DNA from: Mobula hypostoma
Lineage: Eukaryota
Length of the DNA stretch: 64,000 nt
Direction: 5' to 3'
Assembly: GCF_963921235.1 (NCBI RefSeq)
Contig: NC_086108.1
Location: forward strand, 13,640,001 to 13,704,000
Shown here: one piece after another, positions 1-64,000 of the stretch
How positions within the stretch are numbered: position 1 is the first letter of the stretch
Layout: every line of letters starts with the position of its first letter
Program-made: the position numbers and the translations under genes
Notes under the pieces: generated by a model
Told to the model about the DNA's origin: nothing
Databases searched by the model: none
What the model saw: only the letters and a program-made list of their open reading frames with translations

Positions 1-129
1 ATCAGGTTTTTATGCCCTTGCCATGGCAGTCTAATTGCACGAGATAACTTCCTCCAATGATTCTGTTCCAAATGCACTGCAAACAATCCAACACGTACAA
101 GTGTCATCTCCCAGGTAAGGTTCCCAGTA

Positions 130-263
130 CACGAGAAAATGTGCAGATCCTGGAAATCCAAAACCACCACACACAATCTGCTGGGGGAACTTAGCAGGTC
201 AGGCAGCATTTATAGAAAAGAGTCAACTGTCGACGTCTTGGGTGGAGACCCTTCTTCAGGACT
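130..263 (-). repeat. Old diverged Penelope terminal-repeat fragment with decayed hammerhead motif
   Basis: Similar to the young terminal repeat: gcagatcctggaaatc...gcaggtcaggcagcat...gtcgacgtcttgggtggagacccttcttcaggact. Confidence 0.7.
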
Positions 264-1681
264 TGGTAAAGTTCTCAGTACCACATGAACTAAATCCTTC
301 CCTCTTAGCTGCATCTGTCAGCATCCTTCCTTCTACAGTACTCTCAAGTACATGGGATGAAAAGTAAACTGATATCCCAAAAACCTCGCAAAGACGACCT
401 CAACACTTTTTCTACTTCCATCACCAATATGGACCATGAACGAGTCATAAATTTGTACAGTACAGAAATGGGCCCTGAAGCCCACTACATCCATGCCAAC
501 ACCTCTGCCCATTACTTCATCAATTCTTCTACTCATCTTCTTAAGTCCATCTAAATGCCTCTTCAATAGAGCAATTGTATCTGATTCTACTTCCTCTTCT
601 GGCAGTGTGCTCACTGTATTAAAAAAAATCCTTCCTCTCACCTTAAGCCTATACCCTTTTGTTTTTGATACTTCTAGTATGGGGAAAAACATTTTACCTA
701 CCTTGCCCATGCCTCAAGATCTTACATATTACTGTCGACCTTCTTCACTCCAAGGAAAACAAGTCCAGCCCATCCTTTCTCCTCACACCAGTCCCGACTA
801 GGAGTTGAGGATGCCATCATCTACCTGCTGAACCGTGTCTACGCCCACCTGGACAAGCCAGCGAGCACTGTGAGGGTCATGTTTTTTGACTTCTCCAGTG
901 CGTTCAACACCATCTGCCCTGCTCTGCTGGGGGAGAAGCTGACAGCGATGCAGGTGGATGCTTCCCTGGTATCATGGATTCTTGATTACCTGACTGGCAG
1001 ACCACAGTACGTGTGCTTGCAACACTGTGTGTCCGACAGAATGATCAGCAGCACTGGGGACTGTCTTGTCTCCCTTTCTCTTCACCATTTACACCTCGGA
1101 CTTCAACTACTATACAGAGTCTTGTCATCTTCAGAAGTTTTCGGATGACTCTGCCATAGTTGGATGCATCAGCAAGGGAGATGAGGCTGAGTACAGGGCA
1201 ACGATAAGATACTTTGTCACATGGTGTGAGCAGAATTATCGGCAGCTTAATGTGAAAAAGACTAAGGAGCTGGTGGTAGACCTGAGGAGAGCTAAGGTAC
1301 CAGTGACCCCTGTTTCCATCCAGGGGGTCAGTGTGGACATGGTGGAGGATTACAAATACCTGGGGATACGAATTGACAATAAACTGGACTGGTCAATGAA
1401 CACTGAGGCTGTCTACAAGAAGGGTCAGAGCCGTCTCTATTTCCTGAGGAGACTGAGGTCCTTTAACATCTGCCGGACGATGCTGAGGATGTTCTATGAG
1501 TCTGTGGCGGCCAATGCAACCACGTTTGCTGTTGTGTACTGGGGCAGCAGGCTGAAGGTAGCAGACAACAACAGAATCAACAAAAACAACAGGAATTCTG
1601 CAGATGCTGGAAATTCAAGCAACATACATCAAAGTTGCTGGTGAACGCAGCAGGCCAGGCAGCATCTATAGGAAGAGGCGC

Positions 1682-1717
1682 AGTCGACGTTTCAGGCCGA
1701 GACCCTTCGTCAGGACT
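1682..1717 (-). ncRNA. Minimal type I hammerhead ribozyme motif (COP1-sense)
   Basis: AGUC-CUGACGA-AGGGUCUCGGCCU-GAAA-CG-UC/GACU: stem I AGUC/GACU, conserved core, stem II hairpin, palindromic ACGU stem III, GUC cleavage triplet. Confidence 0.85.
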
Positions 1718-2015
1718 AACTGAAGGAAGAGTGAGTAAGGGATTTGAAAGCTGGAGGGGGAGGGGGAGATGCAAAATGATAGGAGAAGACAGGAGGGGGA
1801 GGGATGGAGCCGAGAGCTGGACAGGTGATAGGCAGAAGGGGATACGAGAGGATCATGGGACAGGAGGTCCGGGAAGAAAGACGGGGGGGGGGGGGGGTGA
1901 CCCAGAGGATGGGCAAGAGGTATATTCAGAGGGACAGAGGGAGAAAAAGGAGAGTGAGAGAAAGAATGTGTGCATTAAAAAGAGTAACAGATGGGGTACG
2001 AGGGGGAGGTGGGGC

Positions 2016-4523
2016 CTAGCGGAAGTTAGAGAAGTCAATGTTCATGCCATCAGGTTGGAGGCTACCCAGACGGAATATAAGGTGTTGTTCCTCCAACCTG
2101 AGTGTGGCTTCATCTTTACAGTAGAGGAGGCCGTGGATAGACATGTCAGAATGGGAATGGGATGTGGAATTAAAATGTGTGGCCACTGGGAGATCCTGCT
2201 TTCTCTGGCGGACAGAGCGTAGATGTTCAGCAAAGCGGTCTCCCAGTCTGCGTCGGGTCTCACCAATATATAAAAGGCCACATCGGGAGCACCGGACGCA
2301 GTATATCACCCCAGTCGACTCACAGGTGAAGTGATGCCTCACCTGGAAGGACTGTTTGGGGCCCTGAATGGTGGTAAGGGAGGAAGTGTAAGGGCATGTG
2401 TAGCACTTGTTCCGCTTACACGGATAAGTGCCAGCAGGGAGATCAGTGGGGAGGGATGGGGGGGACGAATGGACAAGGGAGTTGTGTAGGGAGCGATCCC
2501 TGCGGATGCAGAGAGAGGCGGGGAGGGAAAGATATGCTTAGTGGTGGGATCCCGTTGGAGGTGGCGGAAGTTACGGAGAATAATATGTTGGACCCGGAGG
2601 CTGGTGGGGTGGTAGGTGAGGACCAGGGGAACCCTATTCCTAGTGGGGTGGTGGGAGGATGGAGTGAGAGCAGATGTACGTGAAATGGGGGAGATGCGTT
2701 TAAGAGCAGAGTTGATAGTGGAGGAAGGGAAGCCCCTTTCTTTAAAAAATGAAGACATCTCCCTCGTCCTAGAATGAAAAGCCTCATCCTGAGAGCAGAT
2801 GCGGCGGAGACGGAGGAATTGCGAGAAGGGGATGGCGTTTTTGCAAGAGACAGGGTGAGAAGAGGAATAGTCCAGATAGTTGTGAGAGTCAGTAGGCTTA
2901 TAGTAGACATCAGTGGATAAGCTGTCTCCAGAGACAGAGACAGAAAGATCTAGAAAGGGGAGGGAGGTGTCAGAAATGGACCAGGTAAACTTGAGGGCAG
3001 GGTGAAAGTTGGAGGCAAAGTTAATAAAGTCAACGAGTTCTGCATGCGTGCAGGAAGCAGCGCCAATGCAGTCGTCGATGTAGCGAAGGAAAAGTGGGGG
3101 ACAGATACCAGAATAGGCACGGAACATAGATTGTTCCACAAACCCAACAAAAAGGCAGGCATAGCTAGGGCCCATACGGGTGCCCATAGCTACACCTTTA
3201 GTTTGGAGGAAATGGGAGGAGCACAAGGAGAAATTATTAAGAGTAAGGACTAATTCTGCTAGACGGAGCAGAGTGGTGGTAGAGGGGAACTGATTAGGTC
3301 TGGAATCCAAAAAGAAGCGTAGAGCTTTGAGACCTTCCTGATGGGGGATGGAAGTATATAGGGACTGGACATCCAAGGTGAAAATAAAGCGGTGGGGGCC
3401 AGGGAACTTAAAATCATCGAAAAGTTTAAGAGCGTGAGAAGTGTCACGAACATAGGTCGGAAGGGATTGAACAAGGGGTGATAAAACAGTGTCGAGGTAT
3501 GCAGAAACGAGTTCGGTGGGGCAGGAGCAAGCTGAGACAATAGGTCGGCCAAGACAGGCAGGTTTGTGGATCTTGGGTAGGAGGTAGAAACGGGAAGTGC
3601 GGGGTGTGGGAACTATAAGGTTGGTAGCAGTGGATGGGAGATCCCCTGAGCGGATAAAGTCGTTGATAGTGTGGGAGACAATGGCCTGGTGCTCCTTAGT
3701 GGGGTCACGATCGAGGGGTAAATAAGAGGAGGTATCCGCGAGTTGTCGCTGTGCCTCGGCAAGGTAGAGGTCAGTACGCCAGACTACAACAGCACCCCCC
3801 TTATCAGCGGGTTTAATAATAATGTTAGGATTAGTGCGGAGGGAGTGGAGAGCAGAGCGTTCCGAAGGAGTGAGGTTGGAATGGGGACAAGGTGCGGTGA
3901 AGTCGAGACGGTTGATGTCCCGTCGGCAGTTGGCAATAAAGAGATCCAGAGCAGGCAGAAGACCAGAGCGGGGTGTCCATGAAGAAGAGGAGGGATGAAG
4001 ACGGGAGAAGGGGTCATCGGTGGGGGTGGAAGAGTCCTTGCCGAAGAAGTAGGCTCGGAGACGGAGATGGCGGAAGAAAAGTTCCGCATCATGGCGAACA
4101 CGGAACTCGCTGAGGTGTGGGCGAAGGGGGACAAACGTGAGGCCCTTACTGAGAACAGAGCGTTCTGCCTCCGACAGTTGAAGGTCGGAGGGGATGGTAA
4201 AGACCCGGCACGGATGAGAGCTGGGATCAGAGGGGGGAGGGGGGAGGCTGGGGGTGTCAATGGAGAGGGGAGGGTTGGGGTGAGAGGAAGATGGAGCCTC
4301 TGAGGGCCCAGGAGTTGACGGTGGGATCTGAGGAAGACGGGGCTGCGGAGTGGTGGTGGGGGAAGGGGAGACGGGAGTCACAACAGCAGCACATAAAGAC
4401 CCGGCCTGGAGTTCAAGGCTGGAGTCGCAGTTGGTGGTTGCGCGATCGCTTTGAATGTCTCCATGGTCGTTGCTGGAGTCCGGGTTTTGAATATGTCCTG
4501 AGGTGTTGGAGCCGCCGAGACCA
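2016..4523 (-). pseudogene. Penelope RT/GIY-YIG polyprotein ORF, 5'-truncated, one frameshift near 2506
   Basis: Motifs KPADKGGAVVV, YLLPKIHK, RPIVS, DVQSLYT, GVAMGT, RYIDD, FLDL, then VIYCVRC..LYIGET..RFAEH; tgcggatgca here versus tgcggaatgca in sister copies shows a 1-bp deletion; frame is open up to the junction at ~4523. Confidence 0.92.
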
Positions 4524-4774
4524 ACATTCTTTCTCTCACTCTCCTTTTTCTCCCTCTGTCCCTCTGAATATACCTCTTGCCCATCCTCTGGGTCACCCCC
4601 CCCCCCCCCGTCTTTCTTCCCGGACCTCCTGTCCCATGATCCTCTCGTATCCCCTTCTGCCTATCACCTGTCCAGCTCTCGGCTCCATCCCTCCCCCTCC
4701 TGTCTTCTCCTATCATTTTGCATCTCCCCCTCCCCCTCCAGCTTTCAAATCCCTTACTCACTCTTCCTTCAGTT

Positions 4775-4810
4775 AGTCCTGACGAAGGGTCTCGGCCTGA
4801 AACGTCGACT
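4775..4810 (+). ncRNA. Minimal type I hammerhead ribozyme motif (COP1-antisense)
   Basis: agtc ctgacga agggtctcggcct gaaa cgtc gact. Confidence 0.85.
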
Positions 4811-6009
4811 GCGCCTCTTCCTATAGATGCTGCCTGGCCTGCTGCGTTCACCAGCAACTTTGATGTATGTTGCTTAACAGAATCAACAAACTCATTTGTA
4901 AGGCCAGTGATGTTGTGGGGATGGAACTGGACTCTCTCACGGTGGTGTCTAAAAAGAGGATGCTGCCTAAGTTGCATGACATCTTGGTCAATGTCTCCCA
5001 TCCACTACATAATGTACTGGTTGGGTACAGGAGTACATTCAGCCAGAGACTCATTCCACCGAGATGCAACACAGAGCGTCATAGGAAGTCATTCCTGCCT
5101 GTGGCCATCAAACTTTACAGCTCCTCCCTTGGAGGGTCAGATCCCTGAGCCAATAGGCTGGTCCTGAACTTATTTCATAATTTACTGGCATAAATTACAT
5201 ATTACTATTTAACTATTATGGTTCTATTACTATTTATTACTTATGGTGCAACTGTAACGAAAACCAATTTCCCCTGGGATCAGTAAAGTATGACTATGAC
5301 TATAACTCAAGTCCTTCAATCCAGGCAATACTTAGTGAATTTCCTTCTGCACTCTCCAGTGCAACTCCATCCTTCCTAAGGTATGGTAAATAGAACTGTA
5401 CACAATACTCTAGGTGTGGCTGAACCAGTGTTTTGTAATGTTGAAACAATATGTTCCAACTCTGCCATATTTGCCTTTCATCCTAGCTGGAATATACTAG
5501 CATGAACACTTGCTAATGCTCTTTTAAGATTCCCACTTGTTAAGATATTGTTTTACTCACAAGTGTTTACTCCTAATTGACTTTCTGTTGAATAGAGTTA
5601 TTCATTGCCCCACCTCATTCCATACAGTCAGAACAATCCTCATCTGTTCACACTAGGAAGATAACACACCAACCAAGAAGTGGTTCTTGTTTCAGAAATT
5701 TCCATTTGCCTCAAAACCATGAGTACAATTGAGCTACCTATGGTGATGTAGATTTAGCTCCTGTTGTAGTTCAAAGTGAACTGAATTACTGTCAGTGAGC
5801 CCAATGGACTCAAGGTACTACTTGCTGTGGACTTTATCCATCTGGCTGTTATTCATTCATTTTCTGCCTATACATTCAAACCATTGCATGACCACTTGCA
5901 GAAAAAAAAAAGCTACCGTTCTTGGTCTCATAACGACTTCTAGTGATCCTAAATCTTGACTACAAAACCTCAGCTGACCATGTAATGCACACCTGCCTAT
6001 GAACAGTCT

Positions 6010-7373
6010 ACACAAGAACACAAGAAATAGGAGCAGGAGTTGGCCATCTGGCCCGGCGAGCCTGCTCCACCATTCAATAAGATCAGGGCTGATCTGGCCA
6101 TGGACTCATCTCCACCTACCTGCCTTTTCCCCATAACCCTCAATTCCCTACTATGCAAAAATCTATCCTTGTCTTAGATACATTTACTGAGGTAGCCTCC
6201 ACTGCTTCATTGGGCAGAGAATTCCATTCTCTTGGAAAAGCAGTTCCTCCTCATCTCCATCCTAAATCTAGTCCCCCGAATCTTGAAGCTATGTTCCCTA
6301 GTTCTAGTTTCACCTACCACTAGAAACAACTTTCCTGCCTCTATCTTATCTATTCTTTTCATACTTTTATGTTTCTATAAGATCTCCTCTCATTCTTCTG
6401 AATTCCAGCTAGTACAGTCCCAGGCAACTCAATCTCTCCTCATGGTCTAGCCTCCTCGTCTCTGGAATCAACTTGGTGCAACTCCTCTGCTCCACCTCCA
6501 AAGCCAGTATATCCTTCAAGAAAGGAGGTCAGAAATGCACACAGTACTCCAGGTGCTGTCTCACCAGTACCCTGTACAGTTGCAGCATAGCTTCCCTGCT
6601 CTTAAATTCAATCCCTCTAGCAATGAAGGCCAACATTCCATTTGCCTTCCTGATAGCCTGCTGCACCTGCAAACCACCCCTTTGTGATTCATGCACAAGC
6701 ATTCCCAAGTCCCTCTGCAGCATGCTGCAATTTTTTTTTTTACCATTTAAATAATAATCTGCTCTTCCATTTTTCCTTCCAAAGTGGACGACCTCACATT
6801 TTCCAACATTGTACTCCATCTGCCAGATCCTTATCCACTCACTTAGCCTATCTACATCTCTCTGCAGACTCTCCGTACCTTTTGCACAATTTGCTTTTCT
6901 ACTCAATTTAGTATCATCAACAAACTTAGATACATTACACCATGCCCCCTCTTCCAGATCGTAAACGTATTATCATGAACAGCTGCAGGCCCAGCACCGA
7001 CCCCTGCAGCACACCACTCACTCACCAGAGTAACAGCCATGTATCCCAACTCTGCTTTCTATTAGTTAACCAATCCTCTATCCATGTTAATACATCACCC
7101 CCAACTCTCTGCATCCTTATAGATGTCTTTTAGGTGGCATCTTATCAAATGCCTTCTGGAAATCCAAATAAATAACATCCATCTGTTCCCCTCTATCCAC
7201 TATGCTCGCTATATCCTCAAAGAACTCCAGTAAGTTTGTCAAACAGGACCTGCCTTTGTTGAATCCATGCTGCATCTACCTGATGGATCCACTTCTTTCT
7301 AGATGCCTCACTATTTCTTCTTTATTGATAGCTTCAAGCATTTTCCCAACTACAGATGTTAAACTAACTGGCC
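6010..7373 (-). mobile_element. CR1 LINE 3' portion, decayed
   Basis: ORF 6529..6906 LQRDVDRLSEW..WQMEYNVGKCEVVHFG..RDLG..LYRVLVRQHLEYCV; CR1-type 3' tail at 6010. Confidence 0.85.
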
Positions 7374-7879
7374 TGGGCAACTGTTTGACTTGGAAGCCAA
7401 AAAAGCAGCATAACACCTAGATTTATAGACAAACACAATTGGTAATTTATGGAGCCAAAAACAAGCTGCTGGTCCAACTCATTGGGAGACCGCAGCATCT
7501 GGGAGGGAAATAGACAACCACCCCAGTTCAGATGAAGGGTCTCGACCCAAATGGTGATTATCCATTTCCTTTCATAGGTGCTGCCTGATCTGCTCAGTTC
7601 TTCCAGCAACTCATTTGTTGCTTGAGATTCCGGTATTTTCAGTCTCCTTTCTCATCAGGTAACATGTTTATTGACTAGTCATTGGAGAACACCAAGCTTA
7701 ATTTTAAGCTGTTCTGGAGGGTTCTAAAAATAAGAAAAGATTTCTCTGCCAGCTTTTCTAAAATCAACAAACATAAGTGAACAACAACAGGAATTCTGCA
7801 GATGCTGAAAATTCAAGCAACACACATCAAAGTTGCTGGTGAACGCAGCAGGCCAGGCAGCATCTCTAGGAAGAGGTAC

Positions 7880-7915
7880 AGTCGACGTTTCAGGCCGAGA
7901 CCCTTCGTCAGGACT
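7880..7915 (-). ncRNA. Minimal hammerhead ribozyme motif (COP1-sense)
   Basis: Same 36-nt motif as 1682-1717, core intact. Confidence 0.85.
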
Positions 7916-9110
7916 AACTGAAGGAAGAGTGAGTAAGGGATTTGAAAGTTGGAGGGGGAGGGGGGAGATCCAAAATGATAAGAGAAGACAGGAGGGGGAG
8001 GGATGGAGCCAAGAGCTGGACAGGTGATTGGCAAAAGGGGATACGAGAGGATCATGGGACAGGAGGTCCGGGAAGAAAGACGGGGGGGGGGGGACCCAGA
8101 GGATGGGCAAGAGGCATATTCAGAGGGACAGAGGGAGAAAAAGGAGAGTGAGAGAAAGAATGTGTGCATAAAAATAAGTAACAGATGGGGTACGAGGGGG
8201 AGGTGGGGCCTAGCGGAAGTTAGAGAAGTCGATGTTCATGCCATCAGGTTGGAGGCTACCCACATGCCATCAGGTTGGAGGCTACCACCACTAAGCACAT
8301 CTTTCCCTCCCCTCCTCTCTCTGCATTCCGCAGGGATCGCTCCCTACACAACTCCCTTGTCCATTCGTCCCCCCCATCCCTCCCCACTGATCTCCCTCCT
8401 GGCACTTATCCCTGTAAGCGGAACAAGTGCTACACATGCCCTTACACTTCCTCCCTTACCACCATTCAGGGCCCCAAACAGTCCTTCCAGGTGAGGCAAC
8501 ACTTCACCTGTGAGTCGACTGGGGTGATATACTGCGTCCGGTGCTCCCGATGTGGCCTTTTATATATTGGCAAGACCCGATGCAGACTGGGAGACCGCTT
8601 TGCTGAACATCTATGCTCTGTCCGCCAGAGAAAGCAGGATCTCCCAGTGGCCACACATTTTAATTCCACATCCCATTCCCATTCTGACATGTCTATCCAC
8701 GGCCTCCTCTACTGTAAAGATGAAGCCACACTCAGGTTGGAGGAACAACACCTTATATTCTGTCTGGGTAGCCTCCAACCTGATGGCATGAACATCGACT
8801 TCTCTAACTTCTGCTAGGCCCCACCTTCCCCTTGTACCCCATCTGTTACTTATTTTTATGCACACATTCTTTCTCTCACTCTCCTTTTTCTCCCTCTGTC
8901 CCTCTGAATATACCTCTTGCCTATCCTCTGGGTCCCCCCCCCCCCGTCTTTCTTCCCGGACCTCCTGTCCCATGATCCTCTCGTATCCCCTTTTGCCAAC
9001 CAACTGTCCAGCTCTTGGCTCCATCCCTCCCCCTCCTGTCTTCTCCTATCATTTTGGATCTCCCCCTCCCCCTCCAACTTTCAAATCCCTTACTCACTCT
9101 TCCTTCAGTT

Positions 9111-9146
9111 AGTCCTGACGAAGGGTCTCGGTCTGAAACGTCGACT
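9111..9146 (+). ncRNA. Minimal hammerhead ribozyme motif (COP1-antisense)
   Basis: agtc ctgacga agggtctcggtct gaaa cgtc gact. Confidence 0.8.
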
Positions 9147-9255
9147 GCACCTCTTCCTAGAGATGCTGCCTGGCCTGCTGCATTCACCAGCAACTTTGAT
9201 GTGTGTTGCATAAACATAAGTGAAATAGTTTTGTGAAGAAAGGGATTTTACAAAC

Positions 9256-9315
9256 CTCCACCCGCTTGATGTCCTCCTCAAGAACATTCAGCTCCTTTTG
9301 TAACTGCTCCAGTTG
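9256..9315 (-). CDS. COP1: COP1 exon 7 equivalent, 60 bp, coiled coil
   Basis: Translates QLEQLQKELNVLEEDIKRVE (visible inside ORF 9184..9387); cag acceptor and gtttgt donor. Confidence 0.95.
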
Positions 9316-11126
9316 CTGTGAAGGGAAGTTTGAGGCAGTTAACCTTAGAAAGGATACAAATTCTGTCAGAAATCCAATCCAACCCACATCATGTAAAGGA
9401 TGGGTGACCCTTCCACCTCTGAAACTGTAACTTTCCTATCAAGTACCTGTCCAAATACCTTTAAGTGTTATAATTCTATCTGCCTTCACCATTTCCTCTG
9501 GCAGCTCACTCCAGATAACCACTTCTGTATGGAAAACAAATCCCTTAGATCTGCTTTAAAATTTTCCCACTTACATTAAAACTGTCCTCCCTAATTCTCG
9601 ATATCCCTGCTCTGGCAAAATGATTCTGATCTATCTATCCTATCTCCGTCTCATAATTTAAAAAAAACTCTATAAAGTCACCCCTCAGACTCCTATGTTC
9701 CAGTGAGAATAAATAGAACCCATCCCAGTTTATTTAACTACAGCCCTCCAATCCATGAAACATCCTGGTGAACCTCTTCTGCACTCTCCACTGGTACCGC
9801 ATTCTTCCTTTAGAGTCCCAATTCAGTACTGTGGCTTCATAAATCAAGTATATTAAATGACATCACTACCCTTTCCTATCCAAGTACCTGCTCAAACACC
9901 TATTAAACTTTGTTACTTGTATCTGCCTCTACCTGTGTTTCAATTTTCTGGGGGCAATGGATTTGCACTCCAAGTTCCCTGACATTTACTCTATACTCTA
10001 CAAGAATTTGACTTCTCAAGGTACATTACTTTATCCATTCCATCCGACACCACTCCATATCAAACTCTCCATCTGATCTATGTCCCACTACAACTACTTT
10101 ATTATCCACAACTCCAATTTTCCTGTAGTCTGCAAACTTATAAATCAGACCACCTGCATACTCAGTCATTTGTATTTCAAACAGATTCTGGCACTGATTC
10201 CTGTGGTAAAACACTTATTACAGACTTTGTCAGGAAAATACCCATCCATCACTCCTTTCTGCCTCCCATCACCAAGTATCCTATGGATAGACTCCATCAG
10301 GACATCGGGTTTATCCATCCTAATGTGCTTTATTATTTCCAGGTCTACTCCTTCCTGAAGCAGATGTGCTCCACTCTATCAGTATACTCCTTTAAATTTT
10401 CAAACTCCACATCCTCCTTGGAAATATCCCTGGCTCGACTGATTACACAACTGGCTGTTCCTTTCTTAGCTGTCCTTTGCTTCTAATATAAAGGTTTTTA
10501 GAATTTTTCCTAATCTACTTGCCAAGATCCCTTTTTGCCATCCTAATTTCTTTCAGTTCTTTCCTGCATCCCTTGCAAACCTCGTGATATTTTTAATATA
10601 AATTTGTTAATACCAGATATTTGCTTCCTTCTTTTCCTTCAACCCTTCAATATCCTTTGTTAAAACACAGTTCCCAAAACACCTCTGCCTCCTACTCTTA
10701 CAGGGTTGCTGAATCGGAACTCTCATTTAAATGTCTCTCAAATGAGATGCTATTATCTTCTCTAGTTGCAGCTTAAAATCTACTTTCCAAATGCTCCTTA
10801 CACTACTGTGTAGGATTGGTGTAAATAGGTGGTTGATGTTCAGTGTTGCATGAATGTATAACCGAACCTCTTCTGCTGTATTAGGATCAGACTGGGACTT
10901 GATTTACCATGTGAACCAAAAGAAAACGTGCTGTACTAATTCAGTAATGCTCCTAGTTTCAGATAAGGCATTGAGAAACCATTGGTGTTGGACTTGAATT
11001 CCATTTCAAGGGTAAGTGCTGCCCATTGAATATCCAGGTGTCATATACAGCAGTATCTACTGCCTGACTGTATCTGAATATGACTTTCAAATACATCAGT
11101 TAATGGTAAATAAAAGCCAAACTAAC

Positions 11127-11195
11127 CTCCTTCTTATTCCTTCTTGCTTCCTGAAGAAATTCCATGAGGATGTGCAGCTGAGCTGCCTGTGACTC
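11127..11195 (-). CDS. COP1: COP1 exon 6 equivalent, 69 bp, coiled coil
   Basis: Translates ESQAAQLHILMEFLQEARRNKKE; tag/gttagt borders. Confidence 0.95.
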
Positions 11196-11239
11196 CTATG
11201 CAAAAAGAAGTGATAAAGATTTTAAAAAATGTAAAACTG

Positions 11240-12230
11240 AATCAGATTTATTACCACTGACATGTTGTGAAATTAGTTGTTTTGTGGCAACAGTACAGTG
11301 CCCTATATAGAATATACTATAAAGCACAATAAGAAAACACCAGTTCATGGGTTCATTGTCCATTTAGAAATCTTTCAGCAGAGGGGAAGAAACTGTTCCT
11401 AAAGCGTTCAGGCTCCTGTACTGATGGTAATAATAAGAATGGGTGGTGGAGGGCTTTAATGATGGAGGCACCTATTTTGAAGATGTCCTAGAAGGTGGGA
11501 GGCTAGTGTCCATGGCTGGCTAAGTTTAACAACCCTCTGGAGCTTTTTACAATCCTGTGCAGTGGTGCCTCCATACCATTCGGTGATGCAACCAATTAGA
11601 ATGCCCTCTGCAGTACATCTCTAGAAACGTAGTAGAGTACTTGGTGACATACCAAATCTCCTCAAACTCCTAATAAAATATAGTCACTGGTATGCTTCCC
11701 TCAACTTCCCCTTCCACGATCAATTGTACGATGTTGAGTGCAAGGTTGTTTTTATGAAAGCACTCAACCTGATTTATCCCACTTCTGTACGCCTCCTTTT
11801 TAACAAATGGGCTTCTGCTGACAATAGTTGTGTTTTGGCTTATTTATAGATGAGATTTGCACCATGCCTAGACAGAGTTATGGGTGTAGAGTTGAGCAGT
11901 CGGCTAAGTGCACATCCTTGAGACGTACAGCGTTGGTGGTTAGTGAGATGTTATGTCCGATCCACACTTTCGGTGGTCTCCCAATGAGGAAGTCAAGGAT
12001 CCAGATGAGAGGTAGGTAGAGGCACAGGATTTGAGGCTTATTGATTAGTACTGAGGGGATGAGGATGGTGAATGCTGAGCTGTAATCAAACAGCAGCTTG
12101 ACCTAGGTATTCCTGTTGTCTCGGTGGCATTAGGCCAAGTGAAGCGGTAGTGAGATTGCATCCATTGTAGCTTATTGTGATTCCAGGCAAATTTCTGCAG
12201 CTCCAGGTCCTTGTTAAGGCGAGAATTAAT
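11240..12230 (-). mobile_element. Decayed Rex1/Babar- or L2-type LINE 3' fragment
   Basis: Remnants resembling DYSSAFTI (aatgctgagctgtaatc) and LRRFG (ccaaatctcctcaa) on the minus strand. Confidence 0.55.
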
Positions 12231-12232
12231 TG

Positions 12233-13330
12233 ATAGACTAAGGCAAATCAGCTGATATTGTGCATTTCGATTTTCAGAAGGCCTTTAATAAGGTGCCAAA
12301 CAAGGCTGCTTAACAAGCTACCAGCCCATGGTATTACAGGGAAGATTCTAGCATGGATAAAGCAGTGGCTGATTGTCAGGAGGCAAAGAGTGAGAATAAA
12401 GGAGCTTTTTTTGACTAGCTGCTGGTGACTAGTGGTATTCCACAGGGGTCTGTATTGGGACAGATTTTTTTAATGTTATATGTTAATGATTGCACAATGG
12501 AATTAATGACTTTGTTGCAAAGTTTGCCGATGATACAAAAATAGGTGGAGGAGCGGGTAGTTTTGAGGAAGTAAAGAGGCTACAGAAGGACTTAAGATTA
12601 GAAGAATGAGCAAAGAAATAGCAGATGGAATACAGTGTCAGGAAGTGTATGGTCATGCACTTTGCACCTCAGTTTTTGTATTTTCTCTCCATTTACAAAA
12701 TAGTCAACCTTTTCTTCAACCAAAGGGACTTAGGAGTCCTTGTGCAGGATTCCCTGGTGAGGAAGGCAAATGTAATGTTAGTATTCTTTTCAATAGGACT
12801 AGAATATAAAAGCAAGGATGTAATGTTGACACTTTATAAAGCACTGGTGAGGCCTCTCTTGGAGTACTGTGAGCAGTTTTGGACCCCTTATCTTAGAAAG
12901 AATGTGCTGAAACTGGAAATGGTTCAAAGGAGATTCACGAAAATGATACCAGGTTTGAATGGCTTGTCATATGAAGAGCATTTGATTACTCTGGGCATGT
13001 ATTCACTAGAATTTAGAAGAATGAAAAGTGACCTCATTAAAACCGAGAAGAGAGGGGAGTCCTCTGTTTTGAGAGGGAGATTAGGAGGAATTTCTTTAGC
13101 CAGCGAGTGATAACTCAGTGGAATTCTTTGCCACATGCAGCTGTGAAGGCCAAGCTTTTATATTTATTTAAGGTAAAGGTTGATAGATTCTTAATTGGTC
13201 AGGGCATGAAGGGATACGAGGAGAAAGCAGGAGATCAGGGATGAGGGGAAAAATGGATCAATGATGAAATAGCAGAGCAGACTCGATGGGCCAAATGGTC
13301 TAATTCTGCTCCTATGTCTTATGGTCTTAA
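12233..13330 (+). mobile_element. CR1 LINE 3' portion, decayed
   Basis: DFQKAFNKVP-, SGIPQGSVLG- and KFADDTK-like remnants; ORF 12625..13110 LYKALVRPLLEYC..VQRRFTKMIPGL; tail cctatgtcttatggtctta. Confidence 0.85.
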
Positions 13331-13334
13331 TTCT

Positions 13335-14520
13335 AGCTATGATCAAAACTCTCAAAACACTTCATTTCTATAGATGTGTGTGCAAGTGGACAACAGTTGT
13401 TGAGGCAGTTTCCCCTGCTCTTCTTGGGCACCTCACTTGCTTCAGGTGAGAACCTGCAGTCGGAGGTTCTCAGCTGAAGCAAATGAAGACATCCTTGAAC
13501 ACTCCAGTCTGTTGGTTGGCACTTTTTCCAGTGTCCTACCAGGTAAACATCAGAGCCTGACACCTTGTGAGGGTTCACCCTCTTGAAAGATGTTCTGATG
13601 TCAATCTCAGACAAATATCACAGGGTAGCCGGATGCTGCAGTGATTTGCACAGGTGTAGCTTTATTCTCCCTTTCAAAGCGTGCATAAAAGACATTGCAC
13701 TCATCTGGAAGTGAAGAATCCACAGCCACTTATGATGTTAGGAAGTAATAGCTTTCAAACCCTGCTAGAGCTGATATCCATCTGATTCCATCTAACTTCA
13801 CCCGAATTATTTTCCTGCTCTTAATATACCCTCTGTAGTTTGCAAGTGGACTTCTTGTAGAGTTCTGGATCACCAGTCTTGAATTCAACAGATCTAGCCC
13901 TCAGCACACTTCAAATTAATGGTTCATCCACAGTTTCTGGTTTGGGTATGTCTGGTACATTCTCAAAGGCACACACTCATCCACACAGGTCTTGATGAAG
14001 CCAGATCCAAAGATGAATCCCCAATGATAGTCTAGTCCACCAATTCAAAGCAGTCCTAGGTGCTCATCCACCTTCCTTGACAGATCTTCACTGCCCTTGC
14101 CATTAGTGTTGCAGCACTCAGTCTTTACCTGTACACCAGGAATAGAAGTACAGCCAGGTGCTCAGACTTGCGAAAGTACGAATGTGGGATCACATGGCAA
14201 GTGTTCTTAATAGCGGTGTAATAGTGGTCGAGTATGTTGGCTCCTCAGGTTCCACAGGTGATACATTCGTAGTAATTGGTTAGAGACTTCTTTAAGCTGC
14301 CCTGGTTGATGTCCCCACAATGATCTGGAAACCATCTGGGTGCGCTGTCTCATGACTGCAGATCACAGTGCTCAGCTCCTCCAGTGCCTGCTCAACTTTG
14401 ACTAAGGGTGGAATGTACACTGCAACCAGGATGGAACCGGAAAACTCCTACCAACAGATAAAACGGACAATACTACACAGGCCAGGTTGGAGGAGCAGGC
14501 GTGAGACAAAACTGCCACAT
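13335..14520 (-). mobile_element. Decayed Rex1/Babar-type LINE endonuclease/linker fragment
   Basis: Remnants GANILDHYYT, SEHLAVLL, FKRVNPHKVSGSD, MKCFE. Confidence 0.6.
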
Positions 14521-15347
14521 CATCACAAATCATCTTGGCCCTGTCAGTACATTGGTTGATGAAGATTGTAATGCAGTACAGACCAATGAAAGGCTTCTTC
14601 AATGTTACAGACAGGTATAATCATGGGTAGCTTCTGAAGATTGCACAGGCCTAACCAGTATCATATCCATTTCTCAACACTGTACACAAAACCAATTGTC
14701 TGACATCAGTTTTAAATTCCAGATAGACCCCAACATGCATGACCTTTAGAATTCCATAAGCTTGTGTAAAACTGTTAACCAATTTAGCTCTGAACTGCCA
14801 GCTCTAACTAATCTATTAGTCTGTGTTTTGGATTTCCTCACATTATAAAGCAATTTCCATGTACCCTATTAAATCTATTTGTCACTGTAAACTGCATGAT
14901 CTCAGCAATTCCCAGAGTCTTGGCTGAATTTTTAAACTGCTCATCTAAACATCTACTTACAGATTAAGGATATAGTACAGTAGACACAAAGGGCTGGTCC
15001 TACACATTGACTCCAACTTTGTCTGAGTTCAAATAGCAATATTACCATAATAAATTTGGCAAAATGACTCATTGGAGTATTTTCAAAATGCTACCTAAAT
15101 AAGCTAAGGGGATACTACCCCTTATCTCTACTGTACTAATAAATTGTGGTTGCTTTGAGAACTAAAAAACAATATAAAGCCCTGATTAAAGCACAGAGTT
15201 GTGCTTTATCCTTGGAAGAACTGGAATTGTCTTGGGTTTATCCCACCATGCACCTGGTCCATAGCATTTAATCCCTGATGCTCACTAACCAGAGACTACT
15301 TAAATGTGATGAGCCATTCCTCCTCCACTACCCCAATATTGTTTTTA

Positions 15348-15657
15348 TATATAGGCATCCGTTAGTCTCACGAGACCATGGATTTGCACCTTGGAAAGTT
15401 TCCAGGGCGCAGGCCTGGGCAAGGTTGTATGGAAGACCAGCAGTTGCCCGTGCTGCAAGTCTCCCCTCTCCACGCCACTGATGTTGTCCAAGGGAAGGGC
15501 ATTAGGACCCATACAGCTTGGCACCAGTGTCGTTGCAGAGCAATGTGTTTGGTTAAGTGCCTTGCTCAAGAACACACACGTTGCCTCAGCCAAGGCTTGA
15601 ACTAGCGACCTTCAAATCACTAGACGAACGCCTTAACCACTTGGCCACGTGCCAACA
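15348..15657 (-). mobile_element. tRNA-derived CORE-type SINE
   Basis: Reverse complement of the copy at 54025-54325; A-box tggccaagtgg, B-box-like gttcaagcc, CORE-like cttgagcaaggcacttaacc. Confidence 0.7.
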
Positions 15658-17069
15658 TAATACTTACAGCATGAAGTGCGCTCTAAAACCCTATCGTTCA
15701 TTAAGTAAAATTTTCCTCAACTGCACTCTACCAATTTTATTTTAGATTGATTATATTGATTCACATTTCTCCACACTGAATTCCATCTTCAACTATTGTG
15801 CTCAGCCAATCACAGATAGCTTCCTGTCATCTACATATTCTTCACTCTCAATGACACTACCAATTAAATTATCAGCAGCATAGTGCTTAAATGTAGCTCT
15901 TCCACGTTAATCAAAATTATTCAAGTGTACCATGACAAAAATCTGTAAAAAAAATTTATTGAACACTTTGAAATCCACAAAGATGAAAGGCAACACTCTA
16001 CAATGCCTCAAAAAAATCAATCAACCCTTCCAACCTCTCCACAAAGTCTATTTTCATCTCTATGGCTCTAATCTACTCTCTTCACTTATTCTTCATTAAA
16101 ACTTCATTAAAAAGGCTTCTCCTTGAAATTGCCTGCCAAATTATTTTTATGTAAGTGCTTTGACTTCCATATACATTTTTCCCTAAATTTCATCTCTGCA
16201 TCTTTCACAAATCCTCAAGGTATTCCAAAATGTTCAACTCTTGTAACCTTCATACACTTCCTTTGTATGTTTCCTTTTGTCCTGCATGGTCCTTGAGCTC
16301 CCAATGGGACCTAGAATTAAGAGCTCCTTTTGCTTAGAGTATATATTTTTTAAACAACTGAATGACTTACATTCAAATTTCTGGTCCACCTTTGTCGAAT
16401 CATACATCAGCCTAGTAAAACTGTCCTAGTCCCAGTTTAGAACATTTTCTCTTAATTTAACTTGTTTTTTTTTTGCCAATCACAATACACAATCTATGAG
16501 CATTGATCACTGTCCAATATCTTCCCTCAGGGTCATTTTTCATTTGCCCAGGTTCAGTCCATAGCCTCCTAGTAACACCACCTCTCCTATTAGGCTTCTA
16601 GCATCTTACTCAGACCAAAATATCCTCATAAAAGTAAAAACCCATGAGATTTTTTTTTAAACTTTCATAAATGGCCAGTTAACATCAAGGTGAACTGAAG
16701 CTTCAATTATCAATACATGCAATTTTGTACTTTAGAAATAGAAATGTTTTAAACCTCTATCACAGTTTTGGAATGTATAGTAAAATCGACTGTCCCTTTA
16801 TTCCTTTTTCCCGTAAATCAATCTCCTTGGTAAGTATTGACCAAATTAATAGTATGTTGAAAGTCAGGTTATGGATTAGATTGGAATTACAAAGTGAAAA
16901 ATTGAGGTTTTCCATGCATGTAATTACTTAACCTAATGTCAAAGCATTATCAGAAAAGTATTCACTTAAGGAGGAAACTAGAATTTAATGTTAACAAATG
17001 CTACAATATGAGCTCCTGCCAGTAACTGCCTATAGGGTAGATCTCAATTGGATTATCTCAATATTTAAC

Positions 17070-17355
17070 TTATGTATTGAGATACAGCATGGAATTGGCT
17101 ATTCCAGCCCTTCAAGCCACACCATGCAGCAATCCCCCGATTTTATCCTAGCCTAATCACGGGACAATTTACAATGAGCAATTAACCTACCAACCGGTAA
17201 GTTTTTAGACTGTCGGAAGAAACCAGGGCACCCAGAGGAAACCCACTTGGTCTTGGGGAGGACGCACAAACTCCTTACAGGCAACAGTGGGAATTAAACC
17301 CCAGTCACCTGGACTGTAAAGTGTTGAGCTAACCACTACATTACCATATCACCCT
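17070..17355 (-). mobile_element. HE1-like V-SINE
   Basis: Minus strand has a tRNA-like head (gtagtggttagc...ggtttaattccc), V-domain-like aggagtttg...gtgggtttcctctgggtgc, and a LINE-like tail; second copy at 56940-57223. Confidence 0.7.
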
Positions 17356-17506
17356 GTGTTTTAATGTTTTATATCCACCTTTCTCAATGCATGCTTAACC
17401 TTGCAACTCTTCTCTGATCCAACTTTATACTCCCCCACCCGTCTGGCCAACATTACTGACCAACCACTTAGCCCCAGTATTTTCCAACAGAATGCAGAAC
17501 ACTCAC

Positions 17507-17626
17507 AGCTTCCAGCTGCTGTTTCTTCTGCATAATAAGCTCCAGCATGAGGTTAACATTGGCAAGATCCAAACTGTCCTGGTCTGCAATTAAAACATCT
17601 TGTATTGCCTGCCATCTGTGACCATT
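17507..17626 (-). CDS. COP1: COP1 exon 5 equivalent, 120 bp, start of coiled coil
   Basis: Translates [40 protein letters not shown]; tag/gtgagt borders. Confidence 0.96.
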
Positions 17627-18262
17627 CTAGAAAAGAAAGCAGGTAACATAAAAATACATCAACATTGAGTATCCAGCCAAAAGGAAAAAAAAAACTATAT
17701 CCAGCAGCATCAAAACCAACCGTTAGTCATCCCATTCCTGTCTTGCCTCAACATATGCTCACCATTACTGCACCCCAGTTCATTGTTTCCTAATTCCCAC
17801 TTTTCCCCACCCCCGTTTCAGGCCCCCTTCATCATAATTCCATTATCAATTCCTCAAAGCCAACTCATGCTAACATTCCCCTGCTATACATTCCATCTCA
17901 TCCAATATATAATATTGTTGCAAAGTATCCTCCTGGTGCATGCCATTATCATCTAGAAATACCTCAGCTACTCAAATACATCTTCCTAGCTTGAAACAAT
18001 GGTGAACAGCAACAGCAATATAAGTAAGGACATTACTTATTACCAAGTGGACTGAGTGACGAATTTTCTGTAATTATTCCATTCTGATTTCAATTTATAT
18101 TGACATCCTTCAATCAATTCTGCCATATGACTGTCTGTACCCATCTACCCATCATTAACAGTTAATAATGTACCTTAGTAATCATTAAATGAGCTCCACT
18201 AGACAGTCTGCAGTACACTCAGGACCGCTCAGGTATATATGGTAATATTCATCAGTACTTAC

Positions 18263-18327
18263 TGGGTGTTCCAGTTTTATTCGCTTATCTTCAAACCTTT
18301 GCTTCTGTTTCAGGATTAGTTCATTAA
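18263..18327 (-). CDS. COP1: COP1 exon 4 equivalent, 65 bp
   Basis: Translates (V)[21 protein letters not shown]; tag acceptor and gtaagt donor. Confidence 0.93.
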
Positions 18328-18604
18328 CTATAAGTGAAGAGAAAATTTAGCCAAGTAGCAATCAAACATTATTAACAAAAAAATAATTGTTCTAACTTCA
18401 ATATAGAATTTTCCAGCAGGACAATGTGATTAAGCAGACCAGCTTAAAAGTACTTTATTGCTTTCAGCAATGCTGCACACTCCCTATGAGGACATAGGAA
18501 TCATGTGCTTTTGCCCACAAATCCATCAGGACAGAAAGCATCTGTTCTTATTACTTCACCTTTCCTGTCTATCATGTTACAATCAGAACAAGAGTAGCCT
18601 ATTT

Positions 18605-19762
18605 ACAATGGGGCTAGAAAGTTTGTGAACACTATAGAATTTTCTGTTTCTGTATAAATATGACCTGAAATGTGATTAGATCTTCACGCATCCTAAAACT
18701 AAATAAACAGAACCCAATTAAATGAATAACAAAACCTTATCCTTGTTTGTTTATTGAGAAAAATGATAGAATATTACATGTGTTTGTTGGAAAAAAGTAT
18801 GTGAACTTTTGCTTTCAGTAACAGGTGTGACCCCCTTGTACAGCAATAATTTCAACCAAACGTTTCCAGTAACTGTTGATCAGTCCTGCACATCAGCTTG
18901 GAGGAATTTTAGGTCCTGCCTCCATACAAAACAGCTTCAATTCTGGGATGTTGGTGGGTTTCCCTGCATGAACTGCTTGCTTCAGGTCTTTCCACAACAT
19001 TTCTACAGGATTAGGACAAGGACTTTGACTCTGCCATTTCAAAACATGAATTTTCTTCTTTTTAAACCATTCTGTTCTTGATTTACTCTCGTCTTTTGGG
19101 TTATTGTGTTATTAAATTATCCAACTTCTATTAAGCTTCAGGTTATGGACTGCTCCCCTGACATTCTCCTGCAAAACGTGTTGATACCATTTTGAATTCA
19201 TTATTCCATCAACGATTGCAAGCTGTTCAGGCCCTGGGGCAGCAAAGCAGCCCCAAATCACCATGCTTCACAGTTGGGATGAGATTTTGGTGTTGGTGTG
19301 CAGCCCCCTTTTCCCTCCAAACATAGCAATGTGCAGTTCTGACATGAAGTTCAACTTGTGTCTCATCTGTCCACAGAATATTGTCCCAGAAACGTTGTAG
19401 AACATCCAGGTGAACTTTAACAAAGATGAATCGTACAGCAATGTTTTTTTTTGGAGGGAAGTGGTTTCCTCCACAGTGTCCTTCATGAATACCATTCTTG
19501 TTGTGTTTTTCTTATAGTGGACATCTGAACAGACCTGAAAATTCTGGAGATTTCTGCAGGTCTTTTGCTGTTACCTTTGAGTTCTTTTTCACTCCCTTCA
19601 GTACTGCACTGTGCTCTTGGTGTGATCTTTGCAGGATCTCCACTCCTAGGGAGAGTAGCAACAGTACCCTCCATTTGTAGACAATTTCTCTTACTGTGGA
19701 CTGATGAACATTCAGGTCTTTAGAAATGCTTTTTCTAACCTTTTCCAACTTCTTGCACTTCC
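18605..19762 (-). mobile_element. Tc1-type DNA transposon, decayed, one TIR retained
   Basis: TA-caatggggctagaaagtttgtgaac terminus; ORFs KSISKDLNVHQSTVREIVYKWR and TVATLPRSGDPAKITPRAQ (paired-type HTH). Confidence 0.85.
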
Positions 19763-19769
19763 TGGCCTT

Positions 19770-22700
19770 CTCCCCGTAGCCTTTGATGCCATGTCAATCA
19801 AAACCCTATCAAGCTCTGCCTTAAAAGCAGCCAGCTTGCCCTCCACAGCTGCCTGCGGTAATAAATTCCACAAATTCTCCACCCTCTGGCTAACGAAACT
19901 CTGTTTTAAATAAACGCCCCTTTATCCTGAGGCTGTGCCCTCTTGCCCTAGACTCCCACACTATGGGAAACATCCTTTCCACATCTTCTCTGTATAGGCC
20001 CATCAACATTCGAAAGGTTTCAATGAGAATCCGCCCTCACCCTTCCAAATTACAAAGAGTACAGACCCAGACCTATTAAACATTCCTCATATGATAACCC
20101 TTTCCTTCCCGGAAAATCCCTGTGAACCTCTTCTGAGCCCTCTTCAATGCCAGCACATCTTTTCTTAGATGAGGAGCCCAAAACTAGTCATAATACTCGA
20201 ATTGAGGCCTCACCAGAGCCTCAGCATCACATCCCTGCTCCTGTATTCTTGGCCTCTTGCAACGAATGCTAACAGTGCATTTGGCTTCCTCACCACTGAC
20301 TCAACCTGCATGTTAACCTTAAGGGTGTTCTGCACAAGGACCCCAAGATTTTTGGATTTTCTCCCCGTTTAGAAAACGGTCAGCACATTTATTTCTTCTA
20401 CCAAACTGTATGACCATGCATTTTTCAACATTGTATTTCATTTGCCACTTTCTTGCCCATTCTTCTAACCTGTCTAAATCCTTCTGCAGCCTACCTGTTT
20501 CCTCAACACTACCTGCCCCTCCAATCTTCATATCATCCGCAAACTTGGCAACAGAGCCATCTATTCCCTCAACCAAATCATTGACATACAGCATAAAAAG
20601 CGGCCCCAACACCGGCCCATGCAGAACACCACTAGTCACTGACAGCCAACCAGAACAGGGTCCTTTTATTCCCACTCACTACCTTCTACCAATCAGCCAA
20701 TGCTCTAACCACACCAGTAAGTTTCCTGTAATGCCACGGGCTCTTAACGTGGTAAGCAGCCTCATGTGTGGCACGTTGTCAAAGGACTTCTGAAAATCCA
20801 AAAATACAACATCCACTGCATCCCCTTTATCTATCCTACGTGTAATCTCCTCAAAGAATTCCAACAGGTTCGTCAGGTGAGAATTTCTCTCAAGTTGAAC
20901 CTGCTGACTTTGCCCCATCTTGTCCTGTGTCACCAAGTACTCCATAACCTCATTCCTAACAACTGACACTTACATCTTCCCAACCACTGAGGTCAGGCTA
21001 ACTGGTCTATAATTTCCTATCCGCTGCCTTCCTCCTTTCTTAAAAGGGTGGAGTGACATTTCCAATTTTCCAGTCATTTGGCACCATGCCAGAGTCCAAT
21101 AATTATTGAAAGATCATTACTAATGCCTCCAAAATCTCAACTGCTACCTCAGAACCCTAAGATGCAGTTCATCTGGTCCGAGTGACTTATGTACCCTTAG
21201 GTCTTCCAGCTTTTTGAGCACCTTCTGCTTTGTAATAACTGCACTCACTTTTCTTCCTTCACATCCTTGAACACCTGGAACAGTGCTGGTGTCTTCCACA
21301 ATGAAGACTCGTTTAGTTCATCTGCCATCTCATTGTCCCACATTATTATTTCTCCGGCCTCATTTTCTAGCAGTCCTATATCCACTCTTGTCTCTTTACA
21401 TCTTGAAAAAGCTTTTACTATCCACTTTGATATTGTTTGCTAGCTTGCTTTCATATTTCACCTTTTCCCTCCTAATGATTCTTTTAGTTACTCTCTGTAG
21501 GGTTTTAAAACCTTTCCAGTACTCAGTCTTCCCACTATTTTTTGCTGTGTTGTTTTTACATTAACTTTGACTTCCCTTGTCAGCCACGGTACTACAGGTG
21601 TTCCCCGCTTTCCAAACATTCTCTTTATGACATTCCGCTTTTACGAAAGACCTGTTCTTACCTGTTAGTACCTGTTTTTATGAAAAAAGATGCTTGCTTT
21701 AAACTTGTGTTTACCCCAAGAAAGACTACCATGACCATGAAGCCTTGCGCGGGCAGGTGTGTGTGCATGCGTGACGTGCGAATGCATCTATGTATGCCTG
21801 CGTGGCGTGCGTGTACGTGTGAATGCGTGACGTGCACATGCGAGTACATGCCGATTTTTTTCCAACAAATTGATTTTGGCTCAAACTTCCTGATTCTGTT
21901 AAGTGAAACTACACTTTATTTCTACTTTATATAGGCTGTGTATATATCATATCATTCCTGCTTTTACTATATGTTAGTGTTATTCTAGGTTTTATGTGCT
22001 ATTTGGTATGATTTGGTAGGTTAGTTTTTGGGTCTGGGAATGCTCAAAAATTTTTCCCATATAAATTAATGCTAATTGCTTCTTCGCTTTACGCCATTTC
22101 GGCTTACAAACGATTTCAAAGGAACGTTCTACATTCGGATAACGGGGGGGAAACCTGTATTTTGCCATTTGAGTATTTCTTTTTTTTTGGACTACATCTA
22201 TCCTGCACCTTCCTTATTTTTCTCAGAAACTCACACCATTGCTGCACTGCAGTCATCCCTGCCAGCATCTCCTTCCATATTTACTTTAGCCAACTCCTCT
22301 CTAATACCATTGTAATTTCCTTTACTCCTCTGAAATACTGCTATGTCAGATTTTACTTTCTCCCCATCAAATTTCAAGTTGCACTCAATCATATTGTGAT
22401 CACTGCCACCTAAAGGTTCTTCTACCTTAAGCTTACTGATCACCTCTGGTCCATTACATATCACACAATCCAGTATAGCTGATCCCCTAGTAGACTCAAC
22501 TCAACAATGCTAGATAAAACAAACTCACTCTCTCGAGATCCATTACCAACCTCATTTTCCTAATCAACCTATATGGTGAAATCTCCAATGACTATAATAA
22601 CATTGCCCTTTAGACACACCTTTTCTATTTCCCATTGCAATTTGTGGTCCACATCCCAGCTATTGTTGGGAGGCCTGCTTATAACAGCATCAGGGTCCTT

Positions 22701-24300
22701 TTACTCTTGCAGTTTCTTAACTCAACCCACAAGAATTCAACATTTTCTGATCTTATGACACATCTTTCTATTGATTTGATGCCATTCACTACCAGCAGAG
22801 CCACGCCACCACCCTCCACCTACCTTCCTATCCCTCTGATACAACATGTAACCTTGGACATTCACCTCCCAACTACAACCATCTTTCAGCCATGATTCAG
22901 TGATAGCCACAACATCATATCTGACAATCCGTAAAAGTGCAACAAGATCATCCACCTTATTTCTTATACACCATGCACTGAGATATAACACTTCGAGTAC
23001 TGTATTTGCTAGCCTTTTTGATTCTGCATTCCCAATGCACTGATACTCACCCTGCTGGCTGCAATTTTGTTCCATTATCTGCCTGCACTTCCTGAAAGTC
23101 TGACTGCATGGTAGCTTTGCTTTTTTACCATCACCCATCTTATCCTGAACCCCTTTACTTCAGTTCCCACATCTCTGCCAAATTAGTTTAAACCCTCCCC
23201 AACAGCTCTGACAAATCTGTCCACGAGAATATTGGTCCCCCTTGGGTTCACGTACAACCCGTCACTTTTGAACAGGTCATGCTTCCCCAGAAGAGATCCC
23301 AATAATCTGAAAACCTGAAGCCCTGCCAAACATTAATCTGCCAAATCACTCTGGGATCTCTACCTTCACTGGCACATGGCATAAGCGGCAATCCAGAAAT
23401 TACTACCCTGGAGGTCCTGCTTCTCAGCTTTCTACCTAGCTCTCTAAATTTTCTTTTCAGGACCTCTTTGCTTTTACTGCCTATGTCATTGGTACCAATA
23501 TGTATGAAGACATCTGTCTGCTTTCCCTCCCCCTCCAAAATGCTGTGGACGCAATCTGAGATGTCCCTTACCCTAACAACTGGGAGACAACATACCATCC
23601 GAGTGTCCCGTTCACGTCTACAGAATCTCCTGTCTGGTCCCCTGACTCTCAAGTCCCCTACCGCTATTGCTCTCCTCTTCTCCCTCTTTCCTTCTTCACT
23701 CTTTTGCACAGTGCCAGTAACCCGGTCCCCATGACATTCCCCTGAAAGGTCAGTACAGAATCTAAAACTGTATACTTATTATTGACAGAAATAACAACAG
23801 GTGTGCTCTGCGCTAACTGCCTATTCACATTTCCATTTCTCCTGACATTTATCCAGCTATTCGCCTCCTGCAACTTAGGGATGTCTACTTCCCTGTAACT
23901 CTGATCCACTATCTCCACATACTCCCATACAAGCCAAAGGACATCCAGTTGCTGCTCCAGCTCCCTAATACATTTTTCAAGGAGCTGCGGCTGGATGCAC
24001 TTCATGCAGATGTAATTCCCTGGATACTCTGGGTCTCCAACATCCAACACGTAGAACACACAATAGTCAAATACTACACTAGGTATTGTAAGAAAGGAAA
24101 AAAAAGGGGAACCTTAACAGAAACTTACTCAGACCCAACGCCTCTTTCGAGCTGAAGCCTCCTTTGAGCCGAAGCCTGACACTCCTATTCTTACCACTGG
24201 CCTACTCCCAACAATGGCCACCCCACTTGTCCATTCTGTATTTTTAAAGTGTCACGAACCTGCGAGGAACTTTGTTGCTGTGTCCTGCTCCTGCCGCTGA
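19770..24300 (-). mobile_element. Near-full-length decayed CR1 LINE (ORF1 Zn-finger + SGNH esterase; ORF2 APE + RT), interrupted by a Tigger-type MITE
   Basis: YICMKC..LEQQLD, HIGTNDIG, YDVVAITESWL, GSDHNMI, DFQKSFDNVPH, KFADDMK fragments in correct order. Confidence 0.9.
21595..22157. mobile_element. Tigger/pogo-family non-autonomous element (MITE) with TA TSD
   Basis: ta|caggtgttccccgcttt ... aacgggggggaaacctg|ta; shares termini and 3' subterminal region with 54336-55829. Confidence 0.85.
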
Positions 24301-24529
24301 TTGGGCCATCAGAATATTAGGTTGAATATTCATCTATTTGGCATGGTCATTTGGGTTGGAAGGGCCTGTATGACTAATCTAATGCCAGTAACTGGAAGAA
24401 GCATTAGGGGAGAGATGAGGTAAGATTTTTAGGAAGAGCTGGGGAACGGAATACACTTTTCAAATGGGTGGTGGAAGGAACACCCATGTTTAAAATAGCA
24501 TCTGTCCATCACCCATATATCTATACATT

Positions 24530-24865
24530 TTGTTTCTCCTTTACTATCTCTCCCCATCCTCTGTTTGGTTCTATCATCCCTCCTTATCTGTTTCCATCCA
24601 TCATCTACTAGCTTGTCTCTAACCTTCCCCTCCCTTTCTCTACCAAGTTCTATCTGTTAAATCTCACCACCCACCGCCCCCCACCATCACCACGTTGTTT
24701 CCACCAGCCTCTGCCACACCCCTCCTTCTCACTTCTTTATACCAGCTATCCTCCCTTTACACACATTCCTGATGCAGGATCTTGACCCGAAACATCGACC
24801 ATCTCTTTGCCTCCACAAGGTGCTGCCAGACCCTGAGCTCTTCCTGCAGTTTAATCTCCAGTACT
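24530..24865 (+). repeat. Old Penelope-type terminal-repeat remnant with diverged hammerhead motif (~24767-24800)
   Basis: Pyrimidine-rich tract, then cctgatgcaggatcttgacccgaaacatcgac...tgctgcc. Confidence 0.6.
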
Positions 24866-25559
24866 TGTGTACTTGAAGAGCCACGATCCAACGCTGGAAG
24901 GCGGAACCAGGCTGGACAACTCTTGTTCAATTGGTCAATGCACAAAGGGTTAAATGATCTTGATTAGATATTTTAAATGACTATGAAATGTACATCATGA
25001 ATTGGATAGACTCAATCTCCCTCTAGTGTCCAGTGAAACAACGTGGCAATATTTCTGACTGAAGATCACCAATAGCTCAGTATAACATTGGCCACCTACC
25101 TCGTCCTCCCTCCAAAACTCAAAATGCAATTCAGTACAAATTTATTTATCAAAGACTAGCAAGAACATAGATCTCACTAGCACAATAAGTGGTTAAAGCA
25201 AATGATATGGGTATGTCTAATGAAAGGCTAGTGAATCAGTAAAACAAGAGGTATATAGAGATTTAGAGAAACATGGATAGAGTCAGGCGGACTGACTAGG
25301 CCATGCCACTTTATTGTAATCACATACATTTTCTTAACTCTTCTAGTCACACTGATTCAGAGAATAAATTATTATACTGGTACAAACTCACATTTGTCAG
25401 ATTTATGCCATTCATTTCAAGTGCCATTGTGCCATGCTTTCTATCAATTAATTACCTAATCAAATTGATGAAAAATCCTTGCACCCAACTGAAATTGGCC
25501 ATGCCTTCCTAAGTTACACTATGCCTGTATTTTTCCCTGTATGCACTGCCTGGACAACT

Positions 25560-27060
25560 ACCTTGCTGTCTTGAGGCAAATTAGGGTGGATAAATCCACA
25601 GGGCCTGACGTGTTCCCTCATACCTTGTGGAAGGGTATTGCAGAAATTGCAGGGACCCTAGCAAAGGTATTTAAAACATCTGTAACCACAGGTGAGGTGT
25701 GGAGGACTGGAGGATAGCGAATGTTGTTCCGTTGTTTCACAAAGGGCAAAAACAGAATAAGCTGGAAAATAATTGGCCAGTGAGCATGACATTAGTAGTG
25801 GGCAAGTTATTGAAAGGTATTCTAAGGGACTAGATATACAAGTCTTTGTTTAGGCAGGTGCTGATTAGGGATAGTCAACATGGCTTTGAGTGGTAGGTCG
25901 TATCTAACCAATTCCAAGAGTTTTCCCAAGGAGTCTACAGGAAAGTTGAAGAAAAGGCAGTGAATGTTGTCTACACGAACTTTAGCAAGGCTTTTAACAA
26001 GAGCCCATATGGGTGGTTGTATAAGAAAGTTCAGTAACCTGGTATTCAGGATGAGGTAGTAAATTCAATTCTACCTTGGCTTCGCAGAAACCACCATAGA
26101 GTGATACTATATAGCTGTCTCTCCGACTGGGGGCCTGTGACTAATGGTGTGCCGCAGGGATCAGTGCTGGGTCTGTTGCTGTTTGTCATCTACATCAACA
26201 ATCTAGATTATAATGTGATCAGCAAATTTGCGGGGCCTAGTGGACAGCTCGAAAGACTATCAAAGTTTGCAGCAGGAGCTGGACCAGCTGGAAAAATGAC
26301 AGATAAAATTTAATGCAGACAAGTGTGAGGTGTTGTACTTCAGGAGGATTAACTAGGGTAGGACTTGCACAATGAAAAGTAGGGCACTGTGGAACGCAGT
26401 AGAACAAAGGCATCTGGGAATACAGATCCGTAATTTCTTGAAAGTGGCATTACAGGTAGATAGGGTCATAAAGAGCTTTTACCACATTGGTCTTCATAAA
26501 TCAAAGTATTCAGTACAGGAGTTGAGCTATTATGTTAAAGTTGTACAAGATGTAGGTGAAGCCTAATTTGAGTATTGTGTTCAGGTCACTTATTTACAGG
26601 ATTGGTATCAAGAAGATTGAAAGGGTACAAAAAAATTCAAAGGATGTTGCCAAGACCTGAGGACCTGAGTCATAGGGAAAGATTGAATAGATCATGACTT
26701 TATTCCCTGGAGCACAGGAGAATGAGGGGAGATTTGATAGAAGTGTACAAAATTATGAGGGTATAGACAGAGTAAATGAAAGCAGGCTTTTTCCAGAGGT
26801 TGGGTGAGACTAGAACTAGAAGTTACCGGTTAAGGGTGAAAGGTGACATGCTTAAGGGGAACCTCTTCACTCAGAAGGTAGCGAGTGTGAAATGAGCTGC
26901 CAGCAGAAGTGGTGGATGCAGGTTTGATTTCAACATTTAAATTTGGATAACTACATGGATGGGAGGGGTACAGACTGATGAGACAAGGCAGAGTGATAGT
27001 TCAACATAGACAAGATGAGCCAAAGGGCCTGATTCTGCACTGTAGTGCTCTATAACTACT
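25560..27060 (+). mobile_element. CR1 LINE RT/3' portion, decayed
   Basis: VTNGVPQGSVLGLLLFVIYINNLD, SKFA; CR1-type 3' UTR. Confidence 0.85.
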
Positions 27061-27132
27061 ACACATAGGTTACTTTATTGATCAGCTTTACTGATACTAT
27101 TCAACCATCTGAACTTGGAAACAGACACTTAC

Positions 27133-27230
27133 CTAGAAAGTTGGGATACAGCTGATCAACATTATCAATCACATAATTGCACTTCGGGCACCGGTTACTG
27201 ACCTCAAGGCTCTGCCGAATACATTTGTAG
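27133..27230 (-). CDS. COP1: COP1 exon 3 equivalent, 98 bp, second half of the RING finger
   Basis: Translates [32 protein letters not shown]; cag/gtaag borders; phase continuous with neighbouring exons. Confidence 0.96.
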
Positions 27231-28364
27231 CTGTAGAAAGAGCAGGTGACAAGTTAGAATAATCATCTTCAACCCAAATGAGTCTACTGTGTATTTCATT
27301 TCACCTATTTATTATTAAACTTACTCAAGGGCTCAACTTTGTTCAATAATTAAACACACCAATTTGGATCTGACAACTGCTCCAAACAGAACATGGATAG
27401 CCTAACTAGAGAAGGTACTGGACTCAGTTGTAAACACTGTCACTGGGTAGGTGGTTGAAATGTCACAGGGAGAGTGAACATACCTCCTGTGAAATTTAGG
27501 GCTCAGGAAAAACAGAAGGCTGCAGATGCTGGAAACCAAGAACACAAAAAGAGTGTGGAAAGAACTCAAGTCAGGTGGCACCTTACGGCGAAAAAATGAA
27601 CAGTGGACATTTCAGGCTAACAGCTTTCTTCCAAGATTTCAAGTGAGATAAGAATGGCCTGCAAGCCAAGGTCCCAAATGAGATAGAAGGTCAATATCAA
27701 TACTGTAAGGCAAAACCTGACAAATGTACACTGGGCCAGATATTTGCAGCTCAATATGCAATTGGACAAGCAACATCATTTTTAACTGAAATAATGAGAG
27801 CTCAAGGAAAAATGTGTTCTGTGAAGGGTAAAAGATATGGACAGCAATTCAAGGAACTCTGGATTTAGGTTCTGTACAAGAGAAAAATGGAAACCTGTGG
27901 TAGGCCAGAGAACTGAAAACAGGAAGGTTGCTGATTAGTACAAAGAGCATAGGGAGTACTTAAAGAGGAATTAAGACAGTAAAGAGAAACATTAATGTTG
28001 TCTGCTAGTGATATTTAAAGAGAAGATGAAGCATATAATAAATAAAGGGAATCACGAAAAGGGCCCATTGAGTGACTGTAATTTATGTGTGGAATCAGAA
28101 TATACGATGGATCTTAAATGAACATTTCTCATCTTTATTCACTAAAGAACATTGTACATAGCCAGGGAAGGGAAATACAACAAATTATTACAAAGGAATT
28201 AGATAAAGTTGAACAAATCCCAAAGTCAATGAAATGAAACCTAGTCTACGGGAGTCAAGGGAGGAGACAAAGGTAAGGTCGCAGAAGATTGGACAGCAAA
28301 TGTAGTCACTCTCTTCAAAAAAAAAAGGGCAGCTGGGATAAGCCAAGTAATTATAAAATAGTTT

Positions 28365-28815
28365 CAAATATTAGCATTTGGAATGGACAAGTCAGAGCCC
28401 AGACCTTAACCCAATTGAAATGCTGCAGCATGACCTGAAGAGGGCTGTTCATGCAAGGTACCCCAGAAATATTGATGAACTGAAACAGTTTTGTATGTAG
28501 GAATGGTCTAAAATTCCTCCTTCCCATTGTGCAAGTCAGATCAGCAGATACAGGAAATGTTTGGTGGAGGTTACTGGTGCGAAAGGAGGTTCTACCAGTT
28601 ATTAAATACAAGGGTTCATATACATTTTCCAGCCTTGGCTGTGAATGATTAATGGGTTCAATAAAGACATGAAAAGTACAGTATGTTATTAGTTTAGGCA
28701 GATTGTGTTTTTCTATTTTGTGACTTAAATGCAGATCAGTCCACATTTTATGAGTAATTAATGTAGTAAATCAGGTAAGTGCAAAGGGTTCACGAATTTT
28801 TTCTGACAAATGTAC
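28365..28815 (+). mobile_element. Tc1-type transposon 3' fragment inside a decayed CR1
   Basis: W.SQSPDLNPIE motif (agtcagagcccagaccttaacccaattgaa); end gggttcacgaattttttctgacaaatgta. Confidence 0.8.
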
Positions 28816-29314
28816 CTTGGTGAAGCAAAGACAAAAAAAAAAGGTAAAGACAACAAATGGGATTCTTGCCTTCATTAGCCAGGGAAAAGAACACAAGAGC
28901 AGTGTGGTTATGGCACAATGTTATAAAACATTAATGAGGCCACAAGTGGAATACAGATGGCCACAGCTGCAGTAAGCACACTTTAGGAAGGCTGTTATTG
29001 CATTAAGGATGCAAAAGAGATTCATTAAGATGTTGCTTTGGCTGGAGAATATCTGAAACAAAGAAAGTCTGGACTTTCTTTAAGCAGAGATATCTGATAA
29101 ACATATACTGGTGCAGTGTGACTACAATATGGAATTTCTGCAAAATACAGTGGTTAAATCCCTTCCAAATCATCCTGACTTAACCATCTCCAGATTATTT
29201 GGATAACATGGTTATAAAATAGTTAGCAATTCTGCCTCTGGTAGGTTTTCAGGGACTCAAGATTGATCCTGACCTCAGGTATTATCTGGAATTGTCAAGA
29301 GAGAACAGATTAAT

Positions 29315-29473
29315 TTAGATCACTTTGTAGAGATTGGTTTTCACTTTGACACGAATGAATCTTTTTCTCTTGATCAGTGTTAAAAAACACAAATTAAATC
29401 CACTATGATTCCAATGTTGTAAAACAATAAAACATTTCCAAGGCAGGGGTGAATACTTTTTATAGGCAATGTA
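29315..29473. mobile_element. Tc1-type terminal fragment
   Basis: Ends gggtgaatactttttataggcaatg|ta, a Tc1-style TIR. Confidence 0.55.
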
Positions 29474-30734
29474 ATTTGTAATTACAGCCACCTCAAGGAT
29501 TATTGAAGGGTAATAACAGCAAATCTGAAGGTGAAAGAAATACAATACACAGGTGAAGACTATTAATGCAAGAAAAGGGAAACCTTGACAATTTTTCTGA
29601 ATTGGTCCGAGTTGGAAAGTTCTCTTATAGGTAGAGGTATGACAAAAGATTAGGGAGAAACTAGGAACCGTAGACAATAAACAGGAAATTTCTGGCTTCC
29701 AGTAAGATGGCAACATGCTCAGACGCATCAGCTGCTCTGGGTTCAAAGGTGTAACTGTTTGTTCTTTATGTCCTCTTTTTTTTAAACAATTGCAAGATAC
29801 TGCTGATTATCAAGAACACCAAGCACAGCAGGTCTAACCCACCAGCAAGTTGCTCTATAGCAGTGGAGCTGGACTTGTTGCGCATCGAGTTGCAGCTTGC
29901 TTCAGCCACCATGGAAGAAGGGCTCAGAGTCAGTGCGTGGAGGCAGTGGAAATGATTGATTTGGACATTTTAATTGTGATCACAAGACTCTTTTGGACAC
30001 TGGTAATATAGAATACTGAGAGTCCAATTCAAAGGTTAATTGGTGGGAATGATGGTGGAGGAGCAGCATGGCCTCAGTTGGGCACCGACCAGGCCCTCAG
30101 CCTCGAGGTCACCTGTTGTGGCGACCAGGGAAGGAGATGCTGGAGGTAGCTGTTCAGTGTTCCACTGAATTCCGTAATGGAAGACAACCGTTCAGCTGCA
30201 GCTGCACCTGCGCAAGATGAGGGACTGCTGAGGGCTTGGTCTTGCAGTAGCATAGCTCCAGAACAACATCCATGCACCATCAACATCTACAGGGCATGAC
30301 ACTCACGGACTTGGGTTACATTATTATTTTCTAATACTTTCTTGTAACTGTATATTTTTCCGTGATATTATATGTGCTGTCGGAACAGTGTTTTGTACTT
30401 TGCTCCCAGAGGAAAGCTGCTTCATGTGTAAGGCTGAATGACAATTAAACTTGAACTCGAAACCAAAGTTTGGAATGGGGGCTTTAGAGGGTAAACAGCT
30501 AAGAATGCAATCCTTAGTAGCATAATCCATGAGATGATCATGAGGGTTTTAAGAGGATGGGAGTTAACTTTGCACTTCAGGATAATCATGAACATCGATT
30601 ATTTTTGTCAGGCTTGAAAATAATCTGGTAATTGTCCAAACCTCACACTAGGACCCGGGCTCCGCTGCTGGCAAATCGCTCCAGGCCTAGATTTCACTGC
30701 TGAAGGAGCCTTCTCAACCTCTCCTCTGTCCACT

Positions 30735-31208
30735 CTTTACAAGGATGTTGCCTGGATTGGAGGACGTACCTTATGAGAATAGGTTGAGTGAACTTGGCCT
30801 TTTCTCCTTGAAGCGTCGGAGGATGAGAGGTGACCTGATAGAGGTGTATAAGATGATGAGAGGCATTGATCGTGTGGATAGTCAGAGGCTTTTTCCCAGG
30901 GCTGAAGTGACTAACACGAGGGGGCATAGTTTTAAGATGCTTAGAAATAGGTATCGAGGGGATGTCCGGGGTAAGTTCTCCCACACAGAGACTGGTGGGT
31001 GCATGGAATGCACTGCCGGTGGTGGTGGTGGAGGAAGCGGATACAATAGGGTCTTTTTAGGGCCTATTAGATAGGTACGTGGAGCTTAGAAAAATAGAGG
31101 GCTATGCGCTAGGGAAATTCTAGGCAGTTTCTAGAGTGGGTTACATGGTCGGCACAACATCATGGGCTGAAGGGCCTGTAATGTGCCGTAGATTTCTATG
31201 TTTTATGT
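30735..31208 (+). mobile_element. CR1 3'-end fragment, relatively young subfamily
   Basis: MLPGLEDVPYENRLSELGLFSLKRRRMRGDLIEVYKMMRG; similar copies at 38491-38948 and ~61140-61385. Confidence 0.85.
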
Positions 31209-33169
31209 AATAGTTTAAATGTCCACATTGGGCCCAGAATAGCTGAGCCACTCCTGTGTCATATAAATTCAATCTTGTGTGCCTTGTCAGATGTAAAGAA
31301 GTTGGGGATAAGGGGTTATGCTGGAGGAGGTTTAAAGATGAGAGACTAATGATCTTAAAAGGGCAAAATGAACACTAGGGCAAGAATAGCTAATATATAG
31401 CTCCATAATGGAAAAGAAAATTGAGGGCCAAAGGCAAAACAGTTGGGGTTATTTGATTCAAAGTATTGTACTCTCTTCAGAGCCACAGACATAGGGAACA
31501 TTAAAAGGACAGAAGATTTGGCAAGGAAGTGCTCAGTGTAGTCCGCATCTGTGATGGATACAATGAGGATATGAATGCTAAGTGGACAGCCATGAACACA
31601 AAGAATTGAGAGAGTGAAATATGGGAAAGACAAAGATGAATTGAGAAATTTCATTTCACACAATGAGGTTACTTGCTGTTGAGACAAAGGAATAAAGCAG
31701 TGAAAGCATCTCACTGAGAAATTATGATACTTGGATAGGTATTCAAGAATTTGAATTTTAAGAGTGGTTAGACTGAAACAAAGTCAAGGAAAAACATGCC
31801 AGACTAGGGAAAGACTAAAAAAAATTTAATTGTGGCAGGGAAACATGAAGTACAGCAGATTGGAGTCTCATTTAACGGGAAGCCACTTTCAAGGTTTATA
31901 GACAGAATGTTGATTTGAATCTCCACAAATGGATATAATGGGCTTCATTCACAAGAAACTAAAAACGTTGTGGAAATGTGAAGTTAATGGTTTATCCACA
32001 GGCAGAGGCCACAATTTGATAGCCAATATCGAGAGCTGAATTGGTAGGAGACAGGCTGGAAAAAGCATGCCAAAATTGCTGCCTTTGTGTAGGCCTGAAA
32101 CTAATAATTATTACAAAACACCCTGGTGTTCCCTCACACCTTTAGTGGTAAGACAATCTCATCAAAAAAAAATTACTCTGGGCTTTGATGTCAAGACCAT
32201 AATTATTACCAATCGCCAATAGCCCAACAAGGTTGTAGCATGTTGCCTTCTTCAATCACTACAGTCGTTTTGGTGAAGGTGCTTCCAAGCGTTGAGTAGC
32301 AAGTTCCAAAATTTAAACTCTATATAAAGGAGGAATGATGACTCGGAGGGGAATTGGCAGCTGCTAACATACCCTTGCTAGCCTTATCCTACTAATGATA
32401 GACGCTGTCCGACCTGGAAGATGCTGACAGCAATCTAGGCAAGCAAATGAAGTACATTTCATAGATGACGCACACAGAAGCCACAATGCGCCGAGTGCAG
32501 GAGGTTACTATTCGTGATGGTGGATTGGGTGCTAATCTGGGTGGAATCAATCTTCTGGAGTGTTGTTTCAACTGCACTTTAAAGTAAGTGATAAGTATTC
32601 TATTGCACTCTTAACTCATGGAAAGGCTTTTGGGAATCATATTGAGAGTAAATTGAAATTCAAAGTTGAATGCACATTTATTAAGGTATGTATATGTCAC
32701 CATATACTATATTGAAATTAATTTTTTGCAGGCATTGACAATAGAACAGAGAAATACAATAGAATAAACAAGCAACCAATGTGCAAAAAACTGGGCAAAC
32801 AAAAAGTAAATAAATAATACGGAGAACACAGTTGAAGAATCCTTGACAGCGAGTCCATAGATTGTGAAATTAGTTCAGAGTTGAGATGAATTAAATCATC
32901 CATGTTGATACAGGAGCTTGATGGTTGAAGGGTCATAAATGTTCCTGAACCTGGTGCTTTGAGACCCAAGGATCCTGTACCTCCACACACAGGATACTTA
33001 GTTTCTAACATGTTACTGTTACCATCATACTTGTGTGGTTAGCCCACGAGTTTCTGATCAATAGCAACCTGAGATATTGATCTGAATAACAGACAGTATT
33101 GAATGTCAAGAGCACGTAGCTGGACTCTCTCATGCTATGTCAGCATTACATGCCACCTATTAGCATTCT

Positions 33170-36100
33170 TTAAGTGGGAGGGTGAACAGTCAGAAGCCAT
33201 GGTCCATGTAGGTACTAATGACATGAATAGGACCTGGTTCTACATAGTGATGAGGTTCTGCATAGAGAGTTCAGTCAGTTAGGTACTAAGTTAAAGGGCA
33301 AGACTTCCAGTGTCGTGATCTCAGGATTGCCACCTGTGCCACCTGCTGTGATGCCAAAACTGGGAAGATTATATAGTTTAGTATGTGGCAAAGGAGTCGG
33401 TGTAGGAAGGAGGACACAAGATTTTTAGATCATAAGGCTCCCTTCCAGTGAAGGTAGGACCTGTACAGAAGGGATGTTTGCACATGAACTGGAGGGGGAC
33501 TAATATCCCAGTGGGAAGGTTTGTTAATGCTGCACGGTGGGGTTAAAATTGGAGCCGCAGGGCATGGGGACTAGAGTGCCAGAACAGTTAGGAGAGGTTG
33601 TGGAAGCAGATGTTGGTTAGACCTCCAACAAAGTTAGGAATCTAAAGGTTCCTACTGTCCTGAGTAGCGCATATTTCAATGCGAAAAGTATCAAAGGAAA
33701 GGTAGATGATAGTGCTGATGATGAGGTAGATGGTTTACAAAAAGAGGCAAAATGGACTGAAGAGAGGTTGTTAATAAAGCAAAATTGCAGTCAACAAGAT
33801 GAGACTACATAAAAGGTGGGCAAAATCAAAAAGGGTGAAAGTTATACTTGAATGTGTGTACTATACAGAATAGTGTAGATGAATCTGTAGAACAGTTGCA
33901 TATTCGCATGTATGATGTTGTAGGCATCACTGAATCATGGTTAAAAGAAGATTATAGTTGACAGCCTATTGTCCAATGATACACATTGTATCAAAAGGAC
34001 TGGTAGGAAAGCTGAAGGGACGTCTTTGCTCTGTTGGTAAACAATGAAATCAAATCTTTAGGAAGAGGTGACAGAGGGTCAGAAGGTGTTGAATCTTTGT
34101 GGATAGAGCTAAGGAACTATGAGGGTAAAAAGACCCTAATGGGAGTTGAATACAGACCCCCAAACAGTAGTACAGGCATGCTCTACAGATCATAACAGGA
34201 GATAGAAAATGCATGCCAAAAAGCCAAATTACAATAGTTATGGGGAATTTCAATATAAAAGCAGATTGGGAAAAATCAGGTTAGTGCTGGAGTCCAGGGA
34301 GGGAATTTCTAGAGTGCCCACTAGATAGCTTTTCAGAACAGCTCGTGGTTTTGTCCACTTGAGGATCAGCTTTTCTGGTTTGGGTGCTGAGCAGTGAACC
34401 AGAATTGATTAAGAGAGCTTAAGGTAAATGAACCTCTAGGGGCAAGTGATCATAATATGATAGAATTCACTCTAAAATTTGAGAAGGCAAAGCTGAAGTC
34501 AGATCTATTCAGTATTACAGTGAAGTAAAAGGAATTACAGAGGCATGACAGAGGAGCTGGCTAAAATTGATCGGAAAATAACACTGGCAGGGATGATGAC
34601 AGAACAGCAATGGCTGGAATTTCTGAAAGCAATTCAGAAGGCACAGGATATATTTATCCCAAGAGGGGAAGAAGTGTTCTAAAGTAGTGGTCCCCAACCA
34701 CGGGGCCATGAGCATGTGCTACCGGGCCACGAGGAAACAATATGATTTGGCAAAATGAAACAATATGAGTCAGCTGCAATTTCCTCATTCCCTGTCACAC
34801 ACTGTTGAACTTGAACACCTCACCCCCTAACCCCGTCGGGCAGTCCGCAAGAATATAGTCAGTATTAAACCTGTCTGCAGTGTGCAAAAGGTTGGGGACC
34901 CCTGTTCTGAAGGAAAGATGACACAACCATGGCTAACAAGTCAAAGCCACCATAAAACCAAAGAGGACATATAATAGACCAAAAATTAGTGGGAAATTAG
35001 AAGATTGGGAAGCTTTTAAAAATCAACGGAAGGCAACTAAAAAAAGTCATAAATGTAAAGATAGAACACGAAAGTAAGCTAGCCAATAATATTAAACAGG
35101 ATACCAAAGGTTTTTTCAGATACATGAAGTATAAAAGAGAGACGAGCGTGGACATTGAAACGATGAAAAACGATGCTGGAGAGGTTGTAATGAGGGACAA
35201 GGAGATGGCAGATGAATTGAATAGTATTTTGCACCAGTCTTCACTCTGGAAGACACTAGCAACTTGGTGGTAGTTCCAGGTGTCAAGTGTCATGAAATGT
35301 GTGAAGTTACTAGAAAGAAGGTTCTTGAGTAACTAAAAGGTCTGAAGGTAGATAAATCACCTGGACCAGATGGAGTATACCCCAAGGTTCTGAAAGAGGT
35401 GGCTGAAAAGATCACAGGCATTAGTAATGATCTTGCAAGAATCACTAGATTCTGGAAAGGTTCTTGAAGACTGGAAGATTGCAAATGTCACTGCACTTTT
35501 CAAGAAGGGAGAGAGGAAGAAGAAAGGTAAATAGTCCAATGAGTCTGACCTCAATGGTTGGGAAGATATTGGAGTCGATTATCAGGAATGAGGTCTTAGG
35601 GTACTTGGAGGCACATGATAAAATAGGCCACAGTTAGCATGGTTTCCACAAGAAAAAATTTTGCCTGGCAAATCTGCTAGAATTCTTTGAAGAAACAACA
35701 AACAGGATTGCCAAAGGAGAATCGGTTGATGTTGTGTACTTGGATTTTCATAAGACCTTTGACAAGGTATCACACACGAGGCAGCATAACAAGCTGCAAG
35801 CCCATGGTATTACAGAGAAGATTCTAGTATGGATAAAGCATTGGCTGACAGACAGGAGGCAAAGAGTGGGAATATAAAAGGAGACTTTTCTAGTTGGCTG
35901 TTGGTGACTAGTGATGTTCCACAAGGTTCTGTGTTGGGACCAATTCTTTTTACGTTATAGGTCAATAATTTGAATGATGGAATTGATGGCTTTGTTGCAA
36001 AGTTTGCAGACAATATGAAGATAGGTTGAGGTGCAGGTACTTTTGAGGAAGTAGAGAGGCTACAAATGGACAGATTAGGAGACTGGTAAAGAAATGGCAG

Positions 36101-36885
36101 ATGGAATAGTGTCAGGAAGTGTATAGTCATGCACTTTGGTAGAAAAAAAATGAAAAGACTATTTTCTAAATGGAGGGAAAATACAAAAAAACTGAGGTGC
36201 AAAAGGACTTGGAAGTCCTTGTGTAGGATTCCCCAAAGGTTAATTTGCAGGTTGAGTCTGTGGTAAGGAAGGCAAATGCACTGTTCGTATTCATTTCAAG
36301 AAGACCAGAATATAAAAACAAGGATGTAATGGTGAGACTTTATAAAGCACTGGCGAGGCCTCACTTGGAGCAGTTTTGACCCCTTATCTTACAAAGAACG
36401 TACTGAAACTGGAGAGGGTTCAAAGGAGGCTCACGAAAATTATTCCAGGATTGAATGGCTTGTCATATGAAGAGTGTATGATAGCTCTGGGCCCGTATTT
36501 GCTAGAATTCAAAAGAATGATGAGTGACCTCATTGAAACCTATCAAATGGTGAAAGGTCTTGATAGAGTAGATGTAGAGAGGATGTTTCCTATGGTGGGA
36601 GAATCTAAGACCAGAGAGAACAGCCTCAGATGAGAACGGAGATGAAGAGGAATTTCTTTAGACATTGAGTGGTGAATCTGTGGAATTCTTTGCCAAAGGC
36701 AGCTGTGGACACCAAGCCTTTACGTATTTTTAAGGCAGAGGTTGATTGGTTCCTGATTGATCAGGGCATGAAGGGATATGGGGAGAGAACAGATTAGGGT
36801 TGAGAGGGAAAATAGACCATTGGCAGATTCGATAGGCCAAATGGCTTAATTTTGCTCTTATACCTTAAGGTCTAATGGTCTATTG
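33170..36885 (+). mobile_element. Long decayed CR1 LINE (end of ORF1 esterase through ORF2 and 3' tail)
   Basis: HVGTND, GITESWL, SDHNMI, KSPGPDG.YP, DFHKTFDKVSH, PQGSVLGP, KFADNMK remnants in order. Confidence 0.9.
34685..34904. mobile_element. hAT/Charlie-type MITE inserted in CR1
   Basis: TIRs tagtggtccccaacc / ggttggggacccctg; 8-bp TSD ttctaaag / ttctgaag. Confidence 0.8.
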
Positions 36886-37409
36886 ACTTATTTCTAAATC
36901 TTGCTAAGTTGTCTAAATATTGCCATACATCAATATCCTGTGCTTCCTTTACTGAGCAGTGGCGAAGGGAATTAAATATTGTTCGATTATCAGCCAATAT
37001 CTCCACATCTAACCTTGTGATTGGTCACTAATGGAAACAGATGAAGAATCAGTCTCAATCAAGTGCTGGATTCACATTTTAATAAATTCCATTAAGTTTC
37101 TGGAATTGCAGCATTTGGAAACTGCTAACTTTAAAAAAAAAAATCCAGTTTTCTTTCGCAATTGTAGGATCAGAAATGGAGCTACTATGTGGATGCTTTG
37201 AGTGGTGGGATGGAGATACGTCTCCTGGTTATGCGACCACTGATGCCAGACAATCTCTGAAGAGTGTTGATGATGGCTGGGGTCATCTGTCTTGTAAAGA
37301 CATTGCCCAGAAGACAATGGCAAACCACTTCTTAGCTAATTTTTCTGTAAAACAATCATGGTCAAAACCACAAACAAGAGAAAATCTGCAGATGCTGGAA
37401 ATCTGAGCA

Positions 37410-39737
37410 ACATCCGAGATCGAAGGATGACTGCAAGCGTGTGGATGTCAGCGAGTTAGACCAGCGGAAGAGTTTAAAAAGAAGACAGCTTTATAGAGCG
37501 GGCGCCAGAGGAGCAGGTGATGGAGTACAGTAAGTCAGAGTAGGAGGACTTTGGTTCAATGACGCTTCGGGGATAACGGGTCAAGGTGAGGTAAGTTACC
37601 TGTGAAGAATAGAAACAGGAAGTATGTCTGTGAGGCCAGTGTTCTGTACTGGGTGTCAAATATGGGAAGTTCCGGGAGACTCCCAACCTCCCAGAAGGCC
37701 ACATCTGTGCCAGGTACCTTGGACTGCAGCTCTTTAGGGACTGGTTAGGGAACTGGAGATGCAGCTGGATGACCTTTGTCTGGTCAGGGAAAGTGAGGAG
37801 GTGATAGAGAGGAGCTATAGGCAAGTAGTTACACCAGGGTCTCGGTAGACAGATAAGTAGGTAACGGTCAGGAGAGGAAAGGGCAAGAGTCAGATACTAG
37901 AGAGTATCACTGTGGCTGTCCCCCTTAACAATAAGTACTCCTATTTGAGTACTGTTGGGGGGATGGCCTACCTGGGGGAAGGAACCTCTGGCACAGAGTC
38001 TGGCCCTGTGGCTCAGAAGGGTAGGGAAAGGAAGAAGGCAGCAGTAATAGGGGACTCTATAATAGGGGGTCAAACAGGCGATTCTGTGGACGCAGGAAAG
38101 AAACATGGATGGTAGTTTGCCTCCCAGGTGCCAGGGTCCAGGATGCTTCTGTTTGCGTCCAATATCCTGAAGTGGGAAGATGAACAGCCAGAGGTCGTGG
38201 TACGTATTGGTACCAATGACATAGGTACGAAAAGGGAGGAGGTCCTGAAAACAGACTACAGGGAGTTAGGAAGGAAGTTGAGAAGCAGGACTTCAAAGGC
38301 AGTAATCTCCGGATTACTGCCTGTGCCAGGTGACAGTGAGTATAAGAATAGAGTGAGGTGGAGGATAAGTGCTTGGCTGAGGGATTGGAGCAGGGGGCAG
38401 TAATTCAGATTTCTGGATCATTGGGACCTTTTTTGTGGCAGATGTGACCAGTACAAAAAGGACAGGTTGCACTTGAATCCGAGGGGGACCAATGTTGCCT
38501 GGATTGGGGAGCATGGCTTATGGGAATAGGTTGATTGAATTTGGCCTTTTCTCGGTGGAGTAACGGAGGATGAGAGGTGACCTGATAGAGGTGTATAAGC
38601 TGATAAGAGGCATTGAACGTGTGGATAGTCAGAGGCATTTTTCCAGGGCTCAAGTGGCTAACACGAGAGGGCACAGTTTTAAGGTGCTTGGAAGCAGGTA
38701 CAGGGGAGATGTCGGGCGTAAGTTTTTTTTTCAGAGAGAGTGGTGAGCATGTGGAATGGGCTGCCGGTGACAGTGGTGGAGGCGGATACAATAGGTTCGT
38801 GTAAGAGACTCCTGGATAGGTACATGGAGCTTAGAAAAACAGAGGGCTATAGGTAACCCCAGGTACTTTCTAAAGTACATGATCGGTACAGCATTGTGGA
38901 CCGAGGAGCCTGTATTGTGCTGTAGGTTTTCTATTTTCTATGTTTCTATTCTGGCAGAGAGGTTTGCTAAGGCTATTGGGGAGAGTTTAAACTAGAATTG
39001 CCGCGGTGTGGGAACTGAACTGAAGAGATGGAGGAAGGGGCGGTTGGTTCACAAATAGAGAAAGCTTGGAGACAGTGCGAGAGGGAGAACAGGCAGGTGA
39101 TAGAGAAGGGATGTGCTCAGACCGATGGTTTGAGATGTGTCTACTTTAATGCAAGAAGCATCATGAACTAAGCAGGTGAGCTTAGAGCGTTGATCAGTAC
39201 TTGGAGCTATGATGTTGTTTGCATTAGAGACTAAGATGGCTCAGGGGCAGGAATGGTTACTTAGAGTGGCAGGCTTTAGATGTTTCACAAAGGACAGGGA
39301 GGGAGGCAAAAAAAGTGGGGGCGTGGCACTGCTGATCAGAGATAGTGTCGCAGCTGCAGAAAAGGAGAAAGTCATGGAGGGACTGTCTACTGAGTCTCTG
39401 TGGGTGGAAGTCAGAAACAGGAAGCAGTCAATAATTCTACTGGTTTTTTTTTAATAGACCACCCAATAGTAACAGGGATATTGAGCAGCAGATAGGGAGG
39501 CAGATTCTGGAAAGGTGTAATAGTAACAGGGTTGTCGTGGTGGGAAATTTTAATTTCCCAAATATTGAATGGCGTCTCCCTAGAGCTAGGGGTTTAGATG
39601 GGGTGGAGATGGTTAGGTGTGTTCAGGAAGGTTTCCTGACACAATATGTAGATAAGCCTATAAGAGAGGCTGTACTTAATCTGGTATTGAACCTGGTCAG
39701 GTGTCAGATCTCTCAGTGGGAGAACATTTTGGAGATT
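37410..39737 (+). mobile_element. CR1 5' portion (5'UTR, ORF1 Zn-finger/esterase, start of ORF2) with a nested CR1 3' fragment at ~38491-38948
   Basis: AVIGDSII, RIGTNDIG..ELGRKLRSRTSKAVISGLLPVP, GGVALLIR, GNFNFPNI. Confidence 0.85.
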
Positions 39738-39739
39738 CA

Positions 39740-40365
39740 TTCAGTCAGGTGCCTTGCCGTTCGGTGTGGGCGATCATGGCTCTCCATCCATCACGGTCCC
39801 TGACCCTCCAAATTGTAGTTGTTGCCTCCCGTTTCTAACCATGATGTTATTCCATCTTTCATTTTATTCTCTGTCTCTTTCTTTTTCCTTCCAGCTTTCC
39901 ATTGTAACTAAATGTTTAAACGTCTCTCTTCGCATGATGTGTCCAAAAAATTTTGATTGCTGTTTTCTGATCTTTTTCAAGTAATGTACGTTTTGTTGTC
40001 GTCCTCTGTAGAACCTCTTCGTTGGTTATCTGCCCGTATATGATATGCATAGCCTTCTTCTGAGGAACCACATTACTGCTGCATTGATTCTTTTTTCCAT
40101 TGCATTTGTGCTGGTCCATGACTCGCAGCCATACATCAATATAGGAAGAATATAGCAGCTGAGATTTCTAAGGCAGATGTCAATTGCTATTTTCTTGTTC
40201 GTTAGCATGTTTCTCATTCCTGTAAATGCTGTTCTTGCCATTGCTATTCTTGCTTCTGTTTCTCATTTGCCATCAGATGTTACCCATGATCCAAGGTACT
40301 TGAAGTTGTGAACTTGTTTCAGGATTTCATTTCCCAATACGATCCTACAGTTTGGGATACAGGAT
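39740..40365 (-). mobile_element. RTE-clade-like LINE 3' fragment
   Basis: QVHNFKYLGSWVTSDGK, ARTAF, PILMYGCESWT, MWFLRR, ITNEEVL. Confidence 0.75.
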
Positions 40366-41358
40366 ATAAGCAGGAGGAGAAGATGATGGCGCAACAGCAG
40401 CGCGCACGGCCTCTCCGGTGAATGATATCTATAATCTGTCAAGTAGGGGGCCGTGCACAATTCTGATTTGATGGAGACAGGCGTGAGAGTGCAGAGGAAC
40501 ATCTAGAGAAACTTCTGAAATGCCCGCTTCACTACCGCTGCTACTGTGTGGTAACCGGAATCTCCAGAGCAGAAGGTCCGAATCCTCGGCTTTGCTTGTT
40601 TCAGTGATCGGGGCGAGGTCGAAGGCACTTGGGAGGCTGTATCGGAGGGGCTGGTCGGAGGCTCAAAGTTTTCCGATGGACGGACTCAGTGTCGGCTGTG
40701 GTCGGCTGCTTCCAAGGCATTGGCAAGTTGACGGTGCCTGGAAGTTTATGGCAGGGAGTTTCTCCTTTTTGCCGCCTGCTATCGGGGACTCAGGAGTCAA
40801 TCGACTTGGGGACTTGAGACTTTTTTTTTTACCGTGCCCATGATTTGTGCCTTTAATGATACATGGACTTCACGTCATTCTGCCAAATCACAAATCCTAA
40901 ATCTACATTTCAAGACAGTAAAGTAACATGCCTGAAGTGAAAATAATATTCATCTAAAGACCAAAAGCCATCAAAATTTGTTTCACAGTGCAATTCAGTC
41001 ACATTTTAATGGAACATGTCACTTGCAAAACACCAACAAATCTTTATCACTTTCTCAGCAATAATATTAAATTGAAGAACTTCTGTATTCATCTTTAAAA
41101 ACTGTGGGTATTTAACGGGAAATTTGCTGATAAACCTCTGAAAAATCATGTTTTTGAAATACCAATATATGTGAAGTGTCATTTAGGTTTCATTCCTGTA
41201 ATTCCTTTACGATTATTACTGGCCAACAAGCATAGCAGGTTTGAAGAGATTATTTTCCCCATTCAATTTCCTATTTCACTTTTAGATCTACTCAGAAAAA
41301 CCTGAAGAGATTGGTGTCCACGACAGATTTTGAAAGTTACTTAATGCCATGTACTTAC

Positions 41359-41418
41359 CAGAAACTGTGACCACATTTTGTCATATGTGCCTCTTCAATC
41401 ATCTCAAAACAGATAGGG
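41359..41418 (-). CDS. COP1: COP1/RFWD2 internal exon (human exon 2 equivalent), 60 bp, first half of the RING finger
   Basis: Reverse complement translates (C)[19 protein letters not shown](C), matching COP1 [25 protein letters not shown]; cag acceptor and gtaag donor. Confidence 0.96.
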
Positions 41419-42367
41419 CTGTGAAGGATGAAATAAATAGAAACTTTTATTATACATTGTCTCAACAGGAACATGGGCTAACAGTTCATTAACTATTTGA
41501 ATAGCAAAACTATGAGGATTGATCAATGGTAAGTGGCATTTTCTGTACATGAGCCAGGGAAGAAATAGTCAGGTTCATATCTGATTATTTCACCATGGAG
41601 CATGTGGAAATAGCCAGTGTCACTTTCAAGTTGCTCAGTGGTCACTGACATAAGCATTGCAGGTTTATATGGAAACAAAGCAGGTGAATTCTGATGAAAA
41701 AGAAATCCTGCCAAGTATACCAAATGAAACATTAGATTATTAACTAAACTCAGTATAGCAAATCTCTGAACAAGAATGACACCTAAAAGCCGCTTGGGAA
41801 ACCAGGAACCCTCAAATTACTTACAGGTTGTTCCCTGTCAAAATACACACCCCTTTTTACAAGTGAGCACAAGACAATATTGTCAGAAAATTGAAAAAAA
41901 AAGAAACACAGCGAAGAAACTTGATAAAACATGCATGGAACTGTATGTAATAAATTATATCAAATGCACTCAAGACAGAAAGAAAAACAAAGTGGAAAGG
42001 GAGGGGAAATTATTTCTGCCATTCTTAAGAATGAACATATGTACATAAATCGGGCTTTTGAATTTAACATCATGAGGGGAGATCATTTGTATGCAGGTGT
42101 ATCCATAACCTGGGGATACACTGTAAAGGCAACGGACCACAAACATATATGCACTAATTACAAAGCAAAGCCAAATGACACATCAAATCATAACAGGATG
42201 CCTACAGACCAAGTCCGTGTCATATTCAGCACCATACTCTGCAACATGAACAAAGTAGCAAGTACTAATGACCAACTTGCACAAGGAAAAGCCATCTTCA
42301 ACAGGAGTACAAGCAGTACAACTTCACTCAGAGCACTAACCTTTTCCCCCTTGCATAATATCTACAA

Positions 42368-43314
42368 GCAACACACATCAAAGTTGCTGGTGAACGCAGC
42401 AGGCCAGGCAGCATCTATAGGAAGAGGTGCAGTCGACGTTTCAGGCCGAGACCCTTCGTCAGGACTAACTGAAGGAAGAGTGAGTAAGGGATTTGAAAGC
42501 TGGAGGGGGAGGGGGAGATGCAAAATGATAGGAGAAGACAGGAGGGGGAGGGATGGAGTCGAGAGCTGGACAGGTGATAGGCAGAAGGGGATACGAGAGG
42601 ATCATGGGACAGGAGGTCCGGGAAGAAAGACGGGGGGGGGGGTTGACCCAGAGGATGGGCAAGAGGTATATTCAGAGGGACAGAGGGAGAAAAAGGAGAG
42701 TGAGAGAAAGAATGTGTGCATAAAAAAGAGTAACAGATGGGGTACGAGGGGGAGGTGGGGCCTAGCGGAAGTTAGAGAAGTCAATGTTCATGCCATCAGG
42801 TTGGAGGCTACCCAGACGGAATATAAGGTGTTGTTCCTCCAACCTGAGTGTGGCTTCATCTTTACAGTAGAGGAGGCCGTGGATAGACATGTCAGAATGG
42901 GAATGGGATGTGGAATTAAAATGTGTGGCCACTGGGAGATCCTGCTTTCTCTGGCGGACAGAGCGTAGATGTTCAGCAAAGCGGTCTCCCAGCCTGCGTC
43001 GGGTCTCGCCAATATATAAAAGGCCACATCGGGAGCACCGGACGCAGTATATCACCCCAGTCGACTCACAGGTGAAGTGTTGCCTCACCTGGAAGGACTG
43101 TTTGGGGCCCTGAATGGTGGTAAGGGAGGAAGTGTAAGGGCATGTGTAGCACTTGTTCCGCTTACACGGATAAGTGCCAGGAAGGAGATCAGTGGGGAGG
43201 GATGGGGGGGACGAATGGACAAGGGAGTTGTGTAGGGAGCGATCCCTGCGGAATGCAGAGAGAGGGGGGGAGGGAAAGATATGCTTAGTGGTGGGATCCC
43301 GTTGGAGGTGGCGG
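42368..43314 (-). mobile_element. Penelope-like element 3: simple 5'-truncated copy (GIY-YIG + terminal repeat), 11-bp TSD
   Basis: TSD aatatctacaa at 42357-42367 and 43315-43325; ORF 42762..43088 is nearly identical to 2016..2342. Confidence 0.93.
42431..42466 (-). ncRNA. Minimal hammerhead ribozyme motif (COP1-sense)
   Basis: Same 36-nt motif, core intact. Confidence 0.85.
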
Positions 43315-45147
43315 AATATCTACAACACCAGAATCAGCCAGGCTACCCACTTGCAGGAGGAATGAAAAAGCTTTAGCAGCAAAGCTATTGAAAATAATCA
43401 GTGAGTAACTACCACCCACACCCCTGCACAATCTGGTTTCAATTACCAAAGAAAAACACAGCACAGCCTGAATTGTATGAGAGCTGAATTCCACAGATAC
43501 AAGTTTTTCACAAAAACATGGGGCCCATACACAACTAACCTGATAGGAGAAACATACAAGTAAAGCACAGGAAAGGCACTTTGGCTCACTATGCTGTGCT
43601 AACCTAATTAAACCAGTGACTCCAAATTCATCTAATCTCCTTGTCCTGCACAATGACCTCCCTTCTCTGAACATTCATGACGCTATGTAACAGCATCTCA
43701 AACATTAACTGCCTCTACCACCACCTGTGGCAGTACATTCAAAGCCCCAACCACTGTGTAAAGTAATTGTCCAGTACATCTCTTTCATACTTTCCCCTTC
43801 CCAAATTTATATACATGCTCACCACAGTTCCCTTGGAGACACTGGATTGCGTAGCAGGACTGAGGTTTCAATGAGGGCAGTCGGGATATTCTGCACACCA
43901 CAGCTTCCTTGGAGATGATGGATTGTGCATTACTAGGCACTTGGCAAGGGCCAATAAAAAGGTACGAATTAAGTGGAGGGGCCATTATGAGTGGGCAATG
44001 TTACAGCGTAGAGCTGAGCCTTTGGTTCGTCTAAGTTTTGGAAAGGACAGGTATAGGCCATAGGTAATTTTTTTTGTTACTTATTCTTTCTTTATTATTG
44101 CACATTTAGATCAGTAAGGATGCCAGGCAGGATAATGGAATGTTCCTGTTGCGCAATGTAGGAAGGCAGGGAGACCGCCAGTGTCCCTGACACATAGACC
44201 TGCAAGAAGTGTATCCAGCTGCAGCTACTAACAGACCACGTTAAGGAGTTGGAGCTGGAACTGGATGAACTCAAGATTATTTGGGAGTTGAGGGGTTGAG
44301 AGGCAGGACATACAGAGAGGTAGTTACATTCAAGGTGCAGGTCAAGGGTAACTGGGTGCCCGTCATAAGGGGGAAAGGGATATGCATCTAGTGCGGAGTA
44401 CCCCTGTGGTCATTCCCCTCAAGAACTGGATACTGTTCGGGGGATGACCTAGCAGAATAAAGCCACAATGGTCAGGTCTCTGGGATTGAGTCAGGCTCTG
44501 TGGCTTAGAAGGGAAAGGGGGAGAAGAGGAGAGTTGTAGTGACAGGAGATTAGTTACTTAGGGAAACAAAAAGTAGGTTCTGAGGATGAGAATGAGATTC
44601 CCAGATGGTACATCGCCTCCTGGGTGCCAGGATCAGGATTTTGGATTGAGTGCACAACATTCTTAAGTAGGAGGGTGAGCAGAGGTCATGGTCCATGTGG
44701 GGACGAGGGGTGACAAAAACCTGCAAAGTGAGTTTAGGGAGTAAGTGCCAAGTTAAAGGACAGGATCTCTAGGGTTGTGATCTGAGGATTGCTACCCATG
44801 CCACCTGCTAGTGAGGCCAGAAATAGGAAATACCGTTTAACGTGTGGCTAAGGAGGTGGTACACAAGAGAGGACTTCAGATTTTTGTATCATTGGGCTCT
44901 CTTCTATGGTAGGCGAGACTTGCAGCTCAACTGAAGGGGGGTTAATATCCAAGCAGGTAGGATTGCTAATACTGCACGGAGGATGTTTAAACTAGAGTTG
45001 CAGTGTGATGAGAACCAGAACAGGTAGTGGAGTGGTTGTGAAGAGAGATTTGTTAAGTCTACATACAAAGTCAGGAATCAAAAGGTTGAGCATGGTGGGA
45101 CTAATGTTTTGAGCTGCACATATTTAAATGCAATGAGTATTGTAGGA

Positions 45148-45556
45148 TTGTCACCTTGTCATGATGGAGGAGCCTGTGTGGTCCTGTGATCCCGAGAGCA
45201 ATGCCATCTGGAGCTGTGCTCCTGGTGGGGTCACCCATGGCAGTGAGGTCGAGGGTAAGCTCCCTGAAAGAACAATCCAACCAAGACCTCAATGGTGGAA
45301 CAGGCGGACGAAGTTACTTCAAACTCAACGGCTGCGAAGGCGGATGAAGGCTGCAACAAATCCATCAGCTCCAATCATCATGGTTTCCATGCCATTGGAA
45401 TCAGTTGGTTGATTTGTGAAGTATCGTGTGCCTCTTGAAGTGCAACATCAAGTACACATTAAACAAATATATGCACAGGCGTCTTCACTCTCCGCGGCAC
45501 TTCTTCAGAATGAAGACCATCATCCTCGACCTCGAGGGATAGCCACGACGACGACG
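45148..45556 (+). mobile_element. Short non-autonomous RTE-related retroposon with (ACG)n tail and 9-bp TSD
   Basis: TSD attgtagga at 45139-45147 and 45557-45565; RTE-like 5' end gtcaccttgtcatgatggaggagc; 3' end shared with the LINE at 49446-49749. Confidence 0.75.
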
Positions 45557-45897
45557 ATTGTAGGAAGGGCGGATGAGCTTGAGGCATGAATTAGCATGTA
45601 CAAACGTTTGTAGAATTAGGTCACTGTCATGAGTGAGACTTGGTTGCAGAGGAGGCAAGACTGGCTGCTCAGTGTCTGGGGTTCTAGTCTTTAAGACATG
45701 ATAAGCAGGAGGGATTAGAGGTAAGGGGTGGCATTACTAGTCAGGGAAAATGTCACTGCACTGCTCAATCAGGACAAACTGGAGAGCTTGTCTGGTGAGG
45801 CTTTATGAGTAGAACTGATGTTGAAGAAAGATATGACCATGTTAATGGAATTATACTACAGACCACCCACACAGTGCGGGATCTCAAACTGTTGAAA

Positions 45898-45920
45898 GAA
45901 ACACAAGGTTTTGATAGCAG

Positions 45921-45966
<46 letters not shown>

Positions 45967-46445
45967 GCTGGAGGAACTCAACAGGTCAGCCAGTATTTAT
46001 GGAAATGAATAAACAGTTGATGTTTTGGGCCAAGACCCCTCTTCAGGAATAGAAAAGAAGGGAGAAAACACTGGAATAAAATGGTAGGGGAGGGGAAGGA
46101 GAAGGAGAAGGAAGATAGCTAGAAGGTATAACTAGGATAGATAGATAGGTGAAACCAGGTGAGTAGGAAAGCCAAAGGGCTGGAGAGGAAGGAACCTGAC
46201 AGGAGACGAGAGTGGACCACAGGAAGAAGGGGACCTAAAGGGAGGTGATAGGCAGATGAGAAGAGTTAAGAGGCTAGAGTTGGTAAGACAAGAACGGGGA
46301 GGGGAGGAGAAGTTGTTTTTTTTAAAACCAGAAGGCAACATTGACATTCACACCATCAGCTTGGAGGCCACCCTGATGGAATACAGGGTGTTGCTCATCT
46401 ACTGAGGGTGGTCTCATCTTGACACAAGAGGCAGCCGTGGACCAA
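45898..46445 (-). mobile_element. Older diverged Penelope 3' end (GIY-YIG C-terminal remnant + terminal repeat) containing a (CA)n microsatellite at ~45926-45964
   Basis: EQHPVFHQGGLQADGVNVN resembles EQHLIFRLGSLQPDGMNID; decayed hammerhead at ~46015-46050. Confidence 0.75.
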
Positions 46446-47611
46446 TAGTAGGTAATTTTAACTTCCCGCATATTGACTGGGACTCCCATACTGCAAAAGA
46501 GCTGGATGGGAAAGTTTGTCAAATATGTTCAGGGAAGTTTCCTTCATCAGTACATAGAAATCCCAATTAGAGGGAGTGTGATGCTAGATCTCCTATTAGG
46601 GAATGAGACAGGGTAGGTGACAGAAGTTTGTATAGGGGAACAGCAATGAGGTCATGGACCATATACAGATTACAGAGGAAGTGTTTGCTGTCTTGAGGCA
46701 AATTAGGGTGGCAAATCCCCATGGCCTCCCACAGGACCCTATGGGAGGCTAGTACAGAAATTGCAAGGCCCCCAGCAGAGATATTTAAAATACCCTCAGC
46801 CATGGATGAGGTGCCCGAAGACTGGAAGGTAACTAAAGTTGCTCCGCTGTTTAAGAAAGGCTTTAAAAATAAGGCAGAAAACTACAGGCTGGTGAGCCTG
46901 ACATCAGTAGTCACTAAATTATTTGAAGATATTTAAATGGACCGAATAGATAAGTATTTGGATAGGCAGGGACTGATTAGGGAGTAAACATGGCATTGTG
47001 TGTTAGGTCATGTCTATCCAATGTTACAGAATTTTTCCAAGGAAGTTAACAGCAAAATTGATAAAGGCAAGGCAGCGGATATTGTCTACATAGACTTAGC
47101 AAGACCTTTGACAAGGTCCCACATGGGAGGTTAATCAAGAAAGTTCAATTGCTTGGCATTCAAGATGCAGTAGTAAATTGGATTAAATACTGACTTTGCG
47201 GGAGAAGCCAGTGAGTGGTAATAGACAGTTGCCTCTGACTGGAGACCTGTATTAGTGGAGTGCCACAGGGATCTGTGCTGGACCCGTTACTGTCATCTAC
47301 ATCAACAATCTGGATGATAACATGGTAAACTGGATCAGAAAATTTGCAGATGATACCAAGATTGGGGGGTGTAATGGACAGTGAGGAAGACTATCAAAGG
47401 TTGCACAGCATCTGGAACAGCTGGGGAAATGGACTGAAAAATGGCAGACAGAATTTAAAAGAGACAAGAGTGAGGTGTTGCACTTTGGGTAGGATTCACA
47501 TGGTGAATGACAGTGCCCTGAGGAGTGCAGTAAAACAGAGGGATCTGTAAATACAGATCTATAATTCCTTGAAAGTGGTGCCACATAGGATCATAAAGAA
47601 TTGAGTGCAGG

Positions 47612-48700
47612 TGTTAGGTTGTTGGGTGTTGGGGCACCCTTTGAGAGAAGGTTAGTGCAGTCTGATGTGACCAGAATGAACATTAAATTTTCCCAAATGC
47701 TATTGGTATCGCTTTGCTTTGGAAACTGAAGTAGAAAACCTCAGTTTATTAGAGAAGAACGACGCTTAGCATAGCAAATATAGCTGCTCCTCATTTAACG
47801 AAGGACACTTTTGATGGAATTATTTCTTGTTTATCCACCACCCTTGTAACTCCCGTTGTCATTCTGGAGACATGCAGCCCTTTCATCCCCCGTCTCTTCA
47901 TCTCTTCTGCTGTTTGTTGTTTGTCTCTGATCCTGGAGACGTACATGCCTCTCCTCCTCTGTCTCTTCTTCTCTCATCTTTATTTGTCCTGACTCTTTCA
48001 TTCTGGAGTCGGGCAGCCCTGGCCTCATCCGATTCTTGTTCTCTCCCTCTCCTTGCAGCTTCCCGATGACGTTTGGCGTCATCTCTTGACCACAATGACC
48101 CCTTCCCGTTCCACGCAAGAGAATTAGGCTGACCATTTTTTTTACCCTAATGCTGGATAGAAGATACGATGCAGTAACACCAAAGGATGCTGATTATTCT
48201 TGATGATGTGGTTGGCACTCTCCTAAATGGACGTGATATAGTCACCGCTGTCCTTTGACTGCAGCAAAGGGTCTTATGGGTGTCTCAAAGTACGTCATTA
48301 CAATAAGATTTAATTGTCCCTTATTGATGGGTGGCAGTTAGATCTGTCCCAATCCTGCACATGCTGATGGTGGGGATTAGCAGAATGTGACCCCGCGAAA
48401 TAGAGCTGCCCTGCCCTTTTGCTCCAGTAGGTGTCGCTGCTGAAACTGGCCGTGCGCACGCATTGGGCTGTCGTGTCTCGATTTCCATGATGGCCGATCG
48501 GGTCTCAGGTTAAAAGGGAGCCTGTTTATTTTGGCGAATGAGCAATTTTATACGAATATATAACTCTGAACATTGCCTGCATTCTGTAAGTTAGCGCATT
48601 TTAATTCGATTTAGCCAAAAAAAGTGCCGCTGTAATGCACCGTTTGCGCTAATTGGAGGTCACAAACAGACAGACAGAGCATGAGAGTTTTAGTAGTATA
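47612..48700 (-). mobile_element. Probable internally deleted Helitron
   Basis: Minus-strand 5' end tatactactaaaactctc...(tgtc)n; internal ET.EER..RLQ repeats like Helitron N-terminal STPR repeats; interrupts CR1 with no evident TSD; canonical CTRR 3' end not seen. Confidence 0.55.
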
Positions 48701-49445
48701 TGGAAGTTGAAGTTGTATAAGACATTGGCAAGGCCTAATTTGGAGTTTTGGTCACCTACCTATGGAAGAGATGTCAATAAAGTTGAAAAGAGTACAGACA
48801 AAATTTATAAGGATGTTCAAGCACTTGAGGACCCAAACTATAGGGATGAGTTGAAGAAGACTTTATTTCCTAGATCATAGCAGAATGAGGAGAGATTTGA
48901 TAGAGGTATGCAAAATTATGAGGTAGATTGATAGGGTAAATGCAAGCAGGCTTTTTCCACTGAGGTTGGGAAAGACAACTAGAGGTCATGGGTTAAGGGT
49001 GAAAGGTGAAATGTTTAAGGTGAACATGAAGGAGATCTCCTCCACTCAAGAGGGTGATGAGAGTGTGGAATGAGCTGCCAGCAGATGTGATGGATGCAGG
49101 CTTGATTCAACATTTCTCTTAAATTTGGGTAGGTACACAGATGGGAGGGGTATGGAGGGCTATAATCCAAGAACAGATCAATGGGACTAGGCAGATTAAT
49201 AGTTCAGCATGGACTGAATGGGTCAAAGGGCTTGCTTCTGTGCTGCAGTGTTCTATGACTCAATGACATGCCCTCTAATACTTGCTGTTTCAATCCTGGG
49301 AAGAAAAGACACTGGCTCTCTGCACTTCTCATTATCTTTATAAACTTTAATCAAATCTCCCCTCATTCTCTGCTACTCTACAGAAAATAGTCACAGCTTG
49401 CCCAACCTCACCTCACAGCACATCCTCCAAACCAGGTAATATCCT

Positions 49446-49749
49446 AGTCGTCGTCGTGGCTATCCCTCAAGGTTGAGGATGATGCTCTCAAGTGGCTTAT
49501 GAATCCAATCTTGGCTTTGAAAGTTCTTCCGCATTCAGGACAGGTAGTTCCAGATGGCAGATCGAGCTTTGGTTGTTGCTGCCTCTCTTGCCATTTTCTT
49601 CTCTTTTCTTCTAATTCTGCACATCTGTTGGCTTCGAAAGTTGCTGTTCCTTCTCGGATGATAGCTTGCCAGAGTTTCCTGTCCTTGGCATTGGTTTCCC
49701 AATTGTTGATGTTGATGTTACATTTCTTCATGTTCGCTCTTAAGACGTC
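49446..49749 (-). mobile_element. RTE-clade LINE 3' end with C-terminal C2H2-like finger and 8-bp TSD
   Basis: TSD aatatcct at 49438-49445 and 49750-49757; NWETNAKDRKLWQ...CPECGRTFKAKIGFISHLR; (ACG)n tail. Confidence 0.8.
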
Positions 49750-50574
49750 AATATCCTGGTAAACCACCTCAGCATGCTGTTCATCGCCTCCACGTCCTTA
49801 TAATGAGGCAAGCAGAACTGAACACAATACTCTAAATGTGGCCTGACCACGTTTATAAAGCTGTACATAACTAGCTGACTCTCATACTCAACATCTCAAC
49901 CAATGAAGGCAATCATGACATTTGCCTTCTTTACCCCTTATCAGGTTTGTGACCACTTTCAGGGAATCATATATCTGGACCTCAATATCTCTAGTGCATC
50001 AACCCCGTTAAGATCTTACCACTAACAGTGTGAGTTACATTAATTGTGTCATCTCCTTACACTTGACCAAAGTGCAGCACCCGACACTTGACCTGATTAA
50101 ACTGTAAATGCCACTTCTCCACTCATAACTGTGACTGTCCTTTGGAGCTCTATACACTATTCACAACATCATCTTTGTCATCTGCAATGTACTGACACAT
50201 AACCACATTTTCGTCTAAATCATTTAAATATGAAAAACAGTGGCCCCAGTACCAATCACTCTGGAGCACTACCAGTCAAAGACCTCAATCCAGAATAAGA
50301 ACTATTTAGATGAAAATGTGGTTGTGTGTCAATATATTCTGCACAGAAGATAGAGGTCTTGCACTCTATCTTCTACAGGCAAGACAATTTCAGTTACACT
50401 GTTTCTGGATGAGCCTACTAAGCAAGACCTTGTTGAAAATGCTTAACCAAAATTCAGGTCTATAACATCCACTGCTCAGCCTTCAATCACCTTCAACACT
50501 TCCTCAAACAACTCATTCACTTTAGACAAAAAGGACTCCCTGCACAAAGCCTTGCTGACTATTCCTAAATAGAT

Positions 50575-51395
50575 ATTGATAACATCTCCTTGCTCAATCA
50601 AACAGGTACATCTCAAGGATGCATGTACAGCCCACTGTTGAGCTCTCTACACTCTTAACTGCATGGCTAGGCATAGTTCAAGCACAACCTATAAGTTTGC
50701 CGATTACACACTGTTGTACGCAGAATCTCAGATGGAACAAGATGAGACAAATCGGCTGAATGAATGGTGTCGCAAAAAGGAACTTAACAAAACTTAGTAA
50801 AAGAAAGACCACGAAATTGATTGTGGCCTTCAGGAAGAGGAACTTGAGAGAACAAATACCAGGCCACAATAAGGGGTCAATAGTGGACAAAAGTGTGCAG
50901 CTTCAAGTTCCTAGGCATCAACATGTCAGAGGACATATTGTGGGCCCAACAGATTGATGCAATCATGAAGGCAAGCCAGCAGCTATACTTCATTAGCAGG
51001 TTGAGGAGATTTGGTCTCAGCAAAGACTCAAGAAGATTTCTACAGATGTTCAGTGGAGAGTATTGTAACTGGCTGCATCACAGTCTGGTATGGAGGTTCC
51101 AATGTGTAGGACCAAAAGAAGCTGGAGAGGATTGTAGACTCAGCCAGTTCCATCACAGGCACAATCTGCCCAGCATCAAGGATAACTTCAAAAGACGATG
51201 CCTCAAGAAGGCAGCATTCATCATTAAGGACCCTCACCAATTGGAACATGCCTTCTTCTCATTACTATCATTCAGGAAGAGGTACAGAAGCTTGAAGACC
51301 CACTGAGAAGATTTTAGGAACAGCTTCTTCTCCTCCACCATCAGATTTATGAATCATTTATGATCATTACCTCGCTATTCCTCTTTTGCACCATC
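50575..51395 (+). mobile_element. Rex1/Babar-type LINE RT/3' fragment, decayed
   Basis: YKFAD, KTTKLIVAFRK, SFKFLGINMSED, QQLYFISRLRRFG, RYRSLKTH. Confidence 0.75.
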
Positions 51396-52424
51396 AGATT
51401 CAGGTTTGTTGTCACTGACATAACTCATGAAATTTGCTGTTTTGTGGTAGTAGGACATTACAGGCATAACAAATTGCTGCAAGTTATAATAAAAATAAAT
51501 AGTGTGGTAGAGGGATAGCAAGATAGTATCCACGGACCATTCAAGAGACTGATGGCAGAGGCAAGAAGCTGTTCCTAAAACACTGAGTTTGAGTCTTCAG
51601 GCTTCTTCACTCACTATAACAATGGATGCCACTTTTCTGAGGTACCGCCTTTGGAAGATGTCCTCGATGCTGGAAGGCTAGTGCCCATGATGGAGCTGTC
51701 TGAGTTTGCAACTTTCTGCAGCTTTTTCTGAGCCTATGTATTGCCACCTCCATATCAGATGGTAACGCAACCAGTCAGAATGCTCTCCACAGTACACTTG
51801 CAGAAATTTGCTAGAATCTTTGGTGATACACTAAATAGACCATAAGACATAGGAGCAGAATGAGGCCATTCAGCCAATCGATTCTGCTCCACCATTCCAT
51901 CATGGCTGATTTATTATCCCTTTCAACCCCTTTCTCTTGCTTCTCCCAATAATCTTTGACACTCTTACTAATCAAGAACCTATTAATTTCTGCTTTCAAT
52001 ATACCCAATGACTTGACCTCCACAGCTGTCCATGGCAATGAATTCCACAGATTCACCATCCTCTGGCTAAAGAAATCGAAAGGGGTGTCCTTGTATTTTG
52101 GGACCATGCCCTCTGATCCTACACTCCCACTATTGGAAATAATCTCTCCACATTTGCTAATGTAGGACTTTCAGTATTCAATGGGTTTCAATGAAATCCT
52201 CCAATTCTTCCACTAAGTACACAGGCACAGAGCTCTCCGAAACTGCTAATGAAGTAAAGCCACTGGCGAGCTTTCATCGCGATTGTATCAACATGGAGGG
52301 CACATATTTATTATTTATTTTAATTACTATTTACCATTTCTTGTAACATAATAATCTTTATGTCTTGCGCTGTACTGCTGCCACAAAACAATATTATATA
52401 CAGTATGCCAGTGATAATAGACCC

Positions 52425-53740
52425 GATTCCGATTCTTCTCCAAATGTTCACAAGTCCTACTCCTAAGAATCCTCTCAAATAACTTCCCTGCCAGTGATGT
52501 GAAATTCACTAGTCTACAATTACCAGGATTATCCCTGTTTCTCTTCTTGAATACAGGAACAACGAGCTACCCAACAGTCCTCTACACACCTGTGACTTAT
52601 GAAGATGCAATGATCTTGGTCAAGGATCCAGCAATTTCATTTCTTACCTCTCTCATTTCCCTGGGGTATATCCCATCAAGCCTTAAGAACTTCATGTTAC
52701 CACTTCCTACCTAATCTCAAAATGCCCTAGCATCTTAGCATGCTCCATTATGGTCTCACTATTTGCTACATCCTTCTCGGTAACCTAAAATGTAAAGTAC
52801 TAATTTAGGATTTCATTCATATCCTTCACCTCTAAGCATGTTACTCCTTTATCCTTGACTGGTCCTAACCTCTTGATCTTGATGTATCCGTAGAATGCCT
52901 TGGGATGTAATGTAATCCTACTTGCCAAGGACTTTTCGTGACCCCTTCTAGCTCTCTTGAGTTCCCTTCTGGCTCCTTTATAGTGCTCAAGCATCCTGCT
53001 TCATTCCAGATGCATAAGCCATACATATTCTTCCTTCTTATGAACTTAATTAACAAACTTTCTTATCATCCAAGGTTCCCGTACCTTGCCACTCGTGCCC
53101 TTCCTTCTTACTGGAACAAACTATTCTGAACTCTGTGCAGCGGTTTTTGAACAACCTCACATCAGTTGCAGATTTGCTCAAAAACAACTCTGCCCAATTA
53201 ACTCTCCCTGGGTCCTGGTTAATGTTATCCTAATTTGCTGCCTCCCAATTTAATACTTTTCTGCAAGGTTCATTCTTCTCCTTATTTGCAGCTACCTTAA
53301 AGCTTAAGCTGTGATCACTATTTCCCAAGTGTTCACCAACTGAGGGGTCAGTCACCTGGCCAAGAACATTCCCCAGTACAGCCTCTTCTTGAGATGGACT
53401 AGCCACATACTGCTTCAAGAAACTCTCTTGGACATGTTTAACAAGTTCTGCCCTATCCAAACTTTCTCCACTGAAGAGTTCCAGTCAACATTGTAGAAGT
53501 TGAAGTTATCCACAAATATTTTTGCTCCTCTACATAATCTGCTTGCATATCGGTCCTTCAGTGTCCCTATGACTATTTTGGGGTCAATAGTAAAATCCTA
53601 TTAACTTTATTATTTGAATTCTACCCATGTATTCAATGAGCCCCATCATTTCTTCCCCCAAGAGTGCAGCTCTGATGTTGCCCCTCACGAATAATGCAAC
53701 TCTTCCCCTTTATATCGCCCCATCTCTTCTAAAACATCAA
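52425..53740 (-). mobile_element. Decayed CR1 ORF2 fragment
   Basis: GEHLGNSDH, RRARRGHEKSLASRI..PKAFYGYIK, TSLAGKLFERILR. Confidence 0.7.
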
Positions 53741-54024
53741 AACACTGGAGCATAACACAAAGGATCATCAAATGAGATCCCTCACTTCAACTCAACACAT
53801 TCTACATCTAACACACACAACAGGAGTCCTGTGCAAAATACCAGAGAAAGTCATAGTTGGACAAAGGTGCAGTGCCTCAAGAAAAATGCCCAATACTACA
53901 GGTCAACAGAAAAAAGTTAACACCACTTTAAAAATTCAAAAAAAAACAGCATTCCCCTTCATCAAAACTAGTTTATGAAAATGCCAGGCATGAAACACCT
54001 TAAATAAAAGCCCATTATTTAATT

Positions 54025-54325
54025 GTGTTGGCGCATGGCCAAGTGGTTAAGGCATTCGTCTAGTGATTTGAAGGTCGCTAGTTTGAGCCTTGGCTGAGGC
54101 AGCGTGTGCGTCCTTGAGCAAGGCACTTAACCTTGAGTAACGACACCAGTGCCAAGCTGTATGGGTCCTAATGCCCTTCCCTTGGACAACATCGGTGGCG
54201 TGGAGAGGGGAGATTTGCAGCATGGGCAACTGCTGATCTTCCATACAATCTTGCCCAGGCCTGCGCCCCGGAAACCTTCCAAGGCGTAAATCCATGGTCT
54301 CATGAGACTAACGGATGCCTATTAT
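54025..54325 (+). mobile_element. tRNA-derived CORE-type SINE
   Basis: A-box tggccaagtgg, B-box-like agtttgagcc, gtccttgagcaaggcacttaacc, (tat)n tail. Confidence 0.7.
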
Positions 54326-54335
54326 TATTTAAGTA

Positions 54336-55829
54336 CAGGTGTCCCCCGCTTTTTGAACGTTCTCTTTATGAAACCTCACTGTTACGAAAAAAGCAGCGGG
54401 TGAAAAAAGGTAGCTTAAACACGTGGCTGTGAGCAGCCGTTTGCAAGATGAGTTCTAAGGTATCAGAAAAGCCTGAAAGAGCTCCTAACGGTGTTACACT
54501 AGACATAATTAAGCGTTTCGATCGTGGTGAACCAAGTGAGGACAAAGTGAGTTTGGCTTGTGGAAGTTGACGAAGATGATGTTGAAGAGGTTTTGGCATC
54601 CCATGACAAAGAACTGATAGATGAAGAGCTGATGCAATTGGAAGAGGAAAGGATAACAATTGAAATAGAATGCAGTAGCAAACGGACCGAAAGTGAAGTC
54701 CTCCAGGAACTGAACGTGAAGCAAATGCCTGAGATTTTCGCTGCAATGATAAAGTACGACTTTAATTTTGAAAAGGTACATCGGTTTAGGGCATATTTGC
54801 AAGATGGTTTACAAAGAACTGTATGATTGAAAAATGCGCGAGGCTAGCAGTCAAGCATACTGTTGTTTTTCAAGCCTTCCACATCAGCCACAGCAGACGA
54901 CGAACCTTGACCTTTGACATCGAGGCAGACAGACATAGAAGATGACCAACCTGCCCTGATCGACAATGAGATGACACCCCAGTGTCCCACCACCCCAGTG
55001 GTCCCAACCCCCGGGCCGCGGACGGATACCAATTCGCGGAGAATGCAGCGGTAGCCAGGAGGCACCCAGCATGTCTTTAAGAAAAAAGCCAAAAATTGTG
55101 AATGCCAATTGTGTCGCCTCTGATCTGGGCCGACATTTACATGCTGGGCAGCACCTAATTAATTAACTTGATTATTTCAGCTTTTTTTCTTAAAGATGTG
55201 CTGGGTGCGTCCCGGCCACTGCTGTACCCCTGCGTGCTTCGCGGATCGGTATCGGTCGGCAGCCCGGAGGGTCGGGGCCACTGCACCACCCCAACCTCTG
55301 ACGACTCAGCCTAACACACCATCATCAGCATGCTCGGCGCTGTCTTCCAGATTCTCGTAACTGATATTACACTGTACATACATTATTTCTACTTTATATA
55401 GGCTGTGTATTTTATGTGTTATTTAGTATGATTTGGCAGCTTCATAGCTTAAAGGTTACTGGAGAGAGTGTTTCTGCCGAGAGCGCTTGCGTGAGATTTT
55501 CTGCCAACGGCGCTTGCGCCGTGTTTCTGCCAAGAGCGCTTGTGTGAGATTTTCGCTACGGAGAACTGTGCAGGCAATCGTTGTAGAGAAGTATTTCTAA
55601 TTTATATAGGCCGTATATTTATCATATCATTCCTGCTTTTACTATATGTTACTGTTATTTTAGGTTTTATATGTAATTTGGCATGATTTGGTAGGTTATT
55701 TTTGGGTCTGCGAACGCTCACAAATATTTTCCATATAAATAAATGGTAATTGCTTCTTCACTTTTTGACATTCCGGCTTACGAACCGTTTCATAGGAACA
55801 CTCTACCTTCAAATGGCAGGGGAAACCTG
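54336..55829 (+). mobile_element. Internally deleted Tigger/pogo transposon with TA TSD
   Basis: ta|caggtgtcccccgcttt ... ggggaaacctg|ta; N-terminal MSSKVSEK..LDIIKRFDRGE (psq/CENP-B HTH-like) joined to acidic C-terminus EVDEDDVEEVLASHDKELIDEELMQLEEE; DDD core missing. Confidence 0.85.
54996..55283. mobile_element. Palindromic hAT/Charlie-type MITE nested in the Tigger element
   Basis: cagtggtccc...ggggccactg termini; perfect 8-bp TSD caccaccc at 54988-54995 and 55284-55291; long internal inverted symmetry. Confidence 0.85.
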
Positions 55830-56939
55830 TATTAAAGAGCAATGTGCACAGTTCTACTCACCACACACTAGGAAAGATGCAACAGAAACAGTGAGAATGA
55901 TGAAGAATTCCCCCAACTGCAGGTATAAGGAAAACTCCCACTGGAATAAAGGAAGTGGAGGATGACCTTGCAGAAGTTTATAAAATAATTATGGGAATAG
56001 ATAGGACAGTCAGAATATCTTCTCCCAAGGTCGTGGACTCTAGATGTTGAGGGCACAGGGTTAAAGTGAGAAGGGAGAAATTTAAATGAAAGACAGAACT
56101 GCTCCACAAGTTAAGGTCCTAAACTAGCAGGACCAGTTTTGAGAGTTGGATCCTGCAGAGGTCAAATGGGTGAGACAGTCTGCAGATAGAGATGACTAGT
56201 GAGTGGAATGCTTTTAAAAGTGTGATAACAGGAGTCCAGGTGAAGTAATGTTCCTGTCAGACAGAAGAGCAGGCTGGATGGAAAAAGATACTATGTGGCT
56301 CCAATCAGGAAAAGGAGGCATATATCAGGTTTAGGCCATCAAGAACAAGTGATTCCCCAAATGTTTTTTGCAGGAGTGCACTTAAGGAAATCAGACAGGG
56401 TTAAGAGAGGGGAGCTATGGCTTTAGCAAAGAGAAGGGGGCTAAAGCGAAGTTTCTGTTTAGTTCTCTTTCTTTTTTCTATTATTGCATAGTTAGGTGGT
56501 ATGGTCCTCTTGAACCTAGTATCCCTGATGAGTGTACCTGAAAGAGTGCATCCAGCCGCAGCTCCTTACAAACTGCATTAGGGAACTGGAGCTGGATGAT
56601 CTACAGATCATTCAAGAGAGAGAGGTTTATTGACAAGAGTTACAGGAAGGCAGTTACTCCTAAGTTGCATGATGTGGGAGGCCTTCAAAAGTGAAATATT
56701 AACAGTGAAGAGTTTGTCTGATCCTGGTAGAATTAAAAAAAGGCTAACAGCTAGGGAACTTTGGTTTGAGGGATCAAATGAAAGATGGAGGAGATCTTAA
56801 TTTTGCTTTGCGTGTCTGTATTTACTCAGGAGATAGACATGGAGTCTGTACAATTGTTGCAAAATAGTAAAGGTCATGGACCGTATCTGGATTACAGAAG
56901 AGGAAGCTTGCTGTCTTGAGACAAATTAGGGTGGATAAA

Positions 56940-57223
56940 TTTATTTTTATTTATTTACTGAGATACAGCTGAAATAGGCCCTTCAAGCCACGCCACCCAT
57001 CAATCCTTGATTTAATCCAAGCCTAATCACAGGTTAATTTACAATGACCAATTAACCTACCAACTGGTACATCTTTGGACTCTGGGAGGAAACCAGAGCA
57101 CCCAAAGGAAACCCACACGGTCACGGGGAGAATGTACAACCTCCTTACAGGTAGCAGCAGGAATTGAATCTAGGTTGCTGGTACTGTAAAGCATTGTGCT
57201 AATCACTACACAACCATGCCACC
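56940..57223 (-). mobile_element. HE1-like V-SINE inserted in CR1
   Basis: Homologous to 17070-17355; A-rich tail (ttat)n on the plus strand. Confidence 0.7.
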
Positions 57224-58069
57224 TCTACAAAAATTTTTTGTGCTTTTCAAGGTGTCCCCTTAAACCTTGCAGGAGGCCAGTGCAGAAACTGCAGGGACTC
57301 TGACAGAAATATTTAAAACATCCTTAGCCATGTGTGAAGTGCCAAAGAGTGGAAGTTTACAAATGTTCTGTCGTTCAAAAAAGGCTCCAAGAATAAGCCA
57401 GAAAATTATAGGCAAAGGAGCCTGATGTCAGTTGTGGGTAAATTATTAGAAGGTATTCTATGGGAGAGGATATTTGGATAGACAGGACCTCATTAGGATA
57501 CTCAACATGACTTTTATGTGTGGTAGGTCATGCCTAGCCAATCTTACAGCAGTGTGTTCCTGGCACCTACCACTCTCTGTAAATTAAGAACTTGCCTCGC
57601 ACACCTCCCTTTAAAATTTCTCCCTCCCACATTACAAGCAAGTCCTCCAATATTCAACACTTCCACCCTGGGAAAAAGACCAACTATCCATCCTAAAAGG
57701 GCCAACGCCCTTCATCAGGACTAATGTAATGGCAGCTGCAGAACTTTCTTGAGAGGGAAAGCAAACAGCTAGAGGTTATCGCACATTACAAACAAGATAG
57801 GCAGAGCAGGGATGATCATACAGAATGACTATAGGGAATTCAGTCAGAAGTTAAGTAGCAGGACCTTGAGGTTGGTGATCTCCAGATTACTCCCAGTACC
57901 ATGTGCTTGTGAGGTCAGATACAGAAGGATAGGCCAAATGAATTTTAGCTGAGAAGCTGGGACAGGGATTCAGGTTCTTGAATAACTGGGATCTCTTCTA
58001 GGGCAGAGGGACAAGTTGCACTTGATCCATGCAGAAAAATTTGCTAATGCTACATGGAAGGAGTTAATA

Positions 58070-58327
58070 AAATCCCTTACTCACTCTTCCTTCAGTTAGT
58101 CCTGACGAAGGGTCTCGGCCTGAAACATCGACTGCACCTCTTCCTATAGATGCTGCCTGGCCTGCTGCGTTCACCAGCAACTTTGATGTGTGTTGCTTGT
58201 AGATATTATGCAAGGGGGAAAAGGTTAGTGCTCTGAGTGAAGTTGTACTGCTTGTACTCCTGTTGAAGATGGCTTTTCCTTGTGCAAGTTGGTCATTAGT
58301 ACTTGCTACTTTGTTCATGTTGCAGAG
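58070..58327 (+). repeat. 258-bp inverted duplicate of 42237-42494 (Penelope 3' end with hammerhead + ~130 bp unique intron flank)
   Basis: Reverse complement matches 42237-42494 except one CpG transition; ORF 58064..58330 repeats part of ORF 41931..42968. Confidence 0.95.
58098..58133 (+). ncRNA. Hammerhead motif (COP1-antisense) with stem III palindrome mutated from ACGU to ACAU
   Basis: agtc ctgacga agggtctcggcct gaaa catc gact. Confidence 0.75.
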
Positions 58328-58782
58328 CACGCAAGGCTTAAAAACCGGAGAGTTGATCAGCTGAGGACTGGCATGTTATAGCCATAACAGAAATGTACCC
58401 GAGACAAGGGCAGATTTGGCAGCTCAATAATCCAGGAGACAGATGCTACAGGCATGACAGAGGTACAGGCAAGTGAAGAAGTGGTGTCCCTTTTGATAAG
58501 GGAGGACATAACTGCACTGCTTAGAAATGACATTCTTATGGAATCGCCCAGTGAAGTCATAAGCATAGAAGTTAGAAACAAAAGGTTACTCCAGTGTAGA
58601 ATTGCCAGTGGGAATTGAGGAGCAGATGCACAAAGATATTGCTCAGCAATGTAAGAATAAAACAATTTTTATTAATCAGAGATTTCAATTTCTGCAGTAT
58701 TGACTAGTCAGGGTGTCAAGGGCCCAAATTGGGTGGAATTTGTTAATGTGTCCAGGGAAGTTTCTTGAGTCAAAATATAGAG

Positions 58783-60470
58783 CAGTGGTTTTCCAAGTGG
58801 GCAATATTGCCACCCCAATCATGTTTTGCCTGATTTATGATGACATCTTAACTTTCCCCTTTATTAATCGCAATACTTCAGGTTGGAATTAAATAAAATG
58901 CAATTGACTGTAGTCACTGATCCATAATGAAAAAGGCAAAAGCAGACCAAATGAAATAGAAGTGTAGACAGTAGAGTATGCAGTATCTGAAATATGAATT
59001 TATACCAGCACCAAGCAATTAACATGCAAAATGCGCCTGTTGTGTGAAAATGCTTTCAAATGAGGCAATGAAACCGCCCAGGCTCATTGAACATTACTCA
59101 GATAAAGCAAACAAGATCCTGTCTTATTTTCAGCCACTTTGTGAAAACTTACAGAAACAGCAAACACTTCAAAAGATGTTTGCCAGCACTTAACAACAAA
59201 ACAGTGATGGTTTGCGGGCTTCATACAACATCTCACTGTTTATTACTAAATCTGGAAAGCCATACATGGAGAAGAACTGATTCTGTCAACAGTAAGGGAG
59301 GTTCTGAGTACAGTTTTGCATAAATCACCGGACCAAATAATTAAAGCGATTCCGCTCAGCAATAGCTCTGTTCAAAGACAAGTAAATGAAATATCTGAGA
59401 ATGTGGAAGACACATTGTGCAACATACTTAGGACAACAGAATTTGCTCTGCAGTTGGATGAGTCAAATTTGTTAGGCAATGAATCTTTCTTCTTGGTTAT
59501 ATTCGCTTCATAAATGATAAAAGTATGGTTCAAGAGTTTTTATTTGCAAAGGGACGAGAAACAGGTCAGAAAGAGAAGTCAATATTTCAAGATGCTGAAC
59601 AATTTTTCCCCAAAGAGAACAACAATCTGTTCACCAACATTGTTGCTTATGCAACGGATGAGGTACCATCAATGACAAGACGGGATGGGGTGATTATTTT
59701 CTTGAAAAAAATCTGTACACAACATATTTATTATTCACTATGCAATTCACAACATCTTTCTGAAAAATATCTAAGTGATCGGCTGCACAAATAATTAAAT
59801 ACTGTTATCACTGCGATAAACAAAATCAAGTCCATGCTCTGAATTCGATTATTTCAAAAGTTTTGTGTTGAGAATGATGAACTGTTTGAACTCTTGCTGT
59901 TGCATACAGAAGTCAGATGGCTCTCAAAAGGAAAATGCCTGTGATGCTTTTATGCGCTTTCTGAAACAGTGAAAATAAACTTTGAAGACTGAAATGCTTC
60001 ATTTTACAATCAATTGAAGATTTTTAGGCATGACATTACTTATTTGTCAGAATTATTCACAAAATTTAATGAAATCATCTTCAAAGAAATTGCATGAATC
60101 TTATCAAAATCAAATCCACTGTTTTCTATATTCCTGTCCAAGTTTTAAGTGCAACAATGGCCATCGCGACCTTTTCCCATTTCCGAGCCAGAGGTGGAAG
60201 AGAAAGAAAAACACTTGATCATCTTCAAATTTATTGTGTCCACCTGGGTGAGCTGCATAAAGACATGTTAGAGATTAAAGCATCTTCTCTCAATCCAAAT
60301 GCCAGATTAGGTAATAAATCCATTCCCAAACACTTATAATGAAGAATTAACAGGAAGGATGGAAATAGGACTAATCTCACTACAAAATGACTGAGCTAAA
60401 GCTGAGGTTCAAGAAATCATATCAAGACTTGTGGTTGCAGTAATAAATCTCTGAACACTATCCTGCAGAT
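58783..60470 (+). mobile_element. Decayed hAT Charlie/Buster-type transposon, 3'-truncated
   Basis: TIR-like cagtggttttccaagtggg; transposase remnants IPLSNSSVQRQVNEISENVE..FALQLDES, ATDEVPSM, LLLHTEVRWLSKG. Confidence 0.85.
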
Positions 60471-61594
60471 AGATCTACGGGTTAGGATCCCAATTTTAAG
60501 GGAACTAGGCAGGAACTAATAGATCTCGCTTTGGGGAACCCAATAGAGGGGATAGGAACAAAGAGCAACCTTTTAAGAGTGAGATATCCGAGTCCAGGGT
60601 AGGATGTTCCTGTTAGGATGAAGGATAAATCTAGCAAACATCAGGAATGCTGGTTTATGAGAGATATTGAGGCGCTGGACAAGAAAAAGGAAGCATACAT
60701 TGGATTTAGGAGGTTAAGAACGAATGAATCCCCTGATGACTATAAAAAGATTAAGACTACGCTAAGAGTGAAATCTGGCAAGTGAGGTTAAGAAAAATCC
60801 TGAAAGAACCTTAGCTATATTATGAGTAAAATGGTTGCTAGGGAGAGAGGAGATCCCCTAGTAGGGCTGCCTATGTCTCAAGCTGTAGGAGATGTGTACA
60901 ATTTTTAATGAATATTTCTGTGTTTACTGAGGAGGAAATCATGGTTGCTCAGGTAAGAGAAACAACTAACCTGCACTTTAACTATACCAAATGACTTAGC
61001 CTCCACAGCCATTTGTGATAATGAATTCCACAGATTCACCACATTCAGACAACAGAAACCCCTTCTCACCTCTTTTCTAAATGGTCATCATTCTATTGTG
61101 CGGATGTGCTTTCTGGTCCTAACCTCTCCCAGTACAGGAAGTTTAAAGATATCGGGGTAAGTTTTTTTTAAAAATGCAGAGAGTGGTGAGGGCGTGGAAT
61201 GGGCTGCCTGGGGCAGTGGCGGAGGCAGAAACAAAAGGGTCTTTTAAGAGACTCCTGGATGGCTACATGGACCTTTGAAAAATAGAGGGCTATGGGTAAA
61301 GCCCAGGTAGTTCTAAACTAGGGACATATTCAGTACAGCTTTGTGGGCCGAAGGGCCTGTATTGTGCTGTATGTTTTCTATGTTTCATCTCTATGTCCAC
61401 TCTGTCATGGCCTCTCAATATTGGGTAGGCTTCAATAAGATTTTCACCGCACTCCACACCCCCAATTCTGAACTCAAGTACATGCCCAGAGCAATTAAAC
61501 ATTCCACATACATGAACCTTTCATTCAACGATCATTCTCATAAACCTCCTCTGGACCCTCTCCAATGCCAGCACATCCTTCCTTAGATATCAGG

Positions 61595-61915
61595 CATTTT
61601 CACCCAAAGAACTGACAATCACTGGATGTTTTGTTCTTTGCACTATTCTCTGTAAACTCTGGATACTGTTGTACATGAAATCAGGCAGTTTCTGAGACAC
61701 TCGAACCACCCCATCTGGCACCAACAATCATTCCACAGTCAAAGTCACTTAGATCTTATTTCTTCCCCATTGTAATACTTGGTCTGAGCAACAAATGAAT
61801 CTCTTGACCATGCATGCATGCTTTTACACATTGAGTTGCTGCCACTTGACTGGCTGATTAGATATTTACATTAATAAGGTGTACAAGTGTACCTAATAAA
61901 GTAGCCACTGATTGT
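61595..61915. mobile_element. Tc1-like non-autonomous terminal fragment
   Basis: Ends gtgtacctaataaagtagccactgattg|ta; echo at ~62207-62225 (aataaagtggccaccgag). Confidence 0.55.
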
Positions 61916-62936
61916 ACATCTTTTTATTGATCAATAATGGGTTATTGACTAAAACAAAGAAAACAGGGATTCAGTAAACAAGGTAAAGCACATTACAGGA
62001 TAATATTTCTAACAAAAGGCAAGGCCACCCAATCAACCAACTCGTTGGGATATTTCAAACTATTTTATTCATTGAAAGATTCAGCACGGTAACAGGCGCT
62101 TCTGACTCAACAACCCTGCATTGCCCAATTACACCCATGCGACAATTAACCCACTAATCCATACAGATTTAGAATGCAAGAAGAAACTGGAGCATCTGGA
62201 GGCCACAATAAAGTGGCCACCGAGAGAAAAGTAGTGGGCACAACACTAAGCCCTATGGATCACCAGATACCAGCAAGCAACCAGAGAGGCCCCTTTGTTC
62301 ACATTCTGCCTTTTGCCAGTCAGCCAATCCTCTGTCTGTGCTAGCATCTTTCCTGTAAAGTTGGGCTCTTATTTTAACAGCCTCATGCATGGCATATTGT
62401 TCAAGGCCTTTTAAAAATCCAAGTAAACAACATCCACCGAGTCTCCTTTGTCTATTCTGTCTGTAATTTCCTCAAAGATTTCCAACAGATTGACAAACAA
62501 GATTTTCCCATGCTGACGTCAGCCTCATCTATCATGCACCTCCAAGTACCCTGAGACTTCATCCTTAATAATGGATTCAAACATCTTGCCAATCACCGAA
62601 GCCAGGCTAACTGGCCTATAATTTCCTGTCTTTTGTTTTCCTTCCTTCTTGGAGTAATGACATTAAGAACGACAGCATGACAAGCCAAATAACTAAAAGG
62701 CAATTAGTCTAATATCAGTAGTGGTGAGGGACAGAATCAACCAGCATATAGACAAAGTATGATTAGGAGTTAGCAAAGGCGTTGTGCACGGAAGTCTTGC
62801 TTGATACACCTTTTAGAACTTTTAAAAGAATGAAAAAAAAGAAATATGAGGGCAGAACAGTGCATGCTGTCTATCACGAGTAAACTCACCAAACCTCTGA
62901 CTCAGGAAGTTAATGTCTGCTTCTGCAAATGGATGC

Positions 62937-63217
62937 AACACACATAAAAGTTGCTGGTGAACGCAGCAGGCCAGGCAGCATCTCTAGGAAGAGGTACAGT
63001 CGACGTTTTGGGCCGAGTCCCTTCATCAGGACTAACTGAAAGTAGTTAGTCCTTCTTTCACATTGTTACTTCTTTCAGTTAGTCCTGACGAAGGGTCTCG
63101 GTCCAAAACGTCGACTGTACCTCTTCCTAGAGATGCTGCCTGGCCTGCTGCGTTCACCAGCAACTTTTATGTGTGTTGCTTGAAATTCCACCATCTGCAG
63201 ATTTCCTCGTGTTTGCG
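62937..63217. mobile_element. Penelope-like element 4: 281-bp hairpin made only of two inverted terminal-repeat ends, 16-bp TSD
   Basis: TSD ttctgcaaatggatgc at 62921-62936 and 63218-63233; 108-bp arms 62935-63042 and 63072-63179; hammerhead motifs at 62998-63033 (-) and 63081-63116 (+), both with GAAA changed to AAAA. Confidence 0.9.
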
Positions 63218-64000
63218 TTCTGCAAATGGATGCTTGATTTTCTAAAGAACAGTCTACAGTCAGTAAAGGTAAGCAGCAACACCTTGTCACAATTATTCTA
63301 AACACTGGTGCTACACAAGATTAAGTCCTCACACCCCTACTCTACTCCCACTGATATGAGTGTGCAGCCACATTCTGCTCTAACTCCATCTGTAAGTTTG
63401 CAGGTAATAATACTATAGTGGAACACATCTCAAATAACAGTGAGTTTACGTACAGGAAGGAGAAACCGCTTCATGACAACCACCTCAATGTCAACGAGAG
63501 TTGGTAATGGTATATGTGACAATAATAAACTAATATCATTTGAAGTTTGGCAAAGCCTTCAAGGCCCTGCACAGTAGGCTGCTCTGGAAGGTTAGATCCC
63601 ATGGAATCCAGCTGGAGTTAGCTAGGCACTATGAAAATTAACTTTGAGACTGGAAGCTTAGGGTGGTGGTTGAAAGTTGTTACATGGAATGGACACTGGT
63701 GACTTGCCAGAGTGATAGGTATTCCTTGCATATAAAAATGATTAGAATGGTGAATTGATGACTCTTTATATAAATTATTTGATTGCAAAGCCACGGGGCT
63801 TGATCAGCAAGTTTGACTAATGGAAAGCATCACAGATAATGTTAAAAAAAAAATATTCAGCATGCTGGCTTTCATCAGCAAGGGCAGTGAATATAAAAGT
63901 TGGGACATTATTTTGCAGTTATATAATTTATAGAATTTTGCACAGAATTTTGTCATGTTGTTATAGGAAAGATGGGGTTAAACTAGAAAGTACAGAAAAA

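What the first reader, a model, noticed from the sequence alone, without database searches (positions are those of the whole stretch)
1682..63116. At least eight young minimal hammerhead ribozyme motifs inside COP1 introns, four on each strand
Seen: a 36-nt motif AGUC-CUGACGA-AGGGUCUCGGCCU-GAAA-CGUC-GACU at 1682(-), 4775(+), 7880(-), 9111(+), 42431(-), 58098(+), 62998(-) and 63081(+). Known: Penelope-like elements carry minimal type I hammerheads whose very short palindromic stem III (here ACGU) favours dimeric cleavage. Inference: three core-intact copies lie on the COP1 pre-mRNA strand and could pair with each other and cut introns 1 and 7 co-transcriptionally.
Basis: partly seen in the sequence, partly recalled or inferred. 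Interest (0 to 1): 0.7.

Follow-up and report, generated by a model that had tools for sequence, protein, structure and literature searches.

The report
Penelope ribozyme hitchhikers in COP1 introns
These eight motifs are the ribozyme-bearing ends of a young jumping gene that has scattered over 50,000 such copies through this genome, and they are predicted to be folded shut in the COP1 transcript, so they likely do not cut it.

Summary
All eight motifs are present at the stated places, in COP1 introns 1 and 7 (gene on the minus strand). They are not eight events: four Penelope-like element (PLE) insertions plus one local inverted duplicate, and the 4+4 strand balance comes from PLE inverted ends. 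The genome holds 50,694 exact matches (one per 69 kb, no strand bias); 5 of 80 sampled 64-kb bins have as many as this window. PLE minimal hammerheads are published. Cleavage of COP1 pre-mRNA is not supported: in read-through context stems I and II are predicted not to form (P<0.01), antisense arms of 120-450 bp precede each sense copy, the dominant subfamily has G10.1-U11.1, only 1 of 100 sampled genomic copies starts at the cut site, and spliced COP1 contigs exist in 5 of 5 runs laid. Cleavage itself was not measured. Copy 5' ends pile up just before the ribozyme, a likely transcript start, where the stems are predicted to fold: a possible on/off switch. A 927-bp inverted PLE pair brackets exons 2-7 (back-splicing candidate, untested). 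The scan already reported this family and the pile-up elsewhere in this genome.

The parts
1581..4875 (-). E1: near full-length PLE, 5'-truncated, with an inverted copy of its 3' end (4524-4875) and a one-sided tail (about 1581-1615); 15-nt target duplication at 1570 and 4876; inserted in an older LINE
2339..4523 (-). PLE reverse transcriptase frame of E1 (open 2339-4660 stop to stop; the part above 4523 belongs to the inverted arm)
   Evidence: Pfam RVT_1 E 3e-5, 24.2 bits, under the 29.6 cut-off
2016..2537 (-). CxxxxCxxC linker and GIY-YIG endonuclease frame of E1, out of frame with the RT in this copy
   Evidence: Pfam GIY-YIG 23.6 bits, cut-off 22.6
1682..1717 (-). minimal hammerhead motif, core intact, G10.1-U11.1; sense to COP1, intron 7
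4775..4810 (+). same motif in the inverted arm of E1; antisense on the COP1 pre-mRNA
7780..9211 (.). E2: head-to-head PLE insertion, arms 7780-8262 (-) and 8285-9209 (+); 13-nt target duplication at 7769 and 9212
7880..7915 (-). minimal hammerhead motif, core intact; sense to COP1, intron 7
9111..9146 (+). motif with weakened stem II; antisense to COP1, 110 nt past the exon 7 donor
42365..43316 (-). E3: 5'-truncated PLE (endonuclease part and pLTR, no tail); 11-nt target duplication at 42357 and 43315
42431..42466 (-). minimal hammerhead motif, core intact; sense to COP1, intron 1
58070..58327 (+). inverted duplicate of 42237-42494 (130 nt of E3 plus 128 nt of its host flank), 257 of 258 identical, no convincing target duplication; holds the 58098-58133 motif (G16.2>A)
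62923..63214 (.). E4: older fold-back PLE insertion, 123-bp arms with 21-nt spacer, 16-nt target duplication at 62921 and 63218; motifs 62998-63033 (-) and 63081-63116 (+), both G10.1-C11.1 but G12>A
41359..41418 (-). COP1 exon 2 (60 nt)
27133..27230 (-). COP1 exon 3 (98 nt)
18263..18327 (-). COP1 exon 4 (65 nt)
17507..17626 (-). COP1 exon 5 (120 nt)
11127..11195 (-). COP1 exon 6 (69 nt)
9256..9315 (-). COP1 exon 7 (60 nt)

Best explanation
The eight motifs are the hammerhead-bearing terminal repeats of four insertions and one local duplicate of a young, genome-wide Penelope-like retroelement, and they are predicted to stay misfolded, so likely uncut, in the COP1 pre-mRNA. Shown: the element anatomy (RT, GIY-YIG, inverted pLTRs, tails, target duplications), the copy number, the absence of strand bias, and that genomic copies span the cut site. 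Inferred: reverse transcription starts about 65-100 nt downstream of the ribozyme, so almost every truncated copy carries it; head-to-head insertions put one copy on each strand; the element's own RNA starts about 35 nt before the cut site. Predicted: when RNA is read through from upstream, as in COP1, the pyrimidine tract before the motif pairs with its CUGACGAAGGG part, and longer antisense arms can pair over the whole motif, so the ribozyme fold does not form. COP1 is a passive host.
For: Anatomy. 50,694 strict copies, equal strands; 87,136 matches just downstream; at least 39 copies 100% identical to E1 over 221 nt, so the family is very young. Window density within the empirical tail. Folding: stems I/II P<0.01 in context; antisense duplexes -641 (280 bp, 2.7 kb apart), -947 (450 bp, 0.5 kb), -528 (258 bp, 15.6 kb) and -220 kcal/mol (123 bp, 21 nt). 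5' ends: of the first 100 of 87,136 matches, 92 extend 11 nt or more past the cut site, 1 starts within 2 nt of it, 37 start 21-60 nt before it; 0 of 28 distinct ORF-linked loci start within 10 nt; 8 of 8 that reach the site cross it. Spliced COP1 contigs: exons 3-7 in 4 of 4 runs, exon 1-2-3 in 4 of 4. Papers: weak dimer cleavage (PMC4209133); protein-assisted cleavage, uncut RNA as main template, no reads ending at the site (PMC11167929).
Against: No cleavage assay or raw RNA reads. Folding models undervalue hammerhead cores and ignore co-transcriptional order and proteins. The copy-end test speaks for RNAs that were copied back, not for all transcripts; cut RNAs may be lost. The antisense arm of 42431 is 15.6 kb away and may not pair. 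It is unknown whether the sequenced animals carry these insertions, and spliced mRNA does not exclude partial cleavage. Counted as copies the window is richer than its flanks (p 0.014). The core is intact in 68 of 85 sampled full-motif copies, so most copies are not dead by sequence.
Confidence: 0.85

Rival explanations
1. One reading: the core-intact sense copies pair through ACGU and cut COP1 introns 1 and 7 during transcription often enough to lower or time COP1 mRNA.
For: Three sense copies have a full core; 1682 and 7880 share intron 7, 6.2 kb apart; dimer cleavage is the published mode (PMC4209133; PMC6765202 passages); an intronic ribozyme does tune its host mRNA in CPEB3 (PMC10274809, abstract).
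Against: Stems predicted unformed in context and antisense arms transcribed first; active dimer much less stable than alternatives, among them an inactive duplex through GUCGAC across the cut site (-10.3 against -3.1 kcal/mol for ACGU); G10.1-U11.1 costs about 5 kcal/mol per dimer against G-C copies (-9.5 against -14.7); tens of thousands of copies with no strand bias overall; 5 sense against 4 antisense copies between COP1 exon 1 and its last exon found, so no local depletion.
Confidence: 0.05
2. Occasional protein-assisted cleavage: the element's protein binds the tail region of intronic copies in trans, refolds the hammerhead and cuts a small share of COP1 pre-mRNA where the element is expressed.
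For: The Anolis PLE hammerhead cleaves only with its protein (PMC11167929, read in section 3). The family is young and probably active. 1682 and 7880 keep the tail.
Against: The same paper found no RNA-seq reads ending at the site. Copies that were surely bound by the protein (they were reverse transcribed) are uncut. 42431 lacks the tail.
Confidence: 0.1
3. The effect on COP1 comes from double-stranded RNA, not catalysis: the E3 copy in intron 1 and the right arm of E2 in intron 7 would pair across exons 2-7 and promote back-splicing (472-nt circle), skipping or A-to-I editing. Compatible with the best explanation.
For: 8285-9209 and 42368-43294 are 927 bp at 96.9% complementarity, 46 nt from the exon 7 donor and 950 nt from the exon 2 acceptor; second by score of all inverted matches in the gene, and the most similar of the long across-intron ones. 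Across-intron pairs promote back-splicing (PMC5052039, passages). Human COP1 makes a circle, of exons 3-15 (PMC11583565, passages).
Against: The arms are 33 kb apart, and the intron 7 arm has closer partners inside intron 7 (446 bp at 0.5 kb; 930 bp at 5.7 kb). No positive evidence of a circle was obtained.
Confidence: 0.15

Closest known systems
Minimal type I hammerheads (min-HHR) in pLTRs of metazoan PLEs: Xena, Poseidon, Neptune (Cervera and de la Pena 2014, PMC4209133; read parts 1-2 of 4: results, discussion, start of methods)
   Same: CUGANGA and GAA core, one extra nucleotide after A9, 4-bp helix I, palindromic 15.1-16.1 with no real helix III, position in the pLTR, mostly solo copies and opposite-strand pairs spread genome-wide.
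   Different: Copy number (at least 50,694 against about 4,000 in coelacanth and 9,000 in Xenopus); high uniformity; helix II of 4 bp; the dominant subfamily has G10.1-U11.1 in place of the conserved G-C (43,114 against 7,580 strict copies).
Endonuclease-bearing PLEs of Neptune/Nematis type (Craig et al. 2021, PMC8557442; passages)
   Same: RT followed by CX2-5CxxC linker and GIY-YIG; 5' truncation, partial tandems, inverted 5' copy, 30-40 bp tail at one end, hammerhead in the pLTR.
   Different: Clear 11-16 nt target duplications here. Clade not tested by a tree.
PAc, Anolis Poseidon PLE (Frangieh et al. 2024, PMC11167929; passages and second part of main text)
   Same: Hammerhead just upstream of the RT start sites that define the tail; uncut RNA is the template.
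   Different: Other clade; there the ORF starts inside the ribozyme, here the first in-frame ATG lies about 60 nt after the cut site; activity measured there, not here.
Functional intronic host ribozymes such as CPEB3 (PMC10274809, abstract; ultraconserved amniote hammerheads recalled)
   Same: Self-cleaving motif on the sense strand of an intron.
   Different: Those are single-copy, conserved and active as monomers; these are young repeat copies with no helix III and no sign of selection at this locus.

Membership tests
EN+ Penelope-like element | RT domain | tested here: met
   Pfam RVT_1 E 3e-5 but under the curated cut-off; DKG and YIDD motifs visible in the frame
EN+ Penelope-like element | C-terminal GIY-YIG endonuclease | tested here: met
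   PF01541 at or above cut-off in 3 of 3 copies tested
EN+ Penelope-like element | Direct or inverted pLTRs and one-sided 30-40 bp tail | tested here: met
   Inverted arms and tails in E1, E2, E4; direct upstream pLTR in 8 of 28 distinct loci
Neptune/Nematis clade | CX2-5CxxC linker between RT and EN | tested here: met
   C-x4-C-x2-C in the frames of E1, E2, E3; definition from PMC8557442
Neptune/Nematis clade | Placement in an RT tree | not tested
   No reference PLE proteins were fetched
min-HHR (type I) | Core CUGANGA, GAA, and UH cut triplet | tested here: met
   6 of 8 copies; 62998 and 63081 have G12>A
min-HHR (type I) | Helix I, helix II and an extra nucleotide after A9 | tested here: met
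   4-bp stems possible in 7 of 8 (one mismatch in 62998); P about 0.9 only when the RNA starts 32-36 nt before the cut site
min-HHR (type I) | Palindromic 15.1-16.1 segment | tested here: met
   ACGU in 7 of 8; ACAU in 58098
min-HHR (type I) | G10.1-C11.1 pair (a conserved trait in PMC4209133, not part of its descriptor) | tested here: not met
   G-U in 6 of 8; G-C only in the two G12>A copies; U in 71 of 85 sampled copies
min-HHR (type I) | Self-cleavage as dimer or with protein | not testable with these tools
   No assay; only contigs were available
Rfam hammerhead families | Covariance-model match | tested here: not met
   No hammerhead family at E<=1 in the window or E<=10 in 4740-4850
Functional intronic host ribozyme | Single copy, locus-specific | tested here: not met
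   50,694 strict copies
Functional intronic host ribozyme | Conserved at the orthologous intron position across species | not testable with these tools
   No relatives of this genome are held; 98% identity between copies and intact target duplications point to recent insertion

The most novel reading that the evidence does not exclude
The PLE terminal repeat is a built-in safety catch: the tract just upstream of the hammerhead folds it shut in any read-through RNA (host introns, the 3' repeat), and only the element's own transcript, which starts about 35 nt before the cut site and lacks that tract, can form stems I and II. Together with a G10.1-U11.1 change in the most successful subfamily, this would explain how a vertebrate genome tolerates over 50,000 core-intact ribozyme motifs. 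Basis: stem probabilities about 0.9 without and below 0.01 with the upstream tract; 5' ends cluster at that boundary, over a TCAGTT initiator-like word (initiator consensus recalled); stem I is also blocked, by a different hairpin, in two older G-C copies. Limit: 6-20 of 200 control flanks suppress the fold as much, so an evolved switch is suggested, not shown.
Probability: 0.2. Interest if true: 0.55.

Novelty: new member of a known kind. Interest (0 to 1): 0.2.

Why it matters
As a COP1 finding it matters little: it is what an average-to-rich 64 kb of this genome looks like. The family is a useful system for an open question, what PLE hammerheads are for: it is very young, has more than ten times as many exact motifs as published vertebrate counts for coelacanth, its copies were made from uncut RNA, and its main subfamily lost a conserved stem pair. 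If the context switch or the Alu-like pairing across exons were confirmed, it would show how hosts neutralise, or are reshaped by, ribozyme-bearing retroelements in their introns.

Tried and rejected
Rfam scans gave no hammerhead match; the one hit (mir-961, 34 bits against 100) is the E4 fold-back. One search timed out with no output. No RNA holder was listed on record; six runs of guessed kind came back, all contigs, so RNA ends, strand and editing could not be read. At exon 2 the contigs of 4 of 4 runs showed only exon 1 and exon 3 neighbours; contigs drop rare forms, so this says nothing on back-splicing. Rejected: eight independent ribozymes (four insertions plus a duplicate); strand balance as a sign of design (inverted PLE ends; genome 25,323 against 25,371); U11.1 as CpG decay in place (71 of 85, against 2 of 85 for the G of the same CpG and 6 of 85 at another CpG); cleavage defining copy 5' ends. 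Age of subfamilies: G-C copies are more diverged (median 0.90, n=30) than G-U copies (0.95, n=12), but the 12 include two copies counted twice and the sample is small. A search for a matching LINE to size a deletion at the 58070-58327 duplicate found nothing useful. Lunse et al. (PMC5785218) is not held; its dimer result is cited through PMC6765202. Literature searches: Penelope + hammerhead ribozyme + chondrichth gave 3 papers (one read by passages, none seen describing this family); Penelope + back-splicing + inverted repeat + intron gave 3 reviews, listing only; hammerhead + G10.1 + C11.1 + stem II gave 2. Supplements of PMC4209133, which hold further motif alignments, were not read.
Full report
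Observation. A scan of both strands finds all eight motifs at the coordinates given. Four equal the quoted 36-mer (1682-, 4775+, 7880-, 42431-). 9111+ has a weaker stem II, 58098+ has lost the ACGU palindrome, and 62998- and 63081+ carry G12>A; that G12 is catalytic is recalled. The geometry is that of the minimal hammerhead of PMC4209133: 4-nt stem I strand, CUGANGA, one extra A, 4-bp stem II with a CUCG loop, GAA, ACGU, C, stem I strand. No Rfam hammerhead model matches.

The host gene. Exons 3 and 5 match human COP1. Exons 2-7 lie on the minus strand with AG/GT ends. Contigs join exons 3-7 with CT..AC joints in 4 of 4 runs and place exon 1 and exon 3 sequence beside exon 2 in 4 of 4 runs; five different runs of two studies in all, whose kind is a guess by the tool. 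Exon 1 ends near window position 65,013 and exon 8 lies about 0.8 kb before position 1. The organism was not determined; an earlier unchecked note calls it a cartilaginous fish.

What the motifs belong to. Each lies in the terminal repeat of one Penelope-like family. E1 (1581-4875) has RT and GIY-YIG frames, a C-x4-C-x2-C linker (Neptune or Nematis type by PMC8557442), an inverted 3' copy at its 5' end, a one-sided tail and a 15-nt target duplication that splits an older LINE. E2 (7780-9211) and E4 (62923-63214) are head-to-head insertions with 13- and 16-nt duplications; E3 (42365-43316) is a single truncated copy with an 11-nt duplication. 58070-58327 is an inverted duplicate of E3's end plus 128 nt of its host flank, 257 of 258 identical, without a target duplication. 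Eight motifs are thus five events, and the strand balance follows from the inverted ends described for PLEs (PMC8557442, passages).

How common. A 31-nt pattern has 50,694 exact matches in 3.476 Gb, split evenly between strands, control 0. The window's four strict matches exceed a Poisson mean of 0.93 (p 0.015), but 5 of 80 bins of 64 kb at the start of contig C1 also hold four. In 200 kb of flank a relaxed scan finds 7 copies in 6 events: p 0.10 by events, 0.014 by copies. The locus is somewhat rich, not exceptional. The family is very young: 39 of the 40 best candidates scored match 221 nt of E1 at the top score.

Would they cut COP1? With native flanks none of the three intact sense copies is predicted to form stems I or II (P<0.01): the upstream pyrimidine tract pairs with the first core strand. 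Polymerase also makes an antisense arm before each sense copy, giving possible duplexes of 280, 450, 258 and 123 bp at 2.7 kb, 0.5 kb, 15.6 kb and 21 nt. The active double hammerhead scores -9.5 to -11.1 kcal/mol, against -20 to -42 for separate monomer folds and -28 to -54 for inactive dimers; such models undervalue ribozyme cores, so this ranks alternatives only. The six young copies have G10.1-U11.1. That is the master sequence of the main subfamily (43,114 against 7,580 strict copies; 71 of 85 sampled), not decay in place. Published PLE minimal hammerheads show no monomer and low dimer activity (PMC4209133, results read), and the Anolis one cleaves only with its protein, is dispensable for insertion in vitro and leaves no reads at its cut site (PMC11167929, main text part 2 read).

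Genomic record of cleavage. If cut RNA were copied, copies would start at the cut site. I mapped 5' ends in three samples. Of 30 loci (28 distinct) with the ORF 5' part, 8 reach the site and all 8 cross it. Of 30 loci (28 distinct) with the tail-to-ORF junction, 23 cross it, 5 start 15-70 nt after it, none within 10 nt. Of the first 100 of 87,136 matches to a pattern 18-51 nt after the site, 92 extend at least 11 nt past it, 4 start within 5 nt and 1 within 2 nt, no more than the 1.7 expected from the neighbouring density; 37 start 21-60 nt before it against 8 in the next 139 nt. Two of the 100 rows are tandem duplications with doubtful ends and many rows are two arms of one insertion. Templates were therefore uncut. 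The pile-up lies over a TCAGTT word just before stem I and most likely marks the element's transcript start; RT stalling at the upstream hairpin is the rival. I noted this before finding that the scan had already reported it elsewhere in this genome.

A possible switch. An RNA starting 32-36 nt before the cut site forms stems I and II with P about 0.9, though its core is still predicted mispaired; with 60 nt of upstream sequence they vanish. Against 200 shuffled and 200 random flanks per copy, 6-20 suppress as strongly as the native one in the three COP1 copies; in two G-C copies stem I is suppressed (2-14 of 200) but stem II is not. This is suggestive only.

What might still affect COP1. 8285-9209 and 42368-43294 are 96.9% complementary over 927 bp and bracket exons 2-7 (472 nt), 46 nt from the exon 7 donor and 950 nt from the exon 2 acceptor. 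Across-intron pairs promote back-splicing and compete with each other (PMC5052039, passages). The intron 7 arm has closer partners within its own intron and the span is 33 kb. I obtained no evidence of a circle.

Verdict. Real observation, known kind of object, and a host-cleavage inference that the evidence here does not support (about 5%, plus about 10% for rare protein-assisted cutting). Not seen described for this family in the searches: the copy number, the G-U subfamily and the context-dependent fold; supplements of PMC4209133 and the Lunse paper were not seen and may bear on this. Interest 0.2.

Noticed in passing
window 58070-58327 (+) and 42237-42494: A 258-nt inverted duplicate, 15.6 kb from its source, carrying the PLE end plus 128 nt of COP1 intron 1 flank, one difference, no target duplication. 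Either a 3' transduction from an uncut read-through RNA or a templated insertion from DNA repair.
   Followed up: partly
window 8285-9209 and 42368-43294: 927-bp, 96.9% inverted PLE pair bracketing COP1 exons 2-7; candidate for back-splicing, skipping or editing.
   Followed up: partly
genome-wide: The most numerous subfamily has G10.1-U11.1 instead of the conserved G-C pair, 43,114 against 7,580 strict copies, which fits relaxed need for cleavage.
   Followed up: partly
L068-L070 (G000:C2:157816656-157817386): Tandem array with a 310-bp period of the PLE 5' region, each unit starting about 37 nt before the cut site and holding the hammerhead: retrozyme-like.
   Followed up: no
window about 790-1584 and 4876-5290: Older LINE with RT and PF09004 hits (Rex/Babar type, label recalled), split by E1 with a 15-nt duplication.
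   Followed up: partly
window 228-263 (-), about 7520-7560 (+), 24765-24800 (+), 46015-46050 (-): Older, decayed hammerhead-like motifs of related PLE subfamilies with a G-C closed stem II.
   Followed up: no
window 62923-63214: Both arms of the fold-back E4 share G12>A and end about 45 nt before the cut site.
   Followed up: no
window 18263-18327: COP1 exon 4 is spliced as 65 nt in all four runs; the human exon is recalled as 77 nt through a donor 12 nt further on.
   Followed up: no

What the first reader, a model, noticed from the sequence alone, without database searches (positions are those of the whole stretch)
42237..58327. Penelope 3' end plus 130 bp of its unique flank copied, inverted, 15.6 kb away in the same intron
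Seen: 58070-58327 is the reverse complement of 42237-42494 with one CpG change. It runs across the element 3 terminus and TSD into non-repetitive intron DNA, so the source is identified (diagnostic bases match element 3, not elements 1 or 2). It interrupts collinear CR1 pieces, with no TSD and no poly(A), and probably with target deletion. Inference: either a local 3' transduction by Penelope RT of a read-through or COP1-intron RNA, starting ~28 nt upstream of the ribozyme, or templated double-strand-break repair.
Basis: partly seen in the sequence, partly recalled or inferred. Interest (0 to 1): 0.75.

Follow-up and report, generated by a model that had tools for sequence, protein, structure and literature searches.

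The report
Repair patch copied from nearby Penelope
A 256-base piece made of a young jumping gene's end plus its neighbouring DNA was copied backwards to a spot 15.6 kb away in the same intron, where it replaced about 154 bases; it is real and recent, and is most likely an ordinary DNA-break repair patch rather than a product of the jumping gene's own copying.

Summary
Confirmed. 58070-58327 is the reverse complement of 42237-42494 (257 of 258 bases); the flank occurs only twice in the genome. Short-read contigs show doubled depth on the flank, and a second sample bridges the right junction. A related species (about 1.8% diverged) has both empty sites: it lacks element 3 (one copy of the 11-bp TSD) and has 154 other bases where the copy now sits. 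So the copy came with a ~154-bp target deletion, 2-bp microhomology on one side, 2-nt filler on the other, and no TSD or poly(A). This is the commonest breakpoint class of repair-mediated duplications (Pace 2009). Native insertions of this Penelope family cut at the same base have a TSD or TSD-like repeat in 45 of 49 loci, and that base is no special start site. Published Poseidon RT starts inside the element, not in the flank. Best reading: DNA-templated repair patch (0.68). An RNA-templated patch from COP1 intron RNA (0.2) or Penelope-coupled copying (0.1) remain open: both events are equally young and the right end sits on a splice-acceptor-like AG. An unverified scan note reports a similar inverted copy 14 kb away on other DNA of this genome.

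The parts
42237..42494 (-). Donor segment: 127 bp of element 3's tail-less 3' end + 11-bp TSD + 120 bp unique intron flank
58070..58325 (+). Templated copy (256 bp; 258 with the shared AG), inverted relative to the donor, antisense to COP1
58068..58069 (+). 2-nt filler (TA) at the left junction; matches neither organism B's empty site, which stops matching at 58067, nor the donor exactly
   Evidence: (X5 record 17)
58326..58327 (+). 2-bp microhomology (AG) shared by donor and target at the right junction
   Evidence: (X5 record 17 resumes at 58326)
57732..58067 (+). Left piece of the old CR1-like LINE target; about 154 bp that followed it in organism B are gone
58326..58783 (+). Right, collinear piece of the same CR1-like target
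42368..43314 (-). Element 3: single-arm, 5'-truncated, tail-less Penelope-like insertion with a GIY-YIG frame; absent in organism B
   Evidence: (X7 record 17)
42357..42367 (+). Left TSD copy of element 3 (11 bp), included in the copied segment
43315..43325 (+). Right TSD copy of element 3 (11 bp)
42431..42466 (-). Minimal hammerhead-like motif of element 3 (core motifs read by eye; no Rfam hit)
58098..58133 (+). Same motif in the copy; the single change (58127) hits the cleavage triplet and the palindromic helix-III segment
42239..42262 (-). Splice-acceptor-like pyrimidine tract + CAG at the donor's flank-side breakpoint (post hoc; use not shown)
41356..41455 (-). COP1 exon 2 (RING); donor and copy lie upstream of it in intron 1

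Best explanation
The copy is likely a repair-mediated duplication: a break or stalled fork in an old CR1 remnant lost about 154 bp, and a free 3' end likely copied 256 bases from chromosomal DNA 15.6 kb away before rejoining. Shown: donor identity, inverted orientation, both events younger than the split from organism B, target deletion, 2-bp microhomology, 2-nt filler, no TSD or poly(A). Inferred: strand invasion at the AG microhomology on the right side, synthesis through flank, TSD and 127 bases of element 3, then end-joining with filler on the left (SDSA-like or microhomology-mediated template switch). In this reading the Penelope end is a passenger that makes the donor easy to recognise.
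For: Organism B's 957-bp contig matches to 58067, has 154 other letters, and resumes at 58326. Microhomology + deletion + filler is the largest class, 10 of 39, among proximal repair-mediated duplications in Pace et al. 2009 (PMC2671141, parts 1-2 of 8 read). The donor is local: random integration within 15.6 kb either side in 3.48 Gb has a chance of about 1e-5 (arithmetic). Of 49 distinct native loci truncated at the same base (first 50 of 148 matches), 38 have an exact TSD of 8 bp or more and 45 have a TSD or TSD-like repeat; the copy has none. In 1.864 Mb, 72 young arm 3' ends fall 0-18 or 25-54 bases from the tail end, as expected from the two internal RT start sites reported for Anolis Poseidon (PMC11167929, parts 1-2 of 4); the copy would have had to start 131 bases beyond the element. 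No poly(A) or AATAAA in the copied flank (sequence).
Against: Distance (15.6 kb) and deletion size (154 bp) exceed Pace's defining set (under 5 kb; deletions 1-15 nt), though 58 of 882 same-chromosome cases were over 5 kb. It is the only young (over 97%) low-copy dispersed local duplication found in 1.864 Mb outside two tandem clusters, and it straddles a young Penelope end; such ends would be hit by about 0.8% of random donors (72 ends x 200 bp / 1.864 Mb; the window was selected for this feature). Element 3 (3 private changes in 947 bp, 5 more rare alleles) and the copy (1 in 258) are not distinguishable in age. The donor is in COP1 sense, so an RNA template exists, and its breakpoint sits on an acceptor-like AG ranked 13-36 of 1422 AGs by a crude score.
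Confidence: 0.68

Rival explanations
1. RNA-templated patch at a pre-existing break (class 2 TSI / endonuclease-independent type). COP1 intron-1 RNA, still near its locus and carrying element 3 in sense, was reverse-transcribed from the broken end by Penelope RT or another RT. The RNA 3' end may be a cryptically spliced intron ending at the CAG at 42239.
For: Element 3 is sense to COP1; RNA-type runs cover exon 2 deeply and the intron thinly (RNA status is the tool's guess). Junction features are also those of class 2 TSIPs, which were partly RNA-derived in cell assays (PMC5110952, parts 1-2 of 4). The breakpoint interval contains an acceptor-like site found about 1.6 times per kb. The copy ends where native arms often end: 36 of 72 arms stop 108-175 bases from the tail end. 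Poseidon showed a faint product primed at the RNA 3' end.
Against: The acceptor score is crude and was one of several features I looked for. No joint at 42239 among the 15 of 287 joints shown, and no raised depth between 42239 and exon 2. Experimental TSIs came from distant loci, not nearby ones. The truncation base is not a hotspot. If the RNA ended at CAG, the 2-bp match with the target would be a 1-in-16 coincidence.
Confidence: 0.2
2. Penelope-coupled copying: either true 3' transduction by target-primed RT with later loss of the TSD, or one event in which the same Penelope complex made element 3 and cut the second site, which was then sealed from the nascent flank-cDNA strand.
For: Both events fall on the same short branch and have compatible ages. 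Poseidon cuts both strands at AT-rich ATT motifs, and the left junction is AT-rich. One of 49 native loci (L250) also shows an arm beside an apparent target loss of roughly 90 bp (size judged from recalled CR1 layout). PLEs can mobilise host DNA between pLTRs (PMC3846280 passages). An unverified scan note describes a similar case (e1-9267780).
Against: No TSD, whereas 45 of 49 comparable native loci have one. Internal RT initiation. No shared flank for any of the other 20 TSD-negative elements within 1.864 Mb, apart from flanks that are multicopy repeats. The best orphan candidate, L257, has a single-copy flank; L250's flank has no near-identical second copy.
Confidence: 0.1
3. Inversion of the 15.6-kb interval with a staggered break that duplicated the 258 bp, or an assembly artefact.
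For: Inverted duplicates at the two ends of a segment are the expected scar of staggered-break inversions (own knowledge); no COP1 exon lies between the two copies to fix orientation. The left junction is crossed by only 24 contig letters.
Against: Organism B is collinear across both sites (record 17: 41100-42356 joined to 43315-44142; record 17: 57421-58067 to 58326-58469). Doubled depth, one base difference and a bridging contig from a second sample.
Confidence: 0.02

Closest known systems
Repair-mediated duplications (RDs), Pace, Sen, Batzer and Feschotte 2009, PMC2671141 (parts 1-2 of 8 and passages read)
   Same: Insertion of 50+ bp inside an interrupted TE, exactly one donor, same chromosome, size in range (mean 162, max 619 bp), microhomology + deletion + filler, no poly(A), lineage-specific with an orthologous empty site; an opposite-orientation intronic example is described; RDs reported in zebrafish.
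   Different: Donor 15.6 kb away (their core set is under 5 kb); deletion about 154 bp (theirs 1-15 nt); donor straddles a young Penelope end.
Class 2 templated sequence insertion polymorphisms (Onozawa and Aplan 2016 review, PMC5110952, parts 1-2 of 4 read)
   Same: No TSD, no poly(A); microhomology, deletion and untemplated bases; size within the 73-414 bp experimental range.
   Different: TSI donors are described as distant; here the donor is in the same intron. Polymorphism was not shown here.
[quoted passage not shown] 2020, PMC7025897, passages read)
   Same: Same topology: a small loss replaced by an inverted copy of a nearby segment, with two junctions.
   Different: Those are somatic cancer events; this one is germline, very small and in a fish-like genome.
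Endonuclease-bearing Penelope/Poseidon insertions (Frangieh et al. 2024 PMC11167929, parts 1-2 of 4; Arkhipova et al. 2013 PMC3846280, passages)
   Same: Element 3 and its family fit: RT and GIY-YIG frames, tailed and tail-less 3' ends, inverted second arms, TSDs, minimal hammerhead-like motif.
   Different: The copy itself lacks a TSD, starts outside the element and replaced target DNA. The Adineta host-gene capture is framed by pLTRs with a TSD.

Membership tests
Repair-mediated duplication (Pace 2009) | Insert of 50+ bp interrupting a TE, with one other copy in the genome | tested here: met
Repair-mediated duplication (Pace 2009) | Microhomology, deletion and/or filler at breakpoints, checked on an orthologous empty site | tested here: met
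   (X5 record 17); the 154 letters themselves were not printed
Repair-mediated duplication (Pace 2009) | No poly(A)/T tail and no retrotransposition TSD | tested here: met
Repair-mediated duplication (Pace 2009) | Donor within 5 kb (the paper's ad hoc cut-off for confident calls) | tested here: not met
   15,576 bp gap; it falls in their 'distant, same chromosome' group, so I file it as the same kind of event, outside their core set
Repair-mediated duplication (Pace 2009) | DNA, not RNA, template | not testable with these tools
   intronic donor: no splice junction or tail inside the copy to tell
Penelope 3' transduction by TPRT | TSD around element end plus flank | tested here: not met
   deletion instead; 45 of 49 native controls have TSD or TSD-like repeats
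Penelope 3' transduction by TPRT | RT start at one of the family's two terminal sites | tested here: not met
   terminus distribution; the copy extends 131 bp beyond
Penelope 3' transduction by TPRT | Recurrent flank sharing among family copies | tested here: inconclusive
   none besides this case among 49 elements in 1.864 Mb, 0 of 2 orphan flanks searched genome-wide; small sample
EN+ Penelope-like element (element 3 and family) | RT plus C-terminal GIY-YIG | tested here: met
   GIY-YIG above cut-off in elements 1 and 3; RVT_1 E 3e-5 but below cut-off in element 1
EN+ Penelope-like element (element 3 and family) | Optional 30-40 nt tail, inverted second arm, TSD | tested here: met
EN+ Penelope-like element (element 3 and family) | Hammerhead ribozyme in the terminal repeat | tested here: inconclusive
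   core motifs seen by eye and fit the minimal type of PMC4209133 (passages); no Rfam hit at gathering score; lowest-energy fold is not the hammerhead; cleavage untested

The most novel reading that the evidence does not exclude
A Penelope reverse transcriptase, bound to its own terminal stem-loop inside nascent or excised COP1 intron RNA, patched a break in the same gene by priming at the RNA's 3' end (a cryptic splice acceptor). PLEs would then drive local, TSD-less retro-patching that duplicates host DNA 10-20 kb from young insertions, and this would recur genome-wide.
Probability: 0.12. Interest if true: 0.65.

Novelty: new member of a known kind. Interest (0 to 1): 0.22.

Why it matters
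As a repair-mediated duplication it is one more, unusually well-resolved instance of a known germline process, with no sign of function: it is intronic, antisense to COP1, and its ribozyme motif is mutated. It is a caution that element-end-plus-flank chimeras can mimic 3' transduction. It would matter more if such chimeras proved enriched at young Penelope ends, since how PLE insertions are completed in vivo is open and this genome has about 25,000 near-identical arms to test it on.

Tried and rejected
Rfam scan at gathering thresholds: 0 hits. DNA search with the element terminus returned nothing because common words are skipped; patterns were used instead. Pattern at 169 bases from the end (176 matches) is inflated by a CC variant and was not used as a truncation count. 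Three pattern searches gave counts but no loci. A 1.4-kb inverted pair 15.8 kb apart at C50:13,999,985 / 14,017,141 looked like a second case but is a multicopy repeat with 40 of 40 scored matches at 94-100%. Other local two-copy pairs were 75-95% identical, several with LTR- or TIR-like ends; one 190-bp direct pair (91.6%, 1.6 kb apart) was left unresolved; two tandem clusters were left out. L233 looked like a 42-bp transduction but has an imperfect TSD inside an integrase-like frame. No RNA holder is on record among the runs; X8 has no cover of the copy's flank part and X12 none at the donor flank, which shows nothing about polymorphism. Literature searches for Penelope 3' transduction (listings only, plus passages of PMC3846280) showed no paper describing it by that name; most subscription journals are not in the library, and no supplements were opened. 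Search for nearby earlier notes gave none.
Full report
Observation. Self-comparison of the window gives 42237-42494 against 58327-58070 at 257 of 258 bases. The donor consists of 120 bp of intron, the 11-bp left TSD of element 3 (42357-42367; right copy 43315-43325) and the last 127 bp of element 3. The only change is CpG to CpA at 58127; most family reads carry G there (table 3), so the copy's base is derived. The flank has 2 candidates and 2 matches in the 3.48-Gb genome. Among 33 full-length matches to the element part in 1.864 Mb, element 3 is closest.

Setting. Exons at about 41356-41455 and in frame 27104-27253 match human COP1, and exon 1 lies about 1 kb past the window end. Both sites are therefore in intron 1, with element 3 in gene sense and the copy antisense. 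Element 3 has a GIY-YIG frame, and element 1 has GIY-YIG plus a weak RT match. The hammerhead-like motif was read by eye and fits the minimal type of PMC4209133 (passages); Rfam gave no hit and the lowest-energy fold is different. The copy sits in an old CR1-like LINE (family name recalled) whose two halves are collinear in paralogues, with about 125-140 bp missing.

Reality and history. In run X1 the contig over the duplicated flank has depth 24.2, against 11.2-12.9 for single-copy neighbours; run X10, from another sample and study, bridges the right junction with 96 and 380 letters. X1 may be the assembly's own sample, and the left junction is crossed by only 24 letters. Organism B, which differs at 37 of 2087 aligned bases, has both empty sites. 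One 2410-bp contig joins 42356 directly to 43315, so element 3 is absent and the TSD is single (X7 record 17). One 957-bp contig matches to 58067, carries 154 other letters and resumes at 58326 (X5 record 17). The copy thus replaced about 154 bp, shares AG with the target on the right, and has 2 extra bases on the left. B is collinear at both sites, which excludes an inversion with staggered breaks. Element 3 has 3 private changes in 947 bp (5 more rare alleles) and the copy 1 in 258; the two ages cannot be separated.

What native insertions look like. In 1.864 Mb around the window there are 49 young family insertions (88% identity or more, the copy included): 21 are two-armed, and 28 have an exact TSD of 8 bp or more by script. 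The 72 arm 3' ends fall either at the tail end or 25-54 bases before it. This fits the two internal RT start sites shown for Anolis Poseidon, whose dominant product did not change when 3' RNA was added, with only a faint 3'-end product (PMC11167929, parts 1-2 of 4). Genome-wide, 148 arms break at the same base as the copy with both preceding letters changed, against 25,291 that read through; nearby bases give 100 and 64. So the point 28 nt upstream of the ribozyme is at most about twice as common as its neighbours. Of the first 50 of those 148 matches (49 distinct loci), 38 have an exact TSD of 8 bp or more, 7 more have a 7-bp or imperfect one, and 4 are unresolved. Two of the four were searched: L257's flank is single-copy and L250's has no near-identical second copy; L246 and L256 were not searched. 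None of the other 20 TSD-negative elements in the 1.864 Mb shares a low-copy flank within that stretch.

Mechanism. Deletion plus microhomology plus filler, no tail, one nearby donor and an interrupted TE define the repair-mediated duplications of Pace et al.; that breakpoint combination is their largest class, 10 of 39 (PMC2671141, parts 1-2 of 8). Class 2 TSIPs have the same junctions (PMC5110952, parts 1-2 of 4), and the topology equals the loss-plus-inverted-duplication two-jump of cancer genomes (PMC7025897, passages). I infer that the right broken end invaded the donor at AG, copied 256 bases and was joined to the left end with filler. I put this at 0.68.

Results against that reading. 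The distance and deletion are larger than in Pace's core set. No other young low-copy dispersed duplication turned up in 1.864 Mb outside two tandem clusters, so I have no local background of Penelope-free patches, and the one case straddles a Penelope end of the same age; random donors would do so about 0.8% of the time, although the window was chosen for it. The donor is transcribed in sense, and its flank-side breakpoint interval includes a CAG with a pyrimidine tract ranked 13-36 of 1422 AGs in the intron by a crude score of my own. That was noticed after the fact, and RNA-type contigs show no sign of its use. Half of native arms end in the same broad zone as the copy (36 of 72). These points keep an RNA-templated patch at 0.2 and Penelope-coupled copying at 0.1. 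An earlier scan note (e1-9267780) reports a like case, inverted and 14 kb apart; I could not check it, and it is not counted as support.

Verdict. Real, lineage-specific and well resolved; a new instance of a known kind of repair duplication, with a small chance of revealing a Penelope-linked local copying route. Searches listed no paper on 3' flank transduction by Penelope elements, but the library lacks most subscription journals and I opened no supplements. Interest 0.22.

Noticed in passing
window 1582-4875, 7780-9209, 62923-63214; 1.864 Mb of C50: The family's usual insertion is two divergent arms, one tailed and one tail-less, inside an 11-17 bp TSD; this matches priming from both cut strands at the two RT start sites reported for Poseidon.
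   Followed up: partly
window 9187-9435 (minus) and 9209: Element 2 ends within a few tens of bases of a frame that reads like a COP1 coiled-coil exon (label recalled); any effect on splicing was not examined.
   Followed up: no
L247, L249, L250 (arm 5' junctions); L233: Short stuttered repeats of element sequence at arm 5' ends, suggesting repeated RT re-priming at the junction.
   Followed up: no
L250:349-476: Single arm in a CR1-like 3' region with apparent loss of roughly 90 bp of target and no TSD; may be a two-armed insertion trimmed later.
   Followed up: partly
L257:350-476: Young tail-less single arm without a clear TSD; its flank is single-copy in the genome.
   Followed up: yes
window 57697-57724: Short degenerate remnant of the same ribozyme-end motif on the minus strand, 350 bp left of the copy.
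   Followed up: no
window 42237-42494 and 58070-58327: Donor and copy are inverted repeats in one pre-mRNA and could form a 258-bp duplex (possible editing substrate); not testable with contigs.
   Followed up: no
G000:C50:14575738-14575927 and 14577530-14577717: 190-bp direct pair, 91.6% identical, 1.6 kb apart, low copy: a possible older repair duplication.
   Followed up: partly
G000:C50:12.84-12.96 Mb and 13.06-13.125 Mb: Two clusters of 1-9 kb tandem duplications about 0.5-0.8 Mb from the window.
   Followed up: no
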